Shown one piece after another: positions 1-43,638 of a DNA stretch of 43,638 nt. The notes under the pieces were generated by a model. It ran no database searches, was not told the origin of the DNA, and saw only the letters and a list, made by a program, of their open reading frames with translations. This DNA comes from Parcubacteria group bacterium (GTDB taxonomy: Bacteria > Patescibacteriota > Minisyncoccia > Phycocordibacterales > GCA-002724975): assembly GCA_002724975.1 (NCBI GenBank), contig PBQF01000004.1, forward strand, positions 10,443 to 54,080. Direction: 5' to 3'. Both the position numbers and the translations under genes were made by a program. Positions within the stretch are counted from its first letter, which is position 1. The number at the start of each line of letters is the position of its first letter.

Positions 1-40
1 ACCCTTTTTCTTTTCATATAAAAAAGCTAATTTAAACCTT

Positions 41-1105
41 ATGGATGTAAAAGGTAAAAAGGTTTTTGTAGGGATGAGTGGAGGAGTTGATTCTTCTGTT
101 TCTGCAGCATTACTTAAAGAGCAAGGTTATGATGTGACTGGTGTTTTTATTCGTGTTTGGCAGCCAGATTTTACACCGTGTGATTGGCGGGAAGAAAGAA
201 GAGATGCCATGAGAGTTGCGGCACAATTGGATATTCCATTTAAAACATATGATTTTAGGGATGAATATAAAAAAGAGGTAGTTGATTACATGATAAAAGA
301 ATACAGAGAAGGAAGAACTCCAAATCCAGACGTTATGTGTAATCGATATGTTAAGTTTGGCTCGTTTTTACAAAAAGCAATTCAAGAAGGTGCAGATTTT
401 ATAGCAACTGGACATTATGTAAGAAATGAAGATGGCAAGCTTTTAGCTGGAAGAGATGATAATAAAGATCAATCGTATTTTTTATGGACTCTAAACCAAA
501 ACGATTTGAAAAAGATAATTTTTCCAATTGGAGAAATGGAAAAACCAAAGGTTAGAAAAGAAGCCGAGAAACTCAATTTGCATAATGCAAATAAAAAAGA
601 CAGCCAAGGGATTTGTTTTGTCGGCAAGATTGACGTGAAAGAATTTCTTAAGAACTACATTGATTCCAAAGAAGGAAATGTTTTGAATGAGGCAGGAGAA
701 GTAGTTGGCAAACATGATGGGGCCACCTTCTTAACTTTTGGCCAAAGGCATGGATTTACCATTACTAAAAAGACTCCCAATGATAAGCCATATTATGTTG
801 TTGGTAAAAATGTAGACAAGAATACTATTATTGTTTCTAATGAACTTAAAAGGAAAGAGTTTGGTTCGACCAGAAAGGGAGTAGAAATAGAAAGAGTTAA
901 TTGGATTTCCGGAGAAATTCCAAATTTAGACAAAAAATATAGGGCGCGACTTCGGTATAGACAAAATTTAAGAGACTGTAAAGTTGAAGCTAACAATAAC
1001 AAAATAGAAATAGTTTTTGATGAGCTTCAAGAAAATGTCACTTCTGGACAATCACTTGTCCTCTATGACGGCGAAATCTGTCTTGGAGGAGGAGTTATAT
1101 TTTAG
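41..1105 (+). CDS. mnmA: tRNA 2-thiouridine(34) synthase MnmA
   Basis: N-terminal PP-loop GMSGGVDSSV. Full-length match in order and length to the MnmA/TrmU architecture, including the NPD..C and QSYFL motifs. Confidence 0.93.
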   Translation: MDVKGKKVFVGMSGGVDSSVSAALLKEQGYDVTGVFIRVWQPDFTPCDWREERRDAMRVAAQLDIPFKTYDFRDEYKKEVVDYMIKEYREGRTPNPDVMCNRYVKFGSFLQKAIQEGADFIATGHYVRNEDGKLLAGRDDNKDQSYFLWTLNQNDLKKIIFPIGEMEKPKVRKEAEKLNLHNANKKDSQGICFVGKIDVKEFLKNYIDSKEGNVLNEAGEVVGKHDGATFLTFGQRHGFTITKKTPNDKPYYVVGKNVDKNTIIVSNELKRKEFGSTRKGVEIERVNWISGEIPNLDKKYRARLRYRQNLRDCKVEANNNKIEIVFDELQENVTSGQSLVLYDGEICLGGGVIF

Positions 1106-1118
1106 TAAAATAATCTTA

Positions 1119-1982
1119 ATGCAGGAAAAGAAAGCAGAAGTTCTTATTAAAAAACTTGATGGGACAGTACAGCCTTTTGATGAAGAGAAGCTTCGTCTGT
1201 CTCTTGATCGTTCTGGGGCATCTCCAGGGGCAATTGAATATATTGTAACTCATATAAACAATGAACTAAGTGAAGGTATGACCACCAGTCATATCTACAA
1301 GCGCGCTTACAAACTTTTAAAAGAGAAGGAAGAAACTTCTGCTCCAGCCGCTCGCTATTCGTTAAAAAGAGCTGTTATGGAGTTAGGTCCGACTGGCTTT
1401 CCTTTTGAAAGATTTGTTGGAGAGATTTTTAAAATCAAAGGTTACAAGATTACACTTGGAAGTATCTTAGAAGGAGTTTGTGCTTCTCATGAAATTGATA
1501 TTCTGGCAGAAAAAGGGGATGAGCTAGTACTGATAGAGACAAAATTTCATAATGAACTTAAAGTCAAATCTGATTTAAAAGTTGCTCTTTATGTCAGAGC
1601 CAGATATGACGATTTAGAAAAAAATAATTTTACTGGACAGTTAAAAGAAAAACAAAAACACCAATGCTGGATTATTACTAACACTAGTTTTACCAAAAAT
1701 GCTGCTAAGTATGGCAAATGTGCAAATATGGAAATGATTGGTTGGAGCCGCCCAGTTGGGAGGAGCCTCCAAGATTTGATAGAAGAAACAGCACTCCATC
1801 CACTTACTTGTTTAACAGCTCTCTCTGTTTCAGAGAAGAATAATATATTGAAAACAGGGAACGTCTTATGTCGCGATGTTAAAAATAACCCAAGCCTATT
1901 AGAGAGTACTGGTTTGAGTAGCAAAAAGGCAAGTTCTGTTCTGGAGGAAATAAGCCGTGTCTGCGTACCACGTACACACTAA
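1119..1982 (+). CDS. ATP-cone domain fused to an Mrr-like PD-(D/E)xK restriction-endonuclease domain
   Basis: The track ORF 1017..1982 overlaps mnmA, so ATG at 1119 (MQEKKAEVLIKKLDG..) is the likely start. The N-terminus resembles an ATP-cone (V.IKK.DG..QPFDEEKL..SL). The middle has HEIDILAEKGDELVLIETKFH, a D...E-x-K nuclease core. Confidence 0.7.
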   Translation: MQEKKAEVLIKKLDGTVQPFDEEKLRLSLDRSGASPGAIEYIVTHINNELSEGMTTSHIYKRAYKLLKEKEETSAPAARYSLKRAVMELGPTGFPFERFVGEIFKIKGYKITLGSILEGVCASHEIDILAEKGDELVLIETKFHNELKVKSDLKVALYVRARYDDLEKNNFTGQLKEKQKHQCWIITNTSFTKNAAKYGKCANMEMIGWSRPVGRSLQDLIEETALHPLTCLTALSVSEKNNILKTGNVLCRDVKNNPSLLESTGLSSKKASSVLEEISRVCVPRTH

Positions 1983-2062
1983 AGTACTAGGAAACTTTTT
2001 AGCCTTGTTAGCAAGGTATAGGCAGGGATATAATTCTATTGTCCTTTTGTAAAATCTTTTAA

Positions 2063-2665
2063 ATGGATTATCAGAGCGAGTATAATCAAATGATGAGGGG
2101 AGGAGAAGGAAATCAACAAAGATTTAAATATTTAATCGTGGCTGTTGTGGCTTTCGTTCTTGGCTTTGGTTCGGCTTGGATTTCTTTTAAATCTCAAGGA
2201 GACAGAGTTGCGGTGGAAGATAATAATACTGATGGAGTGGAAACAACAGCTAATATTTCTATTCCAATTTCGTCTGAAGGTGGTGAAAATCAAGAACCAC
2301 AAGAGTCTGTGACAGTTGGCGATGTTGTATTGAGAGTGGACCCCCAAGCTCCAGGTAAATCGGTTTTTGTAAAAGAAGTTTCAGCCCCAAGAGCTGTCTG
2401 GGTTGTAATAGTTGAAAATATAGATGGAGTCCATGGGAACATTTTAGGAGCAGGGCTTTTTGATATCGGAGAGACTGCCGGAGTAGTTGAGCTTTTAAGG
2501 GGAACAGTTGAAGGAGGAAGTTATTATGCACTTCTCCATAATGAAGATAGTGAACTAACTCAAAATAGAACTTTTGACTCAGAACAAGACACCCCATTAA
2601 TTGATTCCGAGAATAGAATAATCGAGGTTCTGTTCACCACCTCTTCTGCACCAGGAGAAGAATAA
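2063..2665 (+). CDS. hypothetical membrane-anchored (single TM) protein
   Basis: 200-aa ORF with one hydrophobic helix (YLIVAVVAFVLGFGSAWISF) and an acidic extracytoplasmic part. TAAAAT at 2050-2055 lies 7 nt before the ATG. No family recognised. Confidence 0.6.
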   Translation: MDYQSEYNQMMRGGEGNQQRFKYLIVAVVAFVLGFGSAWISFKSQGDRVAVEDNNTDGVETTANISIPISSEGGENQEPQESVTVGDVVLRVDPQAPGKSVFVKEVSAPRAVWVVIVENIDGVHGNILGAGLFDIGETAGVVELLRGTVEGGSYYALLHNEDSELTQNRTFDSEQDTPLIDSENRIIEVLFTTSSAPGEE

Positions 2666-2736
2666 AATATATTTTTATTAGATGTATTTCACAGGAGGTG
2701 CTTTCGCTTTTTTTTATTTGGATTTAAAATTTATTT

Positions 2737-2985
2737 ATGTATAGAAAATTTCATGTAAATGCTTTTGGTTTAGCCCTGGGTCTTTTGTGGGCAGGTGGGG
2801 TTTTTGTTTTAGGGCTCTTAGTATCTTTTGGTCATGGAGAAATGTTTATGGAACTTATCTCAAGTTTTTATCCTGGCTATGAAGCAACTTTAACAGGTTC
2901 GGTTATAGGAGCAGTTTGGGCGTTTGTTAATGCCTATATTGGCGGAGTTATTTTTGCCTGGCTTTACAACAAGCTTTCTCAATAA
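2737..2985 (+). CDS. small integral membrane protein, hypothetical
   Basis: 82 aa with two or three Gly/Ala-rich hydrophobic helices. TAAAAT at 2725-2730 lies 6 nt before the ATG. Confidence 0.6.
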   Translation: MYRKFHVNAFGLALGLLWAGGVFVLGLLVSFGHGEMFMELISSFYPGYEATLTGSVIGAVWAFVNAYIGGVIFAWLYNKLSQ

Positions 2986-3020
2986 GTCATTATAAAAGGT
3001 GTTTGTGTTAAAATACTTGA

Positions 3021-3833
3021 ATGTCTGAATATAAACCTCATAGACATCCGAGTTGGAATTACGGTGGAAAAAGGTTTCGATTAAGTCGTTCAAAAATTGA
3101 CTTATTTTCAATTTGCCCGAGGTGCTTCTATATAGATAACAAATTGGGTACAGCTCGACCAAGAGGTCCAGCATTTACTTTGAATATTGCTGTAGATGAA
3201 TTATTAAAAAAAGAGTTTGATTTCTACAGAGCTGAAGGCTCACCCCATCCTTTAATGAAAGAGTATGGAATAAATGCTGTGCCGTTCAAGCATCAGGATA
3301 TGGATAAATGGCGTGACTCACTTCGTAGGGGTGTGGAATATTTTCATGAACCGACCGACTTTAATATTTCTGGTGGAATTGATGACGTCTGGGTAAATCC
3401 TGATACTAATGAACTTTATGTCGTTGATTATAAGGCTACGGCCAAGAACAATAAAATGAACGAACTTTCAGATACCAAGTGGGAGAATCAATACAAAAGA
3501 CAAATGGATATCTATCAATGGCTCTTGCGAAAGAATGGCTTACAAGTTTCAGACACAGGCTATTTTGTCTATGCCAATGGTGATAAATCAGCAGAATCTT
3601 TTGACAGCAAACTAGAATTTGATATGACCATAATTCCTTATGAAGGTGATGATAGTTGGGTAGAGGGCTCTTTGATGAATATCAAAAAGACATTAGATAG
3701 TGAAGAGATTCCTAAAGCAAGTGAAGACTGTGAATACTGTGCATACAGAAATGCGGCAATTAAAGTTATAAGTGAGAAAACAAAAAAGAAAAATGAGCCG
3801 AAAGGAACAAAAGAAAAAGACACCCTTTTCTAG
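3021..3833 (+). CDS. PD-(D/E)XK nuclease, RecB/Cas4-like with Cys pairs
   Basis: GGIDDVW ... VVDYKAT (D / D-x-K core) followed by QMDIYQWLL (QxxxY). CPRC near the N-terminus and CEYC near the C-terminus resemble Cas4/AddB-type Fe-S ligands. Confidence 0.7.
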   Translation: MSEYKPHRHPSWNYGGKRFRLSRSKIDLFSICPRCFYIDNKLGTARPRGPAFTLNIAVDELLKKEFDFYRAEGSPHPLMKEYGINAVPFKHQDMDKWRDSLRRGVEYFHEPTDFNISGGIDDVWVNPDTNELYVVDYKATAKNNKMNELSDTKWENQYKRQMDIYQWLLRKNGLQVSDTGYFVYANGDKSAESFDSKLEFDMTIIPYEGDDSWVEGSLMNIKKTLDSEEIPKASEDCEYCAYRNAAIKVISEKTKKKNEPKGTKEKDTLF

Positions 3834-4068
3834 AAAAGTTTTAGATATTGTTAAAAAAATCCCAAAAGGAAAGATTCTTTCATACAAGAAAGTAGCAATA
3901 GCTACTGGGAGTCCAAATGCTTCAAGAGTAGTTGGGAATATTATGAAGAAGAATATGGACCCAAATGTACCGTGTCATCGGGTTATAAGATCAAATGGAG
4001 AAATTGGTGGATATAATGGTTTGAGAGGTGAAAAATCAAAGTTGTTAGAGAAAGAAGGAGCACTATAA
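3793..4068 (+). CDS. MGMT-family protein (methylated-DNA-[protein]-cysteine methyltransferase DNA-binding/active-site domain only)
   Basis: PCHRVI active-site motif and SYKKVA..G.P.ASRVVG helix-turn-helix region. About 90 aa, lacking the N-terminal domain of Ada/Ogt. ATG 3793 is preferred over GTG 3772. Confidence 0.75.
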   Translation: MSRKEQKKKTPFSRKVLDIVKKIPKGKILSYKKVAIATGSPNASRVVGNIMKKNMDPNVPCHRVIRSNGEIGGYNGLRGEKSKLLEKEGAL

Positions 4069-4682
4069 TGTTGAATAAGAAAGGATTAATTGAGCATCTA
4101 AAATCAAGCGGAGTTTTAAAAAATTCCAATATAATAGAGGCTTTTGAAAAAATTGATAGAGCAGATTTTGTATTGGAAGAGCATAAGCTTGAAAGTTATG
4201 AAGACCATCCTATTCCTATTGGCAGGGGACAAACAATTTCACAGCCTACAACGGTTGCTTTTATGTTGGAGCTTCTTTCTGTACAAAAAGGGGATAAGGT
4301 ATTAGATATTGGTTCTGGTTCCGGCTGGACCACGGCTCTTTTATCTGAATTGGTGGGAAGCACTGGGGAAGTTTTTGGAGTTGAAAGAGTTTCAGAATTG
4401 GTGGAGTTTGGTAGCAAAAATTTGGCTAAATACGATTTTAAAAATTCTAAAATCATTCAAGCGGGAGACAAATTAGGACTTTCAAATGAAGTACCTTTTG
4501 ACAAGATATTGGTGTCTGCAGGCGCAGATGAATTACCAAAAGAACTTTTGACCCAGTTAAAAACAGGCGGGATTTTAGTTATACCGATTGGTTACTCTGT
4601 TTGGAAGATTATCAAAACAACGGACGAGGAAATTGAGGAAGAAGAGTATAAAGGTTTCACTTTTGTACCATTAATAAAATGA
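4068..4682 (+). CDS. pcm: protein-L-isoaspartate O-methyltransferase
   Basis: TISQP motif, SAM motif I VLDIGSGSGW, and typical length. The start overlaps the preceding stop (TAATG). Confidence 0.9.
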   Translation: MLNKKGLIEHLKSSGVLKNSNIIEAFEKIDRADFVLEEHKLESYEDHPIPIGRGQTISQPTTVAFMLELLSVQKGDKVLDIGSGSGWTTALLSELVGSTGEVFGVERVSELVEFGSKNLAKYDFKNSKIIQAGDKLGLSNEVPFDKILVSAGADELPKELLTQLKTGGILVIPIGYSVWKIIKTTDEEIEEEEYKGFTFVPLIK

Positions 4683-5281
4683 ACTCCGAAGAAAAAAAAG
4701 AAAAAATGAAAGAAATTCGGGACGAGGTTGTAAACCTTAAAAAATCTCCCTTATACCATTATCGAACTGAGCATAATTATTATCCGGTAATCGGACAGGG
4801 GAGCCATGATGCCAATATTATGTTTATTGGTGAAGCACCAGGAGAAAATGAAGCTAAAACTGGGGTGCCTTTTTGTGGCGCTTCTGGAAAATTTTTAGAT
4901 GAACTTTTAGACCATATTAATATTTCACGTGAGAAGGTTTATATTACAAATGTTTTAAAAGACCGACCTCCTGGAAATAGGGATCCTTTAGCAAATGAAA
5001 TAGGAATGTACGCACCTTTTTTGGATAGGCAAATCGAAATCATAGGACCGAAGGTTATAGCGACTCTTGGGCGATTTGCGATGAATTACATTATGGAGAA
5101 ATTCGGATTAAAAGACCAAATCACAAAAATAACTGAAATGCATGGAAAAGTTTTTGATGTGGACACTCCAACCCACAGTTTTAAAATTGTGCCTCTTTAT
5201 CATCCGGCTGTAGCCATCTACAATGCCAATAATAAAGATGAATTAAAAAAGGACTTTGAGGTTTTGAAGTCCCTAGTATAA
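4679..5281 (+). CDS. uracil-DNA glycosylase, family 4
   Basis: GEAPGENE motif A, PFCGASG, and the C-terminal YHPA motif. ATGA overlap with pcm. Confidence 0.88.
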   Translation: MNSEEKKEKMKEIRDEVVNLKKSPLYHYRTEHNYYPVIGQGSHDANIMFIGEAPGENEAKTGVPFCGASGKFLDELLDHINISREKVYITNVLKDRPPGNRDPLANEIGMYAPFLDRQIEIIGPKVIATLGRFAMNYIMEKFGLKDQITKITEMHGKVFDVDTPTHSFKIVPLYHPAVAIYNANNKDELKKDFEVLKSLV

Positions 5282-5288
5282 TCAATAT

Positions 5289-5468
5289 ATGAAGTACGCT
5301 GAAAAAATAAGAATTGAAGATGGATTACCACTGTCTTTACATAAGGTGGAATGGGAGGCTTTGAAAGGGAGACATGGCGGTTTAAAATATTATTTTTTTA
5401 AGATAAATCTTTTAATTCCATGTGTTTTCACGCTACTTTATTTGTTTATAATAGTTTTTTCTCTCTAA
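5289..5468 (+). CDS. unlisted 59-aa ORF, tail-anchored small protein (hypothetical)
   Basis: Hand translation gives MKYAEKIRIEDGLPLSLHKVEWEALKGRHGGLKYYFFKINLLIPCVFTLLYLFIIVFSL. It fills the udg-alaS gap exactly, with its stop 1 nt before the alaS ATG. TATAAT at 5277-5282 lies 6 nt upstream, as at other gene starts here. One residue below the apparent length cutoff of the ORF track. Confidence 0.4.
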   Translation: MKYAEKIRIEDGLPLSLHKVEWEALKGRHGGLKYYFFKINLLIPCVFTLLYLFIIVFSL

Positions 5469-5469
5469 A

Positions 5470-7155
5470 ATGACATACAGAGAAATAAGGGAGAAATTTC
5501 AGAAATTTTTTGAAAGTAAGGGGCATAAATTAGTCCCTTCTGCTTCGTTGGTGCCTGAAAATGATTCCTCAGTTCTCTTCACAACTGCCGGAATGCAGCA
5601 ATTTAAGCCCTATTATACAGGGGCTATGGATGTCGAAAAGGATTTTGGCTCCCTTAATACTGCTTCCATTCAAAAGGCGGTTCGAACTTCGGCTATTGAG
5701 GAGGTTGGAGACGAATCACATTTGACCTTTTTTGAAATGCTTGGAAATTTTAGCTTTGGAGGATATGAGAAAAAGGAGGCAATTCAATATGCCCATGAAT
5801 TTATAACTAAAGAAATGGGCCTTCCTATTGATTATGTTTCAGTTTTTGGCGGCGATAGTGACGTATCGGCCGATGAGGAATCGGAAAAAATTTGGAAAGA
5901 AATTGATTCCAATATAAAAATTGAAAAATATGGAAAGGAAGATAATTTCTGGGGGCCGACTGGAGAAGAGGGTCCTTGTGGCCCGTCAACTGAAATTTTT
6001 GTTAATGGAGTTGAAATTTGGAATTTGGTCTTTAATGAATTTTATTGTAGTAAGGATAAAAAACTTGAACCGTTAAAAATGAAAGGGGTTGATACCGGTA
6101 TGGGTTTGGAGAGACTAGCGATGGTGTCGCAGGGGAAAAGTAATGTTTATGAAACGGATTTGTTTATTGCAACTATGGATAAAATAAGAGAGCTTTCTCC
6201 AAAAGATGAGGAACATTCTCAGAGAATCATTGCCGATCACATAAGAAGCGCTGTTTTTATAATTAGTGATGGTGTTTTTCCTAGTAATACTGATAAAGGA
6301 TATATTTTAAGAAGGCTAATTAGAAGAGCTGTTAGGCAAGCTGATTTAGTAGGTATGCCCAGAGGATCCTTGGCCAAGGTTGCAAACGTGGTAATAAATG
6401 ACTATGGGAATGTTTATGAAAATTTAGTTACAAAAGGTGAAGAAATAAGAAATGAAATTCAAAAAGAGGAGAATAGCTTTATAGCTAATTTATCAAAGGG
6501 ATTAAAACAACTTGAAAAACTTGGGAATAATATTTCTGGGAAAGATGCTTTTGATTTATATCAGAGTTATGGTTTCCCAATTGAGATGACAAGAGGAATA
6601 GTTATATTAGAGAAAGGTGGCAGTGTTGACATGGAAGGATATAAGGAAGAGTTAAAAAAACACTCAGAATTATCAACTACCGCTTCTGCTGGAAGATTCA
6701 AGGGTGGCCTTGCCGGCAGTGGAGATATGGAGACAAAATATCATACCGCAACCCATCTTTTGTTTGCTGTACTTCGGAAAATTTTAGGTGAAGAAGTAGA
6801 ACAAAAGGGAAGCAATATTACTCCCGAAAGATTAAGATTTGATTTTTCATATCCACAAAAATTAACTGATGAGGAAAAACAGCAAGTAGAAAATCTGGTT
6901 AATCAAAAAATTGAAGAGGGACTTGATACTTCAATGCAAGAAGTTTCAGTTGAAGAGGCCAAGAAAATGGGTGCTCACGGAGTTTTTGATAAAAAGTATG
7001 GTGATAAAGTTAAGGTTTATAAAATTGGGGATTTCAGTTTGGAAATCTGCGGCGGCCCTCATGTTAAGAATACTTCGGAATTAGGCGAATTTAAAATAAC
7101 AAAAGAAGAATCATCTTCTGGTGGGATTAGAAGAATCAGAGCTGTTTTAGAATAG
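5470..7155 (+). CDS. alaS: alanine--tRNA ligase, compact form without C-Ala domain
   Basis: FTTAGMQQFKP and FFEMLGNFSFG class-II AlaRS motifs. Editing-domain HTATHLL and CGGPHV metal ligands. Only 561 aa. Confidence 0.92.
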   Translation: MTYREIREKFQKFFESKGHKLVPSASLVPENDSSVLFTTAGMQQFKPYYTGAMDVEKDFGSLNTASIQKAVRTSAIEEVGDESHLTFFEMLGNFSFGGYEKKEAIQYAHEFITKEMGLPIDYVSVFGGDSDVSADEESEKIWKEIDSNIKIEKYGKEDNFWGPTGEEGPCGPSTEIFVNGVEIWNLVFNEFYCSKDKKLEPLKMKGVDTGMGLERLAMVSQGKSNVYETDLFIATMDKIRELSPKDEEHSQRIIADHIRSAVFIISDGVFPSNTDKGYILRRLIRRAVRQADLVGMPRGSLAKVANVVINDYGNVYENLVTKGEEIRNEIQKEENSFIANLSKGLKQLEKLGNNISGKDAFDLYQSYGFPIEMTRGIVILEKGGSVDMEGYKEELKKHSELSTTASAGRFKGGLAGSGDMETKYHTATHLLFAVLRKILGEEVEQKGSNITPERLRFDFSYPQKLTDEEKQQVENLVNQKIEEGLDTSMQEVSVEEAKKMGAHGVFDKKYGDKVKVYKIGDFSLEICGGPHVKNTSELGEFKITKEESSSGGIRRIRAVLE

Positions 7156-7177
7156 TTGATTTTATTTCCATAAATTT

Positions 7178-7345
7178 GTCTCCTGTATTAGGAGCAGGGG
7201 TGGAGACACTTGTTGTTGGAAACCGAGCCAATAGCTGATCTGTCCCTGTTCTCTAGTCCGCCGCTCTTGTGACATAGTACACCCAGCTTCTTTGGAAGCT
7301 ACGCATAACGCGACTCGTTGTCACAGGTTGGCAACGAGTTTTTTG
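7178..7345 (+). ncRNA. candidate structured RNA / attenuator-like element downstream of alaS (family unknown)
   Basis: Noticeably more G+C than its flanks and no ORF. Perfect hairpin AGCTTC-TTTG-GAAGCT (7285-7300). An intrinsic terminator ends the element, and an alternative helix TGTGACA (7268-7274) / TGTCACA (7319-7325) overlaps the terminator's left arm. Confidence 0.4.
7314..7344 (+). terminator. intrinsic terminator
   Basis: CTCGTTG (7314-7320) pairs with CAACGAG (7332-7338) and is extendable by two pairs. It is followed by TTTTTT at 7339-7344. Confidence 0.7.
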
Positions 7346-7431
7346 ATTAGCTTATTTTTACAGAAGAATGCTACACCTTCTTTTTAACATTTCTGTTTTT
7401 AGTTTTTTCTCTCTCAATTTATACTTAGGGT

Positions 7432-8655
7432 ATGCTTTTTCCTTTTGTTAAGAGTGAGAATAAAAAAAGAGGCAAAACTGTTTTGATTCTGGATATTGGC
7501 AGTGGTAGTGTTGCAGGCTCTTTTGTTGAATTAGCCCAGAATAAGAATCCGAAAGTTATGTATGTTAAAAGGGTTCCAATGAAGTTCGTTAGAGAACTTT
7601 CTGGTAATCGTTTTAAAAAAGGGATGTTTACTGCTCTGGGCGTGGTTCTAGATGATTTAAGTAAAAAAGGTTTGTCTTCTCTTGGTAGTGATGCCTCAAA
7701 AAAGAGAATTAAAAAAGTTTATTGTTCTTTGGCTTCTCCCTGGTTTGTCTCACAAACTAAGACTGTGAAAATCAAAAAAGAAGAACCTTTTGTTATAACA
7801 AGCAAATTTATTTCAGATTTTCTTAACAGAGAAGAGGGAGATTTTGAAAACTCAAATTTGTCCAAATATGGTTCAGGAAGAAAACAGGAATCGGAAGTTA
7901 TTGAAAGAAAACTTATAGACATGAAATTAAACGGCTATAAGGTGGGGAATCCTCTGGGTAAGAAAGCTAAAGAGGCTGAACTGACCTTGTTTTTAAGTAT
8001 GTCTCAAACGAGTATCCTAGACGAGATTGAAGATGTTATTACCAAATATTTTTATACCGAAGATTTAACCTTCCATTCCTTTACCCTTGTTTCATTTTCT
8101 GCAATTAGGGATATGTATGACAGAGTTACGGACTTTCTTCTTTTGGATATTGCAGGAGAAGTAACTGACATTTCATTGGTGAAGCAAGGAAATGTTCTGA
8201 AGACAATGTCATTTCCTGTTGGTAAGAATACTCTGCTTCGCTTTTTAGCAGAGGAACTAAGGACTTCTTCAGAGGAAGCATTGTCGTCTCTTCGGCTTTT
8301 CTACACCGAGTCACTTTTTGGTGGCAAAATTGATAAATTAAGAAAATCCATTACTAAAGTTGGCGGAACATGGCTTAGAGAATTTAGAAATGCTTTAACA
8401 ACTTTGTCAACTGGGGACAGTGTTCCATCAACGATTTTCTTCACAGCAGACGAGGATTTGTCTAATTTTTATAATAGACTCATGAAATCTGAAGAGTTTT
8501 CCCAGTCTATAATGACAGATGGACTATTTGTTGTGAGTTTTGTCAACTGCTCTAGTCTCGATTCTTATGTATTATTTAGGACGAAGGAGGAGAAAGATAC
8601 CTTTATAGCCATCGAGGCAATCTTCTTTAACAGGGTGTTTGAATTAGAAAGGTAA
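7432..8655 (+). CDS. actin/Hsp70-fold ATPase, FtsA/PilM-like
   Basis: N-terminal VLILDIGSGSVAG phosphate-1-like motif and a later LLLDIAGEVTDISL phosphate-2-like motif. The 407-aa size is compatible with FtsA/PilM. Which of the two it is cannot be told from sequence alone. Confidence 0.55.
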   Translation: MLFPFVKSENKKRGKTVLILDIGSGSVAGSFVELAQNKNPKVMYVKRVPMKFVRELSGNRFKKGMFTALGVVLDDLSKKGLSSLGSDASKKRIKKVYCSLASPWFVSQTKTVKIKKEEPFVITSKFISDFLNREEGDFENSNLSKYGSGRKQESEVIERKLIDMKLNGYKVGNPLGKKAKEAELTLFLSMSQTSILDEIEDVITKYFYTEDLTFHSFTLVSFSAIRDMYDRVTDFLLLDIAGEVTDISLVKQGNVLKTMSFPVGKNTLLRFLAEELRTSSEEALSSLRLFYTESLFGGKIDKLRKSITKVGGTWLREFRNALTTLSTGDSVPSTIFFTADEDLSNFYNRLMKSEEFSQSIMTDGLFVVSFVNCSSLDSYVLFRTKEEKDTFIAIEAIFFNRVFELER

Positions 8656-8681
8656 GTCATATATTATTTCATAACAAATTT

Positions 8682-9971
8682 ATGTCAGATAATTCATTTC
8701 AAGATATAGTTTCGGGTTCGGGCCGATCAATTAGAAGAATACCTGTTTCCAAAAAACCGAAGGTAGATAATTCATTTGGAGGTCAGTCGCCAGTCGGACG
8801 AAGCGGAGGTTCCGGCGGCGGATACTCTGACAGGAAATCTCCACGGTTTGGTATTTGGATTGTTGCCATTATTTCCATAATTATTTTCCTTTTTGTTTTT
8901 CCTCTTTTGTTTTCTGGAGCCAAAATTGAAGTGACACCAAAACAAGAAGCCGTGTTGATTGACGGCACCTTTACTGCATTTAAGGAAGCACAGTCTGGGG
9001 AACTAAGTTTTGAAGTTATGAGTATAACTCGCTCCCTTTCGGACGAAGTTCCAGCAACAGGCGAGGAGTTTGTGGAAGAAAAAGCTTCAGGAAAAATTGT
9101 TGTCTACAATAATTACTCAACTGCAAGCCAGAAGCTTATTAAAAATACCAGGTTTGAAACACCAGATGGTTTGATTTACAGGATTAAAGATGCTGTCGTA
9201 GTTCCTGGTAGAAGCACGGTTGATGGTGAAACTGTGCCAGGAAGTCTTGAGGTGACGGTTTACGCCGACAAGTCAGGAGATACATATAATGTCGACATGT
9301 TGGATTTCACTATTCCGGGACTTAAAGGTGATCCACGATATAGTAAGTTTTATGCCCGAAGCCAGACGGCAATAGCTGGTGGCGCTTCAGGAACTATTAG
9401 AAAAGCCTCAAATGATGATGTAGTAAGTGCCAGCGACAGGCTTGGTTCTAAATTAAGTGCGGAAATTTTAGAAGAGGCTTTGTCAGTTAAGCCAGAAGGA
9501 TTCCTTCTTCTTAATAATTCTTATGTTATAAGAAGTGATTCAAAAACTTCAAATGGAACAGGTGATAATGTTTTGGTGACGGAAGAGGCGACATTCTATG
9601 GATTAATTTTTGACGAAAAGGAATTTGCACAATTTGTGGCAGAAAATACTATTGCCTCTTATAAAGGAGCAAACGTGGAGCTTTTTGGATTGGATAATCT
9701 TAATTTAACTATTGTTGATTCAAGTTCTATTAATCTAGAAATTGCTGAAAGCGTTAATTTTAAAATTTCAGGGGACACAAAAGTTGTTTGGACTTTTGAC
9801 GAGGAAGCCCTAATAAGTGATTTGGGCGGGGAGTCTAGGAGGAAAGCGACTTCAATCCTTTCTTCATATTCTGATAGTATCGAGACTGCTAAAGTTATTA
9901 TCCGGCCATTTTGGGGGCGTTCCATTACCGATAAAGAGGACAAAATCAAGCTTAAGAAGATAATTAAATAA
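8682..9971 (+). CDS. hypothetical bitopic membrane protein with large extracytoplasmic domain
   Basis: A Gly/Ser-rich cytoplasmic N-terminus, one TM helix (FGIWIVAIISIIIFLFVFPLLF), then about 350 aa beta-rich. Vaguely reminiscent of proteins annotated as baseplate J-like in reduced genomes; this is from memory and unverified. Confidence 0.55.
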   Translation: MSDNSFQDIVSGSGRSIRRIPVSKKPKVDNSFGGQSPVGRSGGSGGGYSDRKSPRFGIWIVAIISIIIFLFVFPLLFSGAKIEVTPKQEAVLIDGTFTAFKEAQSGELSFEVMSITRSLSDEVPATGEEFVEEKASGKIVVYNNYSTASQKLIKNTRFETPDGLIYRIKDAVVVPGRSTVDGETVPGSLEVTVYADKSGDTYNVDMLDFTIPGLKGDPRYSKFYARSQTAIAGGASGTIRKASNDDVVSASDRLGSKLSAEILEEALSVKPEGFLLLNNSYVIRSDSKTSNGTGDNVLVTEEATFYGLIFDEKEFAQFVAENTIASYKGANVELFGLDNLNLTIVDSSSINLEIAESVNFKISGDTKVVWTFDEEALISDLGGESRRKATSILSSYSDSIETAKVIIRPFWGRSITDKEDKIKLKKIIK

Positions 9972-9976
9972 TATTT

Positions 9977-10002
9977 AAACGGCTTCAAGTGCTGAGCCGT
10001 TT
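9977..10002 (+). terminator. hairpin after the 8682..9971 gene (weak terminator)
   Basis: AAACGGCT (9977-9984) pairs with AGCCGTTT (9995-10002) around a 10-nt loop. Only a short T tract follows. Confidence 0.45.
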
Positions 10003-10053
10003 AAGAAGGCTTACCACGGCCATTTTTCCACTGTGGAAAACCTTAAAAAAGGG

Positions 10054-10082
10054 TTGACTTTAGCTCTATACGAGTCTAATAT
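10054..10082 (+). promoter_or_regulatory. sigma-70-type promoter of the infA-ribosomal protein block
   Basis: TTGACT (10054-10059), a 17-nt spacer, then TAATAT (10077-10082), 34 nt upstream of the infA ATG. Confidence 0.7.
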
Positions 10083-10116
10083 AGCTCGTACATGCCTATT
10101 TTAGGGCTAATATTTA

Positions 10117-10335
10117 ATGGTTGAGAAGGAGAATAGAGATAAAAATGAAGTGGGGACAGTGACGGAAGCGCTCCCCAACATCCTTTTTCGCGTCTTGTTT
10201 GAAGACGGAAGAGAGGAGCTTGCCTATCTTGGTGGGAAAATGAGAGTTCATAGGATTAGAATTCTTGTTGGAGACAAGGTTGAAATCAAGCTTGATCCTT
10301 ATGGCGGAAAAGGTCGAATCATTCGAAGACTCTAG
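10117..10335 (+). CDS. infA: translation initiation factor IF-1
   Basis: 72-aa S1-fold protein with G.V.E.LPN..FRV.....E..AY..GKMR...IRIL.GD.V..E...YD-like pattern. Confidence 0.93.
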   Translation: MVEKENRDKNEVGTVTEALPNILFRVLFEDGREELAYLGGKMRVHRIRILVGDKVEIKLDPYGGKGRIIRRL

Positions 10336-10350
10336 ACCCTTCTATATATT

Positions 10351-10464
10351 ATGAAGGTTAAGGCGTCTGTAAAAAGAATATGCAAATCTTGCAAGACTGT
10401 TCGAAGGAAGGGTCGTTTGCATGTTATTTGTGTCAATCCGCGCCATAAACAAAGACAAGGATAA
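10351..10464 (+). CDS. rpmJ: 50S ribosomal protein L36
   Basis: Not in the ORF track. Hand translation gives [37 protein letters not shown], the canonical L36 sequence with a CxxC...C...H zinc ribbon. Its stop overlaps the rpsM ATG. Confidence 0.9.
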
Positions 10465-10844
10465 TGAGAATTTCAGGTATTACAATTCCAGATGATAAAA
10501 GAATTGAGATAGGACTAACAGCTGTTCATGGAGTTGGTAGGTCCTTGGCACATAAAATTTTAGATGACGCAGGAATTGATTATGGAAAGAAGGGAAAAGA
10601 AATTACAGCCAAGGAAGAAAACAAAATCAGGGAAGTTATGGGGCCGGTTAAAATCGAAGGAGATTTAAAAAGAGAAAAAGCAGGAAATATTAAAAGGTTG
10701 AAAGATGTCCAAAGTTATCGTGGTGCAAGACATTCCAGAGGTTTACCTGCTAGGGGACAAAGAACAAAAAGTAATTCCAGGACTGTCAGGGGCAATGTTG
10801 TAAAGACTGTGGGTTCTGGAAGGGTAAAAGTAGATAAAAAATAA
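10464..10844 (+). CDS. rpsM: 30S ribosomal protein S13
   Basis: MRISGI.IP..KR.EI.LT...G.G start, a basic C-terminus, and conserved position after rpmJ. Confidence 0.95.
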   Translation: MRISGITIPDDKRIEIGLTAVHGVGRSLAHKILDDAGIDYGKKGKEITAKEENKIREVMGPVKIEGDLKREKAGNIKRLKDVQSYRGARHSRGLPARGQRTKSNSRTVRGNVVKTVGSGRVKVDKK

Positions 10845-10845
10845 T

Positions 10846-11280
10846 ATGGGAAAGAAACGAGTTATTAAAAAAATGGGGGGAGAGAGTTCAAAAGAAGCAA
10901 GGGGAGCGTCTCTTTCGAAGTTGTCCAGAAAAAAGCTTGATTCAGGAATACTTCACGTTCGAGCTTCATATAATAATACTCGTGCTATTTTAACTGACAA
11001 AAAAGGAGATGTTGTTGCTTGGTCTTCAAGCGGAGCACTTGGTTTTAAGGGCGCTAAGAAAGGAACACCTTATGCAGCGGCACAGGTTGGAGAGTTGATA
11101 GGGGAAAAAGCCAAACTGATGGGGGTCAAAGATGTTGATGTCGTTATTAAGGGAGTGGGTGCTGGAAGGGAATCGTCAGTTAGGGCATTTTCAGCCAAAG
11201 GCATAGATTTAAATTCGATTAGTGATAAGACCCCAATTCCACATGGCGGTCCAACACCTAAAAAACCTAGAAGAGCATAA
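10846..11280 (+). CDS. rpsK: 30S ribosomal protein S11
   Basis: G.LHV.AS.NNT...LTD..G......SSG..GFKG.KK.TP.AA signature. Operon position matches. Confidence 0.95.
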   Translation: MGKKRVIKKMGGESSKEARGASLSKLSRKKLDSGILHVRASYNNTRAILTDKKGDVVAWSSSGALGFKGAKKGTPYAAAQVGELIGEKAKLMGVKDVDVVIKGVGAGRESSVRAFSAKGIDLNSISDKTPIPHGGPTPKKPRRA

Positions 11281-11282
11281 TC

Positions 11283-11906
11283 ATGAAAATAGGACCAAAA
11301 TACAAAATAGCTAGACGACTTGGCGCAGATATTTTTGAAAAGACTCAGACGCAAAAATATATGTTGTCTGAAGCCAAAAAGTCTAGGACGACAACAAGAG
11401 GCAAGAGGAGAAAAATCTTTTCTGATTATGGCAAGCAACTTTTGGAAAAGCAAAAAGTTAGATTTACATATGGTATTTCAGAGAAACAGTTTAAAAATGT
11501 TGTTAAAGAATCAGTTTCCCAACAAAATAAGGAGGCGACTGAAGCTCTTTATGAAAACCTTGAATCTCGACTTGATAATGTAGTTTACAGATTGGGGCTT
11601 TCTCCAACCCGAAGAATGGCCAGACAAATGGTTTCCCATGGACACATTATTGTTAATGGAAGAAAGCTGACGATTCCTTCATACAAGGTCAAAGAAAAAG
11701 ATCAAATTGCAATCAGGGAGGGAAGTAAGAATAAAGGAATGTTTGCAGGCTTGGAAGATAAAATAAAAAAAGATGGCGGAAGAGTTCCTTCCTGGATTAA
11801 GTTTGACCTTCCAAAAAAGGAAGCTGTCATCCAAGGTCGACCAGCGCTTAAGAAAGGAGAGACGCTTCTTGATTTGAATACAGTCATAGAGTTTTATAGT
11901 AAATAA
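11283..11906 (+). CDS. rpsD: 30S ribosomal protein S4
   Basis: YG.QL.EKQK.R..YG..E.QF, then the S4 RNA-binding domain RLDNVVYRLG...TR..ARQ.V.HGHI.VNG. Confidence 0.95.
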   Translation: MKIGPKYKIARRLGADIFEKTQTQKYMLSEAKKSRTTTRGKRRKIFSDYGKQLLEKQKVRFTYGISEKQFKNVVKESVSQQNKEATEALYENLESRLDNVVYRLGLSPTRRMARQMVSHGHIIVNGRKLTIPSYKVKEKDQIAIREGSKNKGMFAGLEDKIKKDGGRVPSWIKFDLPKKEAVIQGRPALKKGETLLDLNTVIEFYSK

Positions 11907-11944
11907 TTTTATAAGTAAAAATTGTAATTAATTAAATTATTAAC

Positions 11945-12916
11945 ATGCCCGACTTAAACATAATTTTGCCGTCAAAACCAAAAATAGTATCCGAAAACAA
12001 ATTTCAGGCTACTTATGAAATTGACGGACTTTACCCAGGATATGGTCACACACTTGGGAATTCGTTAAGAAGGATTATTTATTCATCACTTCCCGGAGCG
12101 GCTATTACTTCGGTTAAGATTGATGGAGTTGACCACGAATTTTCCACAATCAGTGGAATAAAAGAAGATGTGATTGCGATTCTTCTAAACTTAAAAAAGG
12201 TTAGATTTGAGGTTTTAACAGAGGAACCGCAGACAGTTAGCCTGAAAGCAAAAGGTATTAAAAAAGTTACTGCCAAGGACATTACAGTTCCTGGGCAGGT
12301 CAAGGTTCTTAATCCAGATCAACATATTGCCGATATTACCGACAAGAATGCAACTCTAGAAATAGACATGATTGTTGAAAAAGGCCTTGGTTACGTCCCA
12401 AAGGAAGCCTTGCAAAAAGAGAAAGTTGAAATTGGCACAATTGCGCTTGACGCAACTTTCACTCCGGTGCGAAGAGCAAATTATGAAGTTGAAAACATGA
12501 GAGTTGGCGAAAGGACGGACTTTAACCGATTAAGAGTTTTTATTGAGACAGATGGAACTATTAGTCCACATGATGTGTTAGAGAAATCAATTTCTATTCT
12601 CATCACCCAACTAAAGGCTGTTGTTGGATTCAAAGAAGAAGAACCAGAAGTGAAGGAGGAAGACATGGAAAGTGTTATTGAAGAAAATAAAGAAGAGGGA
12701 GATAAGGAAACGGAAAAGGAATTCTTGAAAACCAGAATTGAAACGTTAAATCTTTCAGCCAGAACTGAAAATGCCTTATCAAAGGCAAATATCAGAACAG
12801 TTGGAGGTTTGGCTCGAAAGAAGACCGAGGACTTGCTTGAACTTGCAGGATTGGGAGACAAAGGAGTTCAGGAGGTTAAGAGGGCACTAGGTAACTTTGG
12901 AATTGTCTTGGAGTAA
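11945..12916 (+). CDS. rpoA: DNA-directed RNA polymerase subunit alpha
   Basis: N-terminal GHTLGNSLRR and an acidic linker. The C-terminal alpha-CTD is LNLSARTENALSKANIRTVGGL. Confidence 0.95.
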   Translation: MPDLNIILPSKPKIVSENKFQATYEIDGLYPGYGHTLGNSLRRIIYSSLPGAAITSVKIDGVDHEFSTISGIKEDVIAILLNLKKVRFEVLTEEPQTVSLKAKGIKKVTAKDITVPGQVKVLNPDQHIADITDKNATLEIDMIVEKGLGYVPKEALQKEKVEIGTIALDATFTPVRRANYEVENMRVGERTDFNRLRVFIETDGTISPHDVLEKSISILITQLKAVVGFKEEEPEVKEEDMESVIEENKEEGDKETEKEFLKTRIETLNLSARTENALSKANIRTVGGLARKKTEDLLELAGLGDKGVQEVKRALGNFGIVLE

Positions 12917-12917
12917 T

Positions 12918-13262
12918 ATGAAGCATCAAAAGGTCGGACGAAAATTTGGCAGGAAAACTAATCAAAGAGAGGCACTCATGCGCTCTTTGGCTCTTTCTCT
13001 TATTAACGAGGGGAAAATAAAGACAAGTCTTGCTAAAGCCAAAGAACTCCGTCCTTATGTGGAGAAAATTGTCACTAAGGCAAAAATCAATTCTGTTACT
13101 TCTAGAAGAGCGGTTAAATCCAAACTTGGTGCTGACAACAAGAATTTGTTTGATAAAGTTGCGCCAACTTACAAAGACAGAAGCGGAGGTTATACAAGAA
13201 TTACCAAGCTTGGCAATAGGGCAAGTGACGGAAGCCAGACGGCTTTAATAGAATTCGTATAA
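12918..13262 (+). CDS. rplQ: 50S ribosomal protein L17
   Basis: MKHQKVGRKFGRKTNQREALMRSLA is the canonical L17 N-terminus. ATG 12918 is preferred over the track start 12897, which overlaps rpoA. Confidence 0.93.
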   Translation: MKHQKVGRKFGRKTNQREALMRSLALSLINEGKIKTSLAKAKELRPYVEKIVTKAKINSVTSRRAVKSKLGADNKNLFDKVAPTYKDRSGGYTRITKLGNRASDGSQTALIEFV

Positions 13263-13263
13263 T

Positions 13264-13608
13264 ATGGAGTACAAAATTGATGCAAAAGGAAAGAAATTGG
13301 GAAGATTAGCGAGTGAAATCGCCACTCTTTTGATGGGTAAAAATTCCCTTGATTTTGAGAAGCATAAAGTAGCCGATGTAAAAGTTGTTGTTTCTGGCGC
13401 TTCAGGACTTGATATATCTGCTAAAAAAATGGAAGACAAGAGATATAAAAGTTTTTCTGGTTACCCGAGCGGATTGAAAGTAAAATCTGCAAAAGAGATT
13501 GTAAAAGTCCATGGTTACGGTGAGCTTATCAGAAATGCGGTTAAAGGAATGCTCCCAGGTAATAAGTTGAGAAGCAGGCTTTTAAAAAATATAGAGATAA
13601 CTGAATAA
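13264..13608 (+). CDS. rplM: 50S ribosomal protein L13 (short form)
   Basis: D..G...GRLAS.IA..L.GK ... Y...SGYPGG-like (SGYPSGL). Conserved position before rpsI. Confidence 0.9.
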   Translation: MEYKIDAKGKKLGRLASEIATLLMGKNSLDFEKHKVADVKVVVSGASGLDISAKKMEDKRYKSFSGYPSGLKVKSAKEIVKVHGYGELIRNAVKGMLPGNKLRSRLLKNIEITE

Positions 13609-13609
13609 T

Positions 13610-14023
13610 ATGGCTGAAACAAAAACAAAAAAGAAAAGTAAGTATTTTGAGGCAGTTGGGAGAAGAAAAAATTCTATTGCCAGAGTTCGTCTGACACCAG
13701 CATCATCCAATAGCTATACCGTTAATAATAAGAAGTTTAATGAGTACTTTCCGACTGATGAATTACAGCACATACTTGCCGAAGCTTTGGAAAAAAGTGG
13801 TGGAAAGAAATTTAATATTAATGCTTTGATTACGGGTGGAGGTGTTCATGCTCAAGCGGAAGCTATGCGACTTGGAATTTCAAGAGCATTGGTTTCATTT
13901 GACAGTGAGTTAAGAGGAGAATTAAAAAGGTCTGGATATTTAAAAAGGGATCCGCGAATAAAAGAAAGGAAAAAATTTGGTCTGAAAAAAGCAAGAAAAT
14001 CTCCTCAATGGTCAAAACGTTAG
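13610..14023 (+). CDS. rpsI: 30S ribosomal protein S9
   Basis: GRRK.S.ARV.L ... GGG...QA.A...GI.RAL ... L..D.R.KERKK.G..KARK..Q.SKR C-terminus. Confidence 0.95.
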   Translation: MAETKTKKKSKYFEAVGRRKNSIARVRLTPASSNSYTVNNKKFNEYFPTDELQHILAEALEKSGGKKFNINALITGGGVHAQAEAMRLGISRALVSFDSELRGELKRSGYLKRDPRIKERKKFGLKKARKSPQWSKR

Positions 14024-14047
14024 TTTTGTTTTACCGATTTTTTAACT

Positions 14048-14578
14048 ATGTCTAAGAAATCAGAAAAAAAATTTGACGAGTCTAAGAATTCGGAATACAA
14101 TGCCGACGAAGAAATTGTTGTCGAGGAATTTTCAAATAATGAAGTCTTGAAAAAGCTTCGCGACAAGTTGAAAAAAAGTACCTCTGAAAAACAAGAATAT
14201 TTAAACGGCTGGCAAAGAACCAAAGCTGATTTCATTAATTACAAAAAGGAGGAAGATAACCGAAAGAAAGAAATACTGAAGTTTGCTAAAGAGGATTTTA
14301 TTGAGGGCATTTTGCCTGTTTTAGATAGTTTTAATATGGCCAGGGGAAGTGTCTCTTGGAAGAGTGGATTGGGGCAGATTTACAAGCAATTCGTATCCAT
14401 TTTGGAGAAAGATGGCTTAGAAGAGGTTAATCCTTTAGATAAAGATTTTAACCCGAATTTTCATGAGGTAATTGAAATGACAGAAGGAGAAGAAGGTAAG
14501 GTTGTGGAAGTAGTAGCTAAGGGGTATTTATTGAATGGAAAAATTATAAGACCTGCTAGAGTTAAGGTGGGAAAATAA
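14048..14578 (+). CDS. grpE: nucleotide exchange factor GrpE
   Basis: Coiled-coil N-terminus, R..ADF.NY.K, the P..D.F motif and a C-terminal beta domain (G..L.G..IRPA.V.V). Sits immediately upstream of dnaK. Confidence 0.9.
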   Translation: MSKKSEKKFDESKNSEYNADEEIVVEEFSNNEVLKKLRDKLKKSTSEKQEYLNGWQRTKADFINYKKEEDNRKKEILKFAKEDFIEGILPVLDSFNMARGSVSWKSGLGQIYKQFVSILEKDGLEEVNPLDKDFNPNFHEVIEMTEGEEGKVVEVVAKGYLLNGKIIRPARVKVGK

Positions 14579-14590
14579 TGAAAGAAATAT

Positions 14591-16489
14591 ATGAGTAAAG
14601 TAATTGGAATAGACCTAGGTACAACAAATTCGGCAGTTGCTTTTATTGAAGGTGGTGAGCCGAAAATTATTGAAAATGCAGAAGGCTCAAGGACGACCCC
14701 TTCTATTGTTGCACTTTCAAAAAATAATGAGCGATTAGCTGGTCTGCTTGCTAAAAGACAGTCTGTAACAAATCCACAGAATACTATTTTTGGAATAAAA
14801 AGATTTATTGGGCACAGGTTTGAGGATTCTTCAGTTCAGAAGGATAAAGGAACTGTTCCATTTACTATTGAGAAGGCTGATGACGGGGGAGTAAAAGTTA
14901 AAATGGGGGAAGATTTTTATAGGCCAGAAGAGCTTTCAGCTATGATTCTTTCCAAAATGAAAGCGGATGCAGAAGCTAAATTGGGAGAGAAAATTACCGA
15001 GGCTATCATAACTGTTCCTGCTTATTTTAATGACTCACAGAGAAAAGCGACAAAGGACGCGGGGAAGATTGCTGGACTTGATGTGAAAAGGATTATAAAT
15101 GAGCCGACCGCAGCTGCTTTGGCTTATGGATTTAATAAAAAGAAAAATGAACAGATTGTAGTATTCGACTTTGGTGGTGGAACATTTGATGTCAGTGTTC
15201 TTGAAGTCGGAGATGATGTTGTTGAGGTTAAAGCGACCGGCGGAGATTCTCATATGGGAGGAAAAGATATTGACCAAGAGATTATTAAATGGATTGCAGC
15301 GGAATTTAAAAAGGAAAGCGGAATTGATGTGACAAATGACCCACTAGCTCTCCAGCGACTTGACGAGGCTGCTGAAAAAGCAAAACAGGAACTTTCTGCC
15401 ACAGCTGAAACTGAAATTAATATTCCTTTTGTCACATCTGATACATCTGGCCCAAAACATCTTCTTTTGAAAATGACGAGAAGCAAACTTGAAGAATTAT
15501 CAAAAGAATATATTGATCGCTCAATTCAAATAACCAAAGATGTAATTAAAGATTCTCCTTTTGAATTAGGAGATATTGATGAAATTATTCTTGTTGGAGG
15601 GCAGACCAGAATGCTCGCTGTACAGAGCGCTGTAAAGGAATTGTTTGGGAAAGAGCCAAATAAATCAATTAATCCGGATGAGGTGGTAGCTTCTGGTGCT
15701 GCTATTCAAGCCGGGATTTTACAGGGAGACGTTAAGGACGTCTTGCTTCTTGATGTTATTCCGCTTTCCCTTGGAATTGAAACAATGGGAAGTATTGCTA
15801 CAAAGTTGATTGATAAAAACACGACAATCCCCGCAAGCAAATCGCAGATTTTCTCAACTGCCGCCGACAATCAAACACAAGTTGAAATTCATATCGTTCA
15901 AGGAGAAAGGTCAATGGCAATTGATAATAAAAGTTTAGGAAAATTTATTCTTGATGGTATTCCACCTTCTCCGAGGGGTATCCCTCAAATTGAAGTTTCA
16001 TTCGATATTGATGCTAATGGAATTCTTAGTGTAAAGGCAAAAGATAAATCTTCAGGCAAAGAGCAGTCGATTAAAATTGAAGGAAGTTCAGGGCTCTCTG
16101 ACGAAGAAGTGGAGAAAATGAAGAAAGAAGCCGAAGTTCACGCAGGCGAAGATAAGAAGAAAAAAGAAAGTGCCGATGTTAGAAACTTGGCGGATCAAAG
16201 TATTGTTGTTGCGGAGAAAGCATTGAAAGATGCCGAGGGAAAAATTTCGGATGATATTAAAAAAGGGGTAGAAGGAAAAATTGAAGGACTGAAGAAGGTT
16301 AAGGACGGAGGTGATACAGATGCTATTAAAAAGGCAACCGAGGAATTGGGAGTAGAAATGCAAAAAATCGGAAGTGCTATGGCTGAGGCGCAGAAATCAC
16401 AAAGCGAAAATCAAACTTCTGGTTCTGATGATAATGTGAAGGATGTAGAAGCCGAGGAAGACAAGGGAGAAGAAGAAAATAAGGGGTAA
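14591..16489 (+). CDS. dnaK: molecular chaperone DnaK (Hsp70)
   Basis: [20 protein letters not shown] and VGGQTRM motifs, with an EEVD-less acidic tail. Confidence 0.97.
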
Positions 16490-16493
16490 ATAA

Positions 16494-17549
16494 ATGTCAA
16501 AAGACTATTATTCAGTATTAGGCGTTGAAAAAAATGCCTCAAAAGATGAAATAAAAAAAGCTTTTAGGAAGCTGGCTCATCAGTATCATCCTGATAAAAA
16601 GGGTGGGAATGAAGGTAAGTTCAAAGAGGTTAATGAAGCCTATAATATTCTCTCGAATGACCAAAAAAGGAAGGAGTATGACACTTATGGGCATGCTTTT
16701 GGCAATGCTGGAGGTTTTGGCGGGTTTGATTTCTCGCAGTTTAACCAAGGTGCTACTCAGGGTTTTAACGATTTTGATTTAGGAGATATTTTTGGGGAAT
16801 TTTTCGGCGGAAGGAGGGGTAGAACTAAAAGAGGAAGTGACATTTCGGTTGATATTGAAGTGAATTTTTATGATTCTATTTTTGGTACAGAAAGAAAAAT
16901 AATTTTGAACAAGACTTCATATTGTGAGAATTGCAAAGGAAGCGGGGCTGAAAAGAATTCCGAAATGGAGAATTGTAAAACTTGTAATGGAAAAGGGAGA
17001 ATTCATGAAACAACAAAATCGTTTTTTGGGACCTTCACAACTGAAAAAGAATGTCGTGAATGTCACGGTGTGGGAGAGATACCAAAAAAGAAATGTAGAA
17101 CTTGTGGTGGACATGGGCTAATCAAAAAACAGGAGGAAATTTCTATTAAAATTCCTGTCGGAATTGAGGACGGCCAGATGATTCGACTTAGTGGTGCAGG
17201 GGAGGCAATTCGAGGCGGAGTTTCAGGAGATTTGTATGTAAAAGTTCATATTAGGCGCGACCAAAATTTTATTAAAGAGGGGAATAATTTAGTGACTACT
17301 TTAAATATAAAAGTGACAGACGCTCTTTTGGGAGGAGAGTACACATTAAATACTTTAGACGGAAAGTTGAAAGTGAAAATTCCAGAAGGCGTTTCATTTG
17401 GCGAAACTTTAAGAATAAAAGGAAAGGGCGTGCCAATGTCAGGAAACAGTAGGGGAGACTTGCTAATTAAGATAAATATTGAACTTCCTAAAAAACTTTC
17501 CAAGAAAGCCAAAAAAGAACTCGAAGATCTCCGCGAAGAAGGCCTCTAA
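16494..17549 (+). CDS. dnaJ: molecular chaperone DnaJ
   Basis: J domain with HPD (QYHPDKK) and a G/F-rich region. Four CxxCxGxG repeats: CENCKGSG, CKTCNGKG, CRECHGVG, CRTCGGHG. Confidence 0.95.
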   Translation: MSKDYYSVLGVEKNASKDEIKKAFRKLAHQYHPDKKGGNEGKFKEVNEAYNILSNDQKRKEYDTYGHAFGNAGGFGGFDFSQFNQGATQGFNDFDLGDIFGEFFGGRRGRTKRGSDISVDIEVNFYDSIFGTERKIILNKTSYCENCKGSGAEKNSEMENCKTCNGKGRIHETTKSFFGTFTTEKECRECHGVGEIPKKKCRTCGGHGLIKKQEEISIKIPVGIEDGQMIRLSGAGEAIRGGVSGDLYVKVHIRRDQNFIKEGNNLVTTLNIKVTDALLGGEYTLNTLDGKLKVKIPEGVSFGETLRIKGKGVPMSGNSRGDLLIKINIELPKKLSKKAKKELEDLREEGL

Positions 17550-17649
17550 AAGACACTTTATTGCCTAAATTCTTAAGAACTTAAGCAATATATAAAAAGC
17601 AAAAGAAGACATTGGATACTTTCCTTTTCTTTAGGTATAATGATTTAAC

Positions 17650-17865
17650 ATGAATACTATGAGCAGAATTATAACAGGAATCGTTATAATAACTTTGGGC
17701 TTATATATAACCTATGACACTCTTTCAAATTTATCTAAAGATTGGTGGGGGGGTCTTATCTGGGGTCTTATTTTTATTATTGTAGGTCTTTTTATTTTTT
17801 TAAATAAAAAAGAAGACAATATAGAAAAAATTAAAGGTCTAAAAAACAAAGATAATAATAAATAA
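17650..17865 (+). CDS. small two-TM membrane protein, hypothetical
   Basis: 71 aa with two hydrophobic helices. TATAAT at 17636-17641 lies 8 nt upstream of the ATG. Its stop is 1 nt before the next ATG. Confidence 0.55.
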   Translation: MNTMSRIITGIVIITLGLYITYDTLSNLSKDWWGGLIWGLIFIIVGLFIFLNKKEDNIEKIKGLKNKDNNK

Positions 17866-17866
17866 A

Positions 17867-18193
17867 ATGGCAGAAATAATTATAACAACTGGGAATGATA
17901 TTCCTGGAAAAAGAGTTACTAAAGTTCTTGGAATTGTAAAGGGCAGTACCGTAAGGGCAAGAAATATCGGAAGGGATATCGGAGCTGGGTTTAGGGGCAT
18001 GATAGGCGGTGAAGTAAAGACTTATACTGACATGACTATGCACGCAAGAGATGAGGCATATAACAGAATGGTGAATCAGGCAATTGATATGAACGCAGAT
18101 GCTGTAATCGGTGTTCGGTTTATGACTTCAATGGTTATGGCAGGAGCGTCTGAGATGTTGGCATACGGGACAGCAGTCAAAATAGGCGAATAA
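17867..18193 (+). CDS. YbjQ/UPF0145 family protein (heavy-metal-binding-like domain)
   Basis: About 107 aa, with TT...IPG......LG.V.G..VR.RN.G.D..AG.R...GGE...Y........R.EA..RM...A...GA.A..G.R matching the YbjQ family pattern. Confidence 0.85.
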   Translation: MAEIIITTGNDIPGKRVTKVLGIVKGSTVRARNIGRDIGAGFRGMIGGEVKTYTDMTMHARDEAYNRMVNQAIDMNADAVIGVRFMTSMVMAGASEMLAYGTAVKIGE

Positions 18194-18218
18194 CAATAAA
18201 CCACAAGCCCTATAATCA

Positions 18219-18295
18219 AATAATAAGTTTTTTCTTATAAGAGGTTTTTACTAAGCCGTTTATAAGGTTGCAATAAAGCCATATTTTGATATAAT
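18219..18295 (+). repeat. 77-nt direct repeat, copy 1 (carries an extended -10 promoter)
   Basis: Aligns with 18930..19006 at a constant offset of 711 nt with 3 mismatches (18228, 18282, 18292). Contains TTGCAA (18268-18273) and TGATATAAT (18287-18295). Confidence 0.9.
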
Positions 18296-18301
18296 AGATT
18301 C

Positions 18302-18934
18302 ATGATACTTACCAAATTTGAACAGTCTGGTTTCATTCTTGAAACCTCAGGGGGCTTTCGCCTTGGTTTTGATATTGGGAATAAGACGCCAACCGAAAAG
18401 CTTAATGGATTAGAGGGGATTGATGCCTTTATTGTTTCTCATATTCATGGAGACCATTTTTCATCAGAGCAAATTAATAAGTTGGCTCCCAAAAAACTTT
18501 TTCTAAATTCAGAATGTGCAGAAAGCGAGGTGGGTAAGGAGGTTGAACCAGAAATAACGATTGTGAAAATTAGCGAGGAAATTGAAGTCGGCGGAATCAA
18601 AGTAAAGTTTTTTGAGGTTGACCACGGGCCAAATGTAAATCACCCTAAGGAAAATATGGGCTTTTTAATCGAGGTGGAAGGGGAGACAATTTATTTTGCC
18701 GGAGACATGTTCAATCCATCTGGAATTCCAGTTGAAAATTTAGAAGTCGATATAGCTTTAATACCTGTTGGAACTTACTACACCTATGGGCCACAGGAAG
18801 CATATAATTTTGTAAAAACATTCAAAAAAATTGGCAAAATAATCCCAATGCATTATGAAAGAAATAATCACATATATCCCGAAACCCGAGATGAGTTTAA
18901 AGAGCTAGCGTCAAGAGATTTTGTAATTGAATAA
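18302..18934 (+). CDS. MBL-fold metallo-hydrolase
   Basis: HIHGDH (HxHxDH) motif, with later D and H ligands (VDHGP, PMHY). 210 aa. Confidence 0.85.
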   Translation: MILTKFEQSGFILETSGGFRLGFDIGNKTPTEKLNGLEGIDAFIVSHIHGDHFSSEQINKLAPKKLFLNSECAESEVGKEVEPEITIVKISEEIEVGGIKVKFFEVDHGPNVNHPKENMGFLIEVEGETIYFAGDMFNPSGIPVENLEVDIALIPVGTYYTYGPQEAYNFVKTFKKIGKIIPMHYERNNHIYPETRDEFKELASRDFVIE

Positions 18935-19006
18935 TAAGCTTTTTCTTATAAGAGGTTTTTACTAAGCCGTTTATAAGGTTGCAATAAAGCCACATTTTGA
19001 TAGAAT
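18930..19006 (+). repeat. 77-nt direct repeat, copy 2
   Basis: See copy 1. The MBL stop codon (18932-18934) lies inside this copy. TGATAGAAT at 18998-19006 precedes the plsC-like ATG by 8 nt. Confidence 0.9.
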
Positions 19007-19014
19007 TTGGTTTT

Positions 19015-19692
19015 ATGAGATTGAAATATTACCTTTCACCACTACCATTGCAGTTATTGTTGCGATTCCTTTTTCACCCCATTGCGATATTCTTTCTTCA
19101 CGCTCAGATGGAGGGACTCGAAAATTTAAAAAAGCAGAAAGGAAATTTTATACTTGCCTCAAATCATATAAGTGAAATAGATTCAGGGTTAATACCATCC
19201 ACAATACCAATTAGGATCTTTAACAGGCCTATTTTTTTTGCTTCTCTAGAAAAAAGGGAATACTCACATAAAGGACTTCGGGGTAAATTATTTTATGGCG
19301 GACTACTTTTTCATCTTTTGGGTGCACGAAAGGTTTACAAAGGCCTTGATGATTACTCGATTTCAGTAGGAAACCATGTAAAACTTTTAGAAGAAGAGGG
19401 AAATATCTTGATTTTTCCAGAGGGCAGAGTTTCTTGTAATGGTAAACCTGGTGGTACTGGAGGCGGGATTGCGTTTCTTGTATATAGGACAAAAAAGCCA
19501 ATTATTCCAATAAAATTGGAAGGAATTTGGGGGATGCTTTTTAGAGAATTTATCTCACGGAAAAGATTTCTAAAGATGAAAATTGGCCAACCAATTTATT
19601 ATGAAGATTTATTTGATGATAGCTTTGAACCGACAAAAGAAAATTTCAAAGCCGTCTCTCGAAAGGTTTTAGAGAAAATTTGTGGACTATAA
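19015..19692 (+). CDS. plsC: 1-acyl-sn-glycerol-3-phosphate acyltransferase family protein
   Basis: NHISEID (HX4D) and FPEGR acyltransferase motifs. ATG 19015 is preferred over the TTG at 18997 used by the track. Confidence 0.8.
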   Translation: MRLKYYLSPLPLQLLLRFLFHPIAIFFLHAQMEGLENLKKQKGNFILASNHISEIDSGLIPSTIPIRIFNRPIFFASLEKREYSHKGLRGKLFYGGLLFHLLGARKVYKGLDDYSISVGNHVKLLEEEGNILIFPEGRVSCNGKPGGTGGGIAFLVYRTKKPIIPIKLEGIWGMLFREFISRKRFLKMKIGQPIYYEDLFDDSFEPTKENFKAVSRKVLEKICGL

Positions 19693-19726
19693 GAAACAAG
19701 GTATTTTTCTGCTAAAATTATAGTCT

Positions 19727-20617
19727 ATGCTGGAAAAAACTTTATATATTGATAACGACCCATCAATCGATTATGAAAGGCTATCTCCTATCAGAAAATT
19801 TTCGGATATTTTCTTTATAACTTTCTTGAATCTGCTACCTAGTGGGTTCAGCAGATTTATCAAAAAAAGCAATAATTATGCCAAAGATGTTCTAGAACAT
19901 AGAACCACTCATCGGGCGCTGGAAGTTTTGTATAATCATGGGTTTCCGACAGAAAACAAATCTGCCTTACAAAAATTTTTCCTAAAAATTTGGTTTAATT
20001 TGCATAATTCCAAGGCAGTGAGGAATAGGTTAAAACTTGTCCGAAAGGAAATTATCAAATTTATTAATCAAATAGATAAAAGGGATGATGATATTAAGAT
20101 ACTAAGTATTGCCTCTGGTTCTTCAAGGGCGATTTTTGAAGCGCTTTCAAAGATTGACCCAAATGAAAATCGAGTCTCAGTTACTTTTCTAGACAGAAGC
20201 ACCAAAGCTCTTGATTACAGTAAGGATTTAAAGGAAAAAGTTATAGACTTTGAAAATAGTTGGAAGTTTCATTGGATAAAGGATACTGTAAGTAATTTGG
20301 ATGTTCATGTTAACCAAAGAAATTCACTGGACTTGGTTGAAATTGTCGGACTCTTTGATTACTTTAATAATAAGAAAGTCTTGGAAGTTTTGTCTAATGT
20401 TTACAAGTTAATGTCTCCCAAGGGAACCTTAATTACAGCTAATATTGCCGATAACAAAGAGAGAAAATTCATTACAGATGTTGTTGGCTGGTCGATGATT
20501 TACAAAGAGCCGACAGAAATGTTTGACTTAGTTACAAGAGCCGGATTTGATAAGGATAAAATCAAGATAGTCTATGAACCGCTAGAAATACATTTTGTAA
20601 TAGTAGCCCAAAAGTAA
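19727..20617 (+). CDS. class I SAM-dependent methyltransferase (substrate unknown)
   Basis: ILSIASGSSRAIFEAL resembles motif I and FLDRS resembles the motif II acidic residue. Rossmann-like spacing. Substrate specificity not recognised. Confidence 0.65.
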   Translation: MLEKTLYIDNDPSIDYERLSPIRKFSDIFFITFLNLLPSGFSRFIKKSNNYAKDVLEHRTTHRALEVLYNHGFPTENKSALQKFFLKIWFNLHNSKAVRNRLKLVRKEIIKFINQIDKRDDDIKILSIASGSSRAIFEALSKIDPNENRVSVTFLDRSTKALDYSKDLKEKVIDFENSWKFHWIKDTVSNLDVHVNQRNSLDLVEIVGLFDYFNNKKVLEVLSNVYKLMSPKGTLITANIADNKERKFITDVVGWSMIYKEPTEMFDLVTRAGFDKDKIKIVYEPLEIHFVIVAQK

Positions 20618-20618
20618 A

Positions 20619-22217
20619 GTGCCATATCAAGTAATTATTCTTTTTATAGTGACCATTATAGGAACCATCCTTAGCTATTTTTTGCTTAGGAGTGACAGAA
20701 GAGCAGTAAACATATTATTTTCAATTTTTTCGATTACCGCCGCCTTGTGGTCGTTGAATCTTGGACTTTTTCTAAATGCACGAAATTTAAACAATGCCTT
20801 AAGTTTTGCGAATTTTTATTATATTGCAGCAGCGGCTATCCCTTTGGTTTTCTTTTACTTTTCTCTTTTTTTCAAACGGGAAAACTATCACTTTAATAAA
20901 AATCTTCTCTGGCTTTTAACCCCTTTCTTTTTGATAGTATATAGCATTCTTGTCGATAGGAATTTTATTGTTGAGCAGATTTTCCAAAATGGTGTAGAAA
21001 AAGATGTCATTTTAAATTTTAGAAATTATTTTATATACACAATCTACTTTGTTTCCTTTGTAGTTTTGTCATATTTTGGTCTTTTGAAAAGCTACAATTA
21101 TGCCAAGGACAGAACAATCAGAGACCAGCTTCGGCTCGTAGTCTTTGGCACCCTTATCGGTTTTGTCCTAGGAATGATTTTTAACTTATTTTTGCCCGCT
21201 TTTGGTAATTACAATTTGATTTGGGTTGGCCCTCTTTCAATTATTATTATGGTTAGCTCTATTAGTTATGCCATAATCAGGTACAAACTTTTCAATTTAA
21301 AAGTTATTGCCACAGAAGTTTTTGTCTTTTTCCTTTGGACGTTTATCCTTATTAGGACTATTCTTTCAACTACCTCGCAAGACCAATTAGCAAATGGAAT
21401 TTTACTTTTGGCGGTAACCATTATTGGAATTTTCTTAATTCGAAGTGTTATCAGAGAAGTAGAACAGAGAGAGAAACTCGAAAGGCTTACAGAAGAGTTA
21501 GGGAAAGCCAATGACAGACTGAAAGGACTTGACGAATTAAAAACAGAGTTTCTTTCTTTAGCCTGTCACCAGTTCCGAAGTCCACTGACCGCTATAAAGG
21601 GTTACGCTTCTTTGGTTCTTGAGGGTTCCTATGGCAAGGTTAATCCTTCTGTTAAGGAAGCGATTGATAAAATTTTCCAATCTTCCGATAACTTAGTGGA
21701 TGTTGTCCAAGACTTTTTAGATGTTTCTCAAATAGAGCAGGGGAGGATAAAATATGAAATGGAGAAGGTGGATATGAAGCTGTTAGTGGAGGAAATAATT
21801 GGCGAACTTCGGCCAAATATTTCAAAAGCCGGGTTGGAAATAATCATAGATGCACCAAGGGAGAGTTACTTTGTTAATGCAGATAAAGGTAAACTCAACC
21901 AGGTTGTTATAAACCTTATTGATAATGCCCAGAAATACACCAAGGAAGGTTCAATTAAAATTAGTATAGAGAAGGAAGACGGGAAGGTTGTAACGAGAAT
22001 TATTGATACGGGGGTTGGAATAAACGAAGACGATATAGGAAAGCTTTTTGGTAAATTTACCAGGACTACAAATTCAAAGAAGACTAATGTTAATGGAACT
22101 GGCTTGGGACTATATATTGTTAAGAAAATTGTCGAGGCTCACAAAGGTAGGATTTGGGTGGAATCTTCTGGGGTAGGCAAAGGTTCGACTTTCTTTATAG
22201 AATTGGATCAGGCTTAA
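20619..22217 (+). CDS. sensor histidine kinase with polytopic N-terminal membrane domain
   Basis: About 7-8 TM helices, then a coiled coil. H-box LACHQFRSPLTAIKGY, N-box DNAQKYT, G1 DTGVGI, G2 GTGLGL. GTG start. Confidence 0.88.
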   Translation: MPYQVIILFIVTIIGTILSYFLLRSDRRAVNILFSIFSITAALWSLNLGLFLNARNLNNALSFANFYYIAAAAIPLVFFYFSLFFKRENYHFNKNLLWLLTPFFLIVYSILVDRNFIVEQIFQNGVEKDVILNFRNYFIYTIYFVSFVVLSYFGLLKSYNYAKDRTIRDQLRLVVFGTLIGFVLGMIFNLFLPAFGNYNLIWVGPLSIIIMVSSISYAIIRYKLFNLKVIATEVFVFFLWTFILIRTILSTTSQDQLANGILLLAVTIIGIFLIRSVIREVEQREKLERLTEELGKANDRLKGLDELKTEFLSLACHQFRSPLTAIKGYASLVLEGSYGKVNPSVKEAIDKIFQSSDNLVDVVQDFLDVSQIEQGRIKYEMEKVDMKLLVEEIIGELRPNISKAGLEIIIDAPRESYFVNADKGKLNQVVINLIDNAQKYTKEGSIKISIEKEDGKVVTRIIDTGVGINEDDIGKLFGKFTRTTNSKKTNVNGTGLGLYIVKKIVEAHKGRIWVESSGVGKGSTFFIELDQA

Positions 22218-22260
22218 TTTATCCCTATAAATCTAGCCAAATTCTGGTAAAATTGACTTA

Positions 22261-23556
22261 ATGTCTGATGTTTCAATGGAAAAACTGGTGTCTTTAGCCA
22301 AGAGGAGAGGATTTATATACCCCGGCTCTGAAATATATGGTGGGTTGGCTGGAACATGGGATTATGGCCATTATGGCTCTCTTTTGGCGTATAACATTAA
22401 GGATTTGTGGTGGAAACATTTTGTTGAGGAAAGAGATGATAATTTTGCTATGACGACTCCTACACTAATGTCCGAAGCAGTTTGGCAGGCCAGTGGGCAT
22501 CTGGATGGCTTTGCTGACCCTTTAATAGAATGTAATAAATGTAAGCATAGATTTAGAGGAGATCAATTAGAGGATAAGAAGAAATGTCCGGATTGTGGAG
22601 GAAAGTTGGGAGAAGAAAAAGCTTTTAATCTAATGCTTCCGGTTCAGCTTGGAAGTGTTGAGGGGAAATCAAACACTGCATATCTCCGAGGTGAGTTGGC
22701 ACAAGGTATGTTTGTTAATTTTAAAAATACTTTAGACACTCTGCGTCCCAAATTACCTTTCGGGCTTGCTCAAATTGGTAGGGCATACAGGAACGAAATT
22801 TCTCCAAGGGACTTTCTGTTCCGTGTTCGAGAATTTGATTTGATGGAGTTTGAATACTTTGTTAAAGAGGCTGACTGGGAAAAATATTTTGAGATGTGGA
22901 AAAAAGAAATGTGGAAATGGATTGAAAGAGTTGGCATTAAGAAGAATATGGTTTCTGAACTTGAAGTGCCAGAAAAAGACAGAGCACATTATTCTAAAAG
23001 AACTGTTGATTTTGAATTTGATTATCCTTTTGGCACAAAAGAGCTTTATGGACTTGCTTATAGGACTGATTATGATTTGAAGAAACACGCCAAAGCATCA
23101 GGATTGGATTTAACTTATAGTGATGAAGAGGGGAATAAATTTATTCCTCATGTTGTTGAGCCAACTTTTGGTCACGGTCGAACAATACTTGCAGTAATGC
23201 TTTCTGCATATAACGAAGATAAGGAAAGAGTTTGGCTTTCATTTAAACCTGAAGTTGCTCCTATAAAAGTTGCAGTTTTCCCACTTTTGCGAAACAAACC
23301 GGAGTTGGTTGAGAAAGCAGACGAGATTTATAAAAGTGTAAAGTCATATATTCCAAATACTTTGTGGGACGATAATGGAAATGTAGGAAAGAGATACAGA
23401 AGGCAGGATGAGATAGGAACGCCACTTTGTATTACAATTGATTTTGAGACACTTGAAGATAAGGCGGTGACGGTAAGGGATAGGGATTCTATGGCTCAAC
23501 AGAGAGTTAAATTAGACGAATTAGAAAATTACCTAAAGAAAAAACTCAATGGCTAA
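22261..23556 (+). CDS. glyQS: glycine--tRNA ligase (alpha2 dimeric type)
   Basis: RRGFIYPGSEIYGG N-terminus, class-II motif 2 YRNEISPR....R.REF, and a C-terminal anticodon-binding domain. Confidence 0.93.
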   Translation: MSDVSMEKLVSLAKRRGFIYPGSEIYGGLAGTWDYGHYGSLLAYNIKDLWWKHFVEERDDNFAMTTPTLMSEAVWQASGHLDGFADPLIECNKCKHRFRGDQLEDKKKCPDCGGKLGEEKAFNLMLPVQLGSVEGKSNTAYLRGELAQGMFVNFKNTLDTLRPKLPFGLAQIGRAYRNEISPRDFLFRVREFDLMEFEYFVKEADWEKYFEMWKKEMWKWIERVGIKKNMVSELEVPEKDRAHYSKRTVDFEFDYPFGTKELYGLAYRTDYDLKKHAKASGLDLTYSDEEGNKFIPHVVEPTFGHGRTILAVMLSAYNEDKERVWLSFKPEVAPIKVAVFPLLRNKPELVEKADEIYKSVKSYIPNTLWDDNGNVGKRYRRQDEIGTPLCITIDFETLEDKAVTVRDRDSMAQQRVKLDELENYLKKKLNG

Positions 23557-24508
23557 ACGACTTCTATCGGGAATACAACCATCAGGCGAACTTCATGTAG
23601 GAAATTATCTTGGTGCTTTAAAAAGATTTGTTGAAATGCAGGGTGAGTATGAGACTTTCGTTTTTGTGGCCAACTATCATTCTTTGACAACATTGAAGAA
23701 TGCCGAGGAGATGAAAAGAAACACAATTGATGTTGTTAAGGATTATGTTGCGGCAGGATTGGACCCGGAGAAAGTTGTTCTTTATACACAAACTGATGTC
23801 CCAGAAGTAACAGAGTTAGCTTGGATTTTCGGAACTTTAATAACAATGCCTAATTTAATGAGAGCTCACGCTTTTAAAGATGCTGAGGCTAGAAATAAGG
23901 AAATAAATGTTGGGGTCTTTAATTATCCAGTACTAATGGCAGCTGATATTTTAGTGGTAGACGCTGATGTTGTGCCAGTTGGTAAGGACCAGCAACAGCA
24001 TGTAGAGATGGCCAGAGATATTGGGAATAAGTTTAACAATGCATTTGGAGATACTTTTAAAATTCCAGAGCCGTTGATTGACGAGGGCACATCAGTGATT
24101 CCTGGAATTGATGGTCAAAAAATGAGCAAGAGTTATGGGAATACCATTTCTCTGTTTGGAAGTGACGAAGAGATAAAAGCACAAGTGGCAAAAATCGTGA
24201 CGGATTCAAAAGGGGTTGATGAACCAAAAGACCCAGAGAATGATTTAGTTTTTGCCTTTCATAAATTATTTAGCACCAACCAGCTTCCAGAATTAGAAAA
24301 AAGATATAGAGAAGGAGGGTTAGGACACAAAGAATCAAAAGACATTTTAGCTGACAATATTATAAAATTGATTTCGCCAATGAGAGAAAAAAGAGAATCA
24401 ATTAGTGATGAAGATGCAGTAGAAATTTTAAGAAAAGGGGCAGAGAAAGTTAGAAATATAGTAGCAAAGAAATTAGAAGAAGTAAGAGAAAAAGCGGGGC
24501 TAATATGA
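23549..24508 (+). CDS. trpS: tryptophan--tRNA ligase
   Basis: SGIQPSGELHVGNY (HIGH region), GKDQ..H and KMSKS motifs. 319 aa. Confidence 0.93.
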   Translation: MAKRLLSGIQPSGELHVGNYLGALKRFVEMQGEYETFVFVANYHSLTTLKNAEEMKRNTIDVVKDYVAAGLDPEKVVLYTQTDVPEVTELAWIFGTLITMPNLMRAHAFKDAEARNKEINVGVFNYPVLMAADILVVDADVVPVGKDQQQHVEMARDIGNKFNNAFGDTFKIPEPLIDEGTSVIPGIDGQKMSKSYGNTISLFGSDEEIKAQVAKIVTDSKGVDEPKDPENDLVFAFHKLFSTNQLPELEKRYREGGLGHKESKDILADNIIKLISPMREKRESISDEDAVEILRKGAEKVRNIVAKKLEEVREKAGLI

Positions 24509-25917
24509 AAAGAACGCTAATTAAGAATCTGGGGGAGAATATAAGGAAAGAGGTTTTAGTTAAAGGCTGGGTTGATATCAGGAGAGACCACGGGAAGCTT
24601 ATTTTTATTGATTTAAGGGACTTTTCAGGGTTAGTTCAGGCCGTTTCTACTCCCAAGGAGGATTCTCATAAAGTAGCCGAAACCATTCGCCCAGAATGGG
24701 TTGTTGAGGTGAAAGGAATGGTAAATGAGAGACCGGAGAATATGGTTAATGCTGACATACAAAATGGAAACATTGAGCTTAAAATTACTGAAATCAAAGT
24801 TTTAAATGAAGCCCAAACACCACCGATTGATATTCAGAGTGACGGAAAAGATATCGGAGAGGAAAACAGATTAAAGTATCGCTACTTGGATTTAAGAAGA
24901 AAGAGAATGCAGAAAAATTTGAGGAATCGCTCCAAAGCATTAACTTTTATTAGAAATTATTTAGAAAAAGAAGACTTCACAGAAGTTGAAACACCAATTC
25001 TTTCAAAATCAACTCCAGAGGGAGCAAGAGATTTTATAGTGCCGTCAAGGATAGATAAAGGAAAATTTTATGCCTTGCCGCAGTCACCACAACAATATAA
25101 ACAGCTTTTAATGGTTGCTGGAATGGAAAGATATTTTCAGATTGCTAGATGTTTCAGAGACGAGGATTCTCGTGGCGACAGACAGCCGGAATTTACCCAG
25201 CTTGATATTGAGGCAAGTTTTGTTAGCCAAGACGATATTATGGATTTACTTGAAGGAGTTTATACAGAAGTTGTAAAGAAATTTTATCCTGACAAAAAAA
25301 TAACCAAGAGCTCGTGGCCTCGGTTAAATTATCAAGATGTTATAAAAGAATATGGAACGGATAGTCCTGATTTAAGAAAAGACAAAAATAATCCTAATGA
25401 ACTCGCTTTTGCTTGGATTATAAACTTCCCGTTATTTACTGAACAAAGTGAGAAGGATTTCTTCCATGGTTCGGGAAGTGCAAAATTTGCTCCGTCACAT
25501 CATATGTTTACTGGCCCAAATCCGGAGGATGTTTCTCTTTTAGATAGTGAGCCACAAAAGGTTAGAGGTTTGCAACACGACTTAGTCTTAAACGGAAATG
25601 AAATAGGAGGCGGAAGTGTAAGAATCCATGATCCTAAAATTCAAGAGAAAGTCTTTGATTTGATTGGTTTTAGCGCTGAGCAGAAAAAGAAATTTAAGCA
25701 TATTTTGGAGGCGTTCACCTATGGTGTGCCACCACACGGGGGAATTGCCATGGGTTTTGACCGATTTATGATGATTCTCGAGAATGAGGAAAGTATTCGT
25801 GAGGTATTTTCATTCCCTAAGACTGGAGAGGGCAGGGATCCGATGATGGAAGCTCCTTCAGAAGTAGAGGAAGATCAATTAAAAGAACTTGGAATAGAAG
25901 TAAAAAAGAAAAAATAG
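24505..25917 (+). CDS. aspS: aspartate--tRNA ligase, bacterial-like but lacking the GAD insertion domain
   Basis: OB-fold N-terminus, motif 2 FRDEDSRGDRQPEFTQLD, GGGSVRIH, and motif 3 GIAMGFDR. PDLR is followed almost directly by FAWIINFPLF, so the usual insertion is absent. Confidence 0.93.
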   Translation: MKRTLIKNLGENIRKEVLVKGWVDIRRDHGKLIFIDLRDFSGLVQAVSTPKEDSHKVAETIRPEWVVEVKGMVNERPENMVNADIQNGNIELKITEIKVLNEAQTPPIDIQSDGKDIGEENRLKYRYLDLRRKRMQKNLRNRSKALTFIRNYLEKEDFTEVETPILSKSTPEGARDFIVPSRIDKGKFYALPQSPQQYKQLLMVAGMERYFQIARCFRDEDSRGDRQPEFTQLDIEASFVSQDDIMDLLEGVYTEVVKKFYPDKKITKSSWPRLNYQDVIKEYGTDSPDLRKDKNNPNELAFAWIINFPLFTEQSEKDFFHGSGSAKFAPSHHMFTGPNPEDVSLLDSEPQKVRGLQHDLVLNGNEIGGGSVRIHDPKIQEKVFDLIGFSAEQKKKFKHILEAFTYGVPPHGGIAMGFDRFMMILENEESIREVFSFPKTGEGRDPMMEAPSEVEEDQLKELGIEVKKKK

Positions 25918-25926
25918 AATTTCATC

Positions 25927-26661
25927 ATGACTGATTTCACGGTGAAAACAAATCATTTTGAGGGGCCTCTAGAGCTTCTTTTAAGTTTTATAGAGAAAAG
26001 AAAGCTTTTCATAAATGACTTTTCACTGGCGGAAATTGCAGATGACTACATTGCTCATGTTAACAACTTGGAGAATTTCCCATTGAAAGAGATTTCCAAT
26101 TTCATTGTTATTGCTTCAACTTTGATTCTGATAAAATCGAAATCTCTTCTGCCAACTTTAGAGTTGACCAGTGAGGAAGAGGAAAGTATTGAAGATTTAG
26201 AAAGAAGATTGAAAGAATACAAGCTGATTAAATCACTAAGTAAAAACATAGAGAACCGATTTGGGATGAATATAATTTTTAGCTCTCCGGCAATTCAAGC
26301 ACCACCAGTTTTTACTCCAGATGACAGTATCAGCAAAGAATCACTTTTAAGAGCAGTAAATGATGTTGTAAAAAGTTTTCCTAAAGACGAAAAGAAGGAA
26401 AATCCAAAAGCGTCTATCAAAAAAGTTATCAGCTTAGAAGAAATGGTAGATAGTCTGACCAAAAGGATTAAGAGTAATTTAAAAACAACCTTTCGGGAAT
26501 TTAGCGGTTCAGTTGGTAAAGGAGAAAGAATCAATTTGATTGTTGGTTTTTTGGCTATGCTTGAAATGTTTAAGGGCGGAATTGTAAATTTAAGCCAAAG
26601 TGAAAATTTTTCGGATATTCACATTGAAAGTCATGATATTGACGTACCAAAATACAAATAA
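25927..26661 (+). CDS. scpA: segregation and condensation protein A
   Basis: FEGPLELLL..IEK.K..I.D..LA.I.D.Y kleisin N-terminus, with the ScpB gene directly downstream. Confidence 0.85.
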   Translation: MTDFTVKTNHFEGPLELLLSFIEKRKLFINDFSLAEIADDYIAHVNNLENFPLKEISNFIVIASTLILIKSKSLLPTLELTSEEEESIEDLERRLKEYKLIKSLSKNIENRFGMNIIFSSPAIQAPPVFTPDDSISKESLLRAVNDVVKSFPKDEKKENPKASIKKVISLEEMVDSLTKRIKSNLKTTFREFSGSVGKGERINLIVGFLAMLEMFKGGIVNLSQSENFSDIHIESHDIDVPKYK

Positions 26662-26664
26662 AAT

Positions 26665-27210
26665 ATGACTACGGATGCTTACCTAGAATCAATACTATTT
26701 TTTAAAGGGACTCCGGTTTCAATTTCTTTCTTAGCAAAAGTTTTAGGTAAAAATGAGGATGAAATTAAAGAAGCCCTGGATGTTTTGGAAGAGAAGCTCG
26801 AGGACAGGGGACTGGTTTTAAATCGACACCAAAATCAGGTATCCTTAGGAACGAGCCCGAAATCTTCAGGTTTTGTTGAGACCTTAATTAAAGAAGATTT
26901 GGATAAAGACATTGGAAAAGCGGGACTGGAGACACTTTCAATTGTTTTATATAGGGGTCCGATTTCCAGAGGCGAAATAGACTATATTAGAGGTGTAAAT
27001 TCCTCTTTTATCTTAAGAAACCTCTTAATTCGTGGCCTTGTTGAGAAGGTAAAAAGCACCAAGGATCAGAGAATCTCTATGTATAATCCAACATTCAAAC
27101 TTCTTTCACACTTAGGAGTAAAAAACATAGAGGAAATGACACAATACAAGGAAATTAGACAAAGTGTAGAAAACTTTGAAAATGAAAAACAAAATGATAG
27201 AAACGAATGA
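26665..27210 (+). CDS. scpB: segregation and condensation protein B
   Basis: LE..LF.....VS...LA..L, then two winged-helix units (LSIVLYRGPISRGEIDYIRGV). Typical size and position. Confidence 0.85.
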   Translation: MTTDAYLESILFFKGTPVSISFLAKVLGKNEDEIKEALDVLEEKLEDRGLVLNRHQNQVSLGTSPKSSGFVETLIKEDLDKDIGKAGLETLSIVLYRGPISRGEIDYIRGVNSSFILRNLLIRGLVEKVKSTKDQRISMYNPTFKLLSHLGVKNIEEMTQYKEIRQSVENFENEKQNDRNE

Positions 27211-28156
27211 TTTTGAGAATATAAGAAACGGCGGTATAAACAGGAATGAATTGATTGTTTTATTCTTTATTATAGTTTTGGCTGTTTTATTTTTTATTTT
27301 CTTTTTAGCCCAAAAATCTCCAAATGAAGATTTAACAGAAAACAATGAACAAAATAAAACCCAGAAATCTAACCAAGTTTTTGAAAATTTGGATTTAGAA
27401 GCCAAAGCCGTTTTTGTTTGGGATGTCTTGAATCAAAAAGAGATTTATTCAAAAAATTCTGAATCACAACTTCCTCTAGCGTCGCTAACCAAAGTTGCAA
27501 TGGCCATTACTGCTTTAGATAAGGTACCACAAGGTACGGTTATAACTATAAATGAAAATGATTTGGTTGAAGAAGGAGATGATGGACTTTTTTCAGGCGA
27601 AAGATGGGCTTTAAAAGATTTAATTGATTTTAGCTTGATTGTTTCTTCGAATGATGGAGCTCTAGCTGTGGCAAGTGCAATTGGTTCAGTTGTTAATCAA
27701 GAAGATCCACATAATGAGTTTATTGGATTGATGAATGAAAAAGTCAGAAAAATCGGTTTGGTCCAGACATATTTTATAAGTCCATCAGGATTAGATAAAG
27801 AAGATATTGTGCCAGGGGGAAATGGTAGTGCTAAAGACATGGCTATCCTTTTTGAATATGCCATGAGGGAATTTCCAAATTCTCTTGAAGCAACAAGTTA
27901 TCCAATGGTTGAATTTAATTCGTTAAGTGATTTTGAACACGAGGCCGAAAACACAAACGATTTGGTGAAGAAGCTCCCTGGTATTATTGCGTCAAAAACT
28001 GGTTTTACTGATTTAGCCGGAGGCAATTTAGTTGTAGCTTTTGAGCCGGAACCTGGAAGACTGATTATTTTGGTTGCCCTAGGTTCATCTCTTGAGGGGA
28101 GGTTAGTAGATATAGAAAAACTTTATTTAACGACTTTCGATTACATAAATTCATGA
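27182..28156 (+). CDS. D-alanyl-D-alanine carboxypeptidase (serine-type, PBP5/S11-like)
   Basis: SxxK (ASLTK), SxN (SSND) and KTG (SKTGFT) active-site triad motifs after an N-terminal TM/signal anchor. First ATG at 27182; the track start 27176 is TTG. Confidence 0.85.
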   Translation: MKNKMIETNDFENIRNGGINRNELIVLFFIIVLAVLFFIFFLAQKSPNEDLTENNEQNKTQKSNQVFENLDLEAKAVFVWDVLNQKEIYSKNSESQLPLASLTKVAMAITALDKVPQGTVITINENDLVEEGDDGLFSGERWALKDLIDFSLIVSSNDGALAVASAIGSVVNQEDPHNEFIGLMNEKVRKIGLVQTYFISPSGLDKEDIVPGGNGSAKDMAILFEYAMREFPNSLEATSYPMVEFNSLSDFEHEAENTNDLVKKLPGIIASKTGFTDLAGGNLVVAFEPEPGRLIILVALGSSLEGRLVDIEKLYLTTFDYINS

Positions 28157-28279
28157 AAAAAGAGCCCTTTCTCCTTGGAAGGGGTTCTTGAGCTCCACGT
28201 CCCAACTTGGGGTAGTGGAATTTATCCCCAGATTAAGCCATTTTTTGCTTATTAGGCTCATTCGAGTTAGAATTCACCT

Positions 28280-29338
28280 ATGATTTTAGATATCATAAAA
28301 GTTTTTGCTCCGGTCACAGTCTCATTTTTTATCGGAATGGCCCTAACTCCAATTCTGACCCATTATCTCTATAAGCATAAAATGTGGAAGAAGAAAGTGA
28401 AAAGTGTGGCTATTGACGGTCGTGCTACGCCAGTTTTTACAAAACTCCACGCTGGAAAAGAAGTAGGAACCCCTCGGATGGGGGGAATTATTGTTTGGGC
28501 TAGTGCCATAGCTACTATTTTACTTTTCTGGATTCTGGCAATGGCTTTCCCAAATGACTTACTTTTTGAAAAGATGAATTTTTTAAGTAGAGGACAGACA
28601 TGGCTTCCACTCTTTACTTTTTTTATTGGAGCTTTAGTCGGATTGCTTGATGATTATTTTGAGATAAACGAAAACAGTGATTATTTTGCTGGCGGGCTAT
28701 CTCTTAAAAAAAGATTATTTATTGTTTTAATACTTTCCTTAATTGGAGGTTATTGGTTTTTCTTTAAACTTGGTGTTTCGACAATTGCCATTCCTTTTTT
28801 TGGGGAGTTAGCCTTGGGTTCTTTTTTTATTCCTTTTTTTGCATTGGTTATGCTGTTTATTTATTCCGGCGGAATTATTGATGGCATCGATGGCTTGTCG
28901 GGCGGAGTTTTTGCAACAATTTTTTCTGCTTATGGACTGATAGCTTTTTTACAAAATCAAATTGACTTAGCTGCTCTCTCTTTTGTTGTAGTTGGAAGCC
29001 TTTTGGCTTTCCTTTGGTTTAATATTCCACCGGCTAGATTTTATATGTCCGAAACGGGTACTATGGCCCTAACCCTTCTCTTAACTGTTGTGGCATTTCT
29101 GACCAAACAAGTTGGAGTTTTACCAATCATTGCTTTTCCTTTAGTTGCGACTACTCTTTCAGCTATAATTAATGTCACCTCAAAAAAGTTTAGGGGAGGG
29201 AAGAAAGTTTTTCTTTCAACTCCTATCCATCACCACTTTGAAGCAATTGGCTGGCCTGGATATAAAGTAGCAATGAGATACTGGGTTATATCCGTAGTGG
29301 CAGCAATAATAGGATTAATTATCGCTTTAATCGGGTAG
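28280..29338 (+). CDS. mraY: phospho-N-acetylmuramoyl-pentapeptide-transferase
   Basis: Polytopic membrane protein with GLLDDY, IDGIDGL and HHHFE motifs typical of MraY. Confidence 0.95.
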   Translation: MILDIIKVFAPVTVSFFIGMALTPILTHYLYKHKMWKKKVKSVAIDGRATPVFTKLHAGKEVGTPRMGGIIVWASAIATILLFWILAMAFPNDLLFEKMNFLSRGQTWLPLFTFFIGALVGLLDDYFEINENSDYFAGGLSLKKRLFIVLILSLIGGYWFFFKLGVSTIAIPFFGELALGSFFIPFFALVMLFIYSGGIIDGIDGLSGGVFATIFSAYGLIAFLQNQIDLAALSFVVVGSLLAFLWFNIPPARFYMSETGTMALTLLLTVVAFLTKQVGVLPIIAFPLVATTLSAIINVTSKKFRGGKKVFLSTPIHHHFEAIGWPGYKVAMRYWVISVVAAIIGLIIALIG

Positions 29339-29348
29339 AAGATAGTAT

Positions 29349-29379
29349 GTACTATGGTACGTACTATGGTATATACTAT
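29349..29379 (+). repeat. 12-nt tandem repeat (about 2.6 units) upstream of ftsW
   Basis: GTACTATGGTAC / GTACTATGGTAT / ATACTAT read directly from 29349-29379. Confidence 0.6.
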
Positions 29380-29435
29380 TACAATTTAGACTCTCAACAA
29401 AGCCATAAATTTTGAAGAGTGTATCATAGTGTGAT

Positions 29436-30536
29436 ATGAAAAGGACAGTAGATAAACCATTTTTAATGATAACATCAATCTTAGTTCTTTTAGGTTTTTT
29501 TCTTTTTGTTTCTGCTTCCTTGGGTCTTTTAGCCAGAGAGGGCATTGAATTTTCTTCAGTTTTATTTAATCAGATTGTTTTTGGATTAATTGGAGGATCT
29601 CTGGCAATGTATTTTACCTCCAGAATTAATTATTCGTTTTGGAGAAAGTATTCGTTTTACTTTTTCTTGGCAGCTCTTCTTATTACGGCAGCCGTTTTTA
29701 TTCCTGGCATTGGTCGGACTGCAAATGGCGCTACCAGATGGATTTCAATTGGGCCCTTGCCCTCGTTCCAACCGGTTGAACTTTTGAAACTTGGTTTTGT
29801 TATTTATTTAGCAGCTTGGATTTCAGGTGTAAAAGGAAAAATTAGAACTTTTCAATATGGGTTCCTTCCTTTGATATTGGTAATTGGAATTATAAGTGGT
29901 CTGCTTTTGCTACAACCAGATACAGGAAGCGTCTTAGTAATTGCCGTAGCTGGTTTGGCTATGTTCGTTACAGCCGGCGGTAGATGGAGAGATGTTTTTA
30001 TAGCAGGCCTAATAGGTATTATTTTTTTGGCTGGGCTTGCTTATTCAAGACCTTATATTTTTGACAGAATAGAGACTTTTATAAAACCTGGTGAGGATTT
30101 ACAAGGCTCTTCATATCAACTGAATCAATCTTTGATTGCAATTGGTTCTGGACAGATATTTGGTAGGGGATTTGGACAAAGTGTCCAGAAATTTAATTAT
30201 TTACCAGAACCGATTGGAGACTCGATTTTTGCCGTGGCAGCCGAAGAATGGGGTTTTGTTGGAAGCACCGTCTTAATATTTTTATTTCTAGCTTTTGCCA
30301 TTCGTGGTTTAAAAATAGCAACATGGTCCAGTGATATTTTTGGTGGACTCTTGGCCACGGGCATTGTTATACTAATTACAGTTCAGTCATTGGTTAATAT
30401 AGCCTCAATGCTGGGAGTTTTTCCATTAACAGGAATGCCGTTACTCTTTGTCAGTCATGGAGGAACTGCGCTCTTTTTTGCCATGGCTGAAGTTGGGATT
30501 ATTCTGAATATTTCAAAACAAAGGCAATTAACCTAA
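29436..30536 (+). CDS. ftsW: SEDS-family peptidoglycan glycosyltransferase FtsW/RodA
   Basis: 10-TM SEDS pattern, FQPVELLK, and PEP..DSIFA. Sits between mraY and murG. Confidence 0.88.
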   Translation: MKRTVDKPFLMITSILVLLGFFLFVSASLGLLAREGIEFSSVLFNQIVFGLIGGSLAMYFTSRINYSFWRKYSFYFFLAALLITAAVFIPGIGRTANGATRWISIGPLPSFQPVELLKLGFVIYLAAWISGVKGKIRTFQYGFLPLILVIGIISGLLLLQPDTGSVLVIAVAGLAMFVTAGGRWRDVFIAGLIGIIFLAGLAYSRPYIFDRIETFIKPGEDLQGSSYQLNQSLIAIGSGQIFGRGFGQSVQKFNYLPEPIGDSIFAVAAEEWGFVGSTVLIFLFLAFAIRGLKIATWSSDIFGGLLATGIVILITVQSLVNIASMLGVFPLTGMPLLFVSHGGTALFFAMAEVGIILNISKQRQLT

Positions 30537-30540
30537 ATAT

Positions 30541-31668
30541 ATGAAGATTGTATTAACAGGAGGGGGAACAGGAGGTCACTTTTATCCAATTATTTCTGTT
30601 GCCAAGAGCATCAGGGAGATTTCCAAAGAATTAAAGCTTTTAGAACCCAAAATATATTTCTTTGGTCCAGAACCTTACGACGAAAGGGCTTTGTTTGATA
30701 ATAGTATTATCTTTAAAAGAAATACTGCCGGTAAAAAGCGAATCTATTTTTCTCCGCGAAATTTTGTTGATATTTTTAAGACTGGCTGGGGAATTCTAAC
30801 TGCTCTCTGGAAGATTTTTTTAATTTTCCCCGATATTGTTTTTGCAAAAGGGGGTTATGCTAGCTTTCCAGTTTTAGTCGCAGCCAAATTTTTTAGAATT
30901 CCAGTTATTATTCATGAATCTGATAGTGTGCCTGGCAGGGTTAATTTATGGGCTGGGAAATTTGCTAAAAGGATTGCAATCTCTTTCCCAGAAGTGGCTG
31001 ATAAATTTCCCAAGGGAAAAGTAGCCCTAACTGGAAATCCAATTAGAAAAGAATTAGTTAATCCTTCGCCAGAGGGGGCAAGGGAATATTTAAATTTGGA
31101 AACTAGTGCCCCAACGATTCTTATTCTTGGAGGTTCACAGGGTGCTCAAGCTATAAACGATGTTATTTTGAGTTCCTTGAATGACTTGGTTGAGAAATAT
31201 CAGATTATTCACCAGACGGGAAAGAAAAATATTGAATATGTTAATTCAACTGCGCAAGTTGTCTTGAGTCAGAATAAATTAAAATCAAGATACAGGGCAT
31301 TTGATTATTTGAATGTGCTGGCTATGAAGATGTCCGCTGGTGCTGCTGACATAGTCATTTCTAGAGCCGGTTCAAGTATTTTTGAAATTGCCAGCTGGGG
31401 TATTCCATCAATTTTGATTCCAATTCCAGAAAATATTAGTCGCGACCAGCGTTCAAATGCTTTTGCTTATTCCTCAACTGGAGCAGCGGTGGTAATCGAG
31501 GAAAAGAATCTTTCGTCACACCTTTTGCTTTCAGAGATTGATAGGATTTTATCAAACGAGAACACCAGGAATATAATGTCCGAAGCAGCAAAAAAGTTTG
31601 CTCAAAATGACGCAGGTAAGAGAATAGCCAAGGAAATTCTCAATATTTCCTTGGAGCATGAGATTTAA
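30541..31668 (+). CDS. murG: UDP-N-acetylglucosamine--N-acetylmuramyl-(pentapeptide) pyrophosphoryl-undecaprenol GlcNAc transferase
   Basis: LTGGGTGGHFYP G-loop, HESD, GGSQGA. GT28 length. Confidence 0.93.
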   Translation: MKIVLTGGGTGGHFYPIISVAKSIREISKELKLLEPKIYFFGPEPYDERALFDNSIIFKRNTAGKKRIYFSPRNFVDIFKTGWGILTALWKIFLIFPDIVFAKGGYASFPVLVAAKFFRIPVIIHESDSVPGRVNLWAGKFAKRIAISFPEVADKFPKGKVALTGNPIRKELVNPSPEGAREYLNLETSAPTILILGGSQGAQAINDVILSSLNDLVEKYQIIHQTGKKNIEYVNSTAQVVLSQNKLKSRYRAFDYLNVLAMKMSAGAADIVISRAGSSIFEIASWGIPSILIPIPENISRDQRSNAFAYSSTGAAVVIEEKNLSSHLLLSEIDRILSNENTRNIMSEAAKKFAQNDAGKRIAKEILNISLEHEI

Positions 31669-31761
31669 GATAGTCTTAAAGTATTTAATTACTTTTTTCA
31701 TCTCTCTATGGCCTTATTCTAGCCAGCGGTATAGTCAAGAAAGGGCTAACTAAACACGAAT

Positions 31762-31799
31762 ACGCAGTCTAAGAAGGGAGATCAAAGACTGTGCGTTTT
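31762..31799 (+). terminator. probable intrinsic terminator after murG
   Basis: ACGCAGTCT (31762-31770) pairs with AGACTGTGCGT (31786-31796) with a 2-nt bulge. Followed by TTTT. Confidence 0.5.
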
Positions 31800-31819
31800 A
31801 CATATGATAAAATATGGCT

Positions 31820-33130
31820 ATGACCAAGGTTATTACCAGATTTCCACCAAGTCCTACTGGATATTTTCATATCGGGAGTGCCAGAACGGCTCTTTTCAAT
31901 TATCTTTTTGCTAAAAATAACAACGGAGAGATGATTTTAAGGTTTGAGGATACTGATAAAGAGAGAAGTAAGCCAGAATATGAAAAAGACATTCTAGAAG
32001 GTCTTAATTGGCTTGGAATAAAGCATGATAATGATAGTGTCCCCAAGCAATCAGAAAGACTGGGAGTTTACAGAAAGCACCTACAGGAACTTATCAATAA
32101 AGACATAGCATATATTTCTAAAGAGAAAGAAGGAAAGAGAGATGAAGTTATCCGATTTAGGAATCCAAATACAAAGATTAAATTTAATGACCTTATCCGA
32201 GAGGAGGTTGAATTTGATACAACTGACTTGGGCGATTTTATAATTGCCAAATCGTTGGATGAGCCAGTTTATCATCTGACAGTTGTGGTAGATGATTACG
32301 AAACAGATATAACACACGTTATTAGAGGTGAAGACCATATTTCAAATACAGCCAGACAGATTTTAATTTTGGAAGCACTCGGGTTTGCAAGACCAATTTA
32401 TGTCCATATTCCGTTAATTCTCGCAGCAGACAGAAGCAAGCTCTCAAAAAGACACGGAGCAGTTTCAATCATGGAGTATAAAGAGATGGGGTATTTACCA
32501 GAAGCAATTGTAAATTATCTTGCTTTATTAGGATGGAATCCCGGAACAGAAAAAGAAATATTTAGTATGGATGAACTGATTGGGGAATTTAGCTTGGGGA
32601 AAGTTCAAAAAGGGGGAGCTGTTTTTAATTCGGAGAAACTTGATTGGATAAATAAGAAACATTTAGGAAAATTAACTAACGAGGAGTTTGTAGATATTGC
32701 AAGGGAACATATTCCGGAAAATTTAAAGAACTTCCCAAACTTTGATTTACTTCTTGCTTCAATAAGAGAAAGAATTAACAAGACGAGCGATATTGACAAA
32801 TTGGCAGAAGACGGAGAGTTTGATTTTTACATTGACGAACCCGAGATGAATCCGGAAAAAATTGTTTGGAAAGACGAAGGGAATAGTGCTGCAAAGGAAA
32901 ATCTTAAAAAAGTTGTTTCACTTTTGGAAAGGGTTGATGATTTTTCGTATGAAGGCGTAAAGAGTGCAGTCCAGCCGTTTGCAGATGAAAGGGGTAGAGG
33001 AAGTGTTATGCATCCAATGAGAATTGCTTTAACTGGTAGAGATAAGTCTCCAGACCCATTTACTATTGCCGGTATTTTAGGAAAAGAGCAAACAATAATA
33101 CGGCTTAATAGAGCCATAGAATTACTTTAA
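31820..33130 (+). CDS. gltX: glutamate--tRNA ligase
   Basis: PSPTGYFHIGSAR (HIGH) and KLSKR (KMSKS). The second ATG (31820) is preferred because TGATAAAAT ends at 31813; ATG 31814 is the alternative. Confidence 0.9.
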   Translation: MTKVITRFPPSPTGYFHIGSARTALFNYLFAKNNNGEMILRFEDTDKERSKPEYEKDILEGLNWLGIKHDNDSVPKQSERLGVYRKHLQELINKDIAYISKEKEGKRDEVIRFRNPNTKIKFNDLIREEVEFDTTDLGDFIIAKSLDEPVYHLTVVVDDYETDITHVIRGEDHISNTARQILILEALGFARPIYVHIPLILAADRSKLSKRHGAVSIMEYKEMGYLPEAIVNYLALLGWNPGTEKEIFSMDELIGEFSLGKVQKGGAVFNSEKLDWINKKHLGKLTNEEFVDIAREHIPENLKNFPNFDLLLASIRERINKTSDIDKLAEDGEFDFYIDEPEMNPEKIVWKDEGNSAAKENLKKVVSLLERVDDFSYEGVKSAVQPFADERGRGSVMHPMRIALTGRDKSPDPFTIAGILGKEQTIIRLNRAIELL

Positions 33131-33136
33131 AATCCA

Positions 33137-34417
33137 ATGCCAAGAAGTTTTCAAAATAAATTTTTAGTTTTTATTCTCTTATTACTTTTTTTACCAGCGA
33201 CGGCAGGTGCTGGTAAAATTGATGAACTCCGTGCTCAAATAGGAGACCGAGAAAGGCAATTGGCTGAAATCCAAGAGGAGATAGACCAGTATGAAAAAGA
33301 TTTAGAACAAGTCGGGGCAGAAAAAGACAATTTAAACAACGCTATAAAAAAGCTTGATATAACTAGGAATAAACTTTTGACTGACATTAAAAAAACCCAG
33401 GGCCAAATTAATAATGAGACTTTGAATATTGAAAAGCTTAGCTTGGAAATTGTAGAAAAGGAGAAAAGGATAAGAAATAATAATGCCGCCATTGCTGAAT
33501 CTTTGAGGCGAATAAATGAGAACGACAATTTTTCTATGATAGAGGGAGTTTTAGCTGAAAGGAATTTGTCAGAGTTTTGGGAAAATTTGGATACTCTTAA
33601 AAGATTTCAAGAAGGTATTAAGAAAGATTTAAAAAAATTAAAGGAAGTAAAAACAGCTTTATCAGGCGACAAAGAAGAAGTTGAAGATAGGCGTTCAACT
33701 TTAATTTCAAAAAGAGGAGAACTTGATGACAAGAGAGGGATAGTCGATCAGAATAAAGCCGAGAAAAATGAAATCTTGGAAGTTACTGAAAACAAGGAGT
33801 CTAATTATCAGGTACTATTGAATGAAAAAATTAAACAAAGGGAGCAATTTGAAAAAGAACTTTTTGAATTTGAATCAGCGCTTCAATTTGAACTTGACCC
33901 AAGTAAAATCCCACCGGCGGGGCGGGGGATTTTACAGTGGCCTTTGGATTATATAAGGATTACACAAAGATTTGGGAAAACAGCGGATTCTGGAAGACTG
34001 TACACCTCTGGGACGCACAACGGAGTTGATTTTGGTATTTCAACTGGGAGTAATGTTTATACCGCTTTAGGTGGGGTAGTGAGAGGAACTGGCAACACAG
34101 ATCAATTTTATGGATGTCTTTCTTATGGAAAATGGGTTTTGATTAGACATAATAATGGTTTAAGTACTCTGTACGCTCATCTTTCAGGCACAATTGTTTC
34201 AAAAGGTCAGCAGGTTAGTACCGGGCAGGTTATTGGATACAGTGGAAGCAGTGGGTACTCAACCGGACCGCACCTACATCTTTCTTTGTTTGCTAGCCAA
34301 GGAGTAGAATTAATGAGATTAGGGGATATCCCGGGGCGTCCAATTACGAGATGTTCAAATGCTACTATTCCAATTGCACCAAAAGACGCTTATCTAGACC
34401 CACTAATCTACCTTTAA
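33137..34417 (+). CDS. M23 family metallopeptidase with long N-terminal coiled coil (EnvC-like architecture)
   Basis: Signal peptide and about 250 aa of heptad-rich coiled coil. HNGVDF (HxxxD) and GPHLHLS (HxH) LytM motifs. Confidence 0.85.
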   Translation: MPRSFQNKFLVFILLLLFLPATAGAGKIDELRAQIGDRERQLAEIQEEIDQYEKDLEQVGAEKDNLNNAIKKLDITRNKLLTDIKKTQGQINNETLNIEKLSLEIVEKEKRIRNNNAAIAESLRRINENDNFSMIEGVLAERNLSEFWENLDTLKRFQEGIKKDLKKLKEVKTALSGDKEEVEDRRSTLISKRGELDDKRGIVDQNKAEKNEILEVTENKESNYQVLLNEKIKQREQFEKELFEFESALQFELDPSKIPPAGRGILQWPLDYIRITQRFGKTADSGRLYTSGTHNGVDFGISTGSNVYTALGGVVRGTGNTDQFYGCLSYGKWVLIRHNNGLSTLYAHLSGTIVSKGQQVSTGQVIGYSGSSGYSTGPHLHLSLFASQGVELMRLGDIPGRPITRCSNATIPIAPKDAYLDPLIYL

Positions 34418-34447
34418 ATTAAAGTTTAAAAAGGATAGAATTCTATT

Positions 34448-34753
34448 ATGAACAGACAAGGTGGACTTATAAAACTTATCATTGTAATTATCATCGCAAT
34501 AATAGTTTTGTCATATTTTAGTTTTGATTTGAGGAGTATAGTTGAGGCACCGCAAACGCAAGACAATTTAGGATATGTTTGGGAACTTTTAACAATACTC
34601 TGGGTTGATTATCTGTCTCAGCCAATACTTTATTTTTGGAATAACATTTTTATTGACTTGCTCTGGGAGACCTTTATCTCAAATTTTGAAAGGATTAAAG
34701 CAGGGGAGTCAACTGATTTTGAATTAAATACTCCAAGCGTGGAATTTAACTAA
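34448..34753 (+). CDS. hypothetical membrane-anchored protein
   Basis: 101 aa with an N-terminal TM helix (LIKLIIVIIIAIIVLSYF). TAGAAT at 34436-34441 lies 6 nt before the ATG. Confidence 0.55.
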   Translation: MNRQGGLIKLIIVIIIAIIVLSYFSFDLRSIVEAPQTQDNLGYVWELLTILWVDYLSQPILYFWNNIFIDLLWETFISNFERIKAGESTDFELNTPSVEFN

Positions 34754-34755
34754 GT

Positions 34756-34908
34756 ATGAATGTACTTCTTGGAATTTTAATAATTTTTGTCTTGTTGTTT
34801 CCCTTAGGTAAATTTATGGGTCTTTTGGGTGAGAAATTTGCAGTTGTTATGATGACCTTTTTTGTTCTAACCCTTTTTCTAATTACTGTCGGTTACGCTT
34901 TTGTTTAA
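34756..34908 (+). CDS. unlisted 50-aa two-TM ORF (hypothetical)
   Basis: Hand translation gives MNVLLGILIIFVLLFPLGKFMGLLGEKFAVVMMTFFVLTLFLITVGYAFV. It starts 3 nt after the previous stop, and its stop overlaps the lexA stop on the other strand. Confidence 0.35.
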   Translation: MNVLLGILIIFVLLFPLGKFMGLLGEKFAVVMMTFFVLTLFLITVGYAFV

Positions 34909-35546
34909 ACTAAAGCTCCGCGGTTTTCAAACTTCCTAACGATGCCGGTGACAACGCCGGCAATTTCTAAATCATCATTAATATAAGCCGAGAGTGGAGG
35001 GTAAGCCGGATTGACCGACTGTAGAATCACCGACTTCGCTTTTTTGAAAAATTTCTTGATTTTAGCTGTATCATTATGGATGACCACAACTAGATCTCCA
35101 TTATTTGCTAGATTAGTTTTGTCTGCCAAGACCATATCTCCTTCTTCAATTATTGGACTCATAGAATCTCCAACTGCCTCAACCAAAAAAGAACTTTGAG
35201 TGACCTTGAAGGTTTTCGAGGGTAGGGGAACACGGTCTAAAATATTGTCGTCATTAAAATATCCCCCTAAACCACACTCAGCCATTCCATACACATTTAG
35301 AAAGACTATATCTTTGACGGGGTTCTTGAGGACATTAATTCTTTTACTTATGTTGTCCCTAAAAATGTAGCCCTTTTTTTCGAGCTGATTTATATGGTGT
35401 GAGACTGTATTTGGAGATTTAACACCAATTTTCTCTGCTATTTCTCTCAGCCCCCAAGAATCACTTTCTGGTTCTTTCAAAACATCTATAAGTTTCTCTT
35501 GGGTCGGGTGAAGGCGACCCAACATTGCGTGTTTACCTGATGTCAT
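34905..35546 (-). CDS. lexA: LexA-family transcriptional repressor (S24 peptidase)
   Basis: N-terminal winged-helix (LREIAEKIGVKSPNTVSHHINQLEKKGYI). C-terminal S24 domain with the GDSMSP serine and a downstream Lys (TAKIKKF). Confidence 0.85.
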   Translation of the reverse strand: MTSGKHAMLGRLHPTQEKLIDVLKEPESDSWGLREIAEKIGVKSPNTVSHHINQLEKKGYIFRDNISKRINVLKNPVKDIVFLNVYGMAECGLGGYFNDDNILDRVPLPSKTFKVTQSSFLVEAVGDSMSPIIEEGDMVLADKTNLANNGDLVVVIHNDTAKIKKFFKKAKSVILQSVNPAYPPLSAYINDDLEIAGVVTGIVRKFENRGALV

Positions 35547-35568
35547 AATATATTAAAAAATTAACTCT

Positions 35569-35589
35569 TGTCCTATATTTTATAGGACA
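35569..35589. promoter_or_regulatory. perfect 9-3-9 palindrome upstream of lexA (candidate operator / SOS box)
   Basis: TGTCCTATA-TTT-TATAGGACA read directly, 23-43 nt upstream of the lexA ATG. On the lexA strand its centre reads TATAAAAT, which is -10-like. Confidence 0.5.
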
Positions 35590-35665
35590 GAGAAAAATAA
35601 GTAAAAATTAAAAGTGTGGATAACTTTTGCGATATTATAAGAAATAGAGGAGTTAATATCTTATT

Positions 35666-36031
35666 TTATAACCCTTCCACTACCACTAATCTTATAACAC
35701 TACCATTGTTGTTTGTGTGATAAATAAACTCTTCGCTTCCCACTTCTGTTACTAACTTAAATCCTGGAGTAATTACCCGTATACAAAGTTCTCCCCCTTC
35801 TTCTGCTCCTAAACATGCATTAGGCCACTCAACATTTTCTATACTTTTTATTAAAATATCTTTTTCCGGATCAAGATTTTTTTCTAAAAGGATTAGTTTC
35901 TTTACTTCTGTTATAACTAGATTTTCATAATTTGTTCTGGTTTTTTTGTCGTTTATACCGCTACCTAATCCTAAGTACAAAGTTAGTGCGAAGGTAACTA
36001 TTACAGCCAAAATAAGCGTTTTTTTGTCCAT
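35666..36031 (-). CDS. hypothetical exported/membrane-anchored small protein
   Basis: 121 aa with an N-terminal hydrophobic segment (LILAVIVTFALTLYLGL) and two Cys in the mature part. No family recognised. Confidence 0.6.
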   Translation of the reverse strand: MDKKTLILAVIVTFALTLYLGLGSGINDKKTRTNYENLVITEVKKLILLEKNLDPEKDILIKSIENVEWPNACLGAEEGGELCIRVITPGFKLVTEVGSEEFIYHTNNNGSVIRLVVVEGL

Positions 36032-36049
36032 ATGTAAGCACCGTTAAAT

Positions 36050-36076
36050 CAAAAACCCGCTTGCTGCGGGTTTTTG
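36050..36076 (-). terminator. intrinsic terminator (symmetric, A-tract/T-tract on both sides)
   Basis: AAAAACCCGC-TTGCT-GCGGGTTTTT read directly, downstream of the 36086..36313 gene. Confidence 0.75.
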
Positions 36077-36085
36077 ATTTGAACT

Positions 36086-36313
36086 TTAGCTACTTTCTTC
36101 TTCTCCTTCAGAAGATGATTCATCTTCTGGTGCTTCTCCTTCAGATGACGACTCTTCACTAGATGAATCTTCAGAAGATGAAGCGCTTGCTGCCTGCTCT
36201 GTGTTGTCCTCTGTTTCTGTGTCTACAGGAGCACTCGAGTCATCACTCCTGAAAAGGAACCACAATAAAGCAATAACAACAATCAGTATTACCACCCAAA
36301 TTACTTTTCCCAT
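36086..36313 (-). CDS. small membrane-anchored protein with acidic Ser/Glu-rich tail
   Basis: 75 aa, with the TM helix VIWVVILIVVIALLWFLF followed by a low-complexity S/E/D tail. A TTTACA-17-TATCAT promoter-like pair lies upstream on the minus strand (36378-36350). Confidence 0.55.
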   Translation of the reverse strand: MGKVIWVVILIVVIALLWFLFRSDDSSAPVDTETEDNTEQAASASSSEDSSSEESSSEGEAPEDESSSEGEEESS

Positions 36314-36401
36314 AATAATTCATAATTAATAATGCTTTTAATACACAAATGATAGCAGTTAATATTTCCCTTGTAAAAACATATTTATCCAGAAGTACTT
36401 G

Positions 36402-36430
36402 TTGACAATCTGTAAAGTATGTTGTGTTAT
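36402..36430 (+). promoter_or_regulatory. possible rightward promoter inside the long non-coding stretch
   Basis: TTGACA (36402-36407), a 17-nt spacer, then TGTTAT (36425-36430), which is a weak -10. No credible CDS downstream. Confidence 0.35.
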
Positions 36431-36616
36431 CATATAAGGGCAGGGGAGGAATGGGTTTTTCCACCCTTTTCATCCTGGAAATTTTTGACAGAGAATGTGA
36501 AGTAGGGAAATAGAGAGCTAAAATATATAAAAATACGACTAAATTAGAAGAAAGGGTTTTTTGAAAAATTTTTAAAAATTTTATTTTTTGAAGATTTGAG
36601 AAGTTTCAAAGTGAAC

Positions 36617-36652
36617 TATAGTGTCGGAAAATGTATATTGTGCGACACTATA
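36617..36652. repeat. perfect 10-bp inverted repeat with 16-nt spacer
   Basis: TATAGTGTCG (36617-36626) and CGACACTATA (36643-36652), read directly. Confidence 0.6.
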
Positions 36653-36914
36653 TTACTTCTAAAATGGGGCTATTTAGCCCTTTCCCCTAACAATTTAATA
36701 GTTAAGTTGTTTAATTTTTATTTTATATTTCTTATTGTAAAAAAATCTTATCCAATGTACTCTTGTGAACAGATATCCACCCACCAAAAACTTTCAGTTC
36801 TCTAGTGGTCTGGATAGCCACTATGTAGTGAAGGATGTTTTCTGACGGTCGGGGTTTTTTACCAAAGCCGTTAGGATTTCAAATCTCATTACTGTTCTGT
36901 TAGCCTTCTATAAT

Positions 36915-36958
36915 CCCAATAAAGTCTCTGGCTTTCCCAGCCCTTAGACTTTGTTGGG
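36915..36958. other. long interrupted hairpin (16 bp in three segments) just 3' of the 36969 gene
   Basis: CCCAA/TTGGG (36915-19 / 36954-58), AAAGTCT/AGACTTT (36921-27 / 36946-52), GGCT/AGCC (36930-33 / 36939-42). No T tract on the minus strand, so not a canonical terminator. Confidence 0.45.
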
Positions 36959-36968
36959 GTCTTCCTTT

Positions 36969-37334
36969 TTATATCCCCTTGCAGTTTGCCGCAGGTTCGT
37001 ATCCAGCTGTTTCTGCAGCTTCTTTTGAATCAAACCAAACTTTATTTTCTTCTTTTATTCTTAAAGCTCCAGAACACCAAGGTAAATGATACTTTGTTCC
37101 ATTTTTAGAAACTACGTATTTACCTCCAATAGGGGAACTCTCCCCCACTGCCTGACTTTTTTCGGAGTTTATAGTTGTTGCAGAATTTTCAATTAATCTT
37201 ATTGGTTGTTTTTCATCTTCAATTTTTGAAAGTCGTCCCAAACCAAACGAAGCTGATGCTACTAAGATGATAATAAGGACAATGTATATATTGTCTCCAA
37301 TATTGATTTTTTGACCTAAATTTCGTATACTCAC
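36969..37334 (-). CDS. membrane-anchored protein with C-terminal Cys-containing Ada-like / YH..C...GY.P...C motif domain
   Basis: The C-terminus reads KYHLPWCSGALRIKEENKVWFDSKEAAETAGYEPAANCKG. The track start 37433 is a GTG that overlaps rpmA antisense. In-frame GTG 37334 gives a short basic N-terminus plus a TM helix, and is preceded by TGCTAAAAT (37351-37343) 8 nt upstream. Confidence 0.6.
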   Translation of the reverse strand: MSIRNLGQKINIGDNIYIVLIIILVASASFGLGRLSKIEDEKQPIRLIENSATTINSEKSQAVGESSPIGGKYVVSKNGTKYHLPWCSGALRIKEENKVWFDSKEAAETAGYEPAANCKGI

Positions 37335-37365
37335 AGGGCTTAATTTTAGCAAATAATACTTATTT

Positions 37366-37638
37366 ATGGCGCATCGGAAAGCTGGTGGATCAGCTAAAAA
37401 TCTAAAGGATTCAAAACCAAAGTTCCTTGGCACAAAGCTCTATCAGGGTGAAAAAGCTAAGACTGGTAGTGTTATTGTAAGACAAAGGGGTACAAAAATT
37501 GAGGCCGGGGAAAATGTTAAGGTTGGCAAGGACCACACACTTTTTGCACTTAAATCTGGGGTGGTTAATTTTAGGGAAAAAAGAAAAAAGCGATTTGACG
37601 GGAAAATAGTCAGAAAAAAAGTTGTAGATATAAAATAA
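37366..37638 (+). CDS. rpmA: 50S ribosomal protein L27
   Basis: [18 protein letters not shown]...GE ... RQRGTK...G.NV..G.DHTLFA is the canonical L27 sequence. Confidence 0.95.
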
Positions 37639-37642
37639 AAAG

Positions 37643-37669
37643 TGCGGAGGGTTATCCTCCGTGTTTTTT
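37643..37669. terminator. bidirectional intrinsic terminator between convergent rpmA and rplI
   Basis: GCGGAGG-GTTAT-CCTCCGT, flanked by AAAA on the left and TTTTTT on the right. Confidence 0.75.
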
Positions 37670-37671
37670 GA

Positions 37672-38091
37672 TTAGGAAGGGTTTAAGACTAGTTTCACTT
37701 TTGTCTTTTTTTCTCCAACTTGAATTTCAATTGTATACTCCCCAACCTCTTTAATTGGATGCTCGAGTAAAATGTTTTTGGCAGGGATGCCAGAATGTCT
37801 TGAAATTTCCTCCTTCCCTACTCCAGCAAACAAATAACCTTTTTCATTTGCCTTTTCTTTTATTTCAATTTGTTTTATGTCCCTGACTTTCTTGCCAAGA
37901 GCTTCCAGATTAACTTTGTTGACAGCCTCTTCTTTAACCCTCAGGCCTTCAATTTTCTTTATCGATTGAGGAGTAGCTAAAATAGCCATTTTTTTGGGGA
38001 TTAAAAAGTTTAAAGCAAATCCATCTTTAACTTCTTTAATATCATTTCTCTGCCCTACTTTTGGGACATCTTTAAGTAAAATAACTTTCAC
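37672..38091 (-). CDS. rplI: 50S ribosomal protein L9
   Basis: From GTG 38091 the product is (M)KVILLKDVPKVGQRNDIKEVKDGFALNFLIPKKMA, the canonical L9 N-terminus. The track start TTG 38112 adds 7 non-conserved residues. TATAAT (38106-38101) lies 9 nt upstream of the GTG. Confidence 0.9.
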   Translation of the reverse strand: MKVILLKDVPKVGQRNDIKEVKDGFALNFLIPKKMAILATPQSIKKIEGLRVKEEAVNKVNLEALGKKVRDIKQIEIKEKANEKGYLFAGVGKEEISRHSGIPAKNILLEHPIKEVGEYTIEIQVGEKKTKVKLVLNPS

Positions 38092-38111
38092 AGCAAGGGG
38101 ATTATAGCACA

Positions 38112-38350
38112 AAAAAAGCCGCCCCGAGACGAGCGAGCGGCTTATTCCCTACCTAGCGGTAGGGGTAATTGGCCTTGGGGTAATTGTTTTTGGCCTTCTG
38201 CCTCCGGAGACGGCTTCTCCGACGGCAGCTTCTTTTTTGCCCCCCTGAAGAGGATCTCCCCGCAGATTTGGCAACAGCCGAATTTCTGTCCGCCTGAAGT
38301 CCACCATCTCGGTGGACCTCCATGTAGACACCACATAGGCACCCCCTCTC
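38112..38350 (-). ncRNA. G+C-rich, hairpin-dense non-coding RNA of unknown family
   Basis: 55-58 % G+C by hand count in lines 38161-38280, against about one third elsewhere. Only three mutually overlapping Arg/Gly-rich ORFs. It has its own promoter (38383-38356) and terminator (38142-38111). At least five perfect or near-perfect hairpins on the minus strand. Confidence 0.6.
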
Positions 38351-38355
38351 TTCTG

Positions 38356-38383
38356 AGTGTAGCAGTTTTTTACTATTTGTCAA
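38356..38383 (-). promoter_or_regulatory. promoter of the G+C-rich RNA
   Basis: On the minus strand: TTGACA (38383-38378), a 16-nt spacer, then TACACT (38361-38356). It begins 5 nt after the S41 protease stop. Confidence 0.6.
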
Positions 38384-38388
38384 GTAAG

Positions 38389-39630
38389 CTATTTTTCCAA
38401 AAGAATTTCCACCGCTTTCTCCAACTGTGGATCCAAGCCAGCATTGAAATCTTCGATTGTCATTTCAACCTCTACATCTGGTTTAACTCCCCCATCAGAA
38501 ATTGAATTTCCATTCGGTGTCAGCCATTTGGCAACTGTTACTTTAAGTGATGCACCATTTGTTACATCTGCCAATTCTTGAACGGAACCTTTGCCAAAAG
38601 ACTTACTTCCGACGATTGTAGCAACATCATGTTCTTTTAATGCCCCAGCCAAAATTTCTGAAGCTGAAGCACTTCCTCTGTCAACCAAGATTACAAACTT
38701 CAAATTCTCGTTAAAAATATCATAACCCTTGCTTCTATGTATTAAGTCTTCTCCATTGTTTTTGTAATCTTCCGTGACAATTATTTTACCAACAGGCAGG
38801 AACCAAGAAGCAATATCAATCGACGCTTCCAAAAAACCACCTGGATTTCCACGCAGGTCCAAAATTAATTTATTACTACCACCATTTATAAAGTTTCGAA
38901 GAGCGATCCTAAATTCGTTCGGTGATATGGCTGAGAAGTTAAATAGTCTAATTACAAAGACACCATCTGGCCGAAGTTCTGATTCCATTGTTGGAATTTT
39001 GATAATGTCTCTGACAACATCAATATCAAAAGTTCCTTCTCTCCCTTCTCTAATTAAGGTTAATTTAACACTCGTGCCAATTTCCCCTCTTATAACGCTT
39101 ACAGATTCATCAACACTCATATTGGCCGTACTTTCTCCATCAACAGCCAAAATTATATCTCCTGCCTGGATTCCTGCTCTTTCTGCCGGGGTATCTTTCA
39201 AAGGGGCAATAACTATTAAAATGCTGTCGCGAATACCGATTTCCATTCCAACTCCGCCAAAATTTCCGCTTATGTTCTCTGCAAAAAGTTCTGCTTCCTG
39301 TGGGGGTAAGAAGTTGGTATAAGGATCACCCAAAGAACTTGCTAAACCGGAAATTGCACCCCAAATCTTGTCTTGTGGCTCTATATCTTCATTATCTACA
39401 TATTTTTCATTTATGATATTCCAAGCTTTCCAAAAGACTGAGAAATCAACCTGTTCTGGTTGGCCTAAATCCTGATTTGCGACTTCTGTAACTTTACTTT
39501 CTTCACTATTTTCTCCGACGAACATTCCAGTAAAAAAGGCTCCTATGATTAGAAGCAACATGATGATTGAGGTTAATACTTTATTTCCGCTACCCCTCAG
39601 ATTTTCTGGATTTAATTTTTTTTCTAGCAT
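38389..39630 (-). CDS. S41 family carboxyl-terminal processing protease
   Basis: TM anchor and PDZ region (GIQAGDIILAVDG). GNPGGFL, GSASASEI (Ser) and SFGKGSVQ (Lys) motifs. ATG 39630 is preferred over the track TTG 39669. Confidence 0.9.
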   Translation of the reverse strand: MLEKKLNPENLRGSGNKVLTSIIMLLLIIGAFFTGMFVGENSEESKVTEVANQDLGQPEQVDFSVFWKAWNIINEKYVDNEDIEPQDKIWGAISGLASSLGDPYTNFLPPQEAELFAENISGNFGGVGMEIGIRDSILIVIAPLKDTPAERAGIQAGDIILAVDGESTANMSVDESVSVIRGEIGTSVKLTLIREGREGTFDIDVVRDIIKIPTMESELRPDGVFVIRLFNFSAISPNEFRIALRNFINGGSNKLILDLRGNPGGFLEASIDIASWFLPVGKIIVTEDYKNNGEDLIHRSKGYDIFNENLKFVILVDRGSASASEILAGALKEHDVATIVGSKSFGKGSVQELADVTNGASLKVTVAKWLTPNGNSISDGGVKPDVEVEMTIEDFNAGLDPQLEKAVEILLEK

Positions 39631-39710
39631 TCGGTCATTAATTATCTCAAAGGAAAAGGGTGTGAGCAAGTTTGGTACACAACTTTTTTGTTTTTGGTAG
39701 AATTAAAGGA

Positions 39711-40625
39711 ATGATAAGCAGATTTACTCATAAGAAAATTACTTGGATTGATTTGGAATCTCCGACTAATTCAGAACTCCTTCAAATTGCAAATGAGTTT
39801 AAAATTGTCTCTCTGGTGGCAGACGAGTTAAAATCTCCCAGTATTAAGCCAAGAGTTGATTTATACAAGAATTTTATCTTTTTGATTTTACACTTCCCCG
39901 CTTTTAGACACAGTCATATTAGTCAATCCAATCAAGAAGTTGATTTCATAATCAGCAGGAATTTTTTGATAACAGTCCATTATGATGTAATCGATCCTAT
40001 TCATAAGTTTTCAAAAGAGTTTGAGGTTGAATCTATTTTGGGGAAGCATGACGTAAGAACTCATGCAGGATTTGTTTTTCATCATTTAATCAGAAAGCTT
40101 TATAACTCTCTTGAACATGAGCTCGAATACATCAACAGTTCTCTTGGTGAAATTGAAGACAGGATTTTTACAGGCAAGGAAAAGGAGGTTGTCAGGGATA
40201 TTTCGGAAGCCAGTAGAGACCTTTTAAATTTCAAGCAGGCCACGAGTTCGCACGAGGAGGTTCTGGAATCTTTTGAGATTGCGGGCGAGAAATTTTTTGG
40301 CGGGGATTTTGATTATTTTCTCCGAGACATTATTAGTGAGTATTATAAAATAAACCGGATTATAAAAAATCATCAGGAATCTCTTTTGGAACTCCGTGAT
40401 ACCAACGATTCTCTTTTGAGTACTAAGCAGAATGAAACGATGAAAATCTTAGCCATTTTGGCTTTTTTGACATTTCCACTCTCTCTTGTTGCTTCGATTT
40501 TCGGAATGAACACGAATTATTTGCCCGTTGTGGGAACAGAGGGCGATTTCTGGATTATTATTAGTATCATGAGTATACTGACCCTTATTTTCTTCTTTTA
40601 TTTCAAGAAAAAAGGGTGGTTGTAG
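39711..40625 (+). CDS. corA: CorA family magnesium/cobalt transporter
   Basis: Two C-terminal TM helices bracketing the FGMN signature (SIFGMNTNYLP). ATG 39711 is preferred over TTG 39672. TGGTAGAAT ends 7 nt upstream. Confidence 0.9.
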   Translation: MISRFTHKKITWIDLESPTNSELLQIANEFKIVSLVADELKSPSIKPRVDLYKNFIFLILHFPAFRHSHISQSNQEVDFIISRNFLITVHYDVIDPIHKFSKEFEVESILGKHDVRTHAGFVFHHLIRKLYNSLEHELEYINSSLGEIEDRIFTGKEKEVVRDISEASRDLLNFKQATSSHEEVLESFEIAGEKFFGGDFDYFLRDIISEYYKINRIIKNHQESLLELRDTNDSLLSTKQNETMKILAILAFLTFPLSLVASIFGMNTNYLPVVGTEGDFWIIISIMSILTLIFFFYFKKKGWL

Positions 40626-40666
40626 GCTCTTTATAGGAAAGTCTTAATCATATATACTTTTAGCCA

Positions 40667-42031
40667 ATGTTGATGCTGAAAAACACCCTTTCGGGTGAAT
40701 TAGAAGAATTTAAACCGATAAAAAAGGGTGAAGTCGGAATGTATAATTGTGGCCCGACTGTTTACAACTACGCTCATATAGGTAATCTCCGAGCTTATGT
40801 TTTTTCTGACATTTTAAAAAGGACTCTCAAATATAATGATTATCAAGTAACGCAGGTTATAAATATTACTGATGTTGGCCATCTAACAGACGAGGGGTTG
40901 GATAAAATAGAGGAAAGAGCTAAAGAAGAAAGCAAGGGGGTTCAGGATATGGCCAATATGTATATTAAAAAATTTTTTGAAGATCTAAGTGAATTAAATA
41001 TTAATGTTGGGGATACTATTTTTCCAAAAGCGTCCGAACACATAAACGAGCAGATAGAAATGATAGAAAAACTGGAATCTCGGGGCTTTACTTATAAGAC
41101 TTCAGACGGTATTTATTTTAATACTGCCGAGTATATTGGATACGGAAAACTTGGAAATATAAACATTGACGAACTGAAAGAAGGGGCAAGAGTTGAAAAG
41201 AATAATGAAAAGAAAAATATGGCAGATTTTGCTCTTTGGAAATTTTCGGAAAAAGGAGTTAAAAGACAACAGGAGTGGAAATCTCCATGGGGTGTTGGTT
41301 TCCCGGGTTGGCATATTGAATGTTCTGCCATGAGTATGAAGCATTTAGGAGAGCATTTTGATATCCACACTGGTGGAGTCGACCATATTTTCCCCCATCA
41401 CAATAATGAAATTGCTCAGTCAGAAAGTGCTACTGGAAAAGCTTTTGTTAATTATTGGCTTCATGGAGCATTTCTAAATCTGAAGGGTGAGAAAATTTCC
41501 AAATCTAAAGGAAATTTAGTTTTACTTGACGAGATTACAGAGAAGGGACTCAATCCTCTTAGTTATCGTTACTGGCTTCTAACAGCTACTTATAACTCCC
41601 CTCTTAGTTTTTCTTGGGATGCAATTGAGGGTACTGAAATTGCTTTAAATAAATTGCATGACAGATTTAGAGAATTGCCGGAGGGTGGCAAAATTGATGA
41701 TAATTATAGAGCTTTATTTAAAGGATTTATAAATAATGATTTGAATACTCCGAAAGCTATAGCCTTGTTGTGGAACTTGCTGAAGGACAATGATATACAA
41801 CCAGGGGACAAAAAAGCCACTCTCTTAGAATTTGATAAAGTTTTGGCACTTGGCTTGGATAATTTAAGTGAAGTAGAAATCCCTAAAGAGGTTTTGGGTT
41901 TGGTTAAAGAAAGAGAGAAAGCGCGGGGGGAAAAGGATTGGGACAGGTCAGATGAATTACGAAATAAAATTGAAAAGCTCGGTTTTGGGGTTAAGGATAC
42001 TTCAGAGGGTTCAAAAATTTCTAAAATTTAA
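40667..42031 (+). CDS. cysS: cysteine--tRNA ligase
   Basis: CGPTVYNYAHIGNLR (HIGH), the Zn-ligand context WHIEC, and KISKSKGN (KMSKS). Confidence 0.95.
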   Translation: MLMLKNTLSGELEEFKPIKKGEVGMYNCGPTVYNYAHIGNLRAYVFSDILKRTLKYNDYQVTQVINITDVGHLTDEGLDKIEERAKEESKGVQDMANMYIKKFFEDLSELNINVGDTIFPKASEHINEQIEMIEKLESRGFTYKTSDGIYFNTAEYIGYGKLGNINIDELKEGARVEKNNEKKNMADFALWKFSEKGVKRQQEWKSPWGVGFPGWHIECSAMSMKHLGEHFDIHTGGVDHIFPHHNNEIAQSESATGKAFVNYWLHGAFLNLKGEKISKSKGNLVLLDEITEKGLNPLSYRYWLLTATYNSPLSFSWDAIEGTEIALNKLHDRFRELPEGGKIDDNYRALFKGFINNDLNTPKAIALLWNLLKDNDIQPGDKKATLLEFDKVLALGLDNLSEVEIPKEVLGLVKEREKARGEKDWDRSDELRNKIEKLGFGVKDTSEGSKISKI

Positions 42032-42180
42032 TTTTACATTTAAGGACGAAAAAGAAAGCCCTACTGGCTCTTTTCAGCAATCCACCTCCCGTTAGTGGGC
42101 AAGTTCAGAACCCCAAATTGGAGACAAATACAAGATGAACTTAACGCTTTTGTCGGTTACTTTCCAGGCTTAGTACCTAG

Positions 42181-42582
42181 TTACTCTGTGTAATAACAAA
42201 CTTCTAACGGGATGCCATCTGGGTCACGGAAGTAAAAAGCGTAATACCCATCTCCGTAATCGGGATAATCTTTGGGCTTTCTTGTGATTTTGGTCCCCAA
42301 GGTTTCGGTTACTTTGAAAACCTCATCTACTTTTTCCTTTTTATCTACAAATAGGGCTATATGATTCAGGCCTGGGTAACGAACGAAGTCCTGATGCTCA
42401 ATCTGGCCTTCGTGTTGTAACATCAAAGAGTGTCCGTCTTTATTATATTCTCTAAGACCAAACCCGTCTTTTTCGCTAGAGAGGCCGACTTCAAAACCAA
42501 CAGCTTCCATCAACTTATCGTAGAAACCCTTTGATTTTTCCCAATTGCTGACGCTTAATATAATGTGAGCTATTTTAGGCAT
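42181..42582 (-). CDS. VOC (glyoxalase/bleomycin-resistance/dioxygenase) family protein
   Basis: 133 aa with a paired beta-alpha-beta-beta-beta pattern. HIILSV..W..S..FY and NHIALFV ... YAFYFRDPDGIPLEV are typical of VOC proteins. Confidence 0.8.
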   Translation of the reverse strand: MPKIAHIILSVSNWEKSKGFYDKLMEAVGFEVGLSSEKDGFGLREYNKDGHSLMLQHEGQIEHQDFVRYPGLNHIALFVDKKEKVDEVFKVTETLGTKITRKPKDYPDYGDGYYAFYFRDPDGIPLEVCYYTE

Positions 42583-42973
42583 ATCGTTTTGCTTTAACTT
42601 TTAATACATCGCTTTTCGCCTTACCCCTCAGGTCTCGTAAGGCATAAAGGGTTATGACTGAGGATACCGCTTGTTGTCTTAGCTTCTTAACATAATCTAA
42701 TACTCTCTTCTTGTCACCCCTCATCGTATCCTTAAGAGCCCAACCTACACCCTGAAGGACAAGTCTCTCTTGGTCTTCCAAAAGATTGTTGCATAGCTTG
42801 ATACATTGCTTTGTATACTTACCAGTCTCACCAATGGTACGAACAAATACCACTACGCTGGCTCTTCTCTCCCAAGGGTTCTTTGATTTGTTCCATTTAT
42901 TCAATAATATGGCAACTTCTTTTGGGTATCTAAGAAGAAGTGGTTGAAGCACGTTAATGTAAAAGGGCTCCAC
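42575..42973 (-). pseudogene. 5'-truncated DNA alkylation repair (AlkD-like HEAT-repeat) gene fragment
   Basis: The W.KS.N.WERRASVV / GVGWALKD pattern matches the C-terminal half of the AlkD family. Only 132 aa, with a GTG pseudo-start. An in-frame TGA lies immediately upstream, exactly where base composition changes. Confidence 0.5.
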
Positions 42974-43010
42974 TCAACCGAAGTCAAGGGAGCCCCGTGC
43001 TAGCTAGAAG

Positions 43011-43373
43011 CTAGCGGGTGACGAGGAGACGGACCGTACCCGTGCGGGCCTTCACTCGGACCACTCTGGCACCACGACGCTTGTGGTCACGGTTGCTCAA
43101 GAGGGTGAGGTTGTCGCCTGGCTCGGGGAGCTGCTGCATCAGGTGCAGGAACAGCCGTTGTTGTGCGTTCATCGAGAGCCTCGCGACTACGTCCATCACC
43201 GACGTGGCAGTCGACTCCACCTCGATGATGTAGTCGTTCACGCGGTATGAGAAGTAGCGAGCTTTTGAGTCGGACTGGCGGAGTTCATCCACCTCGTCCT
43301 TGATTCCGCACTCTGCGAAGAGCTGGTCTGCATCCACGGTCTTGGTGATCGTTCGTACGTCTTCGTTCGTCAT
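43011..43373 (-). CDS. hypothetical protein encoded in a high-G+C segment
   Basis: 120-aa ORF with AAGGAG 6 nt upstream of the ATG (43385-43380). About 68 % G+C by hand count in 43021-43080. No family recognised. Confidence 0.6.
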   Translation of the reverse strand: MTNEDVRTITKTVDADQLFAECGIKDEVDELRQSDSKARYFSYRVNDYIIEVESTATSVMDVVARLSMNAQQRLFLHLMQQLPEPGDNLTLLSNRDHKRRGARVVRVKARTGTVRLLVTR

Positions 43374-43638
43374 TGTGTTCTCCTTTTGATCCGAGATTCA
43401 CAAGTGTTGTGCTCGACACTCTCTCGGCATCGGATTTTAAAGCACACCGATATAAACTTAGCACGGGAGGTTTAACTTGTCAAGGGTAAGAATATAGTGT
43501 GTCGCGAAGTTGGCGCTTCACTTCTCGTATGTAGTCGGACATCCACATCTCGGAACCTCCTCAGTTTTTTGTGAACAGTTTAACCAAGCTGAGATTAAAA
43601 TAGTTTTGAGGGGGTGTCAATAGTCGGCTCCCCGAACT

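Follow-up and report, generated by a model that had tools for sequence, protein, structure and literature searches.

This window, the 43,638-nt stretch of DNA analysed here (36-37% GC), raises the question of where its transcripts begin relative to the start codons and how ribosomes find them. The first-pass annotation had described -10-type hexamers 6-9 nt upstream of start codons lacking Shine-Dalgarno (SD) sequences at nearly every transcription unit. All 21 of the hexamers, spacer lengths and start codons that it listed are present exactly as described (21/21). The pattern as a whole is very likely best explained by most transcription units of this small, uncultivated Parcubacteria/Paceibacteria-type CPR bacterium giving rise to leaderless or near-leaderless mRNAs; the window holds roughly 33 units, of which we estimate that about 22-25 would do so. 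The architecture is thus predominant (about 70% of units) and not universal: the earlier claim was overstated, as the infA operon, lexA and three further genes, with starts at 36031, 8682 and 14048, are without the 6-9 nt arrangement.

With start choice kept blind to the hexamers (the first ATG of each long ORF), TANAAT at a spacer of 6-9 nt precedes 12/45 gene-start ATGs in the window, whereas for all other ATG triplets the count is 11/1144 (odds ratio 37, Fisher p = 1.8e-12). Relaxing the motif to TANNNT gives 20/45 and 85/1144, respectively. The spacer histogram peaks at 6, and spacers of 0-4 and above 10 nt are at background. The full extended motif TGnTAnAAT (TGNTANAAT) lies 6-9 nt before a gene start in 9 of its 17 copies on both strands, and TGNTANAAT-N6-9-RTG occurs nine times, whereas 300 shuffles that preserved dinucleotides gave 0.9 +/- 0.9 (z = 8.5). 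In control regions, TANNNT at this distance precedes 2/63 genes in 50 kb of E. coli, and the corresponding count in a Deinococcus radiodurans MP1 region scored like the window is 6/42.

The same 6-9 nt peak appears in our sister set, 1.26 Mb in 80 loci of related Patescibacteria, some of them with 48-60% GC. The first-pass annotation had proposed this comparison, and each of its suggested computational checks gave a favourable result. Between TGNTANAAT and ATG in these loci, spacers of 6, 7, 8 and 9 nt account for 30, 20, 17 and 12 cases, compared with about 3.5 for other spacers. TANNNT at 6-9 nt precedes 31-37% of genes in every GC class, versus 7-13% at a control offset; for relatives of 48-60% GC, the values are 31% and 7%. 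Alignment of the relatives on the hexamer reveals T and G at -3/-2 (50% and 48%) and TT at -23/-22 (42-44%, versus a 27% background); TG at -15/-14 and TTG 17 nt upstream accompany the hexamer. The TG extension is found in 32-41% of hexamers preceding non-internal genes, and the upstream TTG peaks at a spacer of 16-18 nt. Because of these promoter-specific companions, the hexamer is better viewed as part of a sigma-70 promoter than as a ribosome-binding site, in line with its original designation as a -10 element. A generic two-hexamer promoter scan of the window was barely above shuffles, owing to weak -35 elements. Among relatives, the hexamer is less frequent at 6-9 nt before tightly following genes (gap below 25 nt; 26% versus 38-40%), and part of this signal is due to the stop codons TAA/TAG, which when in frame create a background with 3-nt periodicity.

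On the plus strand, candidate leaderless starts with a 6-nt spacer precede the holin_4-like gene (2725-2739; TAAAAT, ATG 2737), the PD-(D/E)XK gene (3006-3023; TGTTAAAAT, ATG 3021), a 59-aa ORF (5277-5291; TATAAT, which includes the udg stop codon, ATG 5289), a 407-aa gene (7420-7434; TATACT, ATG 7432) with the alaS terminator (7312-7340) upstream, an MBL hydrolase (18287-18304; TTGCAA-16-TGATATAAT, ATG 18302), scpA (25915-25929; TAGAAT, its TAG being the aspS stop codon, ATG 25927), mraY (28268-28282; TAGAAT, ATG 28280), gltX (31805-31822; TGATAAAAT, candidate start ATG 31820, with an alternative ATG 31814 adjoining the hexamer) and a 101-aa gene (34436-34450; TAGAAT, ATG 34448). A 7-nt spacer is found at mnmA (28-43; TAATTT, ATG 41, a weak -10 at the window edge), the DUF7282 gene (2050-2065; TAAAAT, ATG 2063), glyS (22245-22263; TGGTAAAAT, ATG 22261), corA (39695-39713; TGGTAGAAT, ATG 39711, a start used by 1/4 public calls) and an ATP-cone/Mrr_cat gene absent from the earlier list (1106-1121; TAAAAT, ATG 1119). 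Eight nucleotides separate hexamer and ATG at a 71-aa membrane protein gene (17636-17652; TATAAT, ATG 17650), plsC (18998-19017; TTGCAA-16-TGATAGAAT, ATG 19015), a methyltransferase gene (19710-19729; TGCTAAAAT, ATG 19727), ftsW (29422-29438; TATCAT, ATG 29436) and cysS (40653-40669; TATACT, ATG 40667). At rplM (13249-13266; TAGAAT, 9 nt, ATG 13264), the hexamer is a possible internal promoter within the end of rplQ, and some relatives carry TATAAT at 9-10 nt. The hexamer of rpmA (37354-37368; TAATAC at 37354-59, 6 nt, ATG 37366) is unconvincing as a -10 because the invariant final T is missing; alternatives are AATAAT (37352-57, 8 nt) or TTGATT-17-TATACT (37303-31), which would leave a leader of about 28 nt.

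Three starts of this kind lie on the minus strand. A 121-aa gene (37332-37351; TGCTAAAAT, 8 nt, GTG 37334) diverges from rpmA, with the two start codons 31 nt apart. The rplI hexamer (38089-38109; TGCTATAAT, 9 nt, GTG 38091) adjoins the T-tract of an upstream terminator (38136-38119). A ctpA-like protease gene, not listed earlier, has a near-leaderless candidate start (39628-39648; TGAGATAAT, 10 nt, ATG 39630), which the public call also uses. Back on the plus strand, the MBL hydrolase and plsC hexamers fall within an 83-nt direct repeat (18213-19006; copies 18213-18295 and 18924-19006, 94% identical), each copy of which stops exactly at the last base of the -10 hexamer. The repeat duplicates a promoter cassette, behind which no 5′ UTR is conserved. 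Among the exceptions, the infA operon has a plus-strand promoter (10054-10119; TTGACT-17-TAATAT at 10054-10082) 34 nt before ATG 10117, predicting a leadered mRNA without an SD; in relatives, a conserved promoter of the form TTGACn-17-TGnTAnnAT precedes infA by about 20 nt.

Profile alignments confirm the N-termini at glyS and rpmA (GlyRS and L27 profiles, from residue 1), scpA and cysS (ScpA and CysRS, from residue 2), ftsW and mnmA (FtsW and MnmA, from residue 7) and rplI. Of the starts that had been proposed from hexamer position, those of rplI, plsC and the 121-aa gene hold up; at gltX, homology favours neither 31820 nor 31814. At rplI, the L9 profile begins with its first position on GTG 38091, which is residue 8 of the ORF read from TTG 38112. 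For plsC, homology reaches ORF residues 11-13, which precede the publicly called start (19108), and therefore leaves ATG 19015 or TTG 18997 as the sole remaining starts. The public call for the 121-aa gene is identical to GTG 37334. The 59-aa ORF, argued to be real, matches Pfam 8xMP (PF24838; 32.1 bits versus a gathering cut-off of 30), and alaS begins 1 nt past its stop. Homologues of the ATP-cone/Mrr_cat protein align from residues 40-44 of the ORF read from TTG 1017, and translation from 1119 puts the beginning of the ATP-cone domain at residue 10.

Scoring strict SD motifs at -18 to -5, we found them before 4/55 window genes, relative to a chance rate of 8.3% in this sequence; identical scoring of the E. 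coli region recovered 43/63 genes (68%). The reported absence of GGAGG-like sequences is therefore borne out, with SD motifs at or below chance for first genes and internal genes alike. Downstream operon genes start -8 to +6 nt from the preceding stop codon, and the junctions of these coupled genes are A-rich, G-poor and free of SD motifs, with SD 4-mers depleted to 0.4-0.5x.

These features suggest a simple expression model. The hexamers would be genuine sigma-70 -10 elements, often extended (TGnTAnAAT), with -35 elements weak or absent. With a 6-nt spacer, RNA polymerase would then begin on the first base (A or G) of the start codon, and with spacers of 7-9 nt, 1-3 nt ahead of it. From this geometry we infer leaderless or near-leaderless transcripts. 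Such mRNAs would be too short at the 5′ end to hold a ribosome-binding site, and the ribosome with initiator tRNA would directly recognize the 5′-terminal AUG or GUG. Operon-internal genes would use termination-reinitiation or other SD-independent initiation, which fits their tight stop-codon coupling.

Several alternatives could produce similar arrangements. Chance, with TAnAAT-like strings near starts supplied by AT-rich intergenic sequence and by TAA/TAG stop codons, finds some grounds in the low GC content of the window, in the 3-nt periodic background from in-frame stops and in TANNNT alone, which is not enriched across the whole sequence (111 observed, 113 in shuffles). Yet enrichment is confined to gene starts and spacers of 6-9, of which 7 and 8 are out of frame; it persists in GC-rich relatives and is absent from E. 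coli. As the excess survives comparison with shuffles, other ATGs and other offsets, we rejected this explanation, which is exceedingly improbable. More serious, though still very unlikely, is that TAnAAT acts as a non-SD ribosome-binding or translation-enhancer element in leadered mRNAs (GeneMarkS-2 'group B', Bacteroidetes-like), perhaps pairing with an altered 16S 3′ tail. The motif does precede about a quarter of genes with short gaps, and the anti-SD loss reported for a Parcubacteria subgroup (PMC9297842) means that another mRNA signal could have evolved. However, the motif matches the sigma-70 extended -10 consensus, with TG one base upstream and TTG at 17 +/- 1 nt. Before coupled genes it is weaker, lacks a -35 and is partly stop-codon derived; infA has the same promoter type 20-34 nt away and nothing TAnAAT-like at 6-9; and the rplI hexamer immediately follows a terminator.

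It is also unlikely that the hexamers are real promoters but that expression comes mostly from promoters upstream, with leaderless transcripts a minority and the architecture only apparent. Transcripts from further upstream could run through hexamer sites; between 41 and 34908 the genes are densely packed and share a strand, which makes this plausible, and the hexamers at 5277, 25915 and 13249 reach into the 3′ end of the gene before them. Against this, the spacing is sharply kept across the clade, which implies that the distance to the start codon is itself under selection, some units have a terminator in front, and leadered read-through transcripts would also be without an SD. The leaderless reading therefore remains the one we prefer.

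This architecture is a known type of gene expression but seems undescribed for this lineage; we found no published report of it here in the literature. Bacterial leaderless genes are recognized by a TANNNT signal located about 12 bp ahead of the start codon (PMC3160421), which the commonest spacer here, 6, matches. The TA-led genes of Actinobacteria and Deinococcus-Thermus (Zheng et al. 2011, PMC3160421; GeneMarkS-2 'group C', PMC6028130) share this -10, with its first T about 12 nt upstream, as well as operon-first position, AUG or GUG starts and a clade-wide signal. The leaderless share here (about 44-47% of genes) would be at or above the highest quoted for bacteria, 46% in D. radiodurans (PMC3160421). 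In those phyla, however, remaining genes are SD-led, whereas SD motifs here do not exceed chance in either first or internal genes. The genome here is also low-GC and strongly reduced, and most of its promoters are extended -10 promoters. Leaderless-dominant archaea ('group D': Halobacteria, Sulfolobus; 60-80% of operons, PMC6028130) likewise have a majority of leaderless units and low SD dependence, but use TATA/BRE boxes about 25-30 nt upstream rather than a sigma-70 -10 at 6-9 nt. Bacteroidetes and Cyanobacteria (groups B and X, PMC6028130) share the scarcity of SD motifs and A-rich, G-poor upstream sequence; their mRNAs are leadered, in contrast to the promoter adjoining the start codon that dominates here. 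The anti-SD-less Parcubacteria subgroup (Tsurumaki et al. 2022, PMC9297842) belongs to the same broad lineage, and the lack of SD motifs in the mRNAs here is what anti-SD loss would predict. That study dealt with rRNA and ribosomal proteins; leaderless mRNAs are not mentioned in it.

Good SD-like sequences at a proper distance precede pcm at 4068 and, in the flanking contig, ftsZ, the neighbour of ftsW; because a few genes keep them, SD pairing may not be entirely lost. A contrasting case is a 120-aa gene of 59% GC on the minus strand (43011-43387), which lies in a strain-variable segment and carries a canonical AAAAGGAG SD 6 nt before its ATG.

The first-pass annotation had read the window as a predominantly leaderless region in which a TAnAAT-type −10 hexamer lies just ahead of the start codon at nearly every transcription unit. 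All of its hexamers, spacers and start codons proved exact on recheck, and TGn is present at 9 of the 21 listed sites. When gene calls are left aside, TANAAT is followed by ATG at a spacer of 6 nt 12 times in the window, versus about 3 times at other spacers. Using starts picked blind to the hexamers, we found TANAAT at 6–9 nt before 12 of 45 gene-start ATGs but before only 11 of the 1144 ATGs elsewhere (odds ratio 37, p = 2e-12), and several of these 11 are alternative starts preferred by the first-pass annotation. The window contains 17 TGNTANAAT motifs, of which nine sit 6–9 nt before a gene start. The composite TGNTANAAT-N6-9-RTG occurs 9 times, whereas shuffles that preserve dinucleotides yield 0.9 ± 0.9 (z = 8.5). 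A 40-nt block shuffle was rejected as a miscalibrated null model: coding constraints are lost in it, and TA-rich strings become too frequent. Under the same scoring, the hexamer lies at 6–9 nt in 2 of 63 genes of an E. coli region; the figure for a D. radiodurans megaplasmid region is 6 of 42.

By our count, the arrangement is found at 22–25 of ~33 candidate unit starts, with spacers at the 22 clear sites of 6 nt (10 sites), 7 nt (5), 8 nt (6) and 9 nt (1). The claim that it holds at nearly every unit start is too broad, failing for the infA operon, lexA, the genes at 36031 and 8682, grpE (14048) and genes in the GC-richer right end; the TAATAC listed before rpmA is not credible as a −10 element. 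Three further starts carry the signal: ATG 1119 of an ATP-cone gene (TAAAAT at 7 nt), rplM at 13264 (TAGAAT at 9 nt) and ctpA at 39630 (TGAGATAAT at 10 nt). The hexamer pattern extends to the organism's flanking contig, where it is seen at pth, lepB and a hisS-like gene, among others.

The window (43.6 kb, ~37% GC) holds roughly 56 genes, nearly all on the plus strand up to 34.9 kb. They include mnmA, alaS, infA-rpmJ-rpsM-rpsK-rpsD-rpoA-rplQ, rplM-rpsI, grpE-dnaK-dnaJ, glyS-trpS-aspS, scpAB, mraY, ftsW-murG, gltX, lexA, rpmA, rplI, corA and cysS, and the ribosomal proteins score near or below curated cut-offs. The 80 best relatives of rpoA, at 60–69% identity, all come from Patescibacteria MAGs, labeled Paceibacterota, Taylor-, Kaiser- or Nomurabacteria, or generic CPR. 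Judged by this marker, the host is a member of the Patescibacteria/CPR of Parcubacteria (Paceibacteria) type. No tRNA or Rfam matches were found in the window, and searches by motif, nhmmer with E. coli rRNA and Rfam found no 16S or 23S rRNA there or in ~1.35 Mb of fetched loci. Several public assemblies carry the window sequence at 99.9% identity, and near-identical contigs occur in many (e.g. MPMF02015029.1, JAMYGE010035962.1 and JASLXD010000020.1); the collection has 132 blocks with an index entry for the host rpoA protein, and none of the contigs exceeds 200 kb. Samples that contain the organism include ENA ERZ27245254 and ERZ23491216 and JGI 3300022227 and 3300035100.

The same spacing recurs in 80 related loci chosen by rpoA (1.26 Mb, 30–60% GC). 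Following TGNTANAAT, ATG occurs at spacers of 6, 7, 8, 9 and 10 nt in 30, 20, 17, 12 and 9 of 251 cases, versus ~3.5 at spacers elsewhere, and no such peak was found in these loci for GTG, TTG or CTG. Before 781 non-coupled genes, TANNNT at spacers of 6, 7, 8 and 9 nt numbers 113, 69, 58 and 58 against a background of ~22. First genes of operons, in the window and in the 80 loci alike, carry a leaderless-type TANNNT signal above background, ~6–7 nt ahead of the start codon and with its first T near −12. When the relatives are divided into three GC classes, the hexamer precedes 37%, 31% and 31% of genes, and scoring a control offset gives 13%, 11% and 7%; because the excess is present in all classes, AT-richness is not its cause.

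A motif at this distance could be a promoter or a ribosome-binding site, and its companion elements show it to be a promoter. Aligned on the hexamer, the relatives have T at −3 in 50% and G at −2 in 48%, an extended −10 TG, as well as TT at −23/−22 in 42–44% versus 27%, corresponding to a −35 element at a 17-nt spacer. Under the alternative, a non-SD ribosome-binding site in leadered mRNAs as in GeneMarkS-2 group B, the same motif would stand equally at first and internal genes and would not be a promoter. Hexamers do precede 26% of genes with a gap below 25 nt, a fraction to which the upstream stop codon contributes in part, versus 38–40% of other genes. Those before closely spaced genes are TG-extended in 20% of cases and lack a −35 peak, versus 32–41% and a TTG peak at 16–18-nt spacers for hexamers before divergent or well-separated genes. 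These figures speak against the group B reading.

The surroundings of individual hexamers also fit a promoter. Between the divergent starts 37334(−) and 37366(+) lie 31 nt, the rplI hexamer adjoins the T-tract of the preceding terminator, and an 83-nt direct repeat (94% identical, 18213–18295 and 18924–19006) precedes the adjacent genes for an MBL hydrolase (18302) and plsC (19015), with both copies ending exactly on the final −10 base. Two or three genes on the flanking contigs L087 and L088 are preceded by a comparable repeated module (taaggctttacagagccgtatttaa...tgtgatatt); together with the 83-nt repeat, it may represent shared regulatory or promoter cassettes. Two other measures were uninformative. 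A generic two-hexamer sigma-70 scan hardly rose above shuffles (63 vs 52.9; 66 vs 54.9), owing to weak −35 elements and AT-rich DNA, and a pyrimidine at −1 as a mark of transcription starts did not discriminate (80% vs 76%, p = 0.18).

GGAGG-like Shine-Dalgarno (SD) sequences, essentially absent according to the first-pass annotation, are at chance level in the window: an SD at −18 to −5 is found in 4 of 55 genes versus 8.3% by chance, and in 5–9% of the relatives' genes, while identical scoring of an E. coli region finds one in 43 of 63. In the window, the distance from one gene's stop codon to the start of the next internal gene is −8 to +6 nt, for example through TAATG (rpsM, pcm) or ATGA (udg, aspS) junctions or 1-nt gaps (rpsK, rplQ, rplM, rpsI, YbjQ, a histidine kinase and alaS). 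Across 232 junctions in the window and relatives, the sequence is A-rich and G-poor, with SD 4-mers at 0.4–0.5x of background. The SD-type ribosome-binding site that characterizes the remaining internal and leadered genes of GeneMarkS-2 group C is accordingly not in evidence.

Protein homology supports the starts to which the hexamers point. Profile alignments begin at residues 1–8 for GlyRS, CysRS, L27, ScpA, FtsW and MnmA; position 1 of the L9 profile falls on GTG 38091, the start proposed for rplI and codon 8 of the long ORF. For plsC, homology reaches residues 11–13, farther upstream than the publicly called start of 19108, in favor of the proposed 19015. These comparisons confirm the annotated starts of glyS, cysS, rpmA, rplI, scpA, ftsW and mnmA as the true N-termini and support that of plsC. 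Public callers likewise use the proposed 37334, and agree with 38091 and with 39630 for the ctpA-like gene. Starting the ATP-cone gene at ATG 1119 removes an 88-nt overlap with mnmA.

The 59-aa ORF at 5289–5468, suggested to be real, passes the Pfam gathering score for 8xMP (32.1 bits vs 30), matching only the C-terminal third of the profile (positions 86–135 of 136), and is either a mini-version or a remnant of this octameric membrane protein family. A homology search with it matched only the ORF itself, the 99.9% identical strain variants carrying no information, so that its support comes solely from the Pfam profile. It is without a public gene call and ends 1 nt before alaS, to which it is tightly coupled; alaS has an alternative promoter in a TATAAT that precedes its ATG by 17 nt.

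Motif, spacing, promoter features, SD absence, conservation and N-termini are all shown by these data, and a mechanism is proposed from them. By analogy with TA-led genes, in which a −10 box with its first T ~12 nt upstream of the start codon is the mark of leaderless transcription (PMC3160421), the genes here would be leaderless. From established knowledge, ~6 nt from hexamer to transcription start would make the A of ATG the +1 position. The leaderless mRNAs would be decoded without an SD, and coupled genes would probably be read by reinitiation. TA-led genes and GeneMarkS-2 group C are both defined by this signature; for group C, 25–50% leaderless transcripts are reported in bacteria, with 60–80% in many archaea (PMC6028130). 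Unlike in those systems, the remaining genes here lack an SD, and the lineage is different. Tsurumaki et al. described a Parcubacteria subgroup without the anti-SD motif and did not mention leaderless mRNAs (PMC9297842). Our literature search returned no paper with both 'leaderless' and 'Parcubacteria', its CPR/Patescibacteria matches were unrelated, and the only CPR transcription-start set it found was that of Nanosynbacter lyticus, inferred from RNA-seq.

For CPR bacteria, whose ribosomes are reduced, the evidence points to a testable answer to how translation starts: promoters abutting starts, with SD-free operon coupling. Tentatively, and at somewhat less than an even chance, this whole branch of the Parcubacteria/Paceibacteria gave up SD/anti-SD pairing and uses leaderless initiation by default, with reinitiation at tightly coupled junctions. 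If so, it would be the first lineage of bacteria to match archaea in its share of leaderless units while having no SD back-up, and there would be a functional explanation for why some Parcubacteria are reported to have lost the 16S anti-SD. Should CPR be deep-branching, a leaderless default would also bear on ideas of ancestral translation initiation. In practice, standard gene callers misplace starts or miss genes in such genomes; the −10 spacing rule corrects their calls for plsC (19108 for 19015), the ATP-cone gene, corA and the 59-aa ORF.

The exceptions are varied. In the window, the infA operon is leadered, with TTGACT-17-TAATAT at 10054–10082, 34 nt upstream of infA, and relatives conserve TTGACn-17-TGnTAnnAT ~20 nt upstream. 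This retained canonical promoter indicates that the organism uses canonical sigma-70 promoters, with only the distance to the ATG varying. It is a strong promoter, and the brief leader behind it has no SD and includes an ...acg(c/t)gc... stretch that is conserved across relatives (loci L002–L031); the infA leader, opposite to the genome-wide habit, may be regulatory. On the minus strand, lexA (start 35546) also lacks the leaderless arrangement. A perfect 21-nt palindrome, TGTCCTATA-TTT-TATAGGACA (35569–35589), lies ~23–43 nt upstream of its start and is likely to serve this lineage as its LexA operator (SOS box). The ftsZ gene on the organism's flanking contig (L083, 2536–3720) is preceded by TGGTAGAAT at 36 nt and by GGAG at 5 nt from its ATG, which makes it one of the host's very few leadered genes with an SD-like sequence; a handful of genes may therefore retain SD-like pairing.

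Between a 75-aa acidic-repeat ORF and a 121-aa gene, ~650 nt (36314–36968) yielded no convincing gene, Pfam or Rfam match and contain an inverted repeat, AGTGTCG...CGACACT, near 36620–36650. The right-end segment (42975–43638) has 53–59% GC versus 37% elsewhere in the window, and carries on its minus strand a 120-aa gene of no known family (43011–43373) with a canonical AAAAGGAG SD. A chimeric assembly was ruled out, as the 120-aa gene is present in another assembly and the region is strain-variable. Strains and assemblies (contigs L087–L090) differ in the stretch that follows cysS, and this GC-rich end is probably a variable island gained by horizontal transfer.
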